64,000 nt of DNA from Setoptus koraiensis (Eukaryota; Animalia; Arthropoda), in the NCBI GenBank assembly GCA_048013815.1, contig CM106585.1:19902001-19966000 (forward strand), written 5' to 3'. Below the pieces are notes generated by a model, which made no database searches, had not been told where the DNA came from, and worked only from the letters and a program-made list of their open reading frames with translations. This document shows, piece after piece, positions 1 through 64,000 of this stretch (position 1 is its first letter; each line of letters begins with the position of its first letter). Made by a program: the position numbers and the translations under genes.

Positions 1-375
1 ACCGAAAAGAACAAATATTCAATTGTTAGGTTATTGGTTATTCATTTGTTGTGTCAATTGCCCCGAAGCGCGTCGCTTATCAGCGACGGCGGCCGCGGCC
101 GCGACATGTCGGGCAGGCGGCCTCAGCTAATAATGAAACAGAGTAACTCAACTCGGGGCCCTTATCGGGCCACTGGGGCCCGGCGGAGACAAAAAGGCTT
201 GGCGAGCGAGTGACGAGTATTAAGTTTGGGTGCGAGTCGCGCCGGCCCGAGCGGCCAGCAAATAAGTGGCTGCAAACAAATAAATAACCAAGCAACAAAT
301 GACAAACAAACTGTCACCGCTCACGAGAACGTCACGAGAAATTCTCGGCCGCCGACGACCGCGATAATCCGCCGA

Positions 376-430
376 CGAATATCCAGCGAATATCCAACGA
401 ACATCCGACGAACATCCAACGAATGTCCGT
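376..430. repeat. 11-bp tandem repeat (CGAAYATCCRR-like) x5
   Basis: cgaatatccag cgaatatccaa cgaacatccga cgaacatccaa cgaatgtccgt read directly. Confidence 0.85.
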
Positions 431-1548
431 TGTCGCGCCGCGGTGATCTGGGCAACCCGCAACGGCCGGGCGCCACGTATCACTGTTGACTGTCGCTCAT
501 TAGGTAGGCGACCGGGCAAGCCGGCCCGAATCGCTGTTTGCAAGTTGGAAGAAGCCAGTGATACAGCAGCGGCAGCACTGATACAAACACACGCCCATAA
601 GCTAATTTCGGGCCCCGCTGGCCTGCATAAAATTATTGTTATTGGCGCAACATTCATTCGCAAATATCGGCATACATAATGTAACAGCGAGCAAGCTGGC
701 GATGTAATGGCGAGCGCCATATAATAGAAATAATGATAATCTATTTGCGAATAAATAATCATGTGTTAAGGACGCGCGCACCAACAAACAAAAAGATGAA
801 TGCCCAGTTTATCGGGCCATTCGGCTGCGGGCCCCAATAAATCGTGGCCAGGGCCGCATCATCGCGAGCTGCCGACTTGAAACACACGCCGGGCGGCCAC
901 TGGCGACAATTTTTCTGGCGGGACTGTATTGGCTGACTGTATTGGGCCGCGGGAGGCGCCGAAACGGGCGCGACAATAATTCAGCTCTCGTCAGAGGCTC
1001 GGACAAGGCCCCCGCCCCGCCCGCCACTGCCCAGACAGGGGCCGGAGGGCACCGCGGCGACTTACGTGGCAGCCTTGTGTAAGCCGTGCGGTCTAATCTG
1101 GGGCCCCTCGCGACTGGCAACTGGCGAGTCCCCAGTTGCCAGTCGTTGAGAGGGGCCAATCCGAAAATTATTCCTCGGCCTCTTATGGGGCCAAACGGCC
1201 ACTTCGGCCACGTCGGCCACTCGGTTGGGCCAGGGTTGGGCGAAACTGCCCTGTGTTCGGGGCAAGACGAGAATTCTGCGTCCATGTCCGCTGCCATAGA
1301 CACGGAATCTTTGTTTGGCTCGCCTCTTCTTTTCTGGCCTCTTTGCCAGAAACTTTTTATTCCTTCTTCTGGGCCCATTTATGTGAGTGTCGACCGTTTA
1401 TTTGTTTGTTGCTATCTTGTGTACATGGCACATTATTCACTTGTTTGTCTGTTTGCTTATAACGTTGCTTGTTGTCGCTGGTGTTTGCGCCGTTAGCCAC
1501 TCGTGAGATGATACCTTGCGTCTTTGATCACTTGAGATGGGCACAAGT

Positions 1549-1576
1549 GTATGTGTGTGTGTGTGTGTGTGTGTGT
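1549..1576. repeat. (GT)n microsatellite
   Basis: Run of GT dinucleotides. Similar (GT/AC)n tracts recur, e.g. near 35093, 37955, 51908, 53020, 54208, 57057. Confidence 0.9.
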
Positions 1577-2601
1577 CTCGGTCTGGTCGTATCAACGCGG
1601 AAATATCCAAAAAGAGCAACGGGCCAACATTAGTGCGAGACTTTGTTGTTGCGTTGCGACTTTATCTGTTTGCGAACGCGGAACACAATTGTTGGGGCCA
1701 GAAACTTTTTTTTTCGCCGTTTTTTTTTTCACTTCGATTCGTTCGCCCGGCGGACTTTGTTTTCAAGCTCTCGTCGTTGCTTGTTCACTTGTCCGCTGGC
1801 CCTCGTGTCCGTGTTGCTTGGCTGCAGTTTTGACGGCCTCGAGCACCTCCACTATCTATCCGCAGGAAGGAAATGAACTGTTGGCCGACGTTTTTATTTA
1901 ACACTAGCCGCGGCGTTAATATAATTGCCGCTGAGTGACATGTGGATTTTGCCGTCTTTTAGACCTTGGCCCTGCACAACTTTGCGCCTGCACAAAAATC
2001 TCTGGCAAATCTCTGGCAAATAGACAACAAAGTAAATGCAGACCGAATAGTAAAGTGAATAGTCGGCCAATAGAGGGATTTTTGCGAGCCTTGCCTTTCC
2101 ATCTGACATGTCCGCGCGTCGAACAGAACGCAGCGCAGAAAATTCAGCCCAAATTGAATTGAACTGAATTGAATTGAATTAGGAGTGGTGGCGTTTGTTT
2201 TGGCCTTTGCAGCAAGCCAACGAGGCCCAAAGAAAGCAAGCCAGAGTGTTTTTCACATTTGCACAAATGCCACTGCTCGCTAGGCTGGGCAGCAGCTATC
2301 TCGAACGCAGTGTGTTCTTCTTTTTCGGTCGTTGTTAGAAAACCAACAACAACTATTTACAGATTTAGATCAGGATTTAGATAATTTATATTGTTGTTGC
2401 ATGCACGCATAGAGAACATTAGATAAGCAGCTCGCTATCGTATCACTTGCATCGTGACGCCAATGTCGGGCCCCACTCTGACCGTGATCAGCTTCATTAA
2501 GCGTCACGCAAGCCGACCGGACCATCGGCGCCGGGGAGGCGCGTCCGAATTTTCGTTGCTGCCGCATTAGTTGTTTTTCCAGCTCTTGGCTGCTTTTCGC
2601 A

Positions 2602-2678
2602 CCCGCCGATCGCAAAATTGGGGCCCGCCGATCACAGAATTGGGGCCCGCCGATCACAGAATTGAGGCCCGCCGATCA
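2602..2678. repeat. 22-bp minisatellite x3.5
   Basis: cccgccgatcacagaattgggg-like unit repeated in tandem. Confidence 0.9.
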
Positions 2679-4683
2679 TCGAGACAGTGTGGCGTGAGAG
2701 CAATTGAAAAAACACGGCACGTCGTGCGACGAAAGTAGATGCGCCTGATTGATTATGCGACAATTATTCGGCATTGCCCTCTTGTCAAATGATCAATGTT
2801 AAATAAATAATGCTGTTTTAATCGCCTCTGGCCGGCAATGTTTCTCGCGCGGACGGCAGCAACCGAAATCTAAAATTCTGCCAAAATCTATCGTATCGGT
2901 ACAATTTCACCTGTTTTCCTTGTCAGACCCCAATCAACTGTCGATGCAGTTGATCTTTGATTGATGCAGACAATTATTGCAAACAATTATTGGTGGAATT
3001 AATGTTTGTTTCGTTCTGCATTAGCAATTCCAATGAAAGTGATACGGCATCATGATGATTAGATGCTCTATTATAATGATAATGTTTCGCGTCGTCCAGT
3101 TCGCTCACGACACAATGGCCACAAATGTCGGTCGTTGTCGGTTGGGCCCTTGCCCGACGCATACACTTTGTTGTTCATTGGTTGACTCTATTTCTCCTTT
3201 GTCGTCTATCTTAATGTGTCATCTGGTATATTCTGACTTTGCAAACTTTGCCTAAATCCGAAGTGCCCGCAAACTAATGTGCTTACGCCACCAAGTAGAA
3301 GCTGTAGCACTTAAAGTCAGCAGGGGTGCCTCTAATGAAGAGAAAATAACTTAATGGTGGCGATGATAGTACTTTTGGGTGCACTTACTTACGCTCGCCA
3401 CAGCAGCCTATGAATGGATGAAGAGAGCGCAAATTCATTCGAAATCGTCCAGACCGCTGTGGAAACAACAATGTTGCATTTGTAATGAGTCAGCGAATGT
3501 AGGCCGATCATTTGAGAAAATTTCTCTTGCCCGAGCACAACCACCACTAGACAAATTTGTTTGTTTCCGGTTGTAATTTACTTTTATACTCGCCACCGTG
3601 TGTGTGTCGTTGCCTTTCTTTATCCGCATGTGGTGACGCTAATGGTAACGCTGGCTCTCGCTTTCAATGGTCGCCTTCCTGTCGGTTGTTTGCCTAACTT
3701 GGTTACGTTGTCGTCATTAACGAGCGAGCCTCTACAGGCCAGACAAAAATCGCGTCTCAACTTAAGATTCTCAAGTTGTCCAACTGTGAATTCAAATCGC
3801 AACACAGACCAATACAGTGTAAGGGCACTACACAACATGAACACTTTGTCAGAACCGTCATATTATTGCATAATTCATACTTTAAATGTCGCGTTACAAA
3901 TGTGTGATTCACAGCCGGATATCGATAAATAGTGTGTTTGAAGAGAGCGCGTTTTGAGACCAAAAACATTCCAAACAAACTTTTTCAACACTTTCGGCAT
4001 ATCGGAATCTCTGCACTTGTTCGAGTATTTGCGTTTCGCCTCCTCTTTTCAAATCACTTCTCCAGAATGAAAAACAGCATGCGGCTACTGAAATCGATCG
4101 CACACCATACCTATCTTCCGGTCAATTTATGTCTGTTACTGGCACACAAACTGGAGATGCTGATGGCACGAAATCGGCTCGACTAGCGGGATTCGTCTTC
4201 AAGCCACAAACAATTTCGAGCGAGTCAATTTCAATTTGTGACCCCAATCGCCCTTTCTGAACGCTAATTGTATTTCGGTAGTTTCTGTTGCTGTTGTCGC
4301 TGTTGCAATAATGCTCTGTTGTTTAGCTGACCGCCGAAATAAAGTCACGCAAATATCTTGCTCACATGTGATTGTAGCGCGTGATGTTGAAATTGAAAAA
4401 ATAACAACCGATAATAACAGCCCTCAAGCCTTTATGTTGGGTGCCCAACTTTCATACATGATCGCATGGCTTGCATCATTTGCCTCAGCATAGGCCATTT
4501 TATCGGGCCAGACTATTAGATGTATTACGTATGTATTATCACAAGTGATCATGATTATTGTTGCTGTTGTTGTTATTCATGACAAGCGTGTAATCATGAA
4601 AAGAATCCAGTACAATGGATTCGACAAGTTCTTTCTTGAGGTTCTCTCTGAGAGTGCCATATGAAAAAGAACGCGCCTTTCAA

Positions 4684-4712
4684 CATGATGATGATGATGA
4701 TGATGATGATGA
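4684..4712. repeat. (ATG/CAT)n microsatellite
   Basis: Trinucleotide run; explains the poly-M and poly-H ORFs in the ORF track. Confidence 0.9.
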
Positions 4713-6416
4713 TACGTTGTTGCCCTCTCAATCCAGTGTTCGGTCATAGGGCAAACTTCTACATACAAGAGTCCATCCACCATAATGACAGCTCGAAGCC
4801 ATTGTGCGGCAATAGCAGAATAATCGGGTCACGGTGTTTTGGGTGTGATTACATAACGCACGGCGAGAGCGAGCGCAGACTGAAACCAATTGAGGCAGCA
4901 AGCCATTCTTTGGGGGCAAGAGTGAAAAAGGGTCATGAGATTGGCCGTTGAAACTGGAAAATTGAATTGAGTTGCTCGCGTCGAACTGAGCGCCATTCAA
5001 ATTAAAATGAAATAGAATTATTTCCCTTCCAGCAAATCATAGATCCCAAGCTTACGGTGACAGTTACGCAAGCAAGATTCTTCAGAAAACAATTCAATGT
5101 CCTCTGTCGTCATGGAATTCAGCTGTATCTAGCGCAGGTCGTGGTGGACGTTATTATTTGTCGTGTCAGTACAATTGAAAAATCTGCTCGCTTATCTTGA
5201 GTGATAATGCGAAACTGGTCCACTAATGGATGTAGCAATGTTTCGTTTCTTATGTGGCCAGGCAATTAGAAGAGTGCCCAATTGCCTTATCGTCTGCTCT
5301 GGTTTGTTACTTGTTGGCTTCGCCATAAAATCATTGAATTTGAACGAAAGGCCAAATTGCAGCGAAAACAAGAAAAAGTCGGGCAAGGACGAACACTACT
5401 AGTGCGTGATAACTTTATGGTTCTCGTTACCATCTACATCTTGGCGCTTAATTACCATGTGCTGGCCACGGAGAAACCCCGGAAAAGGAAACGGCAAATG
5501 ATCCACGGCTCCATTGGCATGAGGAAGGTCTGGCTGGCAAATGAAATGCTCAGACCTCTAGAGAGCCAGCTGGAGTAATTTTACAGTCAGTTAGTGGGCT
5601 TGAAGAGGCTGAAATGTGGAGTTTTCAAATGTGCCCCGAGTTGTCCTACGTGTTTTGATTCATTCTTTTGTATCCTTTTAATACAATATGGAATTAATCG
5701 GTACATCTAGTCATCACTATTCACAGACTCATCTTCATTCCATGAGTTCGATCCATTCTTTTCGGATATATAGTCTTCGCACTATCCGAATGAGCTTGAC
5801 ATTCGGTGCTGTCCATTGTTTCCGCCAAATGAGTGCTGAAAACCAAGAATATTTTCACTAACTTTGTAAGTCGATTCTTGCAACCTTCTAGATCCACTCA
5901 TTTCTCAATGATGTCTAATCTTGCGCCAGACAACGATAATGGTTTTTCCGAAAAAGCAACTCTTTAGACAAACTGTTAACATTAAAGAATCGAAGAAACT
6001 CTGCTGAAACATCTGAAGAAATGAATTTTTCATTTTCTTTGTGCGAACCAATTTTTCTTCTAAAATAGTTCGCTGATTTACTGGTGAGGCATGATATGTA
6101 AATATGAGTTGTTCCAGTTGATTCCACATCAAAGTCAGGTGAACTTGGTCATATTTCACAACAGCTATCTATTTTAAGATTCATTGATTTATTTTTCGAA
6201 AAGAGCAGCAAAAACACTTCTTTGTCTCTGCGACTTTCGTTGGCTGAGCGGAGCTGAGATCAAAAATAGATCCCAGCTTGAGTTAGGTTGTATCTCTAGG
6301 CAAGAGCTCAAGGAACAGATGTAGGCAATAAACTAACAAATAGGAAGAATAACCATTTATGAAAATCTCAAGTGACGTAGATTGTTCATCGGATTTGAAT
6401 TGAGGAAACGTATGGA

Positions 6417-6482
6417 TAGAGCTGTCAAGATCAAGTAGTAACGCCAACTCTAACAATAAAAATTCTACATCATTCCAGCAAG
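6417..6482 (+). repeat. Dispersed repeat copy A, 5' part (homologous to 10019-10091); lies just upstream of the 6501 gene
   Basis: Hand alignment: 36/48 identical over the first 48 nt, then tacatcattc..caag after a short gap. Confidence 0.8.
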
Positions 6483-6500
6483 CGGTCGAAATTATTCGCT

Positions 6501-6947
6501 ATGAAGAACACAATCAAGGCAATCGCACCACTTCTACTATTGACTATTGTTTGTGAGGTCGTTTCACCCAGAATCGTTGATACCTGGAAGAGCAGTTGTA
6601 CAGATTGCTTTAGGACTCGTGAAACTGCTGAAGACCCTGCAGAATCAAAAGAAAATCACGACAAGAACCATGGCTTAGAAGGTGCCGATAAACAAGTTGA
6701 AGGTCTAGGTGACGGAAAAGGGGATGCGAAAAGGCAACTGAAGGACAAAATTTTGGACAAGGTGAGAACGATGCTAGAGAAGAAGCCAAAAGAAAGGAAG
6801 GGTAAAAGAGAAGAAAATGAAGGTCAACATGAGAGAGGTGAATATGAAGAAGAGGAATACGATGATTCGAAACTCTATCCGAAGAGCTATTATCCGGGCT
6901 ATGACAGTTCAGATTCAACTAATGATTACGAGTCAGAATTTTGGTAG
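6501..6947 (+). CDS. Orphan secreted protein, 148 aa: signal peptide, CxxC, charged low-complexity body, acidic/Tyr-rich tail
   Basis: ATG-initiated single-exon ORF; hydrophobic N-terminus (MKNTIKAIAPLLLLTIVCEVVS); no family recognised. Confidence 0.75.
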   Translation: MKNTIKAIAPLLLLTIVCEVVSPRIVDTWKSSCTDCFRTRETAEDPAESKENHDKNHGLEGADKQVEGLGDGKGDAKRQLKDKILDKVRTMLEKKPKERKGKREENEGQHERGEYEEEEYDDSKLYPKSYYPGYDSSDSTNDYESEFW

Positions 6948-7321
6948 ACGCAATTCGTCCTGGTATCTTCAGTAGTCCATCAGCAGAAATGTGGGTCATG
7001 GAAACGTCTATTGTCGAATGATCGAATTTCTATGGCGTAACTGGTGCAGTGATTCCCACTACCCGATACTAAAACAAGGTACAAAATGTGACTCGCTCGG
7101 TTTTCTGACTTTATTTAGAGAGGATGATCAATATTCTGATGATCGCTTGCTTGAAACAAATTTTCTCCACCGTTTTCTTGCTTCGCGTCAACTTTCTACC
7201 AATTCAATCCTCTCTATCTATACTGATGAAAAAAAAAAAACACTCATTGAGCTTTTTCGAGTGAGTCCGATCAGTGATCGGCGATCACAAGCGTGGGCGG
7301 AATTGCATTTAGCGGATGGGG

Positions 7322-7480
7322 TAGTCTAAGATTCTGGTCTTCGACGATGTGATCTTAGCAGTCGGAAGATGGCGCCTCTTGTTTCTTGCTCTTGGGGCTA
7401 CGATATAAACTTTTTCACCGGACATAGCATACGAAATTGAAAAAATGCATCGGGAAAAAATACTTGCAACCTTTTCTGAA
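7322..7480 (+). repeat. Dispersed repeat copy A, 3' part (homologous to ~10095-10285)
   Basis: 7328-7428 aligns ungapped with 10118-10218 with about 15 mismatches in 101 nt; weaker similarity continues ~50 nt. Confidence 0.9.
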
Positions 7481-8096
7481 AATTATGGGTGAGCCCATAA
7501 TTCACGACCTGCTTATTTGTTTACAGTGGTAGTGTATGTATTGACAACGATCTTCTGATGATGGTGGTCAGACCCGACTTCACCTCTACCGTACATGACT
7601 AATTGATTGAAACAATGTGTATGTCAATGTTTTAGACTTCAAATGCTTCAACGTATCACGTTGAGACTTTTGTCTACTGTTAGCGTTCAGCATGATGTCA
7701 GTTGTGTAATAACTATTGTGACTACGTTAGCACGCAACATGTGTTGTTTTTATTTTTGATAAACAAACATGATTGACACACTCATTGACTTGACAGCTAC
7801 ATGGATACAGCTATTACCCGGCAATTATCATTCTGTTTGGCCATATAAAGCGTGCCAGCATTCATTTCATTTTATCATTTGTGTTTTCAACGGGTGACTC
7901 ATCGCAGGAGCTGGATTTCATTACATAATCAATTCAATGATAACAAAGGCCACCACATTATTATCCGATAACTTCCAAGACACCTGACATTCAATGATAA
8001 TTGATTATAATCAGCAATCGCTCATTTGACTCAATATAGACGATGACTCTCTGGCATGGAATCGCAAACCATTAATACTGACAGCATTAAATAATA

Positions 8097-9749
8097 ATGG
8101 CCTCCACCAGATCACATTTCTTAAGACGAGCAGCTCTCATCATAGCTGTGATAGTTTTTATAATATTACTGCTGCTAATTGGCACCCTCATATATATATA
8201 TTTTTGGTGGCCTAATTTTATACATCAACAAATCAACAAGGCTGTCTTGATAAAAAATGGAACGGAATCCATGGATAGATTCAAATCAACCAAGGGCACC
8301 AAGATGTATATGACGTTCTGGTTGTTCAATGTGACCAATCCTGATGAGGTGCAAAATAATGGAAGCAAACCAAATCTAGTCGAAGTAGGACCGTTTGTGT
8401 TCTCTGAACAGAAGGACAAAATTTTTTTGAAAAATGACCAGGAAGCGGGTTTCATAAGCTTTAAGCTAAATCGACAATGGTTCTTTGAACCTGAACTATC
8501 AAAGTTTGATCTCAATACACCCATAACTATGGTAAACGCGCCCCTTCTAGTTCTTACATACATGCTGGATCAAATGAGCTTCAACAAGTTTTTATATGCA
8601 GTCATAAATGGTATTGTCGCGATTCATCCCGAGGAAAAAGCTTTTATCACTGACTCTGCTATTAATTTCCTATTTGATGGGTCGTACCGCAAAATAATGG
8701 ACACAATAAGACGTTTACCTGGAACACCTCAACCGTGGCCAATGAAAGACAATAAATTTGGTTTTTTCTTTGACAGGAACAACACTTTTGATAAGAAGCT
8801 AGATGGAATTTTAACGATGTCTACAGGCGCGGGCTCAGCTACATCTTTGGAGCAAATCGGCCAACTTGTAGAGAGAAATTATAACGATAAGCTGGAATTC
8901 TGGCAAAACAATACTTCCTCGTGCAATGCCCTCAATGTTTCAATGGGAGAAATATATCCTCCTTTCTCCCTTTCAACTTCACCTAATATTACTCTGTTCT
9001 CCAATGATCTCTGCCGAAAGATCTTCCTGAAAAGAGTTGGCCCAGTCGTGCTAAAAGGCATAAATTCAGTCAAGTTTGAAGCCGACGAATCTAACTTTCA
9101 AAGTATAAGTAAAAATGGAGCCAATGGGTGCTATTGTATGAGCAAAACCGCGCAAGACCAATATTGGTGTCTTCAAGATGGCCTGCTTGATATGCAAACT
9201 TGCCAACAACCGGGGATATACGCATCAAATCCCTACTTCTACATGGGATCTCCAAGCCTTTCTGATCATGTCACGAATCTGCGAAAGCCTAACCATTATG
9301 AGGACTCTACCTTCATTATCTTGGAACCCAACACTGGCAATGCAGTTGCCTTCCAAGCCAGATTCCAGATGAATGCAAGATTGAGACCGAATAAATTGAG
9401 CATATTCAAATTTATTCGCGAAGAGTACATGGTGCCATTGATGCATATGAAGGAATCGGGCGAGATCAGCGATAGTATGGCTAAGGATGTGTCAACCAAA
9501 CTGGAGTTCCTCAACTATTGGGTAGTGGCAGCTATTTTGTCGCTGATTGCATTGGTTATTATTATTCTACTCTCAAGTTGTTCAATCCTCCTGGTTTATA
9601 TCTGCAAATGTGAAGGTGACAGAACTGGCGAGAGAGCGCCTCTATTGACTAACGAACAGAACTCCGAACCACAAGAAAGAATTGCCGGACAAGAACAAAT
9701 CGCCGAGCAAGAACAAATCGTCGAGCAAGAACAAATCGCCGAGCAATAA
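8097..9749 (+). CDS. CD36-family class B scavenger receptor (LIMP-2/SCARB2-like), 550 aa, intronless
   Basis: N- and C-terminal TM helices; motifs WLFNVTNPDEV, KPNLVEVGPFVF, DLCR, CYC, SNPYFY, LEPNTG, RFQMN; cytosolic ERAPLL dileucine signal like LIMP-2 ERAPLI. Confidence 0.95.
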   Translation: MASTRSHFLRRAALIIAVIVFIILLLLIGTLIYIYFWWPNFIHQQINKAVLIKNGTESMDRFKSTKGTKMYMTFWLFNVTNPDEVQNNGSKPNLVEVGPFVFSEQKDKIFLKNDQEAGFISFKLNRQWFFEPELSKFDLNTPITMVNAPLLVLTYMLDQMSFNKFLYAVINGIVAIHPEEKAFITDSAINFLFDGSYRKIMDTIRRLPGTPQPWPMKDNKFGFFFDRNNTFDKKLDGILTMSTGAGSATSLEQIGQLVERNYNDKLEFWQNNTSSCNALNVSMGEIYPPFSLSTSPNITLFSNDLCRKIFLKRVGPVVLKGINSVKFEADESNFQSISKNGANGCYCMSKTAQDQYWCLQDGLLDMQTCQQPGIYASNPYFYMGSPSLSDHVTNLRKPNHYEDSTFIILEPNTGNAVAFQARFQMNARLRPNKLSIFKFIREEYMVPLMHMKESGEISDSMAKDVSTKLEFLNYWVVAAILSLIALVIIILLSSCSILLVYICKCEGDRTGERAPLLTNEQNSEPQERIAGQEQIAEQEQIVEQEQIAEQ

Positions 9750-9845
9750 CAAACTACCGAACAAGAACAAATTAGAGCTATATTCCGGTTTACCCCGTAA
9801 ACGGGTCGGGTATCTACAGCTCTAGAACAAATTGCTGAACAATGA
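9672..9845 (+). repeat. 18-bp tandem repeat (CAAGAACAAATCGCCGAG, QEQIAE) x6, spanning the CD36 stop codon
   Basis: Units at 9672, 9690, 9708, 9726, 9744 (contains TAA) and 9762 (interrupted by an insertion). Confidence 0.9.
9773..9824. mobile_element. 52-bp non-autonomous hAT-like miniature element (MITE)
   Basis: TIR TAGAGCT(A/G)TA (9/10 match); perfect 8-bp TSD GAACAAAT at 9765-9772 and 9825-9832; removing the element plus one TSD restores the 18-bp repeat unit; internal hairpin with AAACGG. Confidence 0.75.
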
Positions 9846-10018
9846 GGCTCAATTCAAATAGTTTTGATAGATCCTTCTCACATCACATGTTGAAACTTAT
9901 GTTGCTTACGAAAGTTAGATGAGTATAATTATTCTATAATCTATCCTGTCTACTTATGTCCGGCCATGTGTTTTTTAATGATATAAATGACATAGTCAAT
10001 GATGAGTGCAATGCTCAA

Positions 10019-10285
10019 TAGAGCTGCTAAGATCAACTATTGACATCAATTCTGACCGTAAACATTTTGCATTATACATCATTCTAACAAGTGTTAGTCT
10101 CACAAATGGAGGCGCCCAAAATTCTGCTCTTCGATGTTGTAATCTTGCCAGTCGAAAGATGGCGCCTCTTTTTTCTTGCTCTCAGGGCTGCAATATAAAA
10201 TTTTTCATCGGACATAGCTCGGTCCGCAGACGCAGCGAAAAAAGTTTGGAAAAATGCTCCGGAAAAAGAATTGTCTCCATTCTGA
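10019..10285 (+). repeat. Dispersed repeat copy B (contiguous version of split copy A)
   Basis: Begins TAGAGCTG; 10019-10091 matches 6417-6482 and 10118-10218 matches 7328-7428, with only ~26 nt between the two parts. Confidence 0.85.
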
Positions 10286-12516
10286 AGAGAAGTTTCCAAA
10301 AAACTCTTTCCGAAAAACTTTTCCAGGAATGAAAAAACTGCCCTTGTTGTGCGTTTGCTCGAATGATGGCATCAGGAAAACTGCTCTAGTCGGTCTGTGA
10401 TTATCCGACAAGTAACTTTAGTTATCGCGTCATATGAGCTGTGTCAATTGAACAAATTTCTTTTTCGAACTTTCAAATCAGCGAGCTCGCGAACAATATA
10501 ATATGTTTGCGATGATAGATGGAAGGTGTCACACTTGAAGTATCTCATACAATGTCATTAATGAATCTATGGTCGTAGTATCGTAAAACAGCCGCCGAAA
10601 AAGCAAACAAAATAACAAAATAATCACAATAGTTCCAATAATTGTGTGTCTATGTCTCAAGGCAGTTTTGATTCGAGCAAATCTCATGCACGCTAGAGTT
10701 GCTAAAAGCGTCTCGGCATCACACAGACATCCAGTTAGACACAATGATGATGCAACAGCTATATTATCATTATTACTAGTATTATCATGTGTATAATATA
10801 CATTTGAACTCGACGTTGTTGTTTTGTGTCATTAGTAGAAAAGAAAAAGAAAGTAAATAAATTATCCAAATGAGTGGGATACTCTAGACTGTGTGTATGT
10901 GTTGTAAACAACTTGTATAAAATCTTATGTACAGTTGTATATGTTAGAGTTTATATATATAATTTTCAGCTGTTGCCACTACCACACGATCGTCTCTTGC
11001 ACGAAAATGTTGCACTGTCTATCCATCTATGTTGTTGCTGGCTATGTTGCGCTATTGCTTTGAATTTGCCTTAAGTGGGGCCGCTTGCTTAGTCCTAACA
11101 AATGCTCTAGATGCTAAAGAGTGAGATGTGAGCGAACGAAAGTTAGCACGATACGATGATGATGATGATGTTGGCAATCAAGGTTGAAAATAATTCAAAT
11201 GCTTCATGTTCAATCAACAGTCGTTGCGCAATATATCTAGCCAAGCAGCTGTAGATGAATAACAGCAACTATGCAACAGCAGTATTAGCGATATAATATC
11301 GCAAAAATTAGTTAGTCAATGAAAGAAACAGCAGCAACGGCAACAACAACAACAACGAGAGCGAGAAATAGAAGCGAGAGATAGAGAGTAAAAAGAAGCG
11401 AAGCAATGATGAAATCATGATTTTTCCAAGTGTCTGAACGAATGTCTAGTGTTCACGAAAGGAAAGAAACCGTCTTCTTAGGCTGAGCAAACTCGAAACA
11501 AATTTTCTCTATATTTATCTCCTTACTCTATAGCTCTCAACATAGCGCTTAGCCTGGCTAGGATCTAAATCAGCTAGCTCAATCTAGCTAGGCGACATGT
11601 TCTAGCGGGTTGAATAGAGTATGTTAACGGGAAATTAACGGACAAGTTGAGTTGATGTGAATAGCAGCGATGCTATGTGAATGATGAAGAGCATATATAC
11701 TACTTGATGCTGATGAAGATGATGGCGATGAATGTATGCAGAGCTCAACGCAGAGGATAAAAATGAAATGAAATTAAGCATTCAACTCGACTAACTCGTG
11801 ATTATAATAAACAATCATAATACCCAGTCATCATATACCCAGACACGCAGACATAGAGGAGGGCGACATCATTTTTCATCATTACATTCGCAACTTTACT
11901 TTCTCAAATCAAATCAAAACGACGACGACGACGACGACGACGACGAATAGAGACGACAATGTTCAGATAGCAAACTCAGCATCATTTGTCTTTCATTGTG
12001 TCTTTCTACATACTAAACAATTATGAATAGCAATTGTCAAGGCATCCACAACAAAACACACAAACAGATGCTTTGGGAAGGAGAGAGAAATCTCCTCCAA
12101 GAGGATATTCGCCTGGCCTGAGAACTAGAAATTCTCATTCATTGTTTGCATGTGCTCACATTTATTCAGTTAGATTGACCATCAAGCGGCGTTGTGTAAA
12201 TCACAGCAACAGTATTAAAAGTTCACGACAGTATTGAAAGAGTTCACGAGTGCAGCAAAGTGTATTTAAATGATCAATCAATTGTGTCCAACAGATTATT
12301 TAGTTGCTAGATGAGCGTCATCAAGGAAACGACCTCACAAGAACAATAAGAGCGTTAGTGGTGATGAACAGCACCCACCTGAATTTATTTGTCATTGTGG
12401 AATGGCCATAAGATCAGAATCACCAAAATCGCCACCATCGCTAATGCTGTTATAGAAAGAAATCAAGTGTCACCACAGAACAAACAACTTTTTCGACGAC
12501 CTCCAGCTAGACGTCC

Positions 12517-12565
12517 ATGCTCATACCGTTTCCAGTCATCTGGCTGAATAGATTCATTATTTTTG
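12517..12565 (+). CDS. Putative first (signal-peptide) exon of quiver-like gene
   Basis: ATG opens MLIPFPVIWLNRFIIF, then G|GTAAGT donor in phase 1, compatible with the phase-1 acceptor at 14311. Other donors (13667, 14137) exist, so the linkage is unproven. Confidence 0.35.
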
Positions 12566-14311
12566 GTAAGTTGTCATTTAGACAAGAAATTATTAAATTA
12601 TGGGATTAAATTAGGTTAGACAAAAACTAGAATTCGGTTTGATTTATTCAACAGCTAGAAGCAGTTCAATAAATCAGAAGCAGGTTAGTTTTCCCGTTGA
12701 AAAAAATCATTTCCGGTGTCAACCCATCTCAACTGAGAGACTTTTCCAGGTGATAAATTTCATCTGAAGGGTCCGTGGAAAAAGTTGGCTGCAAAAATGA
12801 TGGCTAGACACTAACGCTCGAACCAGTAAATGGGGGCGACTGCTTCGACCCGAGGCTTTTGGGCCGAGACCTCTCTGTTTGGACATCTGTCAAAAAAAAA
12901 ATCCAGAAATTAGTACTTTTTCAGTCGCATTTTTTCTCTGTGACAAAACCCGGCCAAATACACTTGATGCGCCGATGGATACGCGCCGATCGTCTCAATA
13001 ACAGCCAAGGTTGTTATCAAGGTGTTCGAGCGAGCCTATACAAAGTCGCTTCAGTCAGATGTGGCGAAAAAGAGATAGCTAAAGAGTGAACACGATCAAG
13101 CACGTCACTGAATGCAACAGACTATATGTCAGTCACACGTTTCACAAATAATAAAAACTACACACTAATTCAATGACCCTGAATAGATTTCATGGTGTTT
13201 AAAGTTACATAATGGCAGCCAATTTACTGGGGCTGGCACAAACACAAACATGATCTATCATTGCAATTTATCACCATATCTTCCAAGTGACTGCTGTTGC
13301 GACAGTAGCGCCCAACAAATATATTTTGCGCCCAACTGAGCCTGCCAAATTTTCTCCTCTGATAAACAAATAGCAAAAATAAAGCAAACGTCGCTATATC
13401 AAGATAAGCTAAGCTATTCCTTTTTGCTCGATTCTTACTTAGATAACTGTCACTACTACTGTTTCATCGTTTACGGAACGCTGCTCAAACGTATCAAGCG
13501 TTCGAGTAACGCGAATCGACGTTCTTTCACAACTGATTCGCGAAAAATTCTTCTAGATGTCAGCAAAAATTTAGAAACTAACTTAGTCTTGTTGTTGTTG
13601 CTGTGATCACACTCGGCGACGCTTATCACGCTCACTTGTTAACGTTAAATTCATGATCGTAATAAGGTGAATTCAGTCTAGTCATCTCGCTCCCGCCAGT
13701 CTAGCCGCCAATCTGTTTACTTTGTTTATAACTACTTGGCCAATAAGTTAGTAATGTTTATGGTCTGTAATAACGGCCAGTGGGGCACCGCTGAATGCAA
13801 ACGTGCAGATTAGTTGTAGAGAGCTCTAATGTCAGAAGGGAGAATTTAACGTTCAAAGAAGCCAACTACTCAATTAGTATCAATATACAACAATACGTAA
13901 ACATGACAATGACCCTATGCAGTCTCTATATCCGAATCAATCTCGTCTTGCGTACCGTGTCGAACGACAATTTAGTTTCGCATCAACATCATAGTCATAT
14001 GGCACACATTTTTATAACACATCAATTCTCTTTTTTTCTTCATTATCTATTTGTCACATGGCTGTAAAAAAACAATTACAGTTACCCTGACGGGATTCGT
14101 TTGCGCCTATAAGATACATGCCGAGGAGGAGTGTTTATGTAAGTCTAGGTCTGAGCAGCGTGTTGAAGAGTTTGAATTGATGGAATTAAAATTGGCAACT
14201 CGATGCCCTAAGAAACTTGTTGCATTGAGCTCCCTATCTAATGTTTGTCTCTTCACAACTTGATAATCACACTCAACCGGGGCCCGCAAAAATACCCAAT
14301 ACGAAGTTCAG

Positions 14312-15009
14312 TTTCGAAGGTGTGGTGTTATGAATGCGACTCGCGAATTGATCCAAATTGTGCCGATCCATACGATTCCAGCCCAGAAACAGACTATAAT
14401 CATCTACACCATTCGAGCTCGGATCTGACCACCACCTCACTCGTAAACATTGCCAACATGAACCATACCAACAACAATTATGACAGCGGCGCCACTAGTC
14501 CACCAATTGTAAATAACAACAATAATACTAATAATGTGCCAACAAACCTATTGCAGAGAGTGGCAAGAAATAGAAATGAAAGTAGCTCGGGCATTCCAAA
14601 TTCTAGAGACAAACAACAGAGGGGAGATGTGCACTCTCAGATGATTGAATCAACCAACAATGACCAACAGCATATTTATCAGCAAAAGCCTGCGCCAATA
14701 TCGAGGAGACCCCAACCACAAATCTGTCATGGGTGCTGTGTTAAAATAACCAGCCGATCCATTCAGGGTGTCAAATTCATCAAGAGGACATGCACCACAA
14801 ATGTGCAAATCAACTTTTTCATTGTTGATCATGTTTGTATGAAGGAATCGGGCAACAGGGGCACCATGTGCTTTTGCGAAACAGACTATTGTAACGGACA
14901 ACAGTCGACAGTCAAAATCCATCACCATTCGGCATATTATTTAAATGAATTAATCACCTTTTTGGCAAGTCTATTGTCGCTGTCATTTGTGAGAACTTTA
15001 TCAGCATAG
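14312..15009 (+). CDS. qvr: quiver/sleepless-type Ly6/uPAR three-finger GPI-anchored protein, main exon (frame open from 14245)
   Basis: CYECDS..C.DP, CHGCCVK, RTC, QINFFIVDHVCMKES, MCFCETDYCN closely match Drosophila Quiver as I recall it (CYECDS, CNGCCVK, QINLFMVDHVCMMES, MCFCEEDMCN); hydrophobic GPI-signal C-terminus. Confidence 0.9.
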
Positions 15010-15295
15010 CATCTACAAAGTAGCGTATATATAAAAACAAAAGTTATGATGATTATAACACTGTGTCACTTCGTACATTCGATCTATAGCAATAGCTTAT
15101 GCAATTACAATTTACATATTTATACAAAATGTTCTCGACGACGGACATTGCACGGAATGACGCCAAATAGAGCTGATGAACAGAATGGCATGCAAAAATC
15201 TGGAAACAGTTCGTCGAGTTAGTTAATTTATTAACGCCATTGTGACAATTATAGACATAACATTTTTGTATCCTCCTTTCCCGTTATTTAGGAAA

Positions 15296-16216
15296 TCAGT
15301 TCAAGAATTTAGATAGTGCAGATGCTTGATTAGCTGAGACAGGCTTGATTTTACAATGGAGAAATTTGTATTTTATGGTACGCAAATTATCTGGCCAAGT
15401 AAAAAAACCAGAATGTTTATCTCTTGGTTGCGCATTGTCTGAGTTAGACACTGACAATTCAAATGACGTGACATCGGTGTCGATAGATAGCTTAGAGCGA
15501 AAAATCGTACCACATAATTTTATTATGTGAAGCCATTCGCCTATGGAGGCGTATTTGTTCGACATTTTACTTAGATCATTCGGATCCAATCCATATCCGT
15601 TTTGTGCCATCACTATAACTGGTAATACTGAATTTCTGTAGTATTTTTGAAAAGTTTCGCAAGATTCACTCAACTTTTGCATGATGAACTGCAAATTGTC
15701 TGCAGCAAGACGCGGTTTAATGTAATCTGTCAAAATAGGCCCGTAGTTAACTGTCAAAGGATCGTCCAAGCTCGGTATTAGGCATGGGTCTTCACTGTCT
15801 AGATCGATATCGCTACCTGTAATGAATTGACAAAAGATATGTCTAGCTGAACTGACGTCTGGATTGAGATCAACCGAACTTAGACGCTTGACCAATCTGA
15901 CTGAACACTTCTTGCCAACATGACTCAGGTACTGATGGAACACCCTATGCAGAATGGGCAAATTCTTCAACTCGTCGGAGAAGTTTATTTGGACTCTAAC
16001 CAAATTATCCACATTATCCAAGGTACAGACGAAATCCGTTCTCAATGCTCTCTTCAATTCTGCCGATATATTTGTGTCTTTCAACTCTTCGCAAGTGTCC
16101 AAATATAAGTGTAGGTCGCTGATTGTTTCCAGTTTAGGTAAATCTATTTGTCGCGTGAATTCTATGGTGAGAAGAATCACCAAGAACGCTAACCATGCAG
16201 CATTGTAATGTGACAT
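15296..16216 (-). CDS. Orphan secreted Cys-containing protein, 306 aa, intronless
   Basis: Long ATG ORF in AT-rich DNA; N-terminal hydrophobic signal (AAWLAFLVILLTI); spaced cysteines; no recognised domain. Confidence 0.8.
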   Translation of the reverse strand: MSHYNAAWLAFLVILLTIEFTRQIDLPKLETISDLHLYLDTCEELKDTNISAELKRALRTDFVCTLDNVDNLVRVQINFSDELKNLPILHRVFHQYLSHVGKKCSVRLVKRLSSVDLNPDVSSARHIFCQFITGSDIDLDSEDPCLIPSLDDPLTVNYGPILTDYIKPRLAADNLQFIMQKLSESCETFQKYYRNSVLPVIVMAQNGYGLDPNDLSKMSNKYASIGEWLHIIKLCGTIFRSKLSIDTDVTSFELSVSNSDNAQPRDKHSGFFTWPDNLRTIKYKFLHCKIKPVSANQASALSKFLN

Positions 16217-16700
16217 GATTATTCTTTAATTAAATTGCTAATGTTTGCTTTTAATAGGAATGAAATGATGTAATCAATGACAAATTAACTTTTCACCCTA
16301 GTGTGAGCCACAGATAACAGCCGTGCCCGTTTTGCATCAGCCGCAAATGCATCAGATTATCATGTGACAAATGTCACCGAGGCCCCCCTCCAAGTTCAAC
16401 CAAAAACCCTGCCAATGATGCTCACTTAGATAGTCACGACATCTACTTTATTAATAAAAATCACATTTATTTGTTAGTCACATGAAGATGTGTAGTTGAT
16501 CTAAACTATCACGGACATCATATCATTTTGATAATCAAAAAAAAAATTACGTAATATATAGGCTCCTCTTTTAGTTTTACAGTTAACGTTGGATTCATAG
16601 ATGCAAATACATTAATTTACAATCCATAGATAATCGAGATATTGTATATTCTGAAACAATCATTATTATATTATCGGCTTTATAATAATAAGTAGAGGTA

Positions 16701-19236
16701 TCAGGCCACATAGTTATATTCATCTGCGACACTTGAGTTGCGCTCCAAATATTGTTTATCAATTAATATTTCGACACACTTCTTGATCATGGCAACACTA
16801 GGTGTAAAGTGACTCTTGGCTATACCAATAACTTCCTGTATGAGCTGATTATGTTTCGCAACTTTCCTAGATTTCATCACTCTGACAATGGCCGCTTGTA
16901 TGTATAACTTCCTATCCTCGTCTATAGAGATATGAGTCTGTTCGCTTTCGCTGGGTGCTTTAGTTTGTTGAAATAGTGAGGTTTCTCGCTGAGGGACAGC
17001 CATAATTTTAAATTTCGGCCTTTTACTGGTAAAATTTAAGTTTAAGCTTATCTTGGACTCGGGTCTTAGTGTTGTAGTGATAGTAGTTACCGGAACAGTT
17101 TCGACCTCTTCAGAAGTGGTAGCTGCCTTCTCTTGCTCGACTTGACCGCTAGTCTCCTGTTTGACTGGAGGTGAATCGCCGCTAGTCTGATTATTATCGA
17201 TAAGTAAAATCTTTGCTTCTGTGAGGCCCTGTAAATGCTTAAACAGTTGATCTTCAGTTAATTTAGTACTGTCAAGTATCTCTTTGTAAGTCATAGTATC
17301 GGTGTTTTCAAATAATAACAAGATTGCCATGTGAAAAGTCTGCATGGACACTAAATAACTTCTCTTAGCAGTGTAACATAATCTTATTTCAGCAGTGCAT
17401 AGATGGTGCAGCCAGGTTAGGATCCTTCCATTAAATTTTGAATAGTAAAATTCTTCAAATTGTTTGACAGATTTTTCGAGTATTTGAGGTAGAGCGAAGG
17501 ATGAGACAGAGCTCTGTCCAAGTGGCCACGATCCTGCCTGTAGGACATATATTGAAAAGTTGATACCTAGATCTATGTTCTTTTCCCTAAGCCCATCATT
17601 GAATGTATCCTTAAGTCCATTACTGACACCAATATCAGTAAACATTCTATGAAGTTTGGCTGTGAATTCGTAACCGCAAGCCAGCTTTAATTTGTTTATC
17701 ATAATCTCTTCAGCCTCCATAGAGGCCGATTGAGAATGTATAAGTCTTTTGGCCATATTTTTTGAGTAAAATTTCTGGAACACATCCTTGTCATCTATGT
17801 ATTTAAAAACAATTATCGACAGGCCAAGCTTATCTTCTATTTCAGACTCTGTTAGCGTTTTACCACCGGCTGCTCCATTATTTCCACTTTTTCTCAATAA
17901 ACTGTCACAATACTTGGCCAGCAACTCTGGCGATTTACAAGGTCCTTGGGGATGAGTCCTATGATTGATGACCGTTGAGCAGGCTTTATCCAGAGCACCA
18001 ACGAAAAGTTGATCTCCATTGAATGTTTGAGCGATAAGATCCGAGTAGTTCTTGTGTACTCTAATGACTGATTCAACAAATAAGGTAGGCTGGTTCTCGT
18101 TGTTGCTTATCTGTGCAATGGCCTCAAGGCCAACAGTGGTGATGTGAGTTTGTATCTGGGTGATAAGAACTTTAAGTCCGCCTTCGACGGGTTTTAAAAG
18201 TTTATACATGGCTTGAAGGTCAGACCAACTATCTGACTTCACCATATGTTCTGACTCGGCATACATGAATGCTGAATGATTCGATACCATACGAGTTCGA
18301 ATCTCTGTAATGACTTTAGGCAAAGACGATTGATGTATGAACTTAGTACATCTAAGATTCTCGGAATCGATAATTTGTAGCACTTTTTTCATATATTCAC
18401 TGCAATTTAATTCATTAAGTAACTGCTCCGCCCTAACAGTATACCATTCTCCTGATGATTTAATGAAGGCCTTTTCAAATAATTCCTGGTACAAATCTAG
18501 AAAATACTTTTTCTTGTAGGCCTCGACATCTGCGAAACTGTGTATAACACCCTTAATAATTGCCTCATTAGTTGAAAGACCTAGTCTATCTGATCGTATA
18601 GCTTCAATTAGAAGTTCGACTAATTGCTGCTTGAGTGGTTGTATTAAATTGTGTCGCCATGTGGATAATCCTAACTCCTTGATCTCTAGGACTAGTTCCT
18701 CGTTGCAACCAAAATCTGGCTCAATGCAGTCAGTGTGTTTGTTCTTTCTGATGTGTTGTAGATTGAGGTAAGTGAACATTTGATCTAAATAGCCTATACC
18801 AGTTTTGTAGACGGTCCAATGATGATAATACGTGGACAGTAACTCTTGTGAGTTGGACGCGGACACAAGCTTAAATAAAAAAAAAAGAGAGAAAGAGAGA
18901 GCAGACGTTATTAATCAGATCCGATGGGTATTTGGAGATGAAGAGATATTAATGGAAGAATGGCTACCCATCCGACCGTATTAATATTACTGTATGTTTC
19001 TCTATATTATCTACCTGGCACAAGTTTTTAACGTATGCATCTAAATGGCTTTTGACCTGATGATACAATTTGGTAGCTAGAGGGTTTGGTTTGGCCACAC
19101 AAAGCTTGTAGACGTCGGAGAAACGTTGATGCCAGTTATCTTTTGTTACCATGAGGCCATTCAGTATATTGTGTATCACACTTTCTATTCGAGACCACGT
19201 CGAATCAAAATCTACCTCTTCCGCAATGAGTGACAT
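16701..19236 (-). CDS. Cul2: Cullin-2, two exons: join(19236..19015, 18869..16701), ~796 aa
   Basis: N-terminus MSL..VDFD.TW..W..RFSD.Y.LCVA.P matches CUL2; cullin motifs KSPELLAKYCD, KDVFQKFY, VLQAGSWP; neddylation motif IVRVMKSRK; 145-bp GT-AG intron 19014..18870 in phase 0. Confidence 0.95.
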
Positions 19237-21260
<2,024 letters not shown>

Positions 21261-21400
21261 TAATTAAATAATGATGATGATTATGATATTGTTAGAAAGC
21301 AAAATAAGTAAAATAACACACCTAAAAGTGATAATGATAAGCTCATTTCCAAGAAATTTATTTGCCACATATATCATCTCCGGTAATGATAATCGTCAGT

Positions 21401-21883
21401 CTAGCTCGACGCCATTTTCAATTCCAGCTCCCTTTCCTCTTTTTCATACATTTCATCCGCTATTCTCATTACCTCTTCAGAGAGCCTAAGCGGCTTCTTT
21501 TCTGCCGGGTCTTTTGTTTTCTTTACTTCAGTTTTATACACCTCAAAGGCCATGATCGGCTCGACTGTTTTTTTATTTGGTGGGCCACTTTTTTTTGTTA
21601 AGTTTGCTAGACCAGGCAATACTTGCTCACTAAGTTTCCTCTTGCTTGCAGCTGCAATGAACAATCTTCTGTTAGGGGAGAGACTTTTACTTTTTTCATG
21701 CAATGTTGTTACTGGGTCATTTTCGTCGGAATCTAGAGAATCCAGCTTTGAATCGTTTTCTGTTGTGAGTGACCACGAGTATCTGCGAGTTTGAGCTAGA
21801 CAATACAGGTACACCACGTAGCATGTACTTAGGGGAATTAATAAGATAAAGAATGAAAGAAGCAAGATGGTCCATATATACAT
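21401..21883 (-). CDS. Orphan single-pass membrane protein, 160 aa
   Basis: ATG ORF; ~28-aa hydrophobic N-terminal segment followed by a charged, Ser/Lys/Glu-rich tail. Confidence 0.7.
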   Translation of the reverse strand: MYIWTILLLSFFILLIPLSTCYVVYLYCLAQTRRYSWSLTTENDSKLDSLDSDENDPVTTLHEKSKSLSPNRRLFIAAASKRKLSEQVLPGLANLTKKSGPPNKKTVEPIMAFEVYKTEVKKTKDPAEKKPLRLSEEVMRIADEMYEKEERELELKMASS

Positions 21884-22262
21884 GATGATGATCTCGATTG
21901 TCTACATATATGCATATAAGTGGTTGACGAATGTCGTTGTTTGTGGTGTGTGAGTTTTGTCCATTGCGAGTCTTATGATAATGCATTCGGTAACTGTATG
22001 AAATCTATCTAATTAACTCATGATTTGATTGATTGACATGTCAGTTAGATAAATGTTAGCTATATTTAGACATGGCCCATATGAAAAATTTTGACTCATA
22101 ATCAACCATCAACACTAGCTAATTGCGACAGGAGTCGTCTGACATTCACGCGCAATTGCCTGGATCCCTTCCAGGCGGCAGGATTTTAAGCAGAGAGATA
22201 TAATCGGCAAGTTTATTCACGAAGCGGAATTTATTCGTTTTTTTTTTGCTCGTATAAACCAG

Positions 22263-24170
22263 TCATATAGGCGGTAAAAGTCTATCTATAAAAGCAGTGC
22301 TTTCGTTGAAAAAAACACAGCAACTGTTTTCAGGCCTTACCGAGTCCGAATATATGACTAAATTATAGATGAGATTCGCGTTAAAGTGATCTCCTAGCCG
22401 TTGAAACAATAGAGGACTTTTTATTACACTACTTGTTTCATAAAATGCATAAATAGCACTGTTGATCAGCTCCAAGAGATGCTTTATTTTGATGTGATCG
22501 TGATTCTTTGTTGATGATCCTCTGCACGAAGTAAACTTTTGTTGATCAATCTTGTTCGCTAATACACGTATTAATGGAGCAAGAGGTTCTTCGTTGTGAC
22601 ATTCGCCCCTTATTATTGACATCAGGGTGGGGTGAAGTGTGGAATTTTGTTTGCCGTAGTACAAGAAACTATTATAAATGGCCATTAAAACTCTTCTGAG
22701 TAGACTTCTGGTGTAGCCTAGACGTTCTGGTCTTTCATCACCTGTGAAACCCTCGACGAAAGCGTATTTAGCTAATAGTAGAATCATAACAAACAATTTG
22801 AGGATTTCTTCGTTGAATATTGTAGTAAAACAGCCCATTAGATTAATACAGTTTTCTTCATCAATTTTAAATACTTTGAACAACAATCTGTCAACTCGAT
22901 GTTCGGGATTTGTGTCTAAGAGTAGATTTATAGCTTGAATTTGTTCGTCGATACCTTCAATCAGATCATCCCTGATCCGTCTCATGCCCATTTGAGGGCC
23001 CTGGCGATCATAGATCTCCATTGAATCAGAGATTCCAAAGACGCGCAACAGAGTCGATCTAGAGGTGTCTTGCATAGAGAAGGTAGATTTAGTCGTTCTT
23101 ACGTCCTCTATTGGACAACGATCGAAATGTGTTTGGTCTGGTATTATTAACTCCATCAAATAAGGAGCGCTTGCTTGACCGTTCTCAAATCTGACCAGCA
23201 ATGCATTGTTATTACGATGATTGAATGAACTGGGTAATATATTTTCAAATGACACCACAATATTATAGCTATGGTTTATAGAGTCGAAATCTCTCAGTAA
23301 ATCTGTGTTTCGACTAGCGTCTGCTGCTTCAGCCAGTAATCTCCTGACGTCCGCTAAATTCTTCTTCGCTAGCCACCTGAGGGCAGACTCACGCCTAGGT
23401 TTCGCCTTCGCCGCAGCAAAGTTCGGAAATCCAATCACGTTGCCAATAATCGCTGCATGTCTCATGACAAAGTCCGGCCTAAGTAACGCATATAATACGG
23501 TTGTTATGCCCGGTTCTAAATTTCTACCTTCGATATATTTGGAATGTTTATATAGAAAACAGGGAATTGACCCGTTTTTGCAACGTCTTATGTCGAATTG
23601 GTCTGACCAAATCATTCCACCTCTGGCATTAGTCAATATAAAATCACTGTGATTGGTCAACACAGGACAGCGGAATTTATCGGCCAAATCAGCCATCAAC
23701 GGATAGCTTTCAAACACAGCTTGATATTGTTGGATTCTCGAACCGAAGCTCGATACTATACACTTGAAGATCGGCAAAGCCAGCTCCGGTAAGATGTCAT
23801 CATGCAGCTCGCCTCCAAATCTCAGCAGATTCGCCAATCTTATGTCGCAGCTTTTTTTGAGATAGTTGTACTTTGAGGCAACAGGTCCGTATAGAACTTG
23901 ACTTTGACGCGTGCCGTCATATACTACGATTGGCTTGACATCACACTTGAGTAGTGTTTCGAAGAAATTTGTCCAAAATTGGTGGAATTCACTCATATTG
24001 CCACCAAATTGATGCGGATGCAACTTCGAGTCATGATATTTGATCCAATGGATTAACTTCGATGAGTCGATAACAAGAAAAGTGTCTTTCAATACATAAT
24101 CATGTCCATAGAGCGGAACGGTTCGCCTAAAATCGTTTTTGAGCTCTGTCACCATCCCAGGAACACCCAT
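22263..24170 (-). CDS. ASTE1: Asteroid homolog (XPG/FEN1-like PIN-domain protein), ~635 aa, intronless CDS
   Basis: MGVPG start (family MGIxGL), LVID, GGN..F..FFETL.KC.V.PIVVYDG, CPVL..SDF; real ATG at 24170 (the ORF track starts at an upstream GTG that follows a CTAAC..TAG acceptor). Confidence 0.8.
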   Translation of the reverse strand: MGVPGMVTELKNDFRRTVPLYGHDYVLKDTFLVIDSSKLIHWIKYHDSKLHPHQFGGNMSEFHQFWTNFFETLLKCDVKPIVVYDGTRQSQVLYGPVASKYNYLKKSCDIRLANLLRFGGELHDDILPELALPIFKCIVSSFGSRIQQYQAVFESYPLMADLADKFRCPVLTNHSDFILTNARGGMIWSDQFDIRRCKNGSIPCFLYKHSKYIEGRNLEPGITTVLYALLRPDFVMRHAAIIGNVIGFPNFAAAKAKPRRESALRWLAKKNLADVRRLLAEAADASRNTDLLRDFDSINHSYNIVVSFENILPSSFNHRNNNALLVRFENGQASAPYLMELIIPDQTHFDRCPIEDVRTTKSTFSMQDTSRSTLLRVFGISDSMEIYDRQGPQMGMRRIRDDLIEGIDEQIQAINLLLDTNPEHRVDRLLFKVFKIDEENCINLMGCFTTIFNEEILKLFVMILLLAKYAFVEGFTGDERPERLGYTRSLLRRVLMAIYNSFLYYGKQNSTLHPTLMSIIRGECHNEEPLAPLIRVLANKIDQQKFTSCRGSSTKNHDHIKIKHLLELINSAIYAFYETSSVIKSPLLFQRLGDHFNANLIYNLVIYSDSVRPENSCCVFFNESTAFIDRLLPPI

Positions 24171-25125
24171 TGCTCGAAAAAATCTCAGAATCACCTAATG
24201 TTAGCGGGCTATTGATTTACTATTTTGTATAACGATATCAATGGACCGTTAGTTTCTAGTACGTTCGTTTGAAAGTAAGACAAAAATTGTCCAAATGATT
24301 GAAAAGTTATTTTGAAAATAATATTTTCATTAATTTTGTGTTCCGCGCGAGGCAAAATGTGACGAAACAAGCTACGTTTATCGGCAGCCGAAGTGTTCTC
24401 GTGAATCGATCGTAACAGTCTCTTTTTTCTTGACGCAACTTTGTTTATTATGCTAGTATAGCGGAAGTTATCTTTTATTATTGCCCGTATAACTCTGTGA
24501 ATGTTTGAGCAAACTAGAACCGAGATCTCTTGAAAGTTCGAGATCGTTACTCGGGGGTCGATTCATTCTATTTGGTGTGCGGCCAATTGATAGATTTATT
24601 TTTGCATGAATTCAGCCAGTTTTCAATGAAGAAATACGAACGAAAGTTGATATGATCAGATTTTGTTTGCACATGTCTCGCGCTAGGCCAAATTCAAAAC
24701 GAAACGAGAACAAATTGAGGCAGTCTTTTTCCCACAGATAGCGCTGGATTCGCGAGAAAAAAAAATATACGAATTCCATGATTTTCCGAAATTTATTGAT
24801 TATATTGGTTGGACGAAGTTATGTATTCGGACTATTTTTGTGATATACTCGCGAGTCGCGACCGAAGAATTTGACCGGCCGTTATTGCTGGGCCCGTGCG
24901 CGGCGCAGCCGCGGGGGCGGTTCTGTCCGTTGCGGCCCGTTGACTGATGCGCCATGCCGAAATAAACGTGCTCGCCATATGTTTTGATGGGATGGCTTTG
25001 ATGCAACTCGGGCAAGGATATTTCTACACGAGAGATCACAAGCTTTTTACGAATACTATTATCATTATTTAGACTTTAATTATTGTGCGAACGTCCAATG
25101 AAACCATCCATCACATTCTAGCACA
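24171..25125. promoter_or_regulatory. Divergent promoter region between the asteroid homolog and POLR3A, with a GC-rich core at ~24850-24960
   Basis: Head-to-head orientation; CpG-rich island in an AT-rich context. Confidence 0.5.
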
Positions 25126-28100
25126 ATGGGCAAGGAACAATACAAGGCCAACAAGGTTGGCATGAAAATAGACAAATTGTCCTTCTCGATATCGGGCCCG
25201 CAACATTTGAGAAAACACAGTCTGGTTCAGTGTGTCAACAAGCGATTCTATGAGGACCCAAACGCATCCAGCAAGGCCATCACTGCCGGCCCATCAGGAA
25301 TGCCCTCCGGATCAACGAAGGCCCGGATAGCACGATATGGTGTGCTGGATCTCAGGCTGGGCACCAGCACGGCGGCTAACATTTGCGAGACTTGCAATCA
25401 AAAGCTGGCCAATTGTATTGGCCACTTTGGACATATCGATCTGCCTTTTCCCGTTTTTCACACTGGCTATTTTAGATTCATACTACTAACGTTGCAGTCC
25501 ATTTGCAAGAAATGCTCACGCTTATTGTTGCCCGTAGACAGACGTAGAGAGTATTTGGCTAAAATACAGCGTGCCAGAAACTCATATTTAGAGCGAAAGA
25601 TTCTACATGATATGATTACCAAGGTGTGCAAGAAACAAAAATTATGTCCCTATTGTAAGGCATTCAATGGCACAGTCAAAAAGACCGGATGCTACAAAAT
25701 CCTTCACCAAAGTCACCCGTTGCCTTACAGCAAAGCGGCGTCCAACAAATACAAGCCATCCGTTGCGCCAGAATTTGCCAATGTCATCGAGTCAAATCCG
25801 GATCTAGAGGATTTGTTTCAACGTTATCACATGGAACTTTTGGATCCTATTAAAGTTCAGAGTTTGTTTGAGCGCATTCCCGACAAAGACATACCATTTC
25901 TGCTGATAACCAACGCTCGACCAGAGGATCTCATAACTTCCCGTATACCTGTACCGCCTGCCTGCATCAGACCTTCTGTGATGAGTGACGACGCTTCCAA
26001 TGAAGATGACCTGACAATATTACTGAGTGAGATTAATTTATTGACCGATGTTATAGAGAAACGCAAAGCTACCGGCGCCATAATGTCGCTTATTGTTGAC
26101 GGTTGGGATTTTCTACAATTGGAATTGGCGTTGTACATCAATAGTGAGACATCGGGAATACCACTGCAAATGAAACCAAAGAAATCAAGCAGAGGCCTCG
26201 TACAGAGGTTGAAGGGAAAGCACGGACGTTTCAGGGGCAACCTAAGTGGTAAGCGTGTTGATTTCTCGAGCAGAAGTGTCATTAGTCCAAATCCTATGCT
26301 GGCAATAGATCAAGTAGGAGTTCCAAAGCACATAGCCAGGCTATTAACATATCCCGAACGTGTCACTAGCCACAACCTCAATCTCATGCGTAGCCTAGTC
26401 AAGAATGGACCCAATAATTATCCCGGTGCTAACTATATAATTGATTCGGCCGGCGGAAGAAAATTTCTCATGTATGGCAACAAAGAATTCATGGCTAAAA
26501 ACTTGCGGCCAGGCGACTTGGTGGAGAGGCATATGATTGATGGAGATGTTGTGTTGTTTAATCGCCAGCCGTCTTTGCACAAATTAAGTATTATGTGTCA
26601 CAAGGCAAAGGTACATGAAAATAGAACCTTGCAATTCAACGAATGCGTTTGTACGCCTTACAATGCTGATTTCGATGGTGACGAAATGAATTTGCACTTG
26701 TTGCAATCAGAGGAGGCCAAAGCCGAGGCGTTTGTTTTGATGGGTACTAAAAACAACATGGTTACACCTAGGAATGGAGAACCACTCATAGCTGCCATAC
26801 AAGATTTCATAACAGGTGCCTATCTTTTAACTCAGAAAGACATATTCTTTGATCGTGGCGAGGCACAACAGTTAATCTCGTCCATATTGGCAAGCGTCGA
26901 CAAAAATGTCATCATCGACTTTCCGCCACCTTGTATAATACGGCCAATGGCTTTGTGGTCCGGCAAACAGATATTTAGTCTTATATTGCGGCCAACAAAG
27001 AAGAGCCCAGTTCTGTTGAACACAAGATGTAAAACGAAAAACTATTCTGGGATAATGGAAGAACTCAGCCCCAACGACAGCTTTGTTGTAGTGAGAAACA
27101 GTGAACTATTAGCAGGTCAAGTGGATAAAACTATTTTAGGATCTGGATCAAAGAGTAATATTTTTTATTTGACACTTAAAGACTTTAGCGGCGACGATGC
27201 CGGCAATGCACTGTGTCGGCTTGCTAGAACGATCAGTAGCTTCATGGCAAATCGCGGATTCTCTCTTGGTATAGATGATGTAACTCCCACAACAAGTCTC
27301 GAGAGTGAGAAGCAGCAACTATTGAAGACAGGATACAATATAGTGCGAGAGAAGATCATCGAGGAAAAGGAGGGTCGCCTTCAAGCAGAAGCTGGACTTA
27401 GTAAATCGGAAACTTTAGAGGCAATAATACTGAAAGAGTTGTCGTCAATAAGAGAGGCCGCTGGTAAGTCTTGTCGCGAACAATTGTTGCCCAGCAATGC
27501 CGCTCTCATAATGGCTCAATGTGGTTCTAAGGGATCCCTAATTAACGTTTCACAAATGGTCGCTTGCGTGGGTCAGCAAGCCATTCGAGGTCAGCGCGTA
27601 GCAGATGCATACAATGGTCGTAGCTTGCCTCATTTTGATTACGGCGACAAATCTCCCGTAGCGAAAGGATTTGTATCGGACAGTTTTTATTCAGGGCTTA
27701 CTACAATAGAGTTTTTCTTTCACACAATGGCTGGTAGGGAGGGTTTACTAGACACAGCTGTTAAAACTGCCGAGACAGGTTACATGCAACGGCGTCTTGT
27801 GAAAGCTTTAGAAGATTTGGTATCGCACTATGATGGTTCGGTTAGAAATTCAACAGGCGAATTAATACAATTGGTTTATGGGGACGACGGCCTGGATCCG
27901 GCTGAGATAGACACCATGGAGGCTCCTCATATTGATGTTAAGCATCTGTTTAATCATAGTCTGGCTGCAGTGCCCAGTCGTTTAGAGCCCACCATGACCA
28001 AAGAATCCGCTTGGAATATTATTGAATCTGTGACAACCAATTGGGATAGCATAAATGAAAATTTCAAATCAGAAGTGATAAATTTGATTGTCAAATACTT

Positions 28101-29451
28101 GGGAAGTAATCCGTTCAGCCAGAGGAGAACAACGCGAAATTGTCCCACTAACGAGTTGACTCGTCTTACAGCGTCCCAATTGAATCACTACTTGAAATTG
28201 TGCTGGCAAAAGTACAATCGCGCCAGAATTGAGCCCGGAACAGCCGTCGGTGCGATATGCGCCCAAAGTGTGGGAGAACCGGCCACCCAGATGACTTTGA
28301 AAACATTTCACTTTGCTGGTGTTGCCTCTATGAACATCACCCAGGGAGTGCCTCGCATAAAAGAACTTATTAACGCCTACAAGAGCATTTCTACACCGGT
28401 GATTAGAGTGGACTTGATGAATCCTCATGACAAAACTGAGGCGAGACGCGTCAAAATGCGCATAGAAAACACCCTGTTAGGTCAGGTCTGCAGTTCATTG
28501 ACAGAGGTTGTAGAATGCGACGATTGTTATATCGAGATATTGTTGGACGAGCGCCGAATAGAGATGCTCAGTTTGGACATGACAGCGAATCAAATTGTTG
28601 ACGTTATTGCAAAACATCTTCGAATAACACTCGACAGGATGAGAGTAACGGATGGTGGCAAGTACATTTGTGTCAGAGCTAACAAACCGTCGGAATTGTG
28701 GCAATTGCGCGAATCGTTGTGTCTCGTGCCTATCAAGGGTATACCGAAAATTTTGAAGGCAGCCATACGTCAGAGAACTGAGGCCAACAAAGACATTTAT
28801 TACATAGTAGTGGAGGGCGAAGGACTGCAGCGCGTTATGGCCACTTACGGGGTCCTGTTCAATACAGCCATGTCAAACAATGTACTCGAAGTGGCCAGTT
28901 GCTTGGGTATCGAGGCCGCCCGAGAGTGTATAATTAGAGAGATTCAGCAGACAATGCAAAGTCACGGTATTGGTATTGACGAGCGCCACTTGAAACTATT
29001 GGCTGACACCATGACATACAAGGGACGCGTGTTGGGTTACACGAGGCACGGATTGTCCAAAATGAAAGAATCTGCATTGATGTTGGCCTCATTCGAGCGA
29101 ACGGCTGATCATTTGTTTGAGGCCGCTTATTACGGCCAAAACGATCCCATAGCTGGCGTGTCCGAATCAATTATATCAGGTACGCCAATCCGTTTGGGTA
29201 CAGGCTTCTTCGACCTGTTGTACAAGCCAAACTCGTCTCATGCATCTACAAACTCAAACCACAAATTGAGGCCAATACCAGAGTTGGATATCGCAAGTCA
29301 TAGCAGTATTATCAGTAGTAATGATGTGACCACTACCAGTGGTGTGAAGCGTACACACGAAGACGATACATCCAACTCTAGTGTCAAGCGATTGTCTACG
29401 ACAGGAACTTGGACAGGTAAAAATGACAAGCAGCTTCTGTTCGCCAGTTAA
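25126..29451 (+). CDS. POLR3A: RNA polymerase III largest subunit (RPC1), 1441 aa, intronless
   Basis: MGKEQ.. N-terminus typical of RPC1; Zn site CETC..CIGHFGH; GRFRGNLSGKRVDF; catalytic YNADFDGDEMN; TQMTLKTFHFAG; SFERTADHLFEAA. Confidence 0.97.
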   Translation: MGKEQYKANKVGMKIDKLSFSISGPQHLRKHSLVQCVNKRFYEDPNASSKAITAGPSGMPSGSTKARIARYGVLDLRLGTSTAANICETCNQKLANCIGHFGHIDLPFPVFHTGYFRFILLTLQSICKKCSRLLLPVDRRREYLAKIQRARNSYLERKILHDMITKVCKKQKLCPYCKAFNGTVKKTGCYKILHQSHPLPYSKAASNKYKPSVAPEFANVIESNPDLEDLFQRYHMELLDPIKVQSLFERIPDKDIPFLLITNARPEDLITSRIPVPPACIRPSVMSDDASNEDDLTILLSEINLLTDVIEKRKATGAIMSLIVDGWDFLQLELALYINSETSGIPLQMKPKKSSRGLVQRLKGKHGRFRGNLSGKRVDFSSRSVISPNPMLAIDQVGVPKHIARLLTYPERVTSHNLNLMRSLVKNGPNNYPGANYIIDSAGGRKFLMYGNKEFMAKNLRPGDLVERHMIDGDVVLFNRQPSLHKLSIMCHKAKVHENRTLQFNECVCTPYNADFDGDEMNLHLLQSEEAKAEAFVLMGTKNNMVTPRNGEPLIAAIQDFITGAYLLTQKDIFFDRGEAQQLISSILASVDKNVIIDFPPPCIIRPMALWSGKQIFSLILRPTKKSPVLLNTRCKTKNYSGIMEELSPNDSFVVVRNSELLAGQVDKTILGSGSKSNIFYLTLKDFSGDDAGNALCRLARTISSFMANRGFSLGIDDVTPTTSLESEKQQLLKTGYNIVREKIIEEKEGRLQAEAGLSKSETLEAIILKELSSIREAAGKSCREQLLPSNAALIMAQCGSKGSLINVSQMVACVGQQAIRGQRVADAYNGRSLPHFDYGDKSPVAKGFVSDSFYSGLTTIEFFFHTMAGREGLLDTAVKTAETGYMQRRLVKALEDLVSHYDGSVRNSTGELIQLVYGDDGLDPAEIDTMEAPHIDVKHLFNHSLAAVPSRLEPTMTKESAWNIIESVTTNWDSINENFKSEVINLIVKYLGSNPFSQRRTTRNCPTNELTRLTASQLNHYLKLCWQKYNRARIEPGTAVGAICAQSVGEPATQMTLKTFHFAGVASMNITQGVPRIKELINAYKSISTPVIRVDLMNPHDKTEARRVKMRIENTLLGQVCSSLTEVVECDDCYIEILLDERRIEMLSLDMTANQIVDVIAKHLRITLDRMRVTDGGKYICVRANKPSELWQLRESLCLVPIKGIPKILKAAIRQRTEANKDIYYIVVEGEGLQRVMATYGVLFNTAMSNNVLEVASCLGIEAARECIIREIQQTMQSHGIGIDERHLKLLADTMTYKGRVLGYTRHGLSKMKESALMLASFERTADHLFEAAYYGQNDPIAGVSESIISGTPIRLGTGFFDLLYKPNSSHASTNSNHKLRPIPELDIASHSSIISSNDVTTTSGVKRTHEDDTSNSSVKRLSTTGTWTGKNDKQLLFAS

Positions 29452-29695
29452 GGTTGTTTGTTTTGTCGCCGATAAATGGTAGTGAGATGAGTGACGCAAA
29501 TGATCGCTACTATTGACAATGAGTCAACGAAAGGTGTACAGTAACACGCAAGCAAGTTAATAAATAAAATAAATCTTTGTTCGAGGTTTTATTCAAGGTG
29601 TTCACAATGTAGTTTGGTTACTGTTGACAGTATAAATTAATTTAATTTAATAAGTTAATTATCAGATCCACTGATCAGCCAGATACGTGAGCTCT

Positions 29696-30855
29696 CTATC
29701 GAACCACAGAATGCAGTCTGAGATGTGTCTTGAGGTTGCTGGTGGAATTGAATCGTTTATTGCAGACGTCGCACTGATGGGGCTTCTCGCCGGTGTGAAC
29801 TAGATGATGCTTCTGTAGATGCGCCAATTGGGTAAAACTCTTGGTGCATGTATCACAATGGAACGGTCGCTCACCTGTTGCATTGCAATTGTAACAATAA
29901 AAGTACAGTACAAATAGAATAGTTAATAATAGTTTTATTTAATTGTAAGATGGGAAAGGGTTTTAGTTGCATAAAACCAATAAGGCCAATAGGAACACTA
30001 CTCACCTGTGTGCGTTCTCAGGTGCACCTTCAAGTTGGACAATTGACCAAATGTTTTCAAGCACTTATTGCACTCGTAAAGCATCTTGCCATCCTTTTTT
30101 TTCAGCGGATACGGCAGCGATCTGTGGCCGCGTGCATTGTCGCCGTTATTGTCGGGCATGTCAGGCGAGCTTGTGTGCTGTTGCATAAGCGAGGGCGACA
30201 ATTGTCCATCGCTGGCGTGATTGCTGGTGCCACCGGGCGATATTTGGGCGCTTCGGGGACCTGATTGGGGCAGTGCCGACAGCAGTGACGGCGACGTTGA
30301 CGATATGGACGACGAGGACGATAATGAGCTAGCTAGTGAGGCCTGTGACGAGTGACGATTGTTGAGATGATGATGGCCGGCGTTGATGTTTATTGCGTTT
30401 GTTCCGCTGGTCAGCGACGACAGCGGCGAGGTGGGCGATTGCGACGACGAGCACGTAGACGAGGATGACTTGTTGCTGCTGTTGCTGCTGGCGATGCTGT
30501 TGTGGTTGTTGCTGTTGTTGCTGGTTGTTGTGGTCAGATCGAGCGGAATGGCGGCCCGATAATAGTCAAAATACGATGATATTATGTCGGGCGAATGGTG
30601 ACGACAGTCTAAATGAGTTGTGGAATGGCGCCTGTTGGACCAGCAAATATTGTTGCCGAGATAGTCGAATGACGATGAATCTATTGAGTTCGATGGCGAC
30701 GGCGACAATGCGGCCTTTGTCATTTGGGTGGCCTGGCCCTCTGATAACTTTCTGTAATTGAAAACTTTGCACATTTTTATTTTCAGGCACCGAAATTCGT
30801 TTTCGGGCGCCTGCACGGTGGCGATCACGTTGCGCGACGCGGTCGTTGTGGCCAT
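29696..30855 (-). CDS. PRDM1: Blimp-1/PRDM1 homolog, 3' part: join(30855..30006, 29874..29696), three C2H2 fingers; upstream exons possible (acceptor before 30751)
   Basis: [57 protein letters not shown] are diagnostic of Blimp-1; 131-bp GT-AG intron 30005..29875 in phase 1; S/N-rich region with PLDLT. Confidence 0.92.
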
Positions 30856-30963
30856 GATGATGCTGCTGCTGCTGCTGATCAGTCACAATACGAATGGGCT
30901 CTTTAAACTTGTTGCTGCTGGCATCGGTCAGTCTGAGCACTGGCCAGTAGTCATGCTGCTGGG

Positions 30964-31093
30964 GATGCGTTTTTCGGATGTGTTTTTCGGACGCGTTTTT
31001 CGGATCTGTTTTTCGGATGCGTTTTTCTGATGCGTTTTTCTGATGCGTTTTTCTGATGCGTTTTTCTGATGCGTTTTTCTGATGCGTTTTTCG
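30964..31093. repeat. 13-bp minisatellite (GATGCGTTTTTCK) x10
   Basis: Ten tandem units read directly. Confidence 0.95.
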
Positions 31094-33073
31094 GACGAGG
31101 TCAGAAAAATGCGACACGGTGACAATGAATAAATAGTGACGAGAAGCGAAGTGAAGTGAAGTGAAGTTTTCGCTGATGAAATCGAACTGACAAACAGTGT
31201 GACCAGTGACAGCGGAGTGATAGCAAAGTGCGCCAAAGTGCGTGAGTTACCTGCCGACAATTGTGTGTGTTTGCGTTGCCATGGTGCGCAAATCTCTTGC
31301 TGCGTGCCGTGTGAGCATACAAGAGAAGAAGGCATCTTTTCCCCATTTCGGGATGCTTCGGCAGTGTGTGCTGGCCGGAGTGTTGCGCGACGAACGAGGG
31401 GAAAGCGACTTTTCGAAGCGCAAGCGTTCGACGCGCTGACAACGAACTTGCAGCGGGGGAAAGAGTTTGCTTCGAAACGAAACCACCACAATGCATGCCC
31501 GAGCAGCGATGAACTTGAAATTTTTGAGTCGGCCAGTTCGCCTTTGCCAGTGGCTGCTCACCTCGCCGGCTCAGCCTTGTCTTGTTCGCTTCGAACGCAC
31601 TCCGAGCGCGAACCGAACGCAGCCCGAGCGCGAATTCGGACGCAACAAGTGTCAATGGGCAGCCGAATCGAGCGCGGCCGGGCCGGATTCGGGCCGGGCG
31701 AGAGAGCCCGAAAATCGAACTGCGCACCGGAATTTGCATGCTGAAGCGGTGCTCGCACTTGGGCGCTCGGTCGGAAATTCACCCGGAGTCGAACTGGCCG
31801 GAGATTATGCTTCCGAAATTTCGGATGCACGATCCCAGGAAACAATGTCAAATGATGCCTCACATTGGGGCCAGTGTTTCGCGTATACGTTTCATTTTAA
31901 ATCAATAATCCGGCCAACTTGTGTCTCACAAGTTGTGAGGCTCCGGCAAGGGGCCAAAGGGTCGGATGTGACTATGTTGTGGGCAGGTGAGAATTGGGAT
32001 GCAACGTGAGGGACGTACGAGCTCGCTGTGAGAGGTGAACCCGACCACAGATAGCGGCTCATTTGAATTTCCTAGACGAGCCGCAGCCAGTGTGTGAGCC
32101 GGGCTACAGGGCGAGCGACTTTCAACGGGATTTTCCTGTTTAGTGGTGTGTTGAGTTTGTGTGATCCCATAAATGTCATTAGCATTTATGAGCGCATGCA
32201 TGAAAAAGAAGAAAAAAAAAATGATGATGAAAATCTGTGTGGCCGATATGCAGTGTTGGCTACACCATGACAGCGACTCGGCGATCTCGCCTCGACTCGA
32301 CTCGATTTGGCGCGTCAGCCAGCCTATAACTGGCTTGCCATAATCGGGTGATGATGGCGAGCAGGGGAGCGCTGCATAATGAACAGCAAAATAAATGAAT
32401 CTGTGCTCGCTGTCACTGCCAGCGACAGCAACAACGACGCCGACAACGACAGCGACAAGCACGCCAACAACAACGACAACTGCAGTGCAAACAACGAGAT
32501 GCATTATTACGACGACAGCAGCAACTATAAGCGGCTCACAGTGCGCCAGCAACTGGCAACAAGTGCTGGCAACAGGTTGCTGTTGTGGCAACGTGTCGCG
32601 TCATTGAACTTTCCTCGAGGGTCGAGAGAGCTAACCACACATCGCATCGGCGCTACCTGTGCCAGCGGATTGCGCAATCAAAGCACCATTACGCCAGCAG
32701 TGGCAGCAAGTGGCCAATGGCAAACAACACAAGATTCTCTGCCTGCATTACCTGGGATCACCTGTCCAACTGCGCCAATTGTACACTTACCTGTGCTGCA
32801 GTTGCTTATTATCTGGTGTAGCTGTTTTTGGGCCGTATTCTGGGCAACGTGGCCCGGGTGATTGTGAGTGTGTGTGTCGAATTTAAATCTGGAATATTGA
32901 ACTTGGAACGATGACGCTTCCTAGTGCACTTTTGATCGGCTCTCTTCAACTCTGTTCGGCCTGTTTAGGCAAATTGACGGAGGCGAGTCTCGCTCTTTCT
33001 CGCTTGCTCTTTCTCGCTTGCTCTTTCTCTCCACTGTTGCTGTTTTCGTTCTTTTGGCCGCCGAGCTAACGGC

Positions 33074-33270
33074 AACGACAGCAGCAACAACAACAACAAC
33101 GACCAAGGCAACAACAACGAAAACAGCAACAACAACAACAACGAAAACAGCAACAACAACAACAACGAAAACAGCAACAACAACAACAACGAAAACAGCA
33201 ACAACAACAACAACGACAGCAACAACAACAACAACAACAACAACAACACCGACAACAACAACCACAGCTG
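33074..33270. repeat. (ACA)n-derived compound repeat with a 24-bp superunit
   Basis: acgaaaacagcaacaacaacaaca units; explains the poly-T/V/L/C ORFs in the track. Confidence 0.9.
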
Positions 33271-33704
33271 GAGCAGCGAATGCAACGGAACCAACGGCAC
33301 AAAGAGCGGATTATGCAACAACAACCACCACGACGGGTGTAATGGACGAGAAAGGGAACAAGTGGCCGAGAGTAGAGTTCAAGTTCAGCTGCTGCCGGCT
33401 CGCTTACTTCCTGGTTGCGCAACTCAACTGCAACAAGTGTCCAGCGGCAAACAAGTGATTGTGTAATAAAAGTACAGTTAGCTATTAACGGCAACCTGTT
33501 GTTGCCTGCGCAGTAAGTAAACGCTGCCAGTGGACAGGCCATGTTGTATGGCTGTCCACTGGCAGCGGTTATTTCCGAACAGTTTTCAAAAAGTTTCCAA
33601 ATAGCAGCCAGCGGCAGCAGCAGCGTGCGTTGCGTCATTTACTATTTACAGTTAACTATTTGCAGCAACACTTGTTCTTTTTGCGCACCGTTTCCAGCTG
33701 ACTT

Positions 33705-33850
33705 GTGGCTGTTGTTGCCGTTGTTGACGATGATGATGTTGCCGTTGTTGCCGTTGTTGACGATGATGATGTTGCCGTTGTTGCTGTTGTTGACGGTGAT
33801 GATGTTGATGGCGATGATGTTGACGGCGCTGATGTTGTTGCGGCTGTCGT
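33705..33850. repeat. GTT/GAT trinucleotide-derived low-complexity repeat
   Basis: gttgccgttgttgacgatgatgat-like units. Confidence 0.85.
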
Positions 33851-35516
33851 GGCCGGCCGGGCGTCATGCAACCATCAACCGGCCGATCCAGTGGCCGGTT
33901 GCGAAGAAACTGACAGGCGACCGGCGAGACCGAGCAAGAGGGCCGACGCATCGCAACGGACTGGAAAGGTGGCACGACTCGTCACAGTTTCGTTAGGAAA
34001 AAATCCGCTGAAACAAACCGATCCGCTAGACGCACGCTCCACAGCGATTCACGGCCATTCGTGGTGATTAACTCCATACTATAAACTACAAACTATATTC
34101 TATGAGGTCGAACACACAGTTAATTAGTCTCGCTCGCTGCTGCGAACCTCGGCTCTGGCATCGCCAGCTGTCTGACAACAACAAATATCCATTGAAAAGA
34201 AGCATCAGGCAAAAGTTGGACACAAAATAATCTCATTAGCATATTATCTGCTATCGGATGGCGCTGATCGAGCGGTCAGATGGCTTCATTTGCATGCGCG
34301 TTCGCGCCGATGAGGGCTGCCCATCAACAGACTATCATCGACATTGATTTTTGTCAGCGTTTGCACGCGACCGGCCCTGCAATCCGTTCCACTCGCGTCG
34401 TTCAACTCGTTGGCACGAGATGCAGTTTTTTTTTGAGTTTTTCCCAAACGGGATTCGCTCATTCAATGAGCCTCACTGTGACACAGGTACGAGTTTATTA
34501 TCGGGCCATCGGGCCACCAATAATTCGGCGGCGCGTTGCACGCGCAGCGGTCGCCATAGCGGGACTTTCGATTGGCGTTTCGGTGCGCGTTTCGGTGCGC
34601 GTTCCGAGCTCGAAGTTCGAAGGTTCGAGGCCGGCCCGTTCGCCGGCCGTCCGAACTGGACGGGCGTTCGATTTCGGACCAGTATGTGGCCGGCGAATAA
34701 CTGTAAACTGTTATTTGTCAGATATGCGCACAGCGAGGGAATTTGTGGCCACTTCTGTCGCAGTTGCTGTTGTTGTTGTTGTGCAGTGATTGTTTGCGCG
34801 AATTGAATCAACTGCAACTCTATCATTTCGGACACGGACACGCCAACGGCTACCAACAATGAATTAAATAGAGCAGAGCGCACACCTTTGCCAGTGCAGC
34901 CACACTCAGCACGCTGTCGCTCTCTATTTTTTGCCACTATTATTTCCATTGTTTGTCACCAGAAAACTGGACACTGTTATATCCTACAGAATATATCGGT
35001 TGTGGGGCTGGTCAGCGGCGATATCATCTGATCGGATCACAATGTCAGATCGGCCAGCGGCGGCGTGCTGGCCAGTTTGCGCTAATGGCTGCGTGTGTGT
35101 GTGTGTGTGAATGGACGGACTGGGTAATGAGTTACAAATTCACTTCTTCACAGGGCCCATTCAATTCAATCTGATCTGATCTGATCCGATCCGACTCGAG
35201 CGATTCCATTCACGGGCCGGCCCATTAAAATTAGCGCCAGACTCGCACAAGCGCCAGCTATGCCCACGTTGCGCCCCATGTGGGTGCGTGGGTGAGAGTG
35301 GGCCTATCGATATCACGATGATTTATCATCGTGTAACGAGAGATAACAACCCAGACACGGTCACTCTCTCGAGTTCTGTGCAGCGGCGCGTCCAGTAATT
35401 GGCCCTCGTCGCTTGCGACGAGCCAGTTGAAAATATTTCGGAGCCGCGGAACAGTTCGAACGATTCGGCGGCCAGTTCGACGGCCAGTTCGGAGCGCGAG
35501 CGGGCATTTTCGCGAC

Positions 35517-35593
35517 AAAATCGCGAAAAAATCACGGCAAAATCACGGCGAAATCGCGGTAAAATCACGGCGAAATCACGGCGGAATCGCGAC
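35517..35593. repeat. 11-bp tandem repeat (AAAATCACGGC) x7
   Basis: Seven units read directly. Confidence 0.9.
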
Positions 35594-37419
35594 GCTCATT
35601 GCGGGCAATAAACCGACGCACAATGGGCGCCAGCGAAAGCAAAAAACTCACAGGTCAGCCTCCGATGCGAGCTTTCGGACAGATTTTTCGGACAATTGCG
35701 ACTCGCAGCAACCCTTTGAGTGGGAATCACGACCGAGGGGGGCTCGCGTCCGGCGCAGCGCTCGCTCCGACGGGCAAAAAAAAGCAGAGAGTGGCAAACT
35801 AATGAGTCGCGCTCAGCTAATTGAAGCCGGCCGAGACCTAGCTTCAGTCGACAACATCGAGCGACAATTGTTGTTCGGGCGACACGGGCCGAACTGAACT
35901 CGTTTGCACACAAATGCAGCGGTTTTATTTGGGGCCGAGTTTTTTAGCCGAAATAATAAATAATTGCAAGTGGCGAAGCGTTTGCAGCGGGCACGACCAG
36001 TGGTCATATAACTCTCACTCTCGCGTTGTCTGATTCAATTTATAATGAGCACCTGAGCACCCGATTGTCGGGCGCTAATTGGCATCGGCGGCCGGCTGCG
36101 GGCTTGCTCTTTGCAATTGGCTGCTCGGGTCGGTTACAAGCGGGCGGCCGGTGTGACCGGTTAATGCTGTTTGCGCAGTAAACACTTTACCGGTGTCAAT
36201 GGCGCTAATGAAGCGCCCCGGTCAGCAACAGGCGCGCCGCTTTGACACGGGCCGCTGACGGTCATTTAACGTTGACGCGAGCATTATCGTCCCAACGGGC
36301 GCTGTTGAGTGCCGCTCGGACTGCCGGCCCGATTGTGCGCCAATTACGCGCGGCTGTGCGGCCCCGTTAGGGCCAAGTCGTGCGCGTTGCATTGGTACCC
36401 GATGGCACCCGATGGCTCCCGATCGGCACCCGATTGGCACAGGTAGCTTTCGGGCCAGTCTGGTGGTGCCAATAATAATATAACCAATGATATGCAAGAT
36501 GCAAACCAACGACGGCCAGCAAAACACGGCCACGACAACTGCCCATAATAATAAACAATGACCAGTGGTCATCGACGCTCATCGACGAGCGGTCGAGAGC
36601 GAGTGGCGAGGTTGTTGACCGCTGGTGCTCGCTTCGGGCCGTTTCCTCTTATCGCCAGCGGCTCCTAGGTTATTTTTTACTTTCTATCACCTTGTGTTGT
36701 TACACATTATGCCACAACCAAACTGACCAATGCCCGACACAGCGCGATAGCGGTGCAAATCTGTTTTATTCAAACTTGTTTTTATTGCAACAGAGATTTC
36801 GACTGGCGCTCTCGTGGTCGAACGGTGCCGTATGGCCGACCGGCCGGCACCGTTATCGGCACCGTTGCGCCCCACTATTGGCGGCCAGTTTTGGCCGGCG
36901 GTATTATCGCATGGTTGCACCATGGCGCACCATTTGGCGACAATTCGTGCCGATCGGCATCCCGTGGCCAAAATAGAAGCAACAATGTCAGCCACTGTGT
37001 ACGCGTGCATCGCGGGCGCCCCCGCAATTGCTCGCGCGCCCCCGTCCATTCGACGACGATGATGATGCCCAAGCGAAGATTACGCACGATCGCCGAAAAC
37101 GGCATGAGCAAACAGGATGCGACAACTGACAAATGACGAACTGATCATAACTGGGCATAACTGGACATAATCGAATGCAACCGAACGCAGCCGAACGTAT
37201 AAGTGAACCGGTCAAATCGCACGACACAATCGCGGCAAACTGTTACTCTTGCGCCACGATTTCCAACACCCACACACCGCTGCTCAATGCGGCCACATCT
37301 GACACAACCGATGCCTCAAGTCGGCCGAGTTATTTCGAGCGGTCCCACTTCCTCCCGGTCGTCGGGCCGAACGGGCCCCACTGCGCCGCCTATCGCGAGT
37401 GACTGCGGGCCATTTTCGC

Positions 37420-37542
37420 TCATTTCGGCCCGTTTCGAAAGCATTTCGGTGCGTTTCGGACGCATTTTCGGGCGCATTTCGGCGCATTTCGAACGCATTT
37501 CGGGCGCATTTTCGGGCGCATTTCGGACGCATTTTGGAGCGC
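37420..37542. repeat. 10-12-bp degenerate tandem repeat (CGCATTT(T)CGG)
   Basis: About ten degenerate units. Confidence 0.85.
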
Positions 37543-40500
37543 ATCTCCGAGCAGACTCGGCGGCGATCACTTCGGAGTGCCCATTGTGCCGGCGCCGATG
37601 CCCCCGAACAACGACTTCGGGTCGGCGACCTGACTTGGCAGCTCGAACTGACTCAGTGTCGACACGAGCTTGTTTCTCATGGCGTCGCGTCGTCATGCCA
37701 TCGTCACTATCACTAAACTCGTCCATGCATCCATTGACACTGATAAAGTATCACGAACGAGAAAAACTTGCCAGCTCAATTGTCCAGCTAATACTTTTCT
37801 CTGCCGACCATCCCGATGAACTCGGCCGATGCTCGCTAATTCAGCAGCGACAGCAACAGCAGCAACAACAACAACAACGACAACGAAAACAACATGGCGC
37901 TGTGACAGACCAGTGCTATTACGTAAGAGTGGCCACCACCTCCGAAGTGTGTGTGCGTGTGTGTGTGTGTGTGTGTAGAAACCGGTTTTTGCTCATTGTT
38001 GTCTGTGTATCTGACAACACCAAACACTATCTGTCCGGCGCTTGTTTGCGCCTGTCCACTCGTTATGAGCTGGCCTGACTGACACAACATTGCAGAAAAT
38101 TGTTGGGCAGTTTTGTTTGCATTATTTCATATCGCCACCATTTTATTTCCATTTCGAAGCGCCGGCGCGTTCCACGTTGCGCTCGCTTCGCGGCGCACAA
38201 TTCGCGCTCAACAAGCGAATTGTGCCGCCTGCTTACAATCGGCGCTTCCGGCCGCCAGTGTGCGCCTAATGGGCCACTGAGCCGCCCCTCCGCCCGTCGA
38301 TGGTCAGCGTGCGTCTCGTCCTTGAGCAGCGTGGCGAACAATTCGATGCGCGACCTCGCCACTCGGGACGAGTTCACGTTCGAATTCGCGTCGGCGGTTC
38401 GCGTTCGAACTTCGAACGCTCGGCGCGTCATTCGATTCTTCGGGCTTCGGGCTTCGAATTTCGAGCCTCGAGTCTGCGCTTCAAAGTTCGAACTCGCGAA
38501 CTATCCGAGATCGTGGCCAGATGCGCATCGAGACTCGGATTGGCGGTCCGCGAATGTACGATTTCCGCCGATTTTTGCCGATTCGCGCCGATTTTTGCCG
38601 ATTTCCGCGCATAATTGGCGTAGCTCGGAACACCGCGTCCGGCCACCGTGCGAGTCCGACCACTGGACGGCGCCGGAGTTTGCACTTCGAACGCTCTGCT
38701 CGTATTTCGCACACTTTGTTTGTATTGCGAAGGGCGATTTTCGATTTCGGAGCGATTGTGCAATTGCTGCGACGGCCAGCGTGGTCGCAGGCTAACAAAC
38801 GCACACAGCGAAACATTGTGACGAGAGCCGGCCAACAGTGAGCGATAGTGAAAGTTGCTTGCTTGCGCAACCTGCGCTCACCTGTTGCCCGCACTAATAG
38901 TGATGCTGCTGTTGCCCGCACTAATAGTGATGCTGCTGTTGCCGCGATTGTGCAAACTTGTCCGATTGCCAGCACGCTGGTTCGCTGGCAAACAGGACAA
39001 ACACAATAGTCGGTTGTTACGTAACAAGCCGGCGCAGTAGCAGCAGCAGCAGCATGTTGCACTAAAGAGTAAAAAGCGAGCGAACCCTGCGAGGACAACG
39101 AACTTGACCTGAGCGCGGCTCGGTGCGGCGCTTCGCTTGCCCGCGAGTCGGGCGAGCCGGCTCTCGCTTGGGCGGCACGGTGCATGGAATGGCTTCGGCG
39201 TGGTGCATGGAATGGCTTCGCAATGGCGCGCCGAGTGGCTTCGCAAGGTGCCAGTTGGGACAGGCGCCGAAACGAGAGGACGTTTGGCCGGAAAATCTGG
39301 TCGTTGTCGCTTCGCGCATCGGCCAACCCGGGATGCAGTGAGCAACCGATGCAGTGAGCAACCGACAAAGTGGGCAACCGACGGAGTGGGCAACTGATAG
39401 AGTTGCTCACTCTCGCTCGCGAGATCGGGGAGCCGGCAGCAGGCGAGTTGAACAGGTGAAGTCGGCGGAGTTCAAGTTCAGCCAAGACAAGACAATTTGT
39501 TGCAGTGGCTGCGAGTTGTTGTTGTTGTTGCATGATTTCGCATGTCGGAACAGGTAATGGGATGCTGCCGGCGCATTACTATGGCGCGGTAATATGGCCG
39601 CCGCCGCCACACAACGAACAATCCAAACACTTTCTCCAGCAGCAACCAGTTGATTCGAGAGCAGCCCGTCGCTGCTGTTGAGCCGTCGGACAGGTGAACT
39701 CAGGCGCTCAGGTGAACTCTCTCACATTTAGTCTCGTAGGCTGGCTGCATATTGTGCTGCTGCAGCCATTAGACTTTAGAGAAATTGTGTTTATTATTGT
39801 GGGCACGCTGCCTGCGAGCTAGTCGGCGCCGTGTTGTGTCGTCACCGCGGCACTTGTGCACACGAAAACGACCATCATTTGCTTACGTCATCACAAACAC
39901 ACACACACACACAATCGCAACTTTCGCACCAACTCTCGCTGGCCGCCTCACCTGAGCTCACCTGGTCAGTTGCCAATTCTTCAGTGTTCAGAGTTGTCTG
40001 TTGTGCGACTTGTTAATCACACAAGGCGCTCGCGATAAAACTCGCAAAGAATGCTGCTCCGGCTGCCGCCGGCCGCCGACGATGAAAGTGACGCCACCAG
40101 CGCAATTAGAGGGCGCTTGCCGGCCGGCGCGGTCAAGCTGCCGGCCGGGGTCAGTGCTCGATCGGCTTGACTAGCCGTGGCCGGCGATACTGTGGCCATA
40201 CCGTGGCCATACCGTGGCGATACATCAATAGTAACCAATAATGTCGCAGCCATGGGCGAACCGACCGGCGGCCGGCGCCGATCTGGCGGCCGAGGCCGGT
40301 CGCCGGAGCTCGGTTTTGCCCGTCGAGCCCGCTCAATGTCACTCGCGGGCTGAAAACGAAAGCTGCGCGGCTCGGGCTCGACGACCCGGCGCGAGAGTCC
40401 GCGCTGCTGGCGGCGACAGCGAAACAGCCGCCAACGCGGGCAGCCGCGGACGTTTGTTTGCCGGCCGAACAGGGCTCGCTCGCCGGCGTCGTGTGACGGC

Positions 40501-41729
40501 GCTGGCCAGTGGTCAGTGAACTCGCGCGACCCGCCGAGCAGTACGCGCCCGAGAGCCGCCCGAGAGCGTTTGCATAATTACGGCGCCACTGGGAGACTTT
40601 CGCGGCTCAGCTTTCGCTGCCCCCGAACTGGCCGCTCTCGCTGAAGTGGCCGCTCTGGGCGCTGTTGTCGGGCGCGGAGGCAGTCGAGATTGGCGAAGAG
40701 CGCCGAATAGCGCTGAATAGTGCCGAGGAACGCCGAGGAACGCGAACGAGATTGTTCTCGCGGCGCTGCCGGCGCGTTCGCGACTGCGACTTGACCGAAC
40801 CCAAATTGCGAAAAAGGGCGAGCAGAAATAGGCGAGAACAGACGCGAGAGAGCGCACACAAGAGGAGCAACATGAGACAACAGACCGAAGCGAAGAACAG
40901 AAGCGAAGAATCCGAGATGCCGAAGAAGCGAAGATTCGGAGCGGCCGAAGAGGCGAAACCGAAAGTTGACTCTGAACCGCACAAGCCAGTTGCGAGTCGC
41001 TGGTTGCGTGGGCGTTTGCGCGGCCGGCCAACGCTAACGAGCTACAGGTAAGCGCCAGCACTCACTGCATATCTGGCGTTTATCGGCACAATGGCGCTGA
41101 CAACGTGCCACCAGTGGCATATGCTAATGCGTTTGCGCGTGCTGCGACGTGCACTTTTTTGTTTGTGCGTCCACTGCACAACAATGTTTGCTTCGTCAAT
41201 GTGTGTGCGTGTGATCCAAATAACGGTCAGTAAACCCATTTATTGGCTGGGGCCGAGCAGTGGCAGTCGAGTTCTTATGGCTTCTTGCGGGCCAAATGCT
41301 GGCGGCCGTGGCTTGTCGCCGACAACGCGGGCTCGGCTATAAAGTTTATAGTGCAATTTCGCGAGTCACTTTCTTGTGATCGCTTCGAGCGCACCGATGG
41401 AACCGGTCGAACCCATGGAGCCGGCCGAATCGATGGAACCGATCGAACCGATCGAATCGATAGAACTGATCGAGTCGACCGAACGCCGCGAACGCTTCCA
41501 ACGACTCGGACGAATAATTGGAATTGCTGCGTGCTCACACGAGCGCGGCGCAGGAAGAGAGAGAGAGAGCGCCGAGGAGCTAGAGGTCAACGAACTGGCT
41601 GGTTGTTCGCGGGCACGCACTAAATCGCGTGCTGTTCGTGCGAGAGCGCCTTTTGTGCGAGTGGCGTTGTTGCGCACTACAGGCTGTAGTGCTGTAGTCT
41701 ACAGCAGCACCGTTGCAGTTTCTTCGGTT

Positions 41730-41888
41730 TCTGGCCCCCTTCTTGTGCCGACTTTCGTCCTCTCTGGCCCCCTTCTTGTGCCTTCTTTCGTCTTCTCTCG
41801 CCCCCTTCTTGTGCCGACTTTCGTCCTCTCTCGCCCCCTTCTTGTGCCTTCTTTCGTCTTCTCTCGCTCCCCCCCGCTTCTTGTGCCT
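41730..41888. repeat. 33-bp pyrimidine-rich minisatellite x4.5 with alternating A/B variants
   Basis: Units at 41739, 41772, 41805, 41838 alternate ..gccgactttcgtcc.. and ..gccttctttcgtct.. Confidence 0.9.
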
Positions 41889-42182
41889 GCTTGTGGCACA
41901 AGAAGGGCGAACGAAGACTCTCATTCTTTCGGGTTCTTCGCTGATCCCGTGCGCTCCTCTTGGGCCGATCCCTTCTTTCGCATCGCCCGCATCTCGGCTA
42001 CTGAACGATGTTGCTGTGGCTGTGCCCATTGAGCCATTGAGCTGCCGTATGGGTCTCATGCTCGGCGTGCGATACTGTCCGCCGATAGGTAGCCGCCGAT
42101 CAGCTGACCGTGATCACCATCGACGATGATGACAGGCTGCCCAAGATGATCAGCTGTCAATCGCTAGATGTCACAACGGTTG

Positions 42183-42428
42183 TTACAACGCTCGCCCGCT
42201 TGGCCACCTTTGCTGACCCAGTTGGGTCATTGAACCATCAATGACGAGCTTGCAGCGCCCCTTGGGGCCAGCACAGGTATCTCGTCTGGTCAGCGGCATG
42301 CGGGGCTTCTTCGGGCCCGAGTGGCCGTCGCATGTGGGGCCCCCGGTGAACATGAACTTGAATATGATATTGGCTCGATCATGAATATCGCAGTTGAATT
42401 TTTCGTTTTGTGCACGCTCTTGTGACAC
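42183..42428 (-). CDS. Unidentified coding-like segment (candidate exon or small ORF): ..DRANIIFKFMFTGGPTCDGHSGPKKPRMPLTRRDTCAGPKGRCKLVIDGSMTQLGQQR
   Basis: Non-repetitive open frame with strong C/G third-position bias; boundaries and identity not established. Confidence 0.4.
   Translation of the reverse strand: MSQERAQNEKFNCDIHDRANIIFKFMFTGGPTCDGHSGPKKPRMPLTRRDTCAGPKGRCKLVIDGSMTQLGQQRWPSGRAL
42214..42236. promoter_or_regulatory. Composite nuclear-receptor element TGACCC-AGTT-GGGTCA-T-TGAACC (IR1, EcRE-type, plus an everted half-site)
   Basis: Exact match to RG(G/T)TCA-N-TGA(C/A)CY at 42224-42236; function untested. Confidence 0.45.
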
Positions 42429-45419
42429 TTTGCGTCACTGGTCAGTTGCTTGTCACTGCATGACGCACTCGTTGTTGCATAACGTGCAAACACGCGCACA
42501 ACAGTGACAAGCGGCAACAGTGACAAGCGGCAACAGTTACAACGGACGATCAATCAATCGCAGTAGCGGCAGCACCACGTGTTGCATATTTGCAACATTG
42601 TATTGTAGCGCGATGGACATTTCATCATCAACTAGCAGCGATTGCATCATTTATTTATATAATCATAATATCGTTATGTTGTATAATGTTATCCAAATTG
42701 ACAGTCATCGGCGAGTGGCATGTTTACACTGGCTGCTGTTTCACAATCTGCGCAACAATCTGCAACAAAGTATATTAAATCGGATCACGTTTGCCGAAGC
42801 GATATTTTCGAGCATGCATTATGTAAGACTTATATCATACTCTATTTTACTTTTTTTTATATTAAGTTATATGCTGAGAATAATAGAATTTAACATAATA
42901 ATATCATCATGTTGAAAAATGAAATGTTGCCCGAAACGAAACGCAGTTTTCAAATATGAGACGGCGAAGCCAGGCAACTGTCGCCAATTGTATCTGGCGG
43001 CATCGGTGCAAGGTAACGAGAGCACTTGAACTCGACGAGAAGCCCAATCCATCCATCATGTTATGTTGTGCAACATCATTATTGTCCATGGGTAACTTTG
43101 CAGTTTGCAACAATTATCATCGTTCACGATAATCATTCATGACAATCATTTATGATGATCGAGATGATATCGCAAGACATGTGCGCTCTTGTGATCATCT
43201 TTGAATGATCTGAATGATAAAATTGACCTTTGAATGGTGATCGCTGGCATCGACTGGCATTTGGGCCCCATCTGACCATTGAGAGGCCATTCGGAGGGGC
43301 CCAAATGGCAGCGTTTGTAACATTTGTCATCGCGCTCGTGGCGCCACCACTTACGGCTGACCGTTCGCGGCAGCTCGCTCTTTGCTGAGGAGTCTTTGGC
43401 GCTTATTTTCTAAGCTCTATTTTCTAAGACTGGAATTATTCAGTCACATTTGATCGGGCGAGCCCCACTTAATCGCTCAACCAATTAGCTTGCTCGTGAT
43501 TAAATCGCTTAATCAATTAACTCGACTGTGATTATATCATTGAATTAATAAACTCGCTTGTGATTAGATAATTGAATCAATTAACTCGCTTGTGTTTGAA
43601 TCGGCCAATCAGGGGAGCCAATTTCAATGGAGGAGCCTCTATGGAGAGGACGAGATCGCCTCGGATTGTAACTGCGGCGGCTCGGTGACATTTCGTCACA
43701 GTTACCGACAAGTTGCGAGTGGACAAGCGCGACAAGCGAAAGTTGGCCAGACGAGGTCACGGTCAATGTCATCGGTTACTTTCTCTCGTGCGATTGATTG
43801 CGATTGTTAATTGTGATTAATTGAGTGACATGCTTATTAACAAACTTTCTGATGACTTTCTCTCTCGTTTGTCTGTTGGCCATTGTTGCAATTAGCCAAT
43901 GTTTGCGCATTGAATCAACACATGACAAACAACAAACAAATGGTGACGCGAAACACGTAGGCAGCGATATCTATAATATATACAAATATAAATTGCAACA
44001 ATATTGTTGTATCATGCTACTCATATATCTATACATATAACTGATCAAATATGGTCGTATAGATATGATTGTATCTTGCAAACAGCAATCGTCCAATTGC
44101 CAATCAACAAGTGCCAATGTTTATTTATATATTGTTTGTGTCCAATTGACTGCTGCTGCTGCCGCCGAACAATTAGTCACAACGATTATTTACTGCGATT
44201 AGACGTCTCGAGATTATTATCTGGTCGAAGCGTCAACATTTTCACACATCGATGCACGATTTACAGATTGCGCTTGCAGATTCAATTGTGCTCATTTGCA
44301 TTCGACGCTCATTGTGTCCGATTGTGTATGAAACGGCCAGGTCACGTAGATAGATTTTGGTCGAGTATTAATTAACCAAATCAATTCTAAACTAAACAAA
44401 CTACGTTTGCATGTTTGGCCGTCGCCGTCGCTGTCGCTGTGACGAAACGAGAAACAGACAGAGCAGATTTGTTCAATGAGCGAAATGAAATTGCTTCTCC
44501 ACTTTGTCGGGCACCGGTCAACGAGTTAATTGGCTCACTTTCATTGGGTTTGCATTGACAAAGTGGCACTTGTTTTTATCGGTGCCACTGGTCGCCAACG
44601 GTGTTAATTGGCCGCCGACACTGGACACTGTGTGCTGTTGATTGTGATTCTGATTGTGGCCACTTACTTGCAATTAACAACATTTATTCGGACCACCAGC
44701 GCGCTGCGTTTTCTGTTTGCGACCATAGTTGTCGACCCGAAAAACACACCAAACTCACTATTCGCCAGAAAACCTTGACAAGACAAAAGCCGAATATCTC
44801 CCGTTTGGCCCGCAACCCGATTGCCCCGAAACAAGACGAACAGACTGTATCTGGCTGGTCGTCACCTAGGTGCCAGTTGGACAGCACGTCGTTGTAAATT
44901 GTCAAATTGTCACAAATTGTGCACAGATTTTCAGTTGTGCACTCTCACAACTTGTCAGTGGGCAGCGGACAGTGTTTGTTTTACAGCCAGTCATTTGGCG
45001 CCTGCGCCCCGAACAAATAACCAGCCATCCGGAACTTGCTCACCTGTGCGCCGCGTTTTTTAGAAAAAAAAACGCGTTTTATAGAAAAAAAAACGCGTTT
45101 TATGGAAAAAAAAAATTGCGCCCCCTCCAATTCGACACCGGCTCGTTTGACAGCAAAGTGACAGCAGTGACGGCCGATCGAAGCCACAGTGACACCGGTT
45201 ACCTGTTGCGCCCGAGCGGCCCAAATTGGTTTTTTGGCAGCGATTCGCCGGTTTCGGGTTGACAATTTGCTGTTTTCGCTTTTTTATTGCCTGCCTGTTT
45301 GTTGTTGGGCGCGCTCATTTTTTAGCGCCGACGCCGCTTCTATTCCATTTATTGGTCGCGATCTATTTTTGGCCGAATGCACCGAGTGGGCGCGCTGCCA
45401 ATTTGCAATCTGATCCGGA

Positions 45420-45494
45420 CTGATGATTCGGCAATTGATCCGAACTGAAGATTCGGCAATTGGTCTGGACTGAGGATTCGGCAATTGATCGGAT
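45420..45494. repeat. 25-bp minisatellite x3
   Basis: ctga.gattcggcaattg.tc.g.. units. Confidence 0.85.
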
Positions 45495-45946
45495 TTGACA
45501 ATTGATCCAATATCCAACCAATTTGGCAATCGATCCAATTAAGCGGGCCGCAACCGCGGCACGGGTCGGGCCAAACGGGTTAGCGGTCGCACAATTGTGA
45601 CACTGGTGGAGCACTCGTAATTTAACCGTTCGCAAATAGGCGCAACTGGAGCGGAGGTGCGCCCATTCGCAGCCTATTTTTAGCCCGTTTTCGTGCGCCA
45701 GTTGAACGTTTTTCGGGCCCGATTTGGACCAATTTTCGTGCTAAAAAAGTTGAAAAGTCAAAAAACGGGCCTGAGCAAACACGAGGCCTCTGTCTCCTTT
45801 TGATCAGTTCAATCCAGCTCGCCGTCGGACTCGATCCGACGGATCGTGTCAGCTGACCGTTGCGATTACTGCAACGGGACAGATGACAACTGGCTGCAAA
45901 ATGCTCGCACAATACTTTCGCTGCGGGGTCGCGAACGGCCAGCGTT

Positions 45947-46062
45947 CCGAAATGCTTCGAAATGCTCCGAAATGCACCGAAATGCACCGAAATGCACCGA
46001 AATGCACCGAAATGCTCCGAAATGTTCCGAAATGTTCCGAAATGGCCCGAAATGCACCGAAG
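45947..46062. repeat. 10-bp tandem repeat (CCGAAATGCA) x11
   Basis: Eleven units read directly. Confidence 0.95.
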
Positions 46063-46473
46063 CTGGCGCGAGTCGGCCGATTTCGGTCAAATTTGCCGTC
46101 AAAATGGCATGTTTTGCCGGTGCATGGCGGCGTATTGGCGCTGCATTGGATCGGATTGGCGAGTGGGCAAACATGACCGAAACGAGCCTCGGACCGTAAT
46201 CCAAAGCAAACACTTCGCGCCGGCCGGTGCTTGTCGGGTTAAGTGGCCATTGTGTGGCCGCTGTGGCCGAGGTGTCTGGCGAGCACGGTGCAACCAATCA
46301 ATCAGTGCTCATTATTGTCGCCATTTCGGCCCAATCGTTTGCCATGCGAAGCCAATAATAGAAGATGCCAACAGAGACAACCTAATGAATGTCGCCACTC
46401 AGCGCCGAAAACTGGTTTCGGTCAATGTGCTCCAATTGTCAATTGATCCAATTGTCGATTGATCCAATTGCAA

Positions 46474-46562
46474 CGCGGCCAGCCGACACTGGTGGATACA
46501 AGATATCGTCGACACTGGTGGACACAAGATATCGGCGACAATGATGGATGCAGGGTATCGCC
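46474..46562. repeat. 26-bp degenerate minisatellite x3
   Basis: cgacactggtgga.acaagatatcg. units. Confidence 0.8.
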
Positions 46563-47242
46563 GAGCTGCGCCGATCCATCATTTCCAGTTCCATTTTTTC
46601 GCATTTATTCGCGTTTGTCGCCCCCGAGTTGTTGCCGAAATCCGTTGCCGAAAACGGCCGACCAAAAGGTGACAGCCAGCGAAAGTCGATCTCCGTTTAA
46701 CCGTAAACGATGCGGATTCCCGCGAACGATGCGGATTCCCGTAGACGGAGCAGATTCCCGAAAATGGTTAATCCTTTGCGGGCTCTTGCAGCGACGCGAC
46801 TCGGCATTGGATGGGGGCGGAAAGAGCCTCGATTCAGCCGGTCGCACCCTTTTATGTCGATCGGGGCGCACACTTTCGCCTGGCGTCGGACAACTGCGGA
46901 CTTTCGGACGACTTCGGGCAGTGCATGCGGGTACCGGCTGTGTCTGCGTGGCGCGTAGTGCGTGTCGGGCCGGATAATGATGAGCGGAGATAATGTAATA
47001 GAAAGTATCGGTTGTTCGCTCGTTCGGTCATTGTTCGGGTCGGCTTCGAATCGGACGGTTTCCGTGCCATTGTCTTTTGGTGCTCTCTTGCGCCGATTCG
47101 GCGCACAGTGGCCAGTAGATAGTGGCCAGCAACACCTGAGAGGGGGCAGCTGAATCGGGAGATAGCGACGCATCGATCAATCGATCGATTGTTTCGCCCA
47201 CGCTGACAACTCGCGTTGGACGTGCAACATCGATCGATCGTG

Positions 47243-47305
47243 ACAACAACGACAACAACGACAACAACGACAACAACGACAACAACGACAACAACGACAG
47301 CAGCG
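47243..47305. repeat. (CAACAACGA)n repeat
   Basis: 9-bp unit in tandem. Confidence 0.9.
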
Positions 47306-47999
47306 ACAATGTTGACAATGGCGAAACACGTTGTTTTACATTGATTTAATGGCGACACTTGGCCGGCAGCGAGAGACAGCACGCACAGCGCAGCACTGCA
47401 CTGCAGCCAGCGTTGCAGCATTTGAGTGACCGGAAGTGAGCGGCATTGAGCGGGCGCTCGAGTGTCGCTGGCGTCTTAGCAACTGTCGCAATTGTCCGCT
47501 GGCGGTCACTGTCGCAATTGTCCGCTGTCGGCCACTGGGGCCGGCACTTTCTTCGCAACTACTGCTCAAACTTGGAAACTTTTGTGCCGATATCGGCCAA
47601 CGGACACAAATCAGCTGATGAGTACAAATTTACGCCAGTGTCACTCTTTGCCGGAACAAGAGCGGCTGCTGTCGCTCGTCTAACGGAGGTTGTTGCACCG
47701 GTAGTTGTGGGTGGCGCGGCGCGCAGCGTGATACAATCGCGCGCTGACCAGTGCAAATTGTTGACCGATGCAAATTGTCGGCCGGCGCAAATTGTTGGCC
47801 GTTGATCGCATGCGATTGTGCGTGATTTTATTTGATTAGATGCGCGCCGGCAGCGCTGGCCAACAACGAGATAACACTAAAATAACACCAGTAATATGAT
47901 AACGCTGCGCCGGTGTCGCCAGCATCACCTAAACCTAAAATAACAATTTCTCTAGCTGTCGCCCCGCGAGCGGCCGGCGAATTTCGGCCGCCAGCACGG

Positions 48000-48066
48000 C
48001 CGAAACTGGCCGAAATCGAGCAAAATCGGCCAAAATCGGCCAAAAACGGGCCGAAATGGGCCGAAA
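48000..48066. repeat. 10-11-bp degenerate repeat (CCRAAATCGG)
   Basis: Six to seven degenerate units. Confidence 0.8.
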
Positions 48067-49611
48067 GGCACGGGCCGTGTTGGCGGCAGTTGCCGGTGGC
48101 GCCGCTAATCTCCTGGCGGCCGCAAGCGGCCGGTAAGCGGCCAGATAAGGCGATAATCCGTTGTGTCCAGTTGTGGCCGCGGGAGCCTCTCTTTGCAGAA
48201 TCCTTTTGTTTGCGCGACACTCGATTTCGAGTTCCACTGCCAAACTCTGTTAAGCCGGCACTGTGGCTCGCTGGCCAGGGGCCCGCTGGGGCACGGGCAC
48301 AAGTTGCGGCCGCAACTCGTCCGGCCGGCCGGCCGCCTGCGTGCCCAAAGTGCCCAAAGAGCCCGAAGAGCCCGAAGAGTCCAAAGCGGCCAAGGTGTCA
48401 GCTGAAATGATTCAATTTCCTAAACTAACAAATCACTGTCACCTCCGCTCAGCTGTTCCACGGGCTGTCAACTGCGGGCGCCGGCCGGCCAGCGGCCACA
48501 GGCTCAGTGCTACCGAGTCAGTGGGCACAAGTAAGGCACGGCACAGGTAAGTTGGCGAGCATTAGAGGCGCAGCGTTTAATTTAATCAAAACGGGCACGC
48601 TTCATTAGCTCTTATTAGTAACTTCTCATAGTTTGCATGGCGCGTCGAACCCCATCAGTGATGTGCCATCGCTAATGTGCCGTCGCCTGTTTGTGCCGCG
48701 CGCAAACACCGCCTGTGCATATATCACGGTGAGCGTGGGCGAGAGTGGGCCGAGAATGGCCGGAGAGGGCCAACGATGGCACGCGGGGCCCCCGCAAACA
48801 AACGAGGCACAACGGGCAATTTGTTGGTGTCAGTGCGCTCGCTGCTCTGCTGTCATAGGCGCTTGCTTTGTCGGCCCGAGACCGATTGCCGGCCGGCCCG
48901 CAGACTGAGCTGAACCGGTGCCCGCAAGAGCCGCAGCGGCCACTCGGCCCGACGGGCGATAAATCACGTGCCGGTGCACACTCTCACTGGGCCACGATCG
49001 CGGCCATTTTTTGCGGGCAACTGCGATTCGCAACAGCAAACCGGGCCCGCTCGAGACGGCCCGACAAGACGCCGGCCCGTGGCCCATAAATAAATGGCAG
49101 CGGAATAAATCATTTCATTGGGACGGTGTCGTTTGCGCGGATACTTTCGATGGCGGTCAGCGGTATCAGCGACATCAAATCGGTGCGCATCGGTATGAGA
49201 TCGGTGTCGATATCGAATGGCGCATCGATATCGGCGCTGGCCAAGCGTCAGTGGACACAAACAATGGCTCTCTCCTTTATTGCCATATTACCATACTGTC
49301 ATTACTGGTCGTCATTGGCCGCTGTCCGGCCATTGTTGTCGCTGTTGTCGTTGTTGTCGCTGTTGTTGTCGCTGTTGTTGTCGCTGTTGGTCGCGGCCGG
49401 CTAACGGCCAACAGCGACAACGAGTGACCAGCCCGGCATAACTGTCAACTGGGCACGACTGCGAGTTGCGGATAACGGGCACGCGGGCCCGCAAAATATC
49501 TGCCGACTGCTGTAAATAAACACAAGGCTCGCGCCAGCGCGAGCCGCAACAAATTGCTGCCGCTTAAATAAACAGTGGCTTCGATTTCGCCCGTCCAATT
49601 GGCCGCTCTCG

Positions 49612-49688
49612 ATGTATTCCGATCCTCTCACAATGTCAATGTATTCCGTGCACCTCACTGTGTCAATGTATTCCGATCCTCTCAGTGT
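49612..49688. repeat. 27-bp minisatellite x3
   Basis: atgtattccg...ctcac..tgtca units at 49612, 49639, 49666. Confidence 0.85.
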
Positions 49689-50481
49689 ATTGCCATTTTC
49701 TCGAAGTATTCCGATTCACAATCGCGCACAGTTGTCGCCTGTTTTCGCGAATGACCCCCGCACGTACTGCTGACCAGCGGCCAGCAGTACGTGCTGCTGG
49801 ACAGCAACTGGCCAACTCGCTGGCCTCTCATTTGCGCCCTCTAATTTTCGTGTGTCATCAGTCAAAACATTGGCTCGCGATTGTCAGACGTCTGTCACCA
49901 TCAGCTGTCACCAGCAGCCCGCGATTGACACATCCGCTGGCCACTGCAGCGCTCGATACTCACATATCCCTATATCACTCACATATCCATCCATGAATGG
50001 ATATAATGAATGGATGGCTTCATGAACAGTGGCGAGTGCAGCGCGAATAGCGCTCGTTCGAGTCAGCCCGTGCATTTGTTGGTGCGAGCTTGCCAGCGAC
50101 ATGCCGCCGACAATCGCACAAAATCCGCAAAAATCTATCTGTAGCTGCGCCTGTCAACGGCTATAGATAGCTCGTCGACGGGCTATAATTAGTCGCAGTG
50201 AGCCGTGCAAATCCAGTGCCGCGCACTCTCCAGTTGGGAGGCCTCGAAACTCGAGGCTCGAATCGTTTCGAGCTGACATGCCGTCACGTGCATCGGCTGC
50301 AAGTGTCAGCGTGATCTGATTTCTGAAATGCGATTTCATACACGTTGCACATATATTGCGCCACTATTTGGATTTGTGGCAGAAATAATCGTCATTTGTG
50401 GTAGAGATAATATTGACAAAAATTAAATTGATTAAATTTCGATAAAATCGTACACGCACGTAAAGCAAAAATTAATCAAAA

Positions 50482-50814
50482 ATGAACTGCAACTTGTTGC
50501 TCGCATTCACCTGTTGCCTGTGCTGGGCAGTTTGGGGCGCATCTGGTGAGCTTCAATTGGACGCCAGCGACCAGTCTAAATTGGACGCTTTGAGAGAGGA
50601 TCGCCAATTTATTCTGCGGGACATGCAACGCATCAAAGATCTGTCAAGATCTGGCGCTGGGCCCGCGAACAATAGCGCCAATAATAAGGCCAATAATGAG
50701 GCCAATAATAGGGCCAATAATGAGGCCAAGGATCTATTCGAATACAAACAAATGCTGGATGAGATCGCCGACGAGGAGAGCCAGTTGCAAGCGCAGCTCG
50801 TTGCGTCCAAATAA
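50482..50814 (+). CDS. Small secreted orphan protein, 110 aa, helical with an internal 12-bp (ANNx) repeat
   Basis: CAAAA-ATG context after an AT-rich upstream stretch; signal peptide MNCNLLLAFTCCLCWAVWG; non-repetitive charged helical sequence. Confidence 0.75.
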   Translation: MNCNLLLAFTCCLCWAVWGASGELQLDASDQSKLDALREDRQFILRDMQRIKDLSRSGAGPANNSANNKANNEANNRANNEAKDLFEYKQMLDEIADEESQLQAQLVASK

Positions 50815-52535
50815 ATGGCAACTAATGACGCACAACGTGCTATTAAAAGATGACGATTTTCAGCGCTGAACTTGAAAATTTCAGTTTCAATTTCAGGTTT
50901 CAAGAATATTTTTGCATTTGTATGAAACGAATTGCATTCAAATCTATTTCTCCAAAACGCGATCTCGCCGATGACATCATCAAGCAGCTCGTGACAGCAG
51001 CCTGAAAGATGATTAAGCGCAGACCAAAAGCCAAAAAGTTGTCCGTTAGTCGACGTCAAAGCCTTTGACTCAAAGGTGATTAGAAATCGCTGATGAGCTG
51101 GTGCGCTGATGAGCCGATCTTTATTCCGATTCGGGCCTTCATTATGCGAAGTGATTGTCGTGTCTCACCTGTAAGCTGCAGGTTGCAACACTGACAACTC
51201 TTGTGAGCGAGCACTGAAATATCATACTGTTGAATATTTCAACAGTATGATTTAAGGGTGAGTTACGTGACACGTTGATTCACAATCACAAGTGATGCAT
51301 CACCTTGAAATAGCTTTAGTTGTAGCCAGTTATTTGTTGGCCGTGATTCATCATTGGCCGGCTGACAGTTTGCATTATGCGTTAGAGTTAAAGTTTGAGT
51401 TTGAGTTTGAGTTTGAATGCACTTTTGACAGCCACTCAAGAGAGTGTGTGTTGCGGTCACTTCCAGTTGCGCCTGTAAATTGGCGATTGCATAACTGCAA
51501 ACTGCCGTACACTGTGTGTTACGATTATAGCCGAGTTACAATCGAGTCAAAAGTCCTTTTAGAGTCTAGCGAATAACGGTGCACTTTTGCGAGCGAATAG
51601 CCAAATGAGAATGGCCGCAACAAGAAGCTGCATAGACGCTGCATCGAGTGCATTACAGGTGATTAGAGGTCAAATGGTCGCCTTTTGCCGCGGCTACTCG
51701 TTGCGATATTATTGGCGTGTAGTGAAGTGAATTGTTGCGAGTGGGCCGACTAATACTCTTCGATTGCTCACTCGACGATCGATAGGTATTAGTTGGCCAA
51801 AGAAGAGCCGTCTTAAATTAGAAATTAGAGTTGAGAGCTCGACAGGAAGCGGGCACGAGAGCCCGACGATCGATTGTGCAAAAAGCAACAATCGATCCGA
51901 GCTGTCAAGTGTGTGTGTGTGTGTGTGCCCAATGTGTGTACAGGTGACCAATCATGGCAACGTTTGCATCATATCTAACAGTTATCTAACAGTTATCTGG
52001 CAGTTGGCTAACAATTTTCGGCGTTTGTTGTGGCGCCGTCGAGCGGCCGTTGAGCTGCAACCGGACGCGAATAACGGCGCAAACAACGACGCCAGATAAT
52101 CATTCTCATACCAGACGCAAAGTCGCAAAGTCGCAATGAAGCCATGACGCAATGCGGCTACTTACACTGGACGTAGCGCAATATTCATCTCAAAATTAAG
52201 ATGATTTGCCAAGATAGGAGAATGTCGAGCAGAAACGAAACAAGTTTTTGTTTCGTTTTTCATGCCGTGCTTTGTGCTGTTGTGCTGGCAGGCGCATGTT
52301 ACGCAACAACTTGCTCTCTCATCATGATTCATGGCCGCATTGCGCCATGAATTAGAGTTGAGAGTTAAAACAACTCTCAACTGTGCAGTCTGTGCAGTAG
52401 TTGACGAGTCTCTCATTTGCTTGCAGCGACAAGCACAGCGTAAATAACGGTGCCCATAATAAATAAAGCAACAGAGGCTTGCGCAACTTTGACTCTTGAA
52501 CTTGACTAACTTTTATGCTCGGTGTCCATTTACCT

Positions 52536-52617
52536 GTGTTGCCACTGTCAGTGCTGCCAGTGTCAGTGTTGCCACTGTCAGTGCTGCCAGTGTCAGTGTT
52601 GCCACTGTCAGTGCTGC
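52536..52617. repeat. 15-bp minisatellite x5.5 with alternating variants (30-bp higher-order unit)
   Basis: gtgttgccactgtca / gtgctgccagtgtca alternate. Confidence 0.9.
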
Positions 52618-53569
52618 TACTGCTGCCACAATGATGCAACAACGCTGCCTCATTGCTGCCACAACGCTGACCGGTAGCCATAGAATTAAATATCCTGCCA
52701 GCAATGTTTAAAAGGATGCTTAATTCTTTTCTCTCTAATTCTTTGCCACTGTATGCTGTGGCCGCTAGCAGAGGGCATGCTTACGCAACAGTGTAGACTT
52801 TTGTTGTGCATACATAAATATAATAATATTTTGGCCAATGAAGCTGCAATCAACTGTACACAGTGTGTGCAGAATGGCGAAGGACGCAGCGACTGGGCGA
52901 AACGAGCCCAAAGAAAAGTTGAAATAGATAAAAAGTAGTATTTAAATTAACTTATTATTCATGTCTCGCCAGTTTCTTCTAATCTCTGTGTGCTCATCCG
53001 CTGTCCAGTTCAGTCGGGCGTGTGTGTGTGTGTGTTGTTTGTCCTCACCTTTTGCCGGACAGTTGCAACTGTGCAACAATTTATTAATACGAAGCTTGCC
53101 AACGATGACGCGATTATGCGCTGACGGCACAGCGAGCCCAAAGCTGCGAGGCCAGCAGCAACAACAACAACAACAGCAACAACAACGACGACAACAACAA
53201 CAACAACAACGTTGCTGGTTGTTGCCGCCACAGTGACTGGTGGCCGTGTCTTCCTGAATCGGGAATGCATCTGATTCAACTTTTTCTCTTTGATAAATAC
53301 AAAGTAAAACAGTCACGTAACACCCACTAGGCAGTACTCTCCATCGATCAGCTGATTGCTGGCCGATCGCCGTTGTTGTCTGTGTGACGGTCACACTGTG
53401 ACGTTTGTTTCAAGTCTCTCGACAAGCCGCTAACGGTCACCGCTGGCTCGTTGGTCGGTCAGTCGGCCGGCCAGCCAGCCTGACAGTCAGCTGTGCAGTC
53501 ATCTTGACAGTCAGCTGTACAGTCGGCTGTACAGTCGGCTGGAGAGAGCTTGCCGCAGCTGTCAAAAGC

Positions 53570-53700
53570 CGTTGTTGCCGTTATTGTTGTTGCTGTTGTT
53601 GCTGTTGTTGCTGATGTTGCTGTTGTTGCTGTTGTTGCTGTTGTTGCTGTTGTTGCTGTTGTTGCTGTTGTTGTTGCTAATGTTGCTGTTGCCATTGTTG
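53570..53700. repeat. (GTT/GCT)n trinucleotide-derived repeat
   Basis: Low-complexity run; similar (CAA)n tracts at ~53155-53215 and 55395-55470. Confidence 0.9.
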
Positions 53701-55435
53701 GCGTGTTGTTGCTCTCGGTGTTGTTGCGCAACACACAAAGGCAGCGAGCGGCGCAACTAGGAAGTAAACTTGAACTTGAACTCTCTTCACTCTCTGCAAC
53801 TGGCCGCCCCCAAACAGCTACAAACAACGGCAGCAGCAGCAGCAACAGTTACAGTTACAGCAACAGGTTGTTGCTTTTTTTATAATCCCGCACTACAATC
53901 TAACTGTATACTATGACGCAATATGTTTATAATGATGATGATGATGATGATGCAACTGTGCATCACTGACTCCAGCGGTGCGGCCAGCTCATCGCCGGTC
54001 GCTTTCCACTTTGGTGTGTGTAGCCAAAAGTGGCCAAAAGTGGCCAAAAGTAGACGCATTTGCGTTCTCTCTCTGCCCGTGAACTGAGTGTGTTCTTTGT
54101 TCTTCGCACACTGCACTGATTTGAACATGGCGACCGAAAACTATAAGCCAACAATCGACCGCAACAAGCGCGCCAGTAATGATAATAATTGCGCCTCGGT
54201 CGATCTATCACACACACACACACACACAACTGTTACGTCATAACAGCGCTTCGTTACGTAACACTGGTCGGTTGTGTGTCAGATGATTGCATCATCATGA
54301 TCAAGCGCTGCAATCATGCAACTCGTACCTGTCCATCATCGTCAGCGACAGGTAAATCGGCGCAAGCAACGACAGCGACACGACAGCAACAACGGCAACG
54401 ACGGCAACAACAGCGACAACAGCGACACCAGCGACAACGGCGACAACAGCAACCACTGCAACAGGTGCGAAGAAAGGACAGAGCTGGCTAACAGTTGTGA
54501 GCTGGCAGCAACAGGTTCAACAGGTGATAGCACACACACAGTGTGATTAGCACACTGACTTGTGAGGATATCAAACAGTTGATTGTAATCAGCTGAGAGA
54601 GTAGCGGCCATTGCACAACAGCATCAGCCTGTGTGTCGTTGGACAGGTGAGACCGTTACGTCAGCCAGCTTGGTCACGTAACACTTGAGCTGGGCTACCT
54701 TTGCATGCGCTGGCCAGGCTGTTGTGGCCAAAAGTGGAATTGAACTTGAACTCGGCTTAAGTCACCTTGATCAGTGGCAAGCCACTGACGAGCTACCTTG
54801 TAACGTTGCTGTTGGCATTAGTGTTTGCTGGCGCCTCTCTACTATCTATTGCTATTACTATTACTTGTTGTTACTATTACTTGTAGTTGCCCATTACAGT
54901 ATTACTGTAATAGCAACTGTAGTAACCACAAGTAATAGTAACACAAGGCCGCTCTAGACTCGAGTAGCCCGCTCGTATAATTAGTAGACCGAGTTACGTA
55001 AGCAACCTAAGCTTGCCAGGCTACGTAAACAGACAAGAGTACACAGCGCGACAGGTAAAACAACTACTTTTATAAGTGCATCTCCTATAGAAAAAAAATA
55101 AAAATAAAAAATAAACGCTATACTTGTGCTGCTGCCTCAATATAAACACAGAGTTAAAAGTTATGTTTAGAAACGGAGAGAATCCCCGAGATTCTCGAGA
55201 TTCTCGACTCGACAAAGAGCCAGCGAGAGAGCATTTGAACTCTTATTTATTATTATTTGGGTGAATCTACTTGCCCTCTCACTTCCTGGTTCCGGGTTTC
55301 GCTCGTTTGATTCGACGTTGGCCAGCGAAGAGTAAAAAGCAAACGTTTGCGTTTGAGCCAACGCCGAGCCGAGCGTTGTAAGAGCAACAACCGTTGTTGT
55401 TGTTGTTGTTGCTCTTACAACAACAACAACGGCAA

Positions 55436-55470
<35 letters not shown>

Positions 55471-55627
55471 ACAGCTACAGCTTGCAACTCTCGGTCTCGC
55501 ATCATAACTGTGCGTCATAACTGACTCAAACAGTTACGCAACACACCTGTGACGGCGACAGTCACTCACTGGGCTGGCCAGCTCGACCAATGGCCGCCAT
55601 TGGCGCACACATTGTTCGCTGGCTAGA

Positions 55628-55696
55628 TTATTCGCCAGCTGATTTGCCAGTTATTCGCCAGCTGATTTGCCAGTTATTCGCCAGCTGATTTGCCAG
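55628..55696. repeat. 23-bp minisatellite x3 (TTATTCGCCAGCTGATTTGCCAG)
   Basis: Three identical units. Confidence 0.95.
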
Positions 55697-56432
55697 CTTA
55701 TTGGTTAGCGTATTGGCTGGCTTGTTGGCTGGCGATTCAAAAGTCTCGAGAGGTTCCAATCGACAATCAGCTGACGATCGGCTGACAATCAGCTGGCAGC
55801 GGATATTGCGACACTTGGCCACACTTTGGGCAACCGATTGGGCCCAATTGGCGGCTTGCGCACAATTGGCAAAATGCCAGCTCCAAATCGACTGGTTGCA
55901 CTGTTGATTGGCGCCACCGGCGATGATGATATAATTGATGATGTAATATCGCCACGTGTTATGTCATCGTGGCACTATATCGATCTATGTGCATGCCGAT
56001 CATATAGCGTGATTATACATTGATTTGTATAGCCACTGCGTGCGGGCGCGCCTGACCGGAACAGAGCGACAGTGCGCCCGCTGCTTGGGCGGCACTTCCG
56101 CTTTTCCGGCGGCAACGCAAGCGGCTGTGCTGAGTGGTGGCACCCGATTTGTCAGCGGCACCCGACCCTTTAACGGTCACCGTTACAATGGCGCGATCAA
56201 TGTGCCGCGGCGTCACAGGCAATGGGCAAAGGGTGCCCAACTGTCGAGGGTTGAGTAACCGGTTAGCCCGGTGCGCCCCATCACCGTTGCCTCTTACAAT
56301 GTTGTTAATCGGTGCCGCGCACTCCCGCACAGGGCCCCCGATGCCCACACTGCACCCATGATGTGCCCACTCTTCACCCATGATGTGCCCACTCTGTGCT
56401 CATGGCCGGAAGGGCGCACACGATAAGCACGA

Positions 56433-56478
56433 TGAGCACAACTGAGCACAACTGAGCACAACTGAGCACAATTGAGCA
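56433..56478. repeat. 10-bp repeat (TGAGCACAAC) x4.5
   Basis: Read directly. Confidence 0.9.
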
Positions 56479-57345
56479 AGCGACAATAGATTCCGTTCAT
56501 TCAATAGAGGGCCCCGTTCATCTGCGCCGGTGATTCGGCGGCGAATCAGCGGCGACTACCGTTATCCGTTCGTTGCCCGCTAAACCGTTCGCTGCTGAGC
56601 GAAACAGGAAGTGAAGATTGTCTCCGGCTGGAATGGGTGAATTTTGGCGTCAATTCACCTTTGCTTTAAAAGAGTTCACTGCCACTATAAAATACTACAC
56701 ATTATATAAGATCCGACACAAACGACAAACAACACGGCACGACGCGCAGAGAGTGTTTTGGTCACAGGCGCCTCTTGCGAGCGTGTGAAAGGGCTCAAAA
56801 GAAGTTTCTTCTAACGCAACATCATTGTTGCATCATACTTGTTGATGCACACTATGTGCAGTGTGTTATGCAACCAATGTCACTGTTATGCAATGTCACC
56901 GTTATGCTGCTGTTGTTGTTGTGCAACTCTCCTGTCACACTCACCGACGCTGGCGTTTGCTGGTGTTACTCTACCGGTGTTACAGTTACGTGTGCAGTTG
57001 TTGTTGTGCAATTTTGTGTGAGAATGTTGTGCAACAATTTTCTAGCAGTTTCCAAACACACACACACACACTGTTGGAATAAGAATTGCGTAACAGCAGC
57101 AGCGGCAGCGGCATTGCATAATCTTATTTTAAATTGCAAACAGTGAACGCTGTTGCGTCCACATCAGCTGTTGCAGTGGACGCCACGTTATGCAACAGCT
57201 ACAAGACACAATGCAAGGTCGACATAAGGTCCACTTTGCATGCCATGCACCGCGCTGCCAATTGTGAGAGATGATACACCGTAATCAGCTATTCACACAT
57301 CACCCATCAATTGCCTATTTTGCTCATATGTGACATATTCATTGC

Positions 57346-57450
57346 TGATATATTCACGGGTGATATATTCACGGGTGATATATTCACGGGTGATATATTC
57401 ACGGGTGATATATTCACGGGTGATATATTCATAGGTGATATATTCATAGG
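57346..57450. repeat. 15-bp minisatellite (TGATATATTCACGGG) x7
   Basis: Five identical units plus two variant units. Confidence 0.95.
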
Positions 57451-58190
57451 CCCACGAGAGATTCACCATTGGCTTGCGCTAGTCATCGCTAGCACTGTGT
57501 GCGGATAATGTTTGCTGATAAATGTTTGTAAACGTTTCGGCAACAACACGCTGTACAAGATTCACGCGTGAACTTGTGACAAAAGTGAACTCGAAATGTA
57601 CACTTGGATTGCGATACAGGGCTTCCGGTTGCGATACACCACGCGAACTGTTGGCGTGGAGCTCACTAGCCACTGGAATAGCTCGATCAGGGGCTCCAGC
57701 GCCCCTGAGATTGCGCAATTGTGCGGCCACCAGGTAGCGAGCGTACAATTAGGTGAGTACATATTGCTCCAACGTAATGGCGATCGAGCAAACCGTTAGT
57801 GCAAAACTGTCGCCCATTGTGTCGCCTCACTTGCCGTGCTCAACATTGAGTATGTTGTATGGATGTTGTGTGTGATTATACAACATGTCGGCGGCGGCGG
57901 CCCAATGTGTGGGAAAATATCGACTGGTGACTTATGATGACGCAACTGTCTCTACTTACCTCATTCTGCATACATTACACGCTGCATGTATGTACATATT
58001 GTGTGACGCAACCAAATGAATACTCATACCGCACACTGGTGCATTATGGCATTTGGCATTATGTATTGAAAACATTGCATAATGCACGTACTTTGTCACA
58101 GATCTGCTCGCTGCTGCCCGACAGAGCGCGCTCGTGACGCCTAAATGGCTGGCTGGTCGCTGCCGGGGTCATTGCGTCATCGGCACCATT

Positions 58191-58276
58191 GGTGACGATC
58201 GGGGGCCGCTGGTGACCGTCGGCGACCGTTGGTGACCGTCGGGGACCGTAGGTGACCGTCGGGGACCGTAGGTGAC
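58191..58276. repeat. 20-bp minisatellite (GGTGACCGTCGGGGACCGTA, 10-bp subunit) x4
   Basis: Read directly. Confidence 0.9.
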
Positions 58277-61200
58277 GGGGTCAAGCGGGCGCTTGTTTGG
58301 GGTTCGGAGTGTGGGGGGGGGGGGCAAGCTGACAAAATTATTATCACCATTTTTTGTGTGCATTTTGTTGCACAGAATGCACACAAATACAACAGAATGA
58401 TCACAATGATGTGCACCAGAAATGAATAGCCAGCAGCCCGGCCTGTGCCGCCCATCGCTATCGATGGGCGGCACAGGGGGAAAATATGCAAATTGGTGGC
58501 CATCTATTGGTTCACCGTGTGCGTTACCATTTCGCTGCAACCAGTCAAAGCAGGTGAACCAGACGCTTTTACATAAATTGTATACATAAACTGGCATACA
58601 TAAACAGTGATTTTGACTGGCTCGCCCATGAAAATACTGCAAATATTACGTATACGTACAACAATCTATGATGATAATAATAATAATGATAAGCTAGTTG
58701 CGCTTCGGCCGGCCAGAGGGGGCGGCCGGCGCTGTTACGTAATCGCACAACACACTCACTGGCAACAGCGAGCCAAACAGCGACTGTTACACAGACAGGT
58801 GAGTTAGCCGAGGAGGCAAGCGACACACCAACACGACAGCTGGTGTCGGACGGAGCAGGTAAGGGGGCAACACGAGAGGAGTGAGAAAGAATTCAATCAA
58901 TTGACTGCGATTGTGCGCTGCTCGCTGAGTGACTAACATACACACTGTCAATACACATTGTGGCTCATACGCCGCGGCTCTATTACTCGGACGGTCACAT
59001 CTCAGGTGAGGTCGGTGACCCCAGGTGAGTTGTGCTTGTTGTTGGTGTGTGTGTGTGTTGGCGCTTGTGCGGCCAGTGCTTACGTAACTTACGTAACGCA
59101 AGTCGTCGGTGTGTTCGTCACTCGTGGCACACAAGCACACACGCCCGCATCACACTGGCAGCATCACACAGACTTGCACATAAATTGTTGTGTTACGTAA
59201 CTCACGGCAGCGGCAGCAGCAGCAAACTCACCTGTTGCAGACGAGTCCACGGCGCAACAATTTCGCCAGTGCCTATGCCACGCAGTGCAACGCAACATAA
59301 GTTATGTTACATAACCTGTTGTGTGCGGCGCTTATCGTTGCATGACTACTATTATGTAATGGTCGTCTTTGTGTTGCGCTCACTGGCTGCCGAGCTGCTG
59401 AGAAAAGTTTCTAGAGTTCATTTGTCTCTTTCACTTAGAAACTTTTGGCTCAACTCGCCAACTGCACGCTACGTGCCGCTGCTCACGTCACCGGCTCAAC
59501 CGCTGACTCACCTGGCGGGCCTTTTCGACAACAACTGACTGGCAGCAACGTCAGCACCGTTCTAGGAAGTTTGTGGCCAACGTGAACTTGAAATCATCTC
59601 GATGTGAACTCCTTTGAGCTGTGCGTGTGTTGCGTCATATCTGGCGCAATTATTGTGAGCAATTACTGTGCGAATCTCGCGCGCTTGTTTTGCGGCGCTC
59701 ACAATAATGCGCGGCGCTGACCGGCGCCGACTGTGCCGAGTACAGTCTGACGAGTCGAGTCTGACGAGTGGCCAAATTGCAAATCTGACCGCTGCACAGC
59801 CGGTGACGCGCTCGCTCGGCACAGGCGAGCAATCGCTGCGACTTGAGCAATTGCAACTCGCCACTTGAGCGCTTGAGACGCACCCGCCACTGGCGGCAGC
59901 ACCGTCGCAACCGGGCAAAACCGGCCCACAGGTGAGCCAGCAAACAATGCATCACTTCGGCCAGGCCAAGCAGTTGACTCAGCGAGCCATTTGAGCCGCT
60001 GGCGGCCATTACGTATCGGCAACATTACGTAACATCAACATTGCGTAGCAGCAACATTGCGTAACAGCGACACTGCATAGCAGCGACATTGCGTAACAGC
60101 TTCGCGTCGCGTCGCCGCTCACTTCTGGTTCCGAGCGGCGCATCCGAGCGGCGGGCTCCGTCCGGCGGCCCGATGAAGCCCGGCGACTCAGCGGCGGCGG
60201 CTCAGCGGCGGCGGCTCAGCGAGCGCGGCCAGAGAGATGTGAAAGTTTCGATGCTCCTTGCGAGGTCAAGTTCATTGGCCTTTCTCTCACTGCCAAGTGC
60301 GAGTCGCTCAGGTGATTTGTTGGCCGGCCGCGCGTCGGTCAAACGGCCGATCGCCGAGACGCGGCGGCGCCCGGATGCGGCCCGCCGGGCCGCGTCATCC
60401 GCCAAGTGGCCCCCGCAAGACGCGGCGCCGTTTGCGTGGCGGCCCCTGTCGCGCCAGTCGGGCGTCTCAGCGATCCGCTGTGCACAGCGTTTGACCGGCG
60501 GGCGATTGCGGCCTCCCGCACAATCAACGAAAATCGTCGGACCGGGCACGTCGCGGTCGCGCCGCCACTTGCCCGAGCCGAAGTGAACAGCAGCGGCGAA
60601 CAAACGGGCAACATGCGCACAACATCCGGCGCAACAATTCGATCGAATCCGATTGGAGGGCGACAAGCGCGCACCAATCAACAGAGGAAACCGGCCGCGC
60701 GAGATTGCGTGGGAGTGGAGCCGGCCGAAAGGGAAACGTTGACGCACCGTCGGGGGAAAGGGCTGCCGCAGCTCAGGTGAGCGCCCCCATGCACACGTTA
60801 TGCGAGGTTATGTGACACTTTTTGTTTGTGTCGTGCTCGCTCACTGGCTGTTCGGTGTGTTGCTGTGCTGTTTTGCGCACTTTTCACCGCACTCCTTCTG
60901 ACCTTGCGACTCACAAGTTGTGAGTGCGCAGTGTGCGCCGTCCGCTACTTTTGCTTGTTCTGTACCCATAACTCACTCATCGTGCACCAGTGCCAATGAA
61001 CTCTGCCGGGGGGGACGGGACGGCACTCACTGCGCAACAGGCTGCTGTTGCTGCCGTGCGCCGGTATGGCACCAGCACAGTGCAGTGGACGCTGTCACAG
61101 AGACAGCTGTGAGTGAGTGTGAACACGGGGGAAGGAACTGGTGATGCGGAGCGTAGTGAGGTGCGCCAAAGAGTGAGTGGCCCGCTTTCGCACACTGTCA

Positions 61201-63567
61201 GTGAATCGCTGTGCCTGGTGGTGTGACTGGTGGTGCGACTGGTCAGTGTGCGCGGCACAGGGCACAAACTGACCAATTGGCGACAGTGTTGGCGCAATGC
61301 GCCGCCCCGGTTCGCTTGGTCAGTGCCTTTGGCCGATTGTGGCCAACGGTGGCCGATGCTGCGGCGACGTGCGCCGGGCGTCGCGAGCACGAAGCGGCGA
61401 CAATCGGCACAATTCGGCGACAATCGGCACAAATCGCCAAATCGGGGCCCCGTGCGCCGACGGGGCACAGCTGGAACAGGATGAGCGGTCTGTGGCGAGC
61501 GGTGAGAAAACTGGTTGTGTCCCGGTGCCGATCGGCGGTCATTGGCGGCCGCGTAGGTGCCGGCCACTGTCACTGTTGCTGGCACGCGGATGAGCGGGGA
61601 TGCGGGCACGATGAGCGGGCGCACGGCGGCAACGGCGCACGGGTGGCGTACGTGGGAAAAAACGCGACGCGGCCGGACAATTGGAGCGCGCGTCGCCCGT
61701 GGCCCGTTGCCCGTGGTGCCGGCATCGCCACTCGTCGTGCCAGTGACAGTGCCCGTTGCAAGGTGAGTGCTCTCACGGTGCGGCAACCCGCGCTCGCGGT
61801 GCGGCGGCCGCACGATAACGAGTTGACAGACTCTCTGTTGAGAGAGTTCACCCGTCGGCTTGACCGTGTGAGTTATGGGTGTGTGCGCCCGGTGAGAGCA
61901 TGAACGCGCAACATGTGCGGCGACAGTGCAAGTCGGCGTGCTTTGGGTCGGCGCTGCTAGGTGTCTCCCGTGGCGCCGTGGTTACGTAACAGCGGCCACT
62001 GGTCACTGCATATATAGAGAGTGCTCACGGCGGGCCGATAGCGCTGAGTGCGCCCAGTGCGCACAATGCCGGTGATGCGGCCGTGTTGACGTTCACTGCG
62101 GCTCTGGCCGCAACGCTGGCGATGCTGGCGCCGCGGTCATCGGTCAGCGACCGGTGAATGGAGAGTTTGTTCACCTGTGCGTTGCGCAACAAGCAGCGCC
62201 CAGCGGCGACCCGGCGCAGCGAGGTGAGAGACACCGCAGACAGGCCGCTGTTGGCCGCTGTCGAGCCACCGGCTGGCCAGCCAGCGAGACTCTTGAACTC
62301 TCGCGAGTCGCGAGTGGCCACTCGCGACGGACATATCATACATATTACGTAATGTGTGGTTGCAGTGCGCCGCTGAGCTTTCCATTTGGCGGCCGTCGGC
62401 GTGTCCAGTGCGGCGGCGGCGGCGGCCAGAATGAACTCTGTTGTGTGATGATTGGCCATTTGTTCGTCGTTGGCGCGTCGCGCTCACAAGCTCGTCGGCT
62501 CGCCGGCAACAGGTGGGACGGCGGCGCAACAAGTGAGACAACGACAGCGGCAAGCGAGACAGCAACAAGTGAGACAACGACACCGCAGACAAGCGAAATG
62601 GCGAGTCATTGTCCTGCGCCGGAGACAACAATTACTCTCGTTACGAGAGTCTCGTTGCTGTCTCGTCGCAAATCGTTCCAAGACTCGCCCCAGTGGATTG
62701 CGCAGGCGCGGCTTGCACGCCCAGTTCGGACGCAAATTGGCCGCAAATTGCGCAACGTCCGGTCGAGGCCGGCGCGACGAGCGAGCCTCCGCCCGCGCAC
62801 TTGCGCGTGCGGCGGAGGCGACCAGCGCTGCGCAAGTGCCCACGATTGCGCAATTCGTCAACGATTTGTCAAATATTGCCCGCGAGCGGCAACTGTGACA
62901 ACCGTCGCGACGACTGCCGACGATTGTTGCGCGTTTTGCACCGTTTACGCAACAGGACAGACTGCGCATTTTGGGCCGGTTACGCGACAGACTGCGCGTT
63001 TTGCGCTGCTTGGCGAGAGTGGCGCCGACGCAGCGCAGCGACAGCAGCGCCCGCGAGGGCGCAAAGGGTTGTGACTGACAATTGTGACGTTATTCTCGTC
63101 ACAATTGTGCGACAATTGTGACTGCTGTCAATGTATCGCTGCTGCAAATGTGCGCCAATTTCTGGCCATGGATCTATCGCGATCCAAGCGCCTGATAGAC
63201 AGATAACGAGCGCTGGCATTTGTCGAGCACTTTCGTTGGCCGCTTGTGTCCTATCGATGCGCCGATGGCGCCGATATCGACATTGGCTGGCATTCATTGG
63301 CATTGGAGCCGTCGCCGAGACCCGAGACTGTCAAATTGTGGAAAATTGTCAAAGGTCTGTTGGTCGTTTGATTTGTTTTGCAGCGATTTGTTTGTAAATA
63401 TAGTTTATATAGATAGTGGCAACTGCAGCGCAAATGGCAGCGCCGCGTGCGCAGCCAGTTCATGAGACAATCAATGGCGAATATAAACAACAACAACAAA
63501 CATCAAGTGGCTGGCGAGCATCATATGACCATTACATCACACAATGTCGCTGCTGATGTGACAGTGT

Positions 63568-63624
63568 GTCACTGGCTGTCACTGGCTGTCACTGGCTGTC
63601 ACTGGCTGTCACTGGCTGTCACTG
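63568..63624. repeat. 10-bp repeat (GTCACTGGCT) x5.5
   Basis: Read directly. Confidence 0.95.
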
Positions 63625-64000
63625 ATTGGCTGCCATGGGCTGCCTCGGGCTGGCAACAAACAAACGACAATCAGCCAACAGACAGCATTAACACCCACGC
63701 CAAATGTACACATTGTCAAGGAACAATGTCAACCTTGTTAGGCCGCTAGCAACAATTACACAATTTTCAATCAGCCAGCCATTCAAAATATCAACAGCGA
63801 GTCGATTGTCACACACACACTGATAACATCTAAATCTGATGACAACTTGTTAGCCTAATTAGAGCCATATCACTTTCGCTGGCGCTCAATCAATGTTGTG
63901 CCACTCATCGACGCTCTATGCACAACAACCGCATAGATTGATCTGGATTAGATGGCGTTGTGCCGCCGCCGCCGCCGATGCTATCTCGATATCTGTCACG

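What the first reader, a model, noticed from the sequence alone, without database searches (positions are those of the whole stretch)
31510..60274. Recurrent nuclear-receptor DR0/extended half-site (GAGTTCAAGTTCA; core TCAAGTTCA) upstream of Blimp-1: candidate moulting-timer input
Seen: the exact 13-mer GAGTTCAAGTTCA at 33375 and 39468 (+) and 53771 and 54741 (-); variants GAGGTCAAGTTCA (60262), AGGTCAAGTTCG (39099, -) and AGGTCACGGTCA (43754). The 9-mer core also occurs at 31510, 42353, 50867, 52497 and 59583: ten in total versus ~0.25 expected at uniform composition, and none noticed in 1-31 kb. Known: GCNF/NR6A1 binds DR0 and TCAAGGTCA; HR4 is its arthropod ortholog; FTZ-F1 binds TCAAGGTCA-type sites; Drosophila Blimp-1 is an ecdysone-induced repressor that times ftz-f1. 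Inference: a homotypic NR array wiring Blimp-1 into the moult cascade, with a G-to-T variant site that might reflect a mite-specific receptor preference (AGTTCA half-sites also suit NR1I/J, HR96-like receptors).
Basis: partly seen in the sequence, partly recalled or inferred. Interest (0 to 1): 0.7.

Follow-up and report, generated by a model that had tools for sequence, protein, structure and literature searches.

The report
Receptor-site cluster between two Blimp-1 genes
A short DNA word that looks like a hormone-receptor docking site is packed, as nowhere else in this mite genome, into the 35 kb between two back-to-back copies of the moult-timing gene Blimp-1, so it is probably a regulatory switchboard, though no protein has yet been shown to bind it.

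Summary
GAGTTCAAGTTCA occurs 14 times in the 48.8 Mb genome. Six copies lie in this one locus: four in the window and two about 2.4 kb beyond it. A seventh lies 5.5 kb upstream of the E75 DNA-binding exon. Of 99 genome copies of RGKTCAAGTTCA, 10 fall in 33 kb here; no other place has more than two. The flanks are unrelated, so this is not a transposon.

The interval is not simply "upstream of Blimp-1". It lies between two divergent Blimp-1/PRDM1 paralogs of an eriophyoid mite. The densest array sits 200-283 bp before the start codon of the five-finger copy.

Canonical EcR-type palindromes are also enriched, 7 against about 1 expected. An ETS-like word accompanies three sites.

The exact 9-mer is not conserved in two related mite contigs. 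Its core GAGTTCA is enriched upstream of their Blimp-1 genes (P about 1e-6 each). It is not enriched at control loci or in two more distant mites.

Best reading (0.55): a homotypic cluster of nuclear-receptor response elements feeding moult-hormone timing into both paralogs. Which receptor binds is unknown, and binding is untested. This is a new member of a known kind, of moderate interest. The scan had not noted this motif elsewhere.

The parts
29998..30855 (-). Blimp-1 paralog A, first coding exon. The ATG is at 30855 and the exon ends with zinc finger 1.
   Evidence: Pfam zf-C2H2 hit. BLASTP against paralog B shows 69% identity over the [12 protein letters not shown]...THTGE block and conserved N-terminal blocks.
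29708..29875 (-). Blimp-1 paralog A, small exon encoding zinc fingers 2-3.
   Evidence: Frame translation and coordinates. It is 96% identical to the matching exon of paralog B.
31510..31518 (-). Core TCAAGTTCA, 655 bp upstream of the paralog A ATG.
33375..33414 (+). Composite element: 13-mer GAGTTCAAGTTCA at 33375-33387 followed by the ETS-like word ACTTCCTGG at 33406-33414.
39099..39110 (-). DR0 variant AGGTCAAGTTCG.
39468..39480 (+). 13-mer GAGTTCAAGTTCA.
40510..40523 (+). EcRE-like IR1 palindrome TGGTCAGTGAACTC. Read on the minus strand it begins with GAGTTCA.
42224..42236 (.). Perfect match to the EcR/USP IR1 consensus RGKTCANTGAMCY (GGGTCATTGAACC).
42353..42361 (-). Core TCAAGTTCA.
43754..43765 (+). 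DR0 variant AGGTCACGGTCA.
50867..50875 (-). Core TCAAGTTCA, about 40-50 bp past the end of the contigs that cover the small ORF at 50482-50814.
52497..52505 (-). Core TCAAGTTCA.
53757..53783 (-). Composite element: 13-mer at 53771-53783 followed by ETS-like ACTTCCTAG at 53757-53765. It is the mirror-orientation counterpart of the composite at 33375.
54741..54753 (-). 13-mer GAGTTCAAGTTCA, followed by TTGGCCACAA at 54722-54731.
59562..59591 (-). Composite element: core at 59583-59591, then TTGGCCACAA at 59571-59580, then ETS-like ACTTCCTAG at 59562-59570.
60262..60289 (+). 28-mer holding a DR0 (AGGTCAAGTTCA) that overlaps an IR1 (AGTTCATTGGCCT). It is duplicated exactly at window-equivalent 65006.
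   Evidence: The IR1 differs only in the spacer base from the Bombyx EcRE probe AGTTCAATGGCCT.

Best explanation
The 35-kb interval is the shared regulatory region of two head-to-head Blimp-1/PRDM1 paralogs in an eriophyoid mite.

It carries a homotypic cluster of nuclear-receptor-type response elements built on the half-site AGTTCA. Three forms occur:
- an extended half-site or zero-spaced direct repeat, (G)AGTTCA-AGTTCA
- single GAGTTCA units
- EcR-type inverted repeats

The likely mechanism is that moult-hormone-cascade receptors dock on these sites and switch both Blimp-1 copies on or off at set phases of the moult. Candidates are EcR-RXR and/or orphan receptors that accept DR0 sites, such as HR4/GCNF, SVP/COUP-TF or FTZ-F1. 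E75 appears to be controlled through the same word.

Shown here: the enrichment, its uniqueness in the genome, its position between the paralogs, its presence at E75, core-motif enrichment in two related genomes, and co-enrichment of the EcRE consensus.

Inferred: that any receptor binds, which receptor it is, and that the output is moult timing.
For: 1. Enrichment and uniqueness. Six of 14 genome copies of the 13-mer and 10 of 99 copies of RGKTCAAGTTCA fall in 33 kb, against 0.07 expected. No other place in the genome holds more than two. The 9-mer is about 21 times denser here than genome-wide. GAGTTCA occurs 23 times in 35.8 kb against 3.5 expected from the genome rate.
2. Not a repeat family. 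The flanks are unrelated apart from low-complexity CAA repeats and one duplicated 69-bp segment. The sites have mixed orientation, which fits recognition at the DNA level.
3. Position. The interval lies between paralog A (ATG at 30855, minus strand) and paralog B (ATG at L001:2672, plus strand). The densest array is 200-283 bp before the B ATG.
4. E75. One of the 8 remaining genome copies of the 13-mer lies 5.5 kb upstream of the DNA-binding exon of the E75 orthologue, whose best solved-structure match is NR1D1 at 5.6e-37. A second site, GAGTTCAaTCAAGTTCA, lies 2.1 kb further on.
5. EcRE consensus. RGKTCANTGAMCY with at most one mismatch occurs 7 times in the interval. Markov simulations gave a mean of 0.77, and 239 kb of other DNA from this genome gave 0.29 per 10 kb. 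One match is perfect, and three include the AGTTCA of the motif.
6. Relatives. GAGTTCA is enriched upstream of Blimp-1 orthologues on two related metagenome contigs. L013 has 9 against 1.07 expected (P = 2e-6). L022 has 5 against 0.17 expected (P = 1e-6). It is not enriched in the control loci L010, L011, L003 and L009 or in window 1-30.8 kb. L013:5000-5640 holds five GCCGAGTTCA-type units, including GAGTTCAAGGTCG.
7. Composite grammar. Three of the 4 ACTTCCTRG words in the window lie within 30 bp 3' of a core site, in the same orientation.
8. Literature. AGTTCA is a used EcRE half-site (PMC3531340 and PMC7905918). DR0 is bound by GCNF, COUP-TFs and RAR/RXR (PMC4446430). Eriophyoids retain EcR, RXR, FTZ-F1, HR96, HR4, SVP and E75 (PMC7738191).
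Against: - There are no binding, chromatin or expression-timing data.
- The exact 9-mer and the DR0 form are not clustered in the relatives, which have one copy each. Two more distant mite loci, L109 and L110, show no GAGTTCA enrichment.
- Part of the count comes from tandem and segmental duplication.
- The other seven singleton 13-mers lie next to genes with no evident moult role.
- The canonical high-affinity word for FTZ-F1, ERR and GCNF, TCAAGGTCA, is absent from the locus.
- The E75 co-occurrence was found after the fact, by looking among about 18 receptor genes. Its chance probability is about 0.035.
- At least one other probable gene lies inside the interval, the small ORF at 50482-50814, so Blimp-1 need not be the only target.
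Confidence: 0.55

Rival explanations
1. The sites are functional cis-regulatory elements, but they are read by a factor that is not a nuclear receptor. An example would be a multi-zinc-finger or other protein that recognises GAGTTCA(AG). On this reading the resemblance to receptor half-sites is coincidental.
For: The conserved unit across the three genomes is GAGTTCA with a GC-rich 5' context. That context is not a classical A/T-rich monomer-receptor extension. The 13-mer is kept strictly, six exact copies, which is tighter than most receptor sites. Other words are also enriched here, TCACCTGT and TTACGTAA, which shows a dense enhancer landscape with many inputs.
Against: Canonical IR1 EcRE matches that reuse the same AGTTCA half-site are co-enriched. 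The same word is present at E75. No known non-receptor motif was found to match; this rests on my own recall and was not tested against a motif library.
Confidence: 0.2
2. The cluster is a neutral by-product of local mutation. On this reading hexamer slippage, minisatellite birth and segmental duplication, in a region unusually rich in tandem repeats, spread one word through the locus.
For: TRF lists 97 tandem-repeat rows, most of them in 30-64 kb. The array before paralog B is (TCAAGT)x4.2 plus a 23-bp unit x2.5. The sites at 60262 and 65006 are a duplicated segment. The 13-mer is itself a two-unit hexamer repeat.
Against: About 11 sites have unrelated flanks. Old duplicates that have lost all flank similarity should also have lost an exact 13-mer, unless it is under constraint. 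Slippage does not explain why the same hexamer arises repeatedly only here, among 99 genome sites. It also does not explain the enrichment of GAGTTCA upstream of Blimp-1 in two other genomes or the linked ETS-like word.
Confidence: 0.12
3. The sites are auto- or cross-regulatory sites bound by the Blimp-1 paralogs themselves. AGTTCAAGT resembles the PRDM1 core AGTGAAAGT at 7 of 9 positions and has the same 6-bp periodicity.
For: The positional similarity to the PRDM1 core (my own knowledge of that motif), and the location between the two Blimp-1 genes.
Against: The canonical AGTGAAAGT is not enriched, with 1 copy in the interval. The zinc-finger recognition segments ([40 protein letters not shown]) match those I recall for vertebrate PRDM1, so a changed specificity is not expected. 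The motif also occurs at E75.
Confidence: 0.04

Closest known systems
Ecdysone response elements (EcR/USP-RXR; consensus RGKTCANTGAMCY) at primary-response genes such as Blimp-1 and E75 in insects
   Same: The RGKTCA half-site with T at position 3 is used, and AGTTCA is a documented EcRE half. IR1 consensus matches are enriched in the same interval. The target genes, Blimp-1 and E75, are classical ecdysone-cascade genes.
   Different: The dominant recurrent word is a zero-spaced direct repeat or extended half-site, not an inverted repeat. No hormone or binding data exist. The host is an eriophyoid mite, whose moulting hormone and receptor specificity were not examined here.
DR0 / extended half-site elements of GCNF (NR6A1; arthropod HR4), COUP-TF (SVP) and NR5A (FTZ-F1, TCAAGGTCA)
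   Same: The geometry is the same: two half-sites with no spacer, equivalent to TCA plus a half-site. DR0 is the only over-represented spacing in the interval, with 10 against 1 in the control half of the window.
   Different: The half-site is AGTTCA rather than AGGTCA. The canonical TCAAGGTCA is absent from the locus. The site has a conserved 5' G, and the receptor is unidentified.
Homotypic clusters of transcription-factor binding sites in developmental enhancers and shadow enhancers
   Same: There are many copies of one short word spread over tens of kb around a developmental regulator. They have mixed orientation and linked partner motifs, and only the motif vocabulary is conserved between species.
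   Different: The interval serves a divergent paralog pair, and one dense array lies directly at a promoter or 5' leader.

Membership tests
EcR/USP-type ecdysone response element | Two RGKTCA half-sites as an inverted repeat spaced by one base (RGKTCANTGAMCY) | tested here: inconclusive
   The recurrent 13-mer is a DR0, not an IR1. However, 7 IR1 matches with at most one mismatch (one perfect) occur in the interval against about 0.8-1.05 expected, and 3 of them reuse the motif's AGTTCA.
EcR/USP-type ecdysone response element | Bound by the EcR-RXR/USP heterodimer and confers hormone inducibility | not testable with these tools
   This needs EMSA, DAP-seq or a reporter assay.
GCNF/HR4 DR0 element | Direct repeat of the half-site with zero spacing | tested here: met
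   There are 10 DR0 pairs of RGKTCA in 30.8-66.6 kb against 1 in window 1-30.8 kb. No other spacing from 0 to 10 is enriched.
GCNF/HR4 DR0 element | Half-site AGGTCA, with extended site TCAAGGTCA | tested here: not met
   The sites read AGTTCA. TCAAGGTCA has 0 copies across the window plus 10 kb.
FTZ-F1/NR5A response element (YCAAGGYCR) | GG at positions 5-6 of the 9-mer | tested here: not met
   All core sites read TCAAGTTCA.
Homotypic binding-site cluster | Significant local over-representation of one motif with unrelated flanks | tested here: met
Homotypic binding-site cluster | Motif enrichment retained at the orthologous gene in other species | tested here: inconclusive
   The core GAGTTCA is enriched upstream of Blimp-1 in L013 and L022, with P about 1e-6 each. 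The 9-mer and DR0 forms are not. Two more distant mites show nothing.
Transposon- or SINE-derived repeat | Extended similarity of flanks among copies, and dispersed genomic distribution | tested here: not met
   Flanks are unrelated. Copies are concentrated in one locus.
Micro- or minisatellite | Head-to-tail copies of a unit | tested here: inconclusive
   This holds for the array at L001:2389-2501. It does not hold for the roughly 10 isolated sites, which have only two hexamer units.

The most novel reading that the evidence does not exclude
Eriophyoid mites may use a lineage-specific response element, GAGTTCA, elaborated in this species to the DR0 form GAGTTCAAGTTCA. It would be the shared cis-code of the moult timer, linking a duplicated, PR-domain-less Blimp-1 pair with E75. 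One candidate class is the orphan receptors reported to lack a recognisable ligand-binding domain in this lineage (HR4, SVP, E75).
Probability: 0.15. Interest if true: 0.6.

Novelty: new member of a known kind. Interest (0 to 1): 0.42.

Why it matters
If the sites are bound, this locus is a compact and unusually clear entry point into moult-cascade wiring in eriophyoid mites. These are very small animals with streamlined genomes and a reduced receptor set, and no moult enhancer has been described for them in the papers I searched. One 13-base word marks the Blimp-1 pair and E75 and is otherwise rare: 14 copies in 48.8 Mb. That makes it directly testable by EMSA, DAP-seq and reporter assays. 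It could show whether EcR-RXR or an orphan receptor such as HR4 sets Blimp-1 timing outside insects. If the sites are not bound, the finding is an oddity of local sequence evolution.

Tried and rejected
- **Transposon or repeat origin: rejected.** BLAST of ±250 bp around each site found only CAA-type low complexity and one duplicated segment.
- **Known RNA families:** none in the window.
- **RNA-level motif: unlikely,** because the sites have mixed orientation.
- **PR/SET exon for Blimp-1: not found.**
  - Regex scan of 29-74 kb.
  - PF21549. The tool's own control also found nothing for this model, so that search is uninformative.
  - PF00856: 17 hits in the genome, none near the locus.
- **Conservation through public runs: not obtained.** Contigs of runs X7-X9 matched exactly, but only at 50341-50831 and at a CAA repeat. 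They appear to be the same species, so they gave no cross-species information.
- **Exact look-up of window proteins:** not in the collection.
- **Closest relative (Rpc1 93% identical):** its contig ends 396 bp after Rpc1, so there is no Blimp-1 side.
- **JGI relative L011:** synteny is not kept; tetraspanin follows Rpc1.
- **Protein search with the low-complexity N-terminal region of paralog B:** nothing found, because the candidates were flooded.
- **Neighbours of the other seven singleton 13-mers:** no obvious moult genes.
- **Blimp-1 autoregulation through the canonical PRDM1 site:** not enriched.
- **tRNA B-box, heat-shock, STAT, p53, NK-2 and IRF motifs:** considered from memory and set aside as poor matches. 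None was tested against a motif library.


Full report
**Observation**

The exact 13-mer GAGTTCAAGTTCA is at 33375 and 39468 (+) and at 53771 and 54741 (-). None of 100 dinucleotide-preserving shuffles produced a single copy. The 9-mer core TCAAGTTCA occurs ten times, all between 31510 and 60274, against a shuffle mean of 0.84 and a maximum of 3. When all 9-mers in 31-68 kb are ranked by the number of dispersed copies, this word is the highest that is not a CAA, CAG or CA repeat.

**Is it specific to this locus?**

The window is C1:19902001-19966000 of a 48.76-Mb assembly.
- The 13-mer occurs 14 times genome-wide. The reversed control word occurs 9 times. Six of the 14 lie within 33 kb here: four in the window and two at window-equivalent 66445 and 66468.
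- The degenerate DR0 word RGKTCAAGTTCA occurs 99 times, and 10 of those are in C1:19935376-19968480. Everywhere else there are singletons and a few pairs. A random 33-kb stretch would be expected to hold 0.07.
- The 9-mer occurs 1041 times, or 0.21 per 10 kb. Here there are 16 copies in about 35 kb, 12 of them dispersed.
- GAGTTCA occurs 4834 times, or 0.99 per 10 kb. Here there are 23 in 35.8 kb.

It is not met.

**Not a repeat family**

The flanks of the sites do not align. BLAST of ±250 bp around each site finds only CAA-type low complexity and one duplicated segment of about 69 bp shared by 60262 and 65006. That segment contains exact 28-mer and 18-mer matches. The interval is very rich in minisatellites. 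The array just outside the window is itself partly tandem: (TCAAGT)x4.2 plus a 23-bp unit x2.5. Allowing for this, about 11 sites are independent.

**Gene context**

The left half of the window holds five genes:
- a CD36-family gene
- a QVR/Ly6 gene
- a cullin
- the largest subunit of RNA polymerase III (Rpc1)
- on the minus strand at 29998-30855, an exon ending in the first zinc finger of Blimp-1/PRDM1

The DNA beyond the window was fetched as L001, which is the window coordinate plus 64000. It shows a second Blimp-1 gene on the plus strand:
- ATG at L001:2672
- exon 1 running to 5014 and ending in finger 1
- a small exon at 5281-5451 encoding fingers 2-3
- fingers 4-5 from about 5714

The two proteins share the N-terminal blocks and the [12 protein letters not shown]...THTGE block. 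Database hits to the finger-1 region are named PR domain zinc finger protein 1 across arthropods. Paralog A also has a fingers 2-3 exon, at 29708-29875.

The interval therefore lies between two divergently transcribed Blimp-1 paralogs and is upstream of both. The densest array, L001:2388-2510, lies 200-283 bp before the paralog B ATG and about 85 bp after a TATA-like TTTTATAAAT. Its placement as promoter or 5' leader is an inference. No PR/SET exon was found.

The interval is not empty of other genes. A 110-aa ORF with a signal-peptide-like start, at 50482-50814, is covered by exact contigs from two public runs.

**Organism**

Rpc1 is 71% identical to the Aceria tosichella protein. It is 71-73% identical to many unnamed contigs and 93% identical to one unnamed run. 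More distant mites score 57-60%. The genome is that of an eriophyoid mite, and the long intron-free ORFs fit this.

**Extra evidence on what the sites are**

1. *E75.* Among about 18 nuclear-receptor DNA-binding exons in the genome, one lies 5.5 kb downstream of a singleton 13-mer. That exon's best solved-structure match is NR1D1/Rev-erb at 5.6e-37, and it carries the ...AVRFGRVPKREK continuation, so it is the E75 orthologue. The same upstream region holds GAGTTCA 15 bp before the 13-mer, and a GAGTTCAaTCAAGTTCA element 2.1 kb further on. Seven of the 14 genome copies of the 13-mer therefore sit at two classical ecdysone-cascade loci. This was found after the fact. The chance of any singleton lying within 6 kb of any receptor gene is about 0.035.

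2. *Site geometry and EcRE consensus.* DR0 is the only enriched half-site spacing: 10 in the interval against 1 in the other half of the window. The canonical EcR/USP inverted-repeat consensus is also enriched. It has 7 matches with at most one mismatch, one of them perfect at 42224. Markov simulations gave a mean of 0.77, and 239 kb of other DNA from this genome gave 0.29 per 10 kb. The duplicated 28-mer reads AGGTCA-AGTTCA-T-TGGCCT. Its right part differs only in the spacer base from a Bombyx EcRE gel-shift probe (PMC3531340).

3. *Partner motif.* Three of the four ACTTCCTRG (ETS-like) words in the window lie within 30 bp 3' of a core site, in the same orientation. Two of these composites, at 33375 and 53771, share a 17-mer and lie in mirror orientation on the A and B sides.

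4. *Related genomes.* Blimp-1 loci were recovered from metagenome contigs.
   - In L013 and in L022 the exact 9-mer occurs only once upstream. L012 is the same sequence as L013.
   - GAGTTCA, however, is enriched upstream of the gene. L013 has 9 against 1.07 expected (P = 2e-6), and L022 has 5 against 0.17 expected (P = 1e-6).
   - It is not enriched downstream of L022, in the second paralog L091, in control loci of the same metagenome or of the closest relative, or in other DNA of this genome.
   - L013:5000-5640 looks like a module, with five GCCGAGTTCA-type units (one reading GAGTTCAAGGTCG) and CACCTGT boxes like those in this locus.
   - Two more distant mite loci that still carry a PR/SET exon show no enrichment.
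   - The conserved unit is therefore the 7-mer. The DR0 form is a feature of this species.

**Literature**
- AGTTCA is an accepted EcRE half-site (PMC3531340 and PMC7905918).
- DR0 is a bona fide site for GCNF and COUP-TFs, is bound by RAR/RXR, and resembles the NR5A/ERR monomer site (PMC4446430).
[quoted passage not shown] It also has E75, DSF, HR4, HR38, HR51 and SVP without a predicted ligand-binding domain (PMC7738191).
- That Drosophila Blimp-1 is an ecdysone-induced repressor timing ftz-f1, and that HR4 represses early genes, rests on my own knowledge. I did not check either point in a paper here.

**Interpretation**

The best-supported reading is a homotypic cluster of nuclear-receptor-type response elements in the shared control region of the two Blimp-1 paralogs, tied to the moult cascade (confidence 0.55). 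The receptor is not identified. EcR-RXR is favoured by the IR1 co-enrichment and the AGTTCA half-site. An orphan DR0 binder such as HR4 or SVP is favoured by the dominant geometry. FTZ-F1 is disfavoured because its canonical word is absent and the site has T where it needs G.

The rivals, with confidence:
- a non-receptor factor, 0.2
- neutral local duplication and slippage, 0.12
- Blimp-1 autoregulation, 0.04; the canonical PRDM1 word is not enriched

**Limits**
- There are no binding, chromatin or timed-expression data.
- Only the 12-mer and 13-mer have complete genome-wide position lists.
- The planned survey of all receptor loci could not be run.
- The relatives are distant, so conservation is at the level of motif vocabulary, not aligned sites.
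- The exons of the Blimp-1 models were searched one at a time by reference and were never joined.

**Verdict**

This is a new member of a known kind, of moderate interest.

Noticed in passing
window 29708-30855 (-) and L001:2672-7456 (+): There are two divergently oriented Blimp-1/PRDM1 paralogs about 36 kb apart. Paralog B encodes fingers 1-5 over three exons. Paralog A has fingers 1-3 and then a stop. No PR/SET exon was found in 29-74 kb, and there is no SET hit anywhere near the locus. A more distant mite contig (L109:9149-9553) does keep a PR/SET exon just upstream of its finger exon.
   Followed up: partly
window 50482-50814 (+): A 110-aa ORF with a signal-peptide-like start and an asparagine/alanine-rich middle lies inside the 'desert'. 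Contigs from two public runs cover 50341-50831 with 0-3 differences, so it is probably a transcribed small secreted-protein gene. It has no Pfam match.
   Followed up: partly
window 30.8-64 kb and L001:1-2600: Other words are also over-represented in the interval relative to other DNA of this genome. TCACCTGT (Snail/E-box-like) has 19 copies, about 2.6 times the background. TTACGTAA (PAR-bZIP D-box-like) has 12 sites, about 2.9 times the background. Both are common genome-wide, so they are far less specific to this locus than TCAAGTTCA.
   Followed up: partly
L093:1996-2032 (C1:6427996-6428032): Four tandem GGTCA half-sites with T-rich spacers (GGTCAttttGGTCActttGGTCAttcGGTCA) lie upstream of the E75 DNA-binding exon. 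They sit between the two AGTTCA-type elements found there.
   Followed up: no
window 30963-31095: A 13-bp unit (GGATGCGTTTTTC) repeated about 10 times lies between the paralog A ATG and the first motif site. The whole 30-64 kb interval carries dozens of short minisatellites.
   Followed up: no
window 39695-39720 (-): GAGTTCACCTG occurs twice, 18 bp apart, fusing the GAGTTCA core to a CACCTG E-box.
   Followed up: no
L098:1-930 (C1:3042001-3042930): One genome copy of the 13-mer lies inside a patatin-like phospholipase ORF, so not every copy is regulatory.
   Followed up: no
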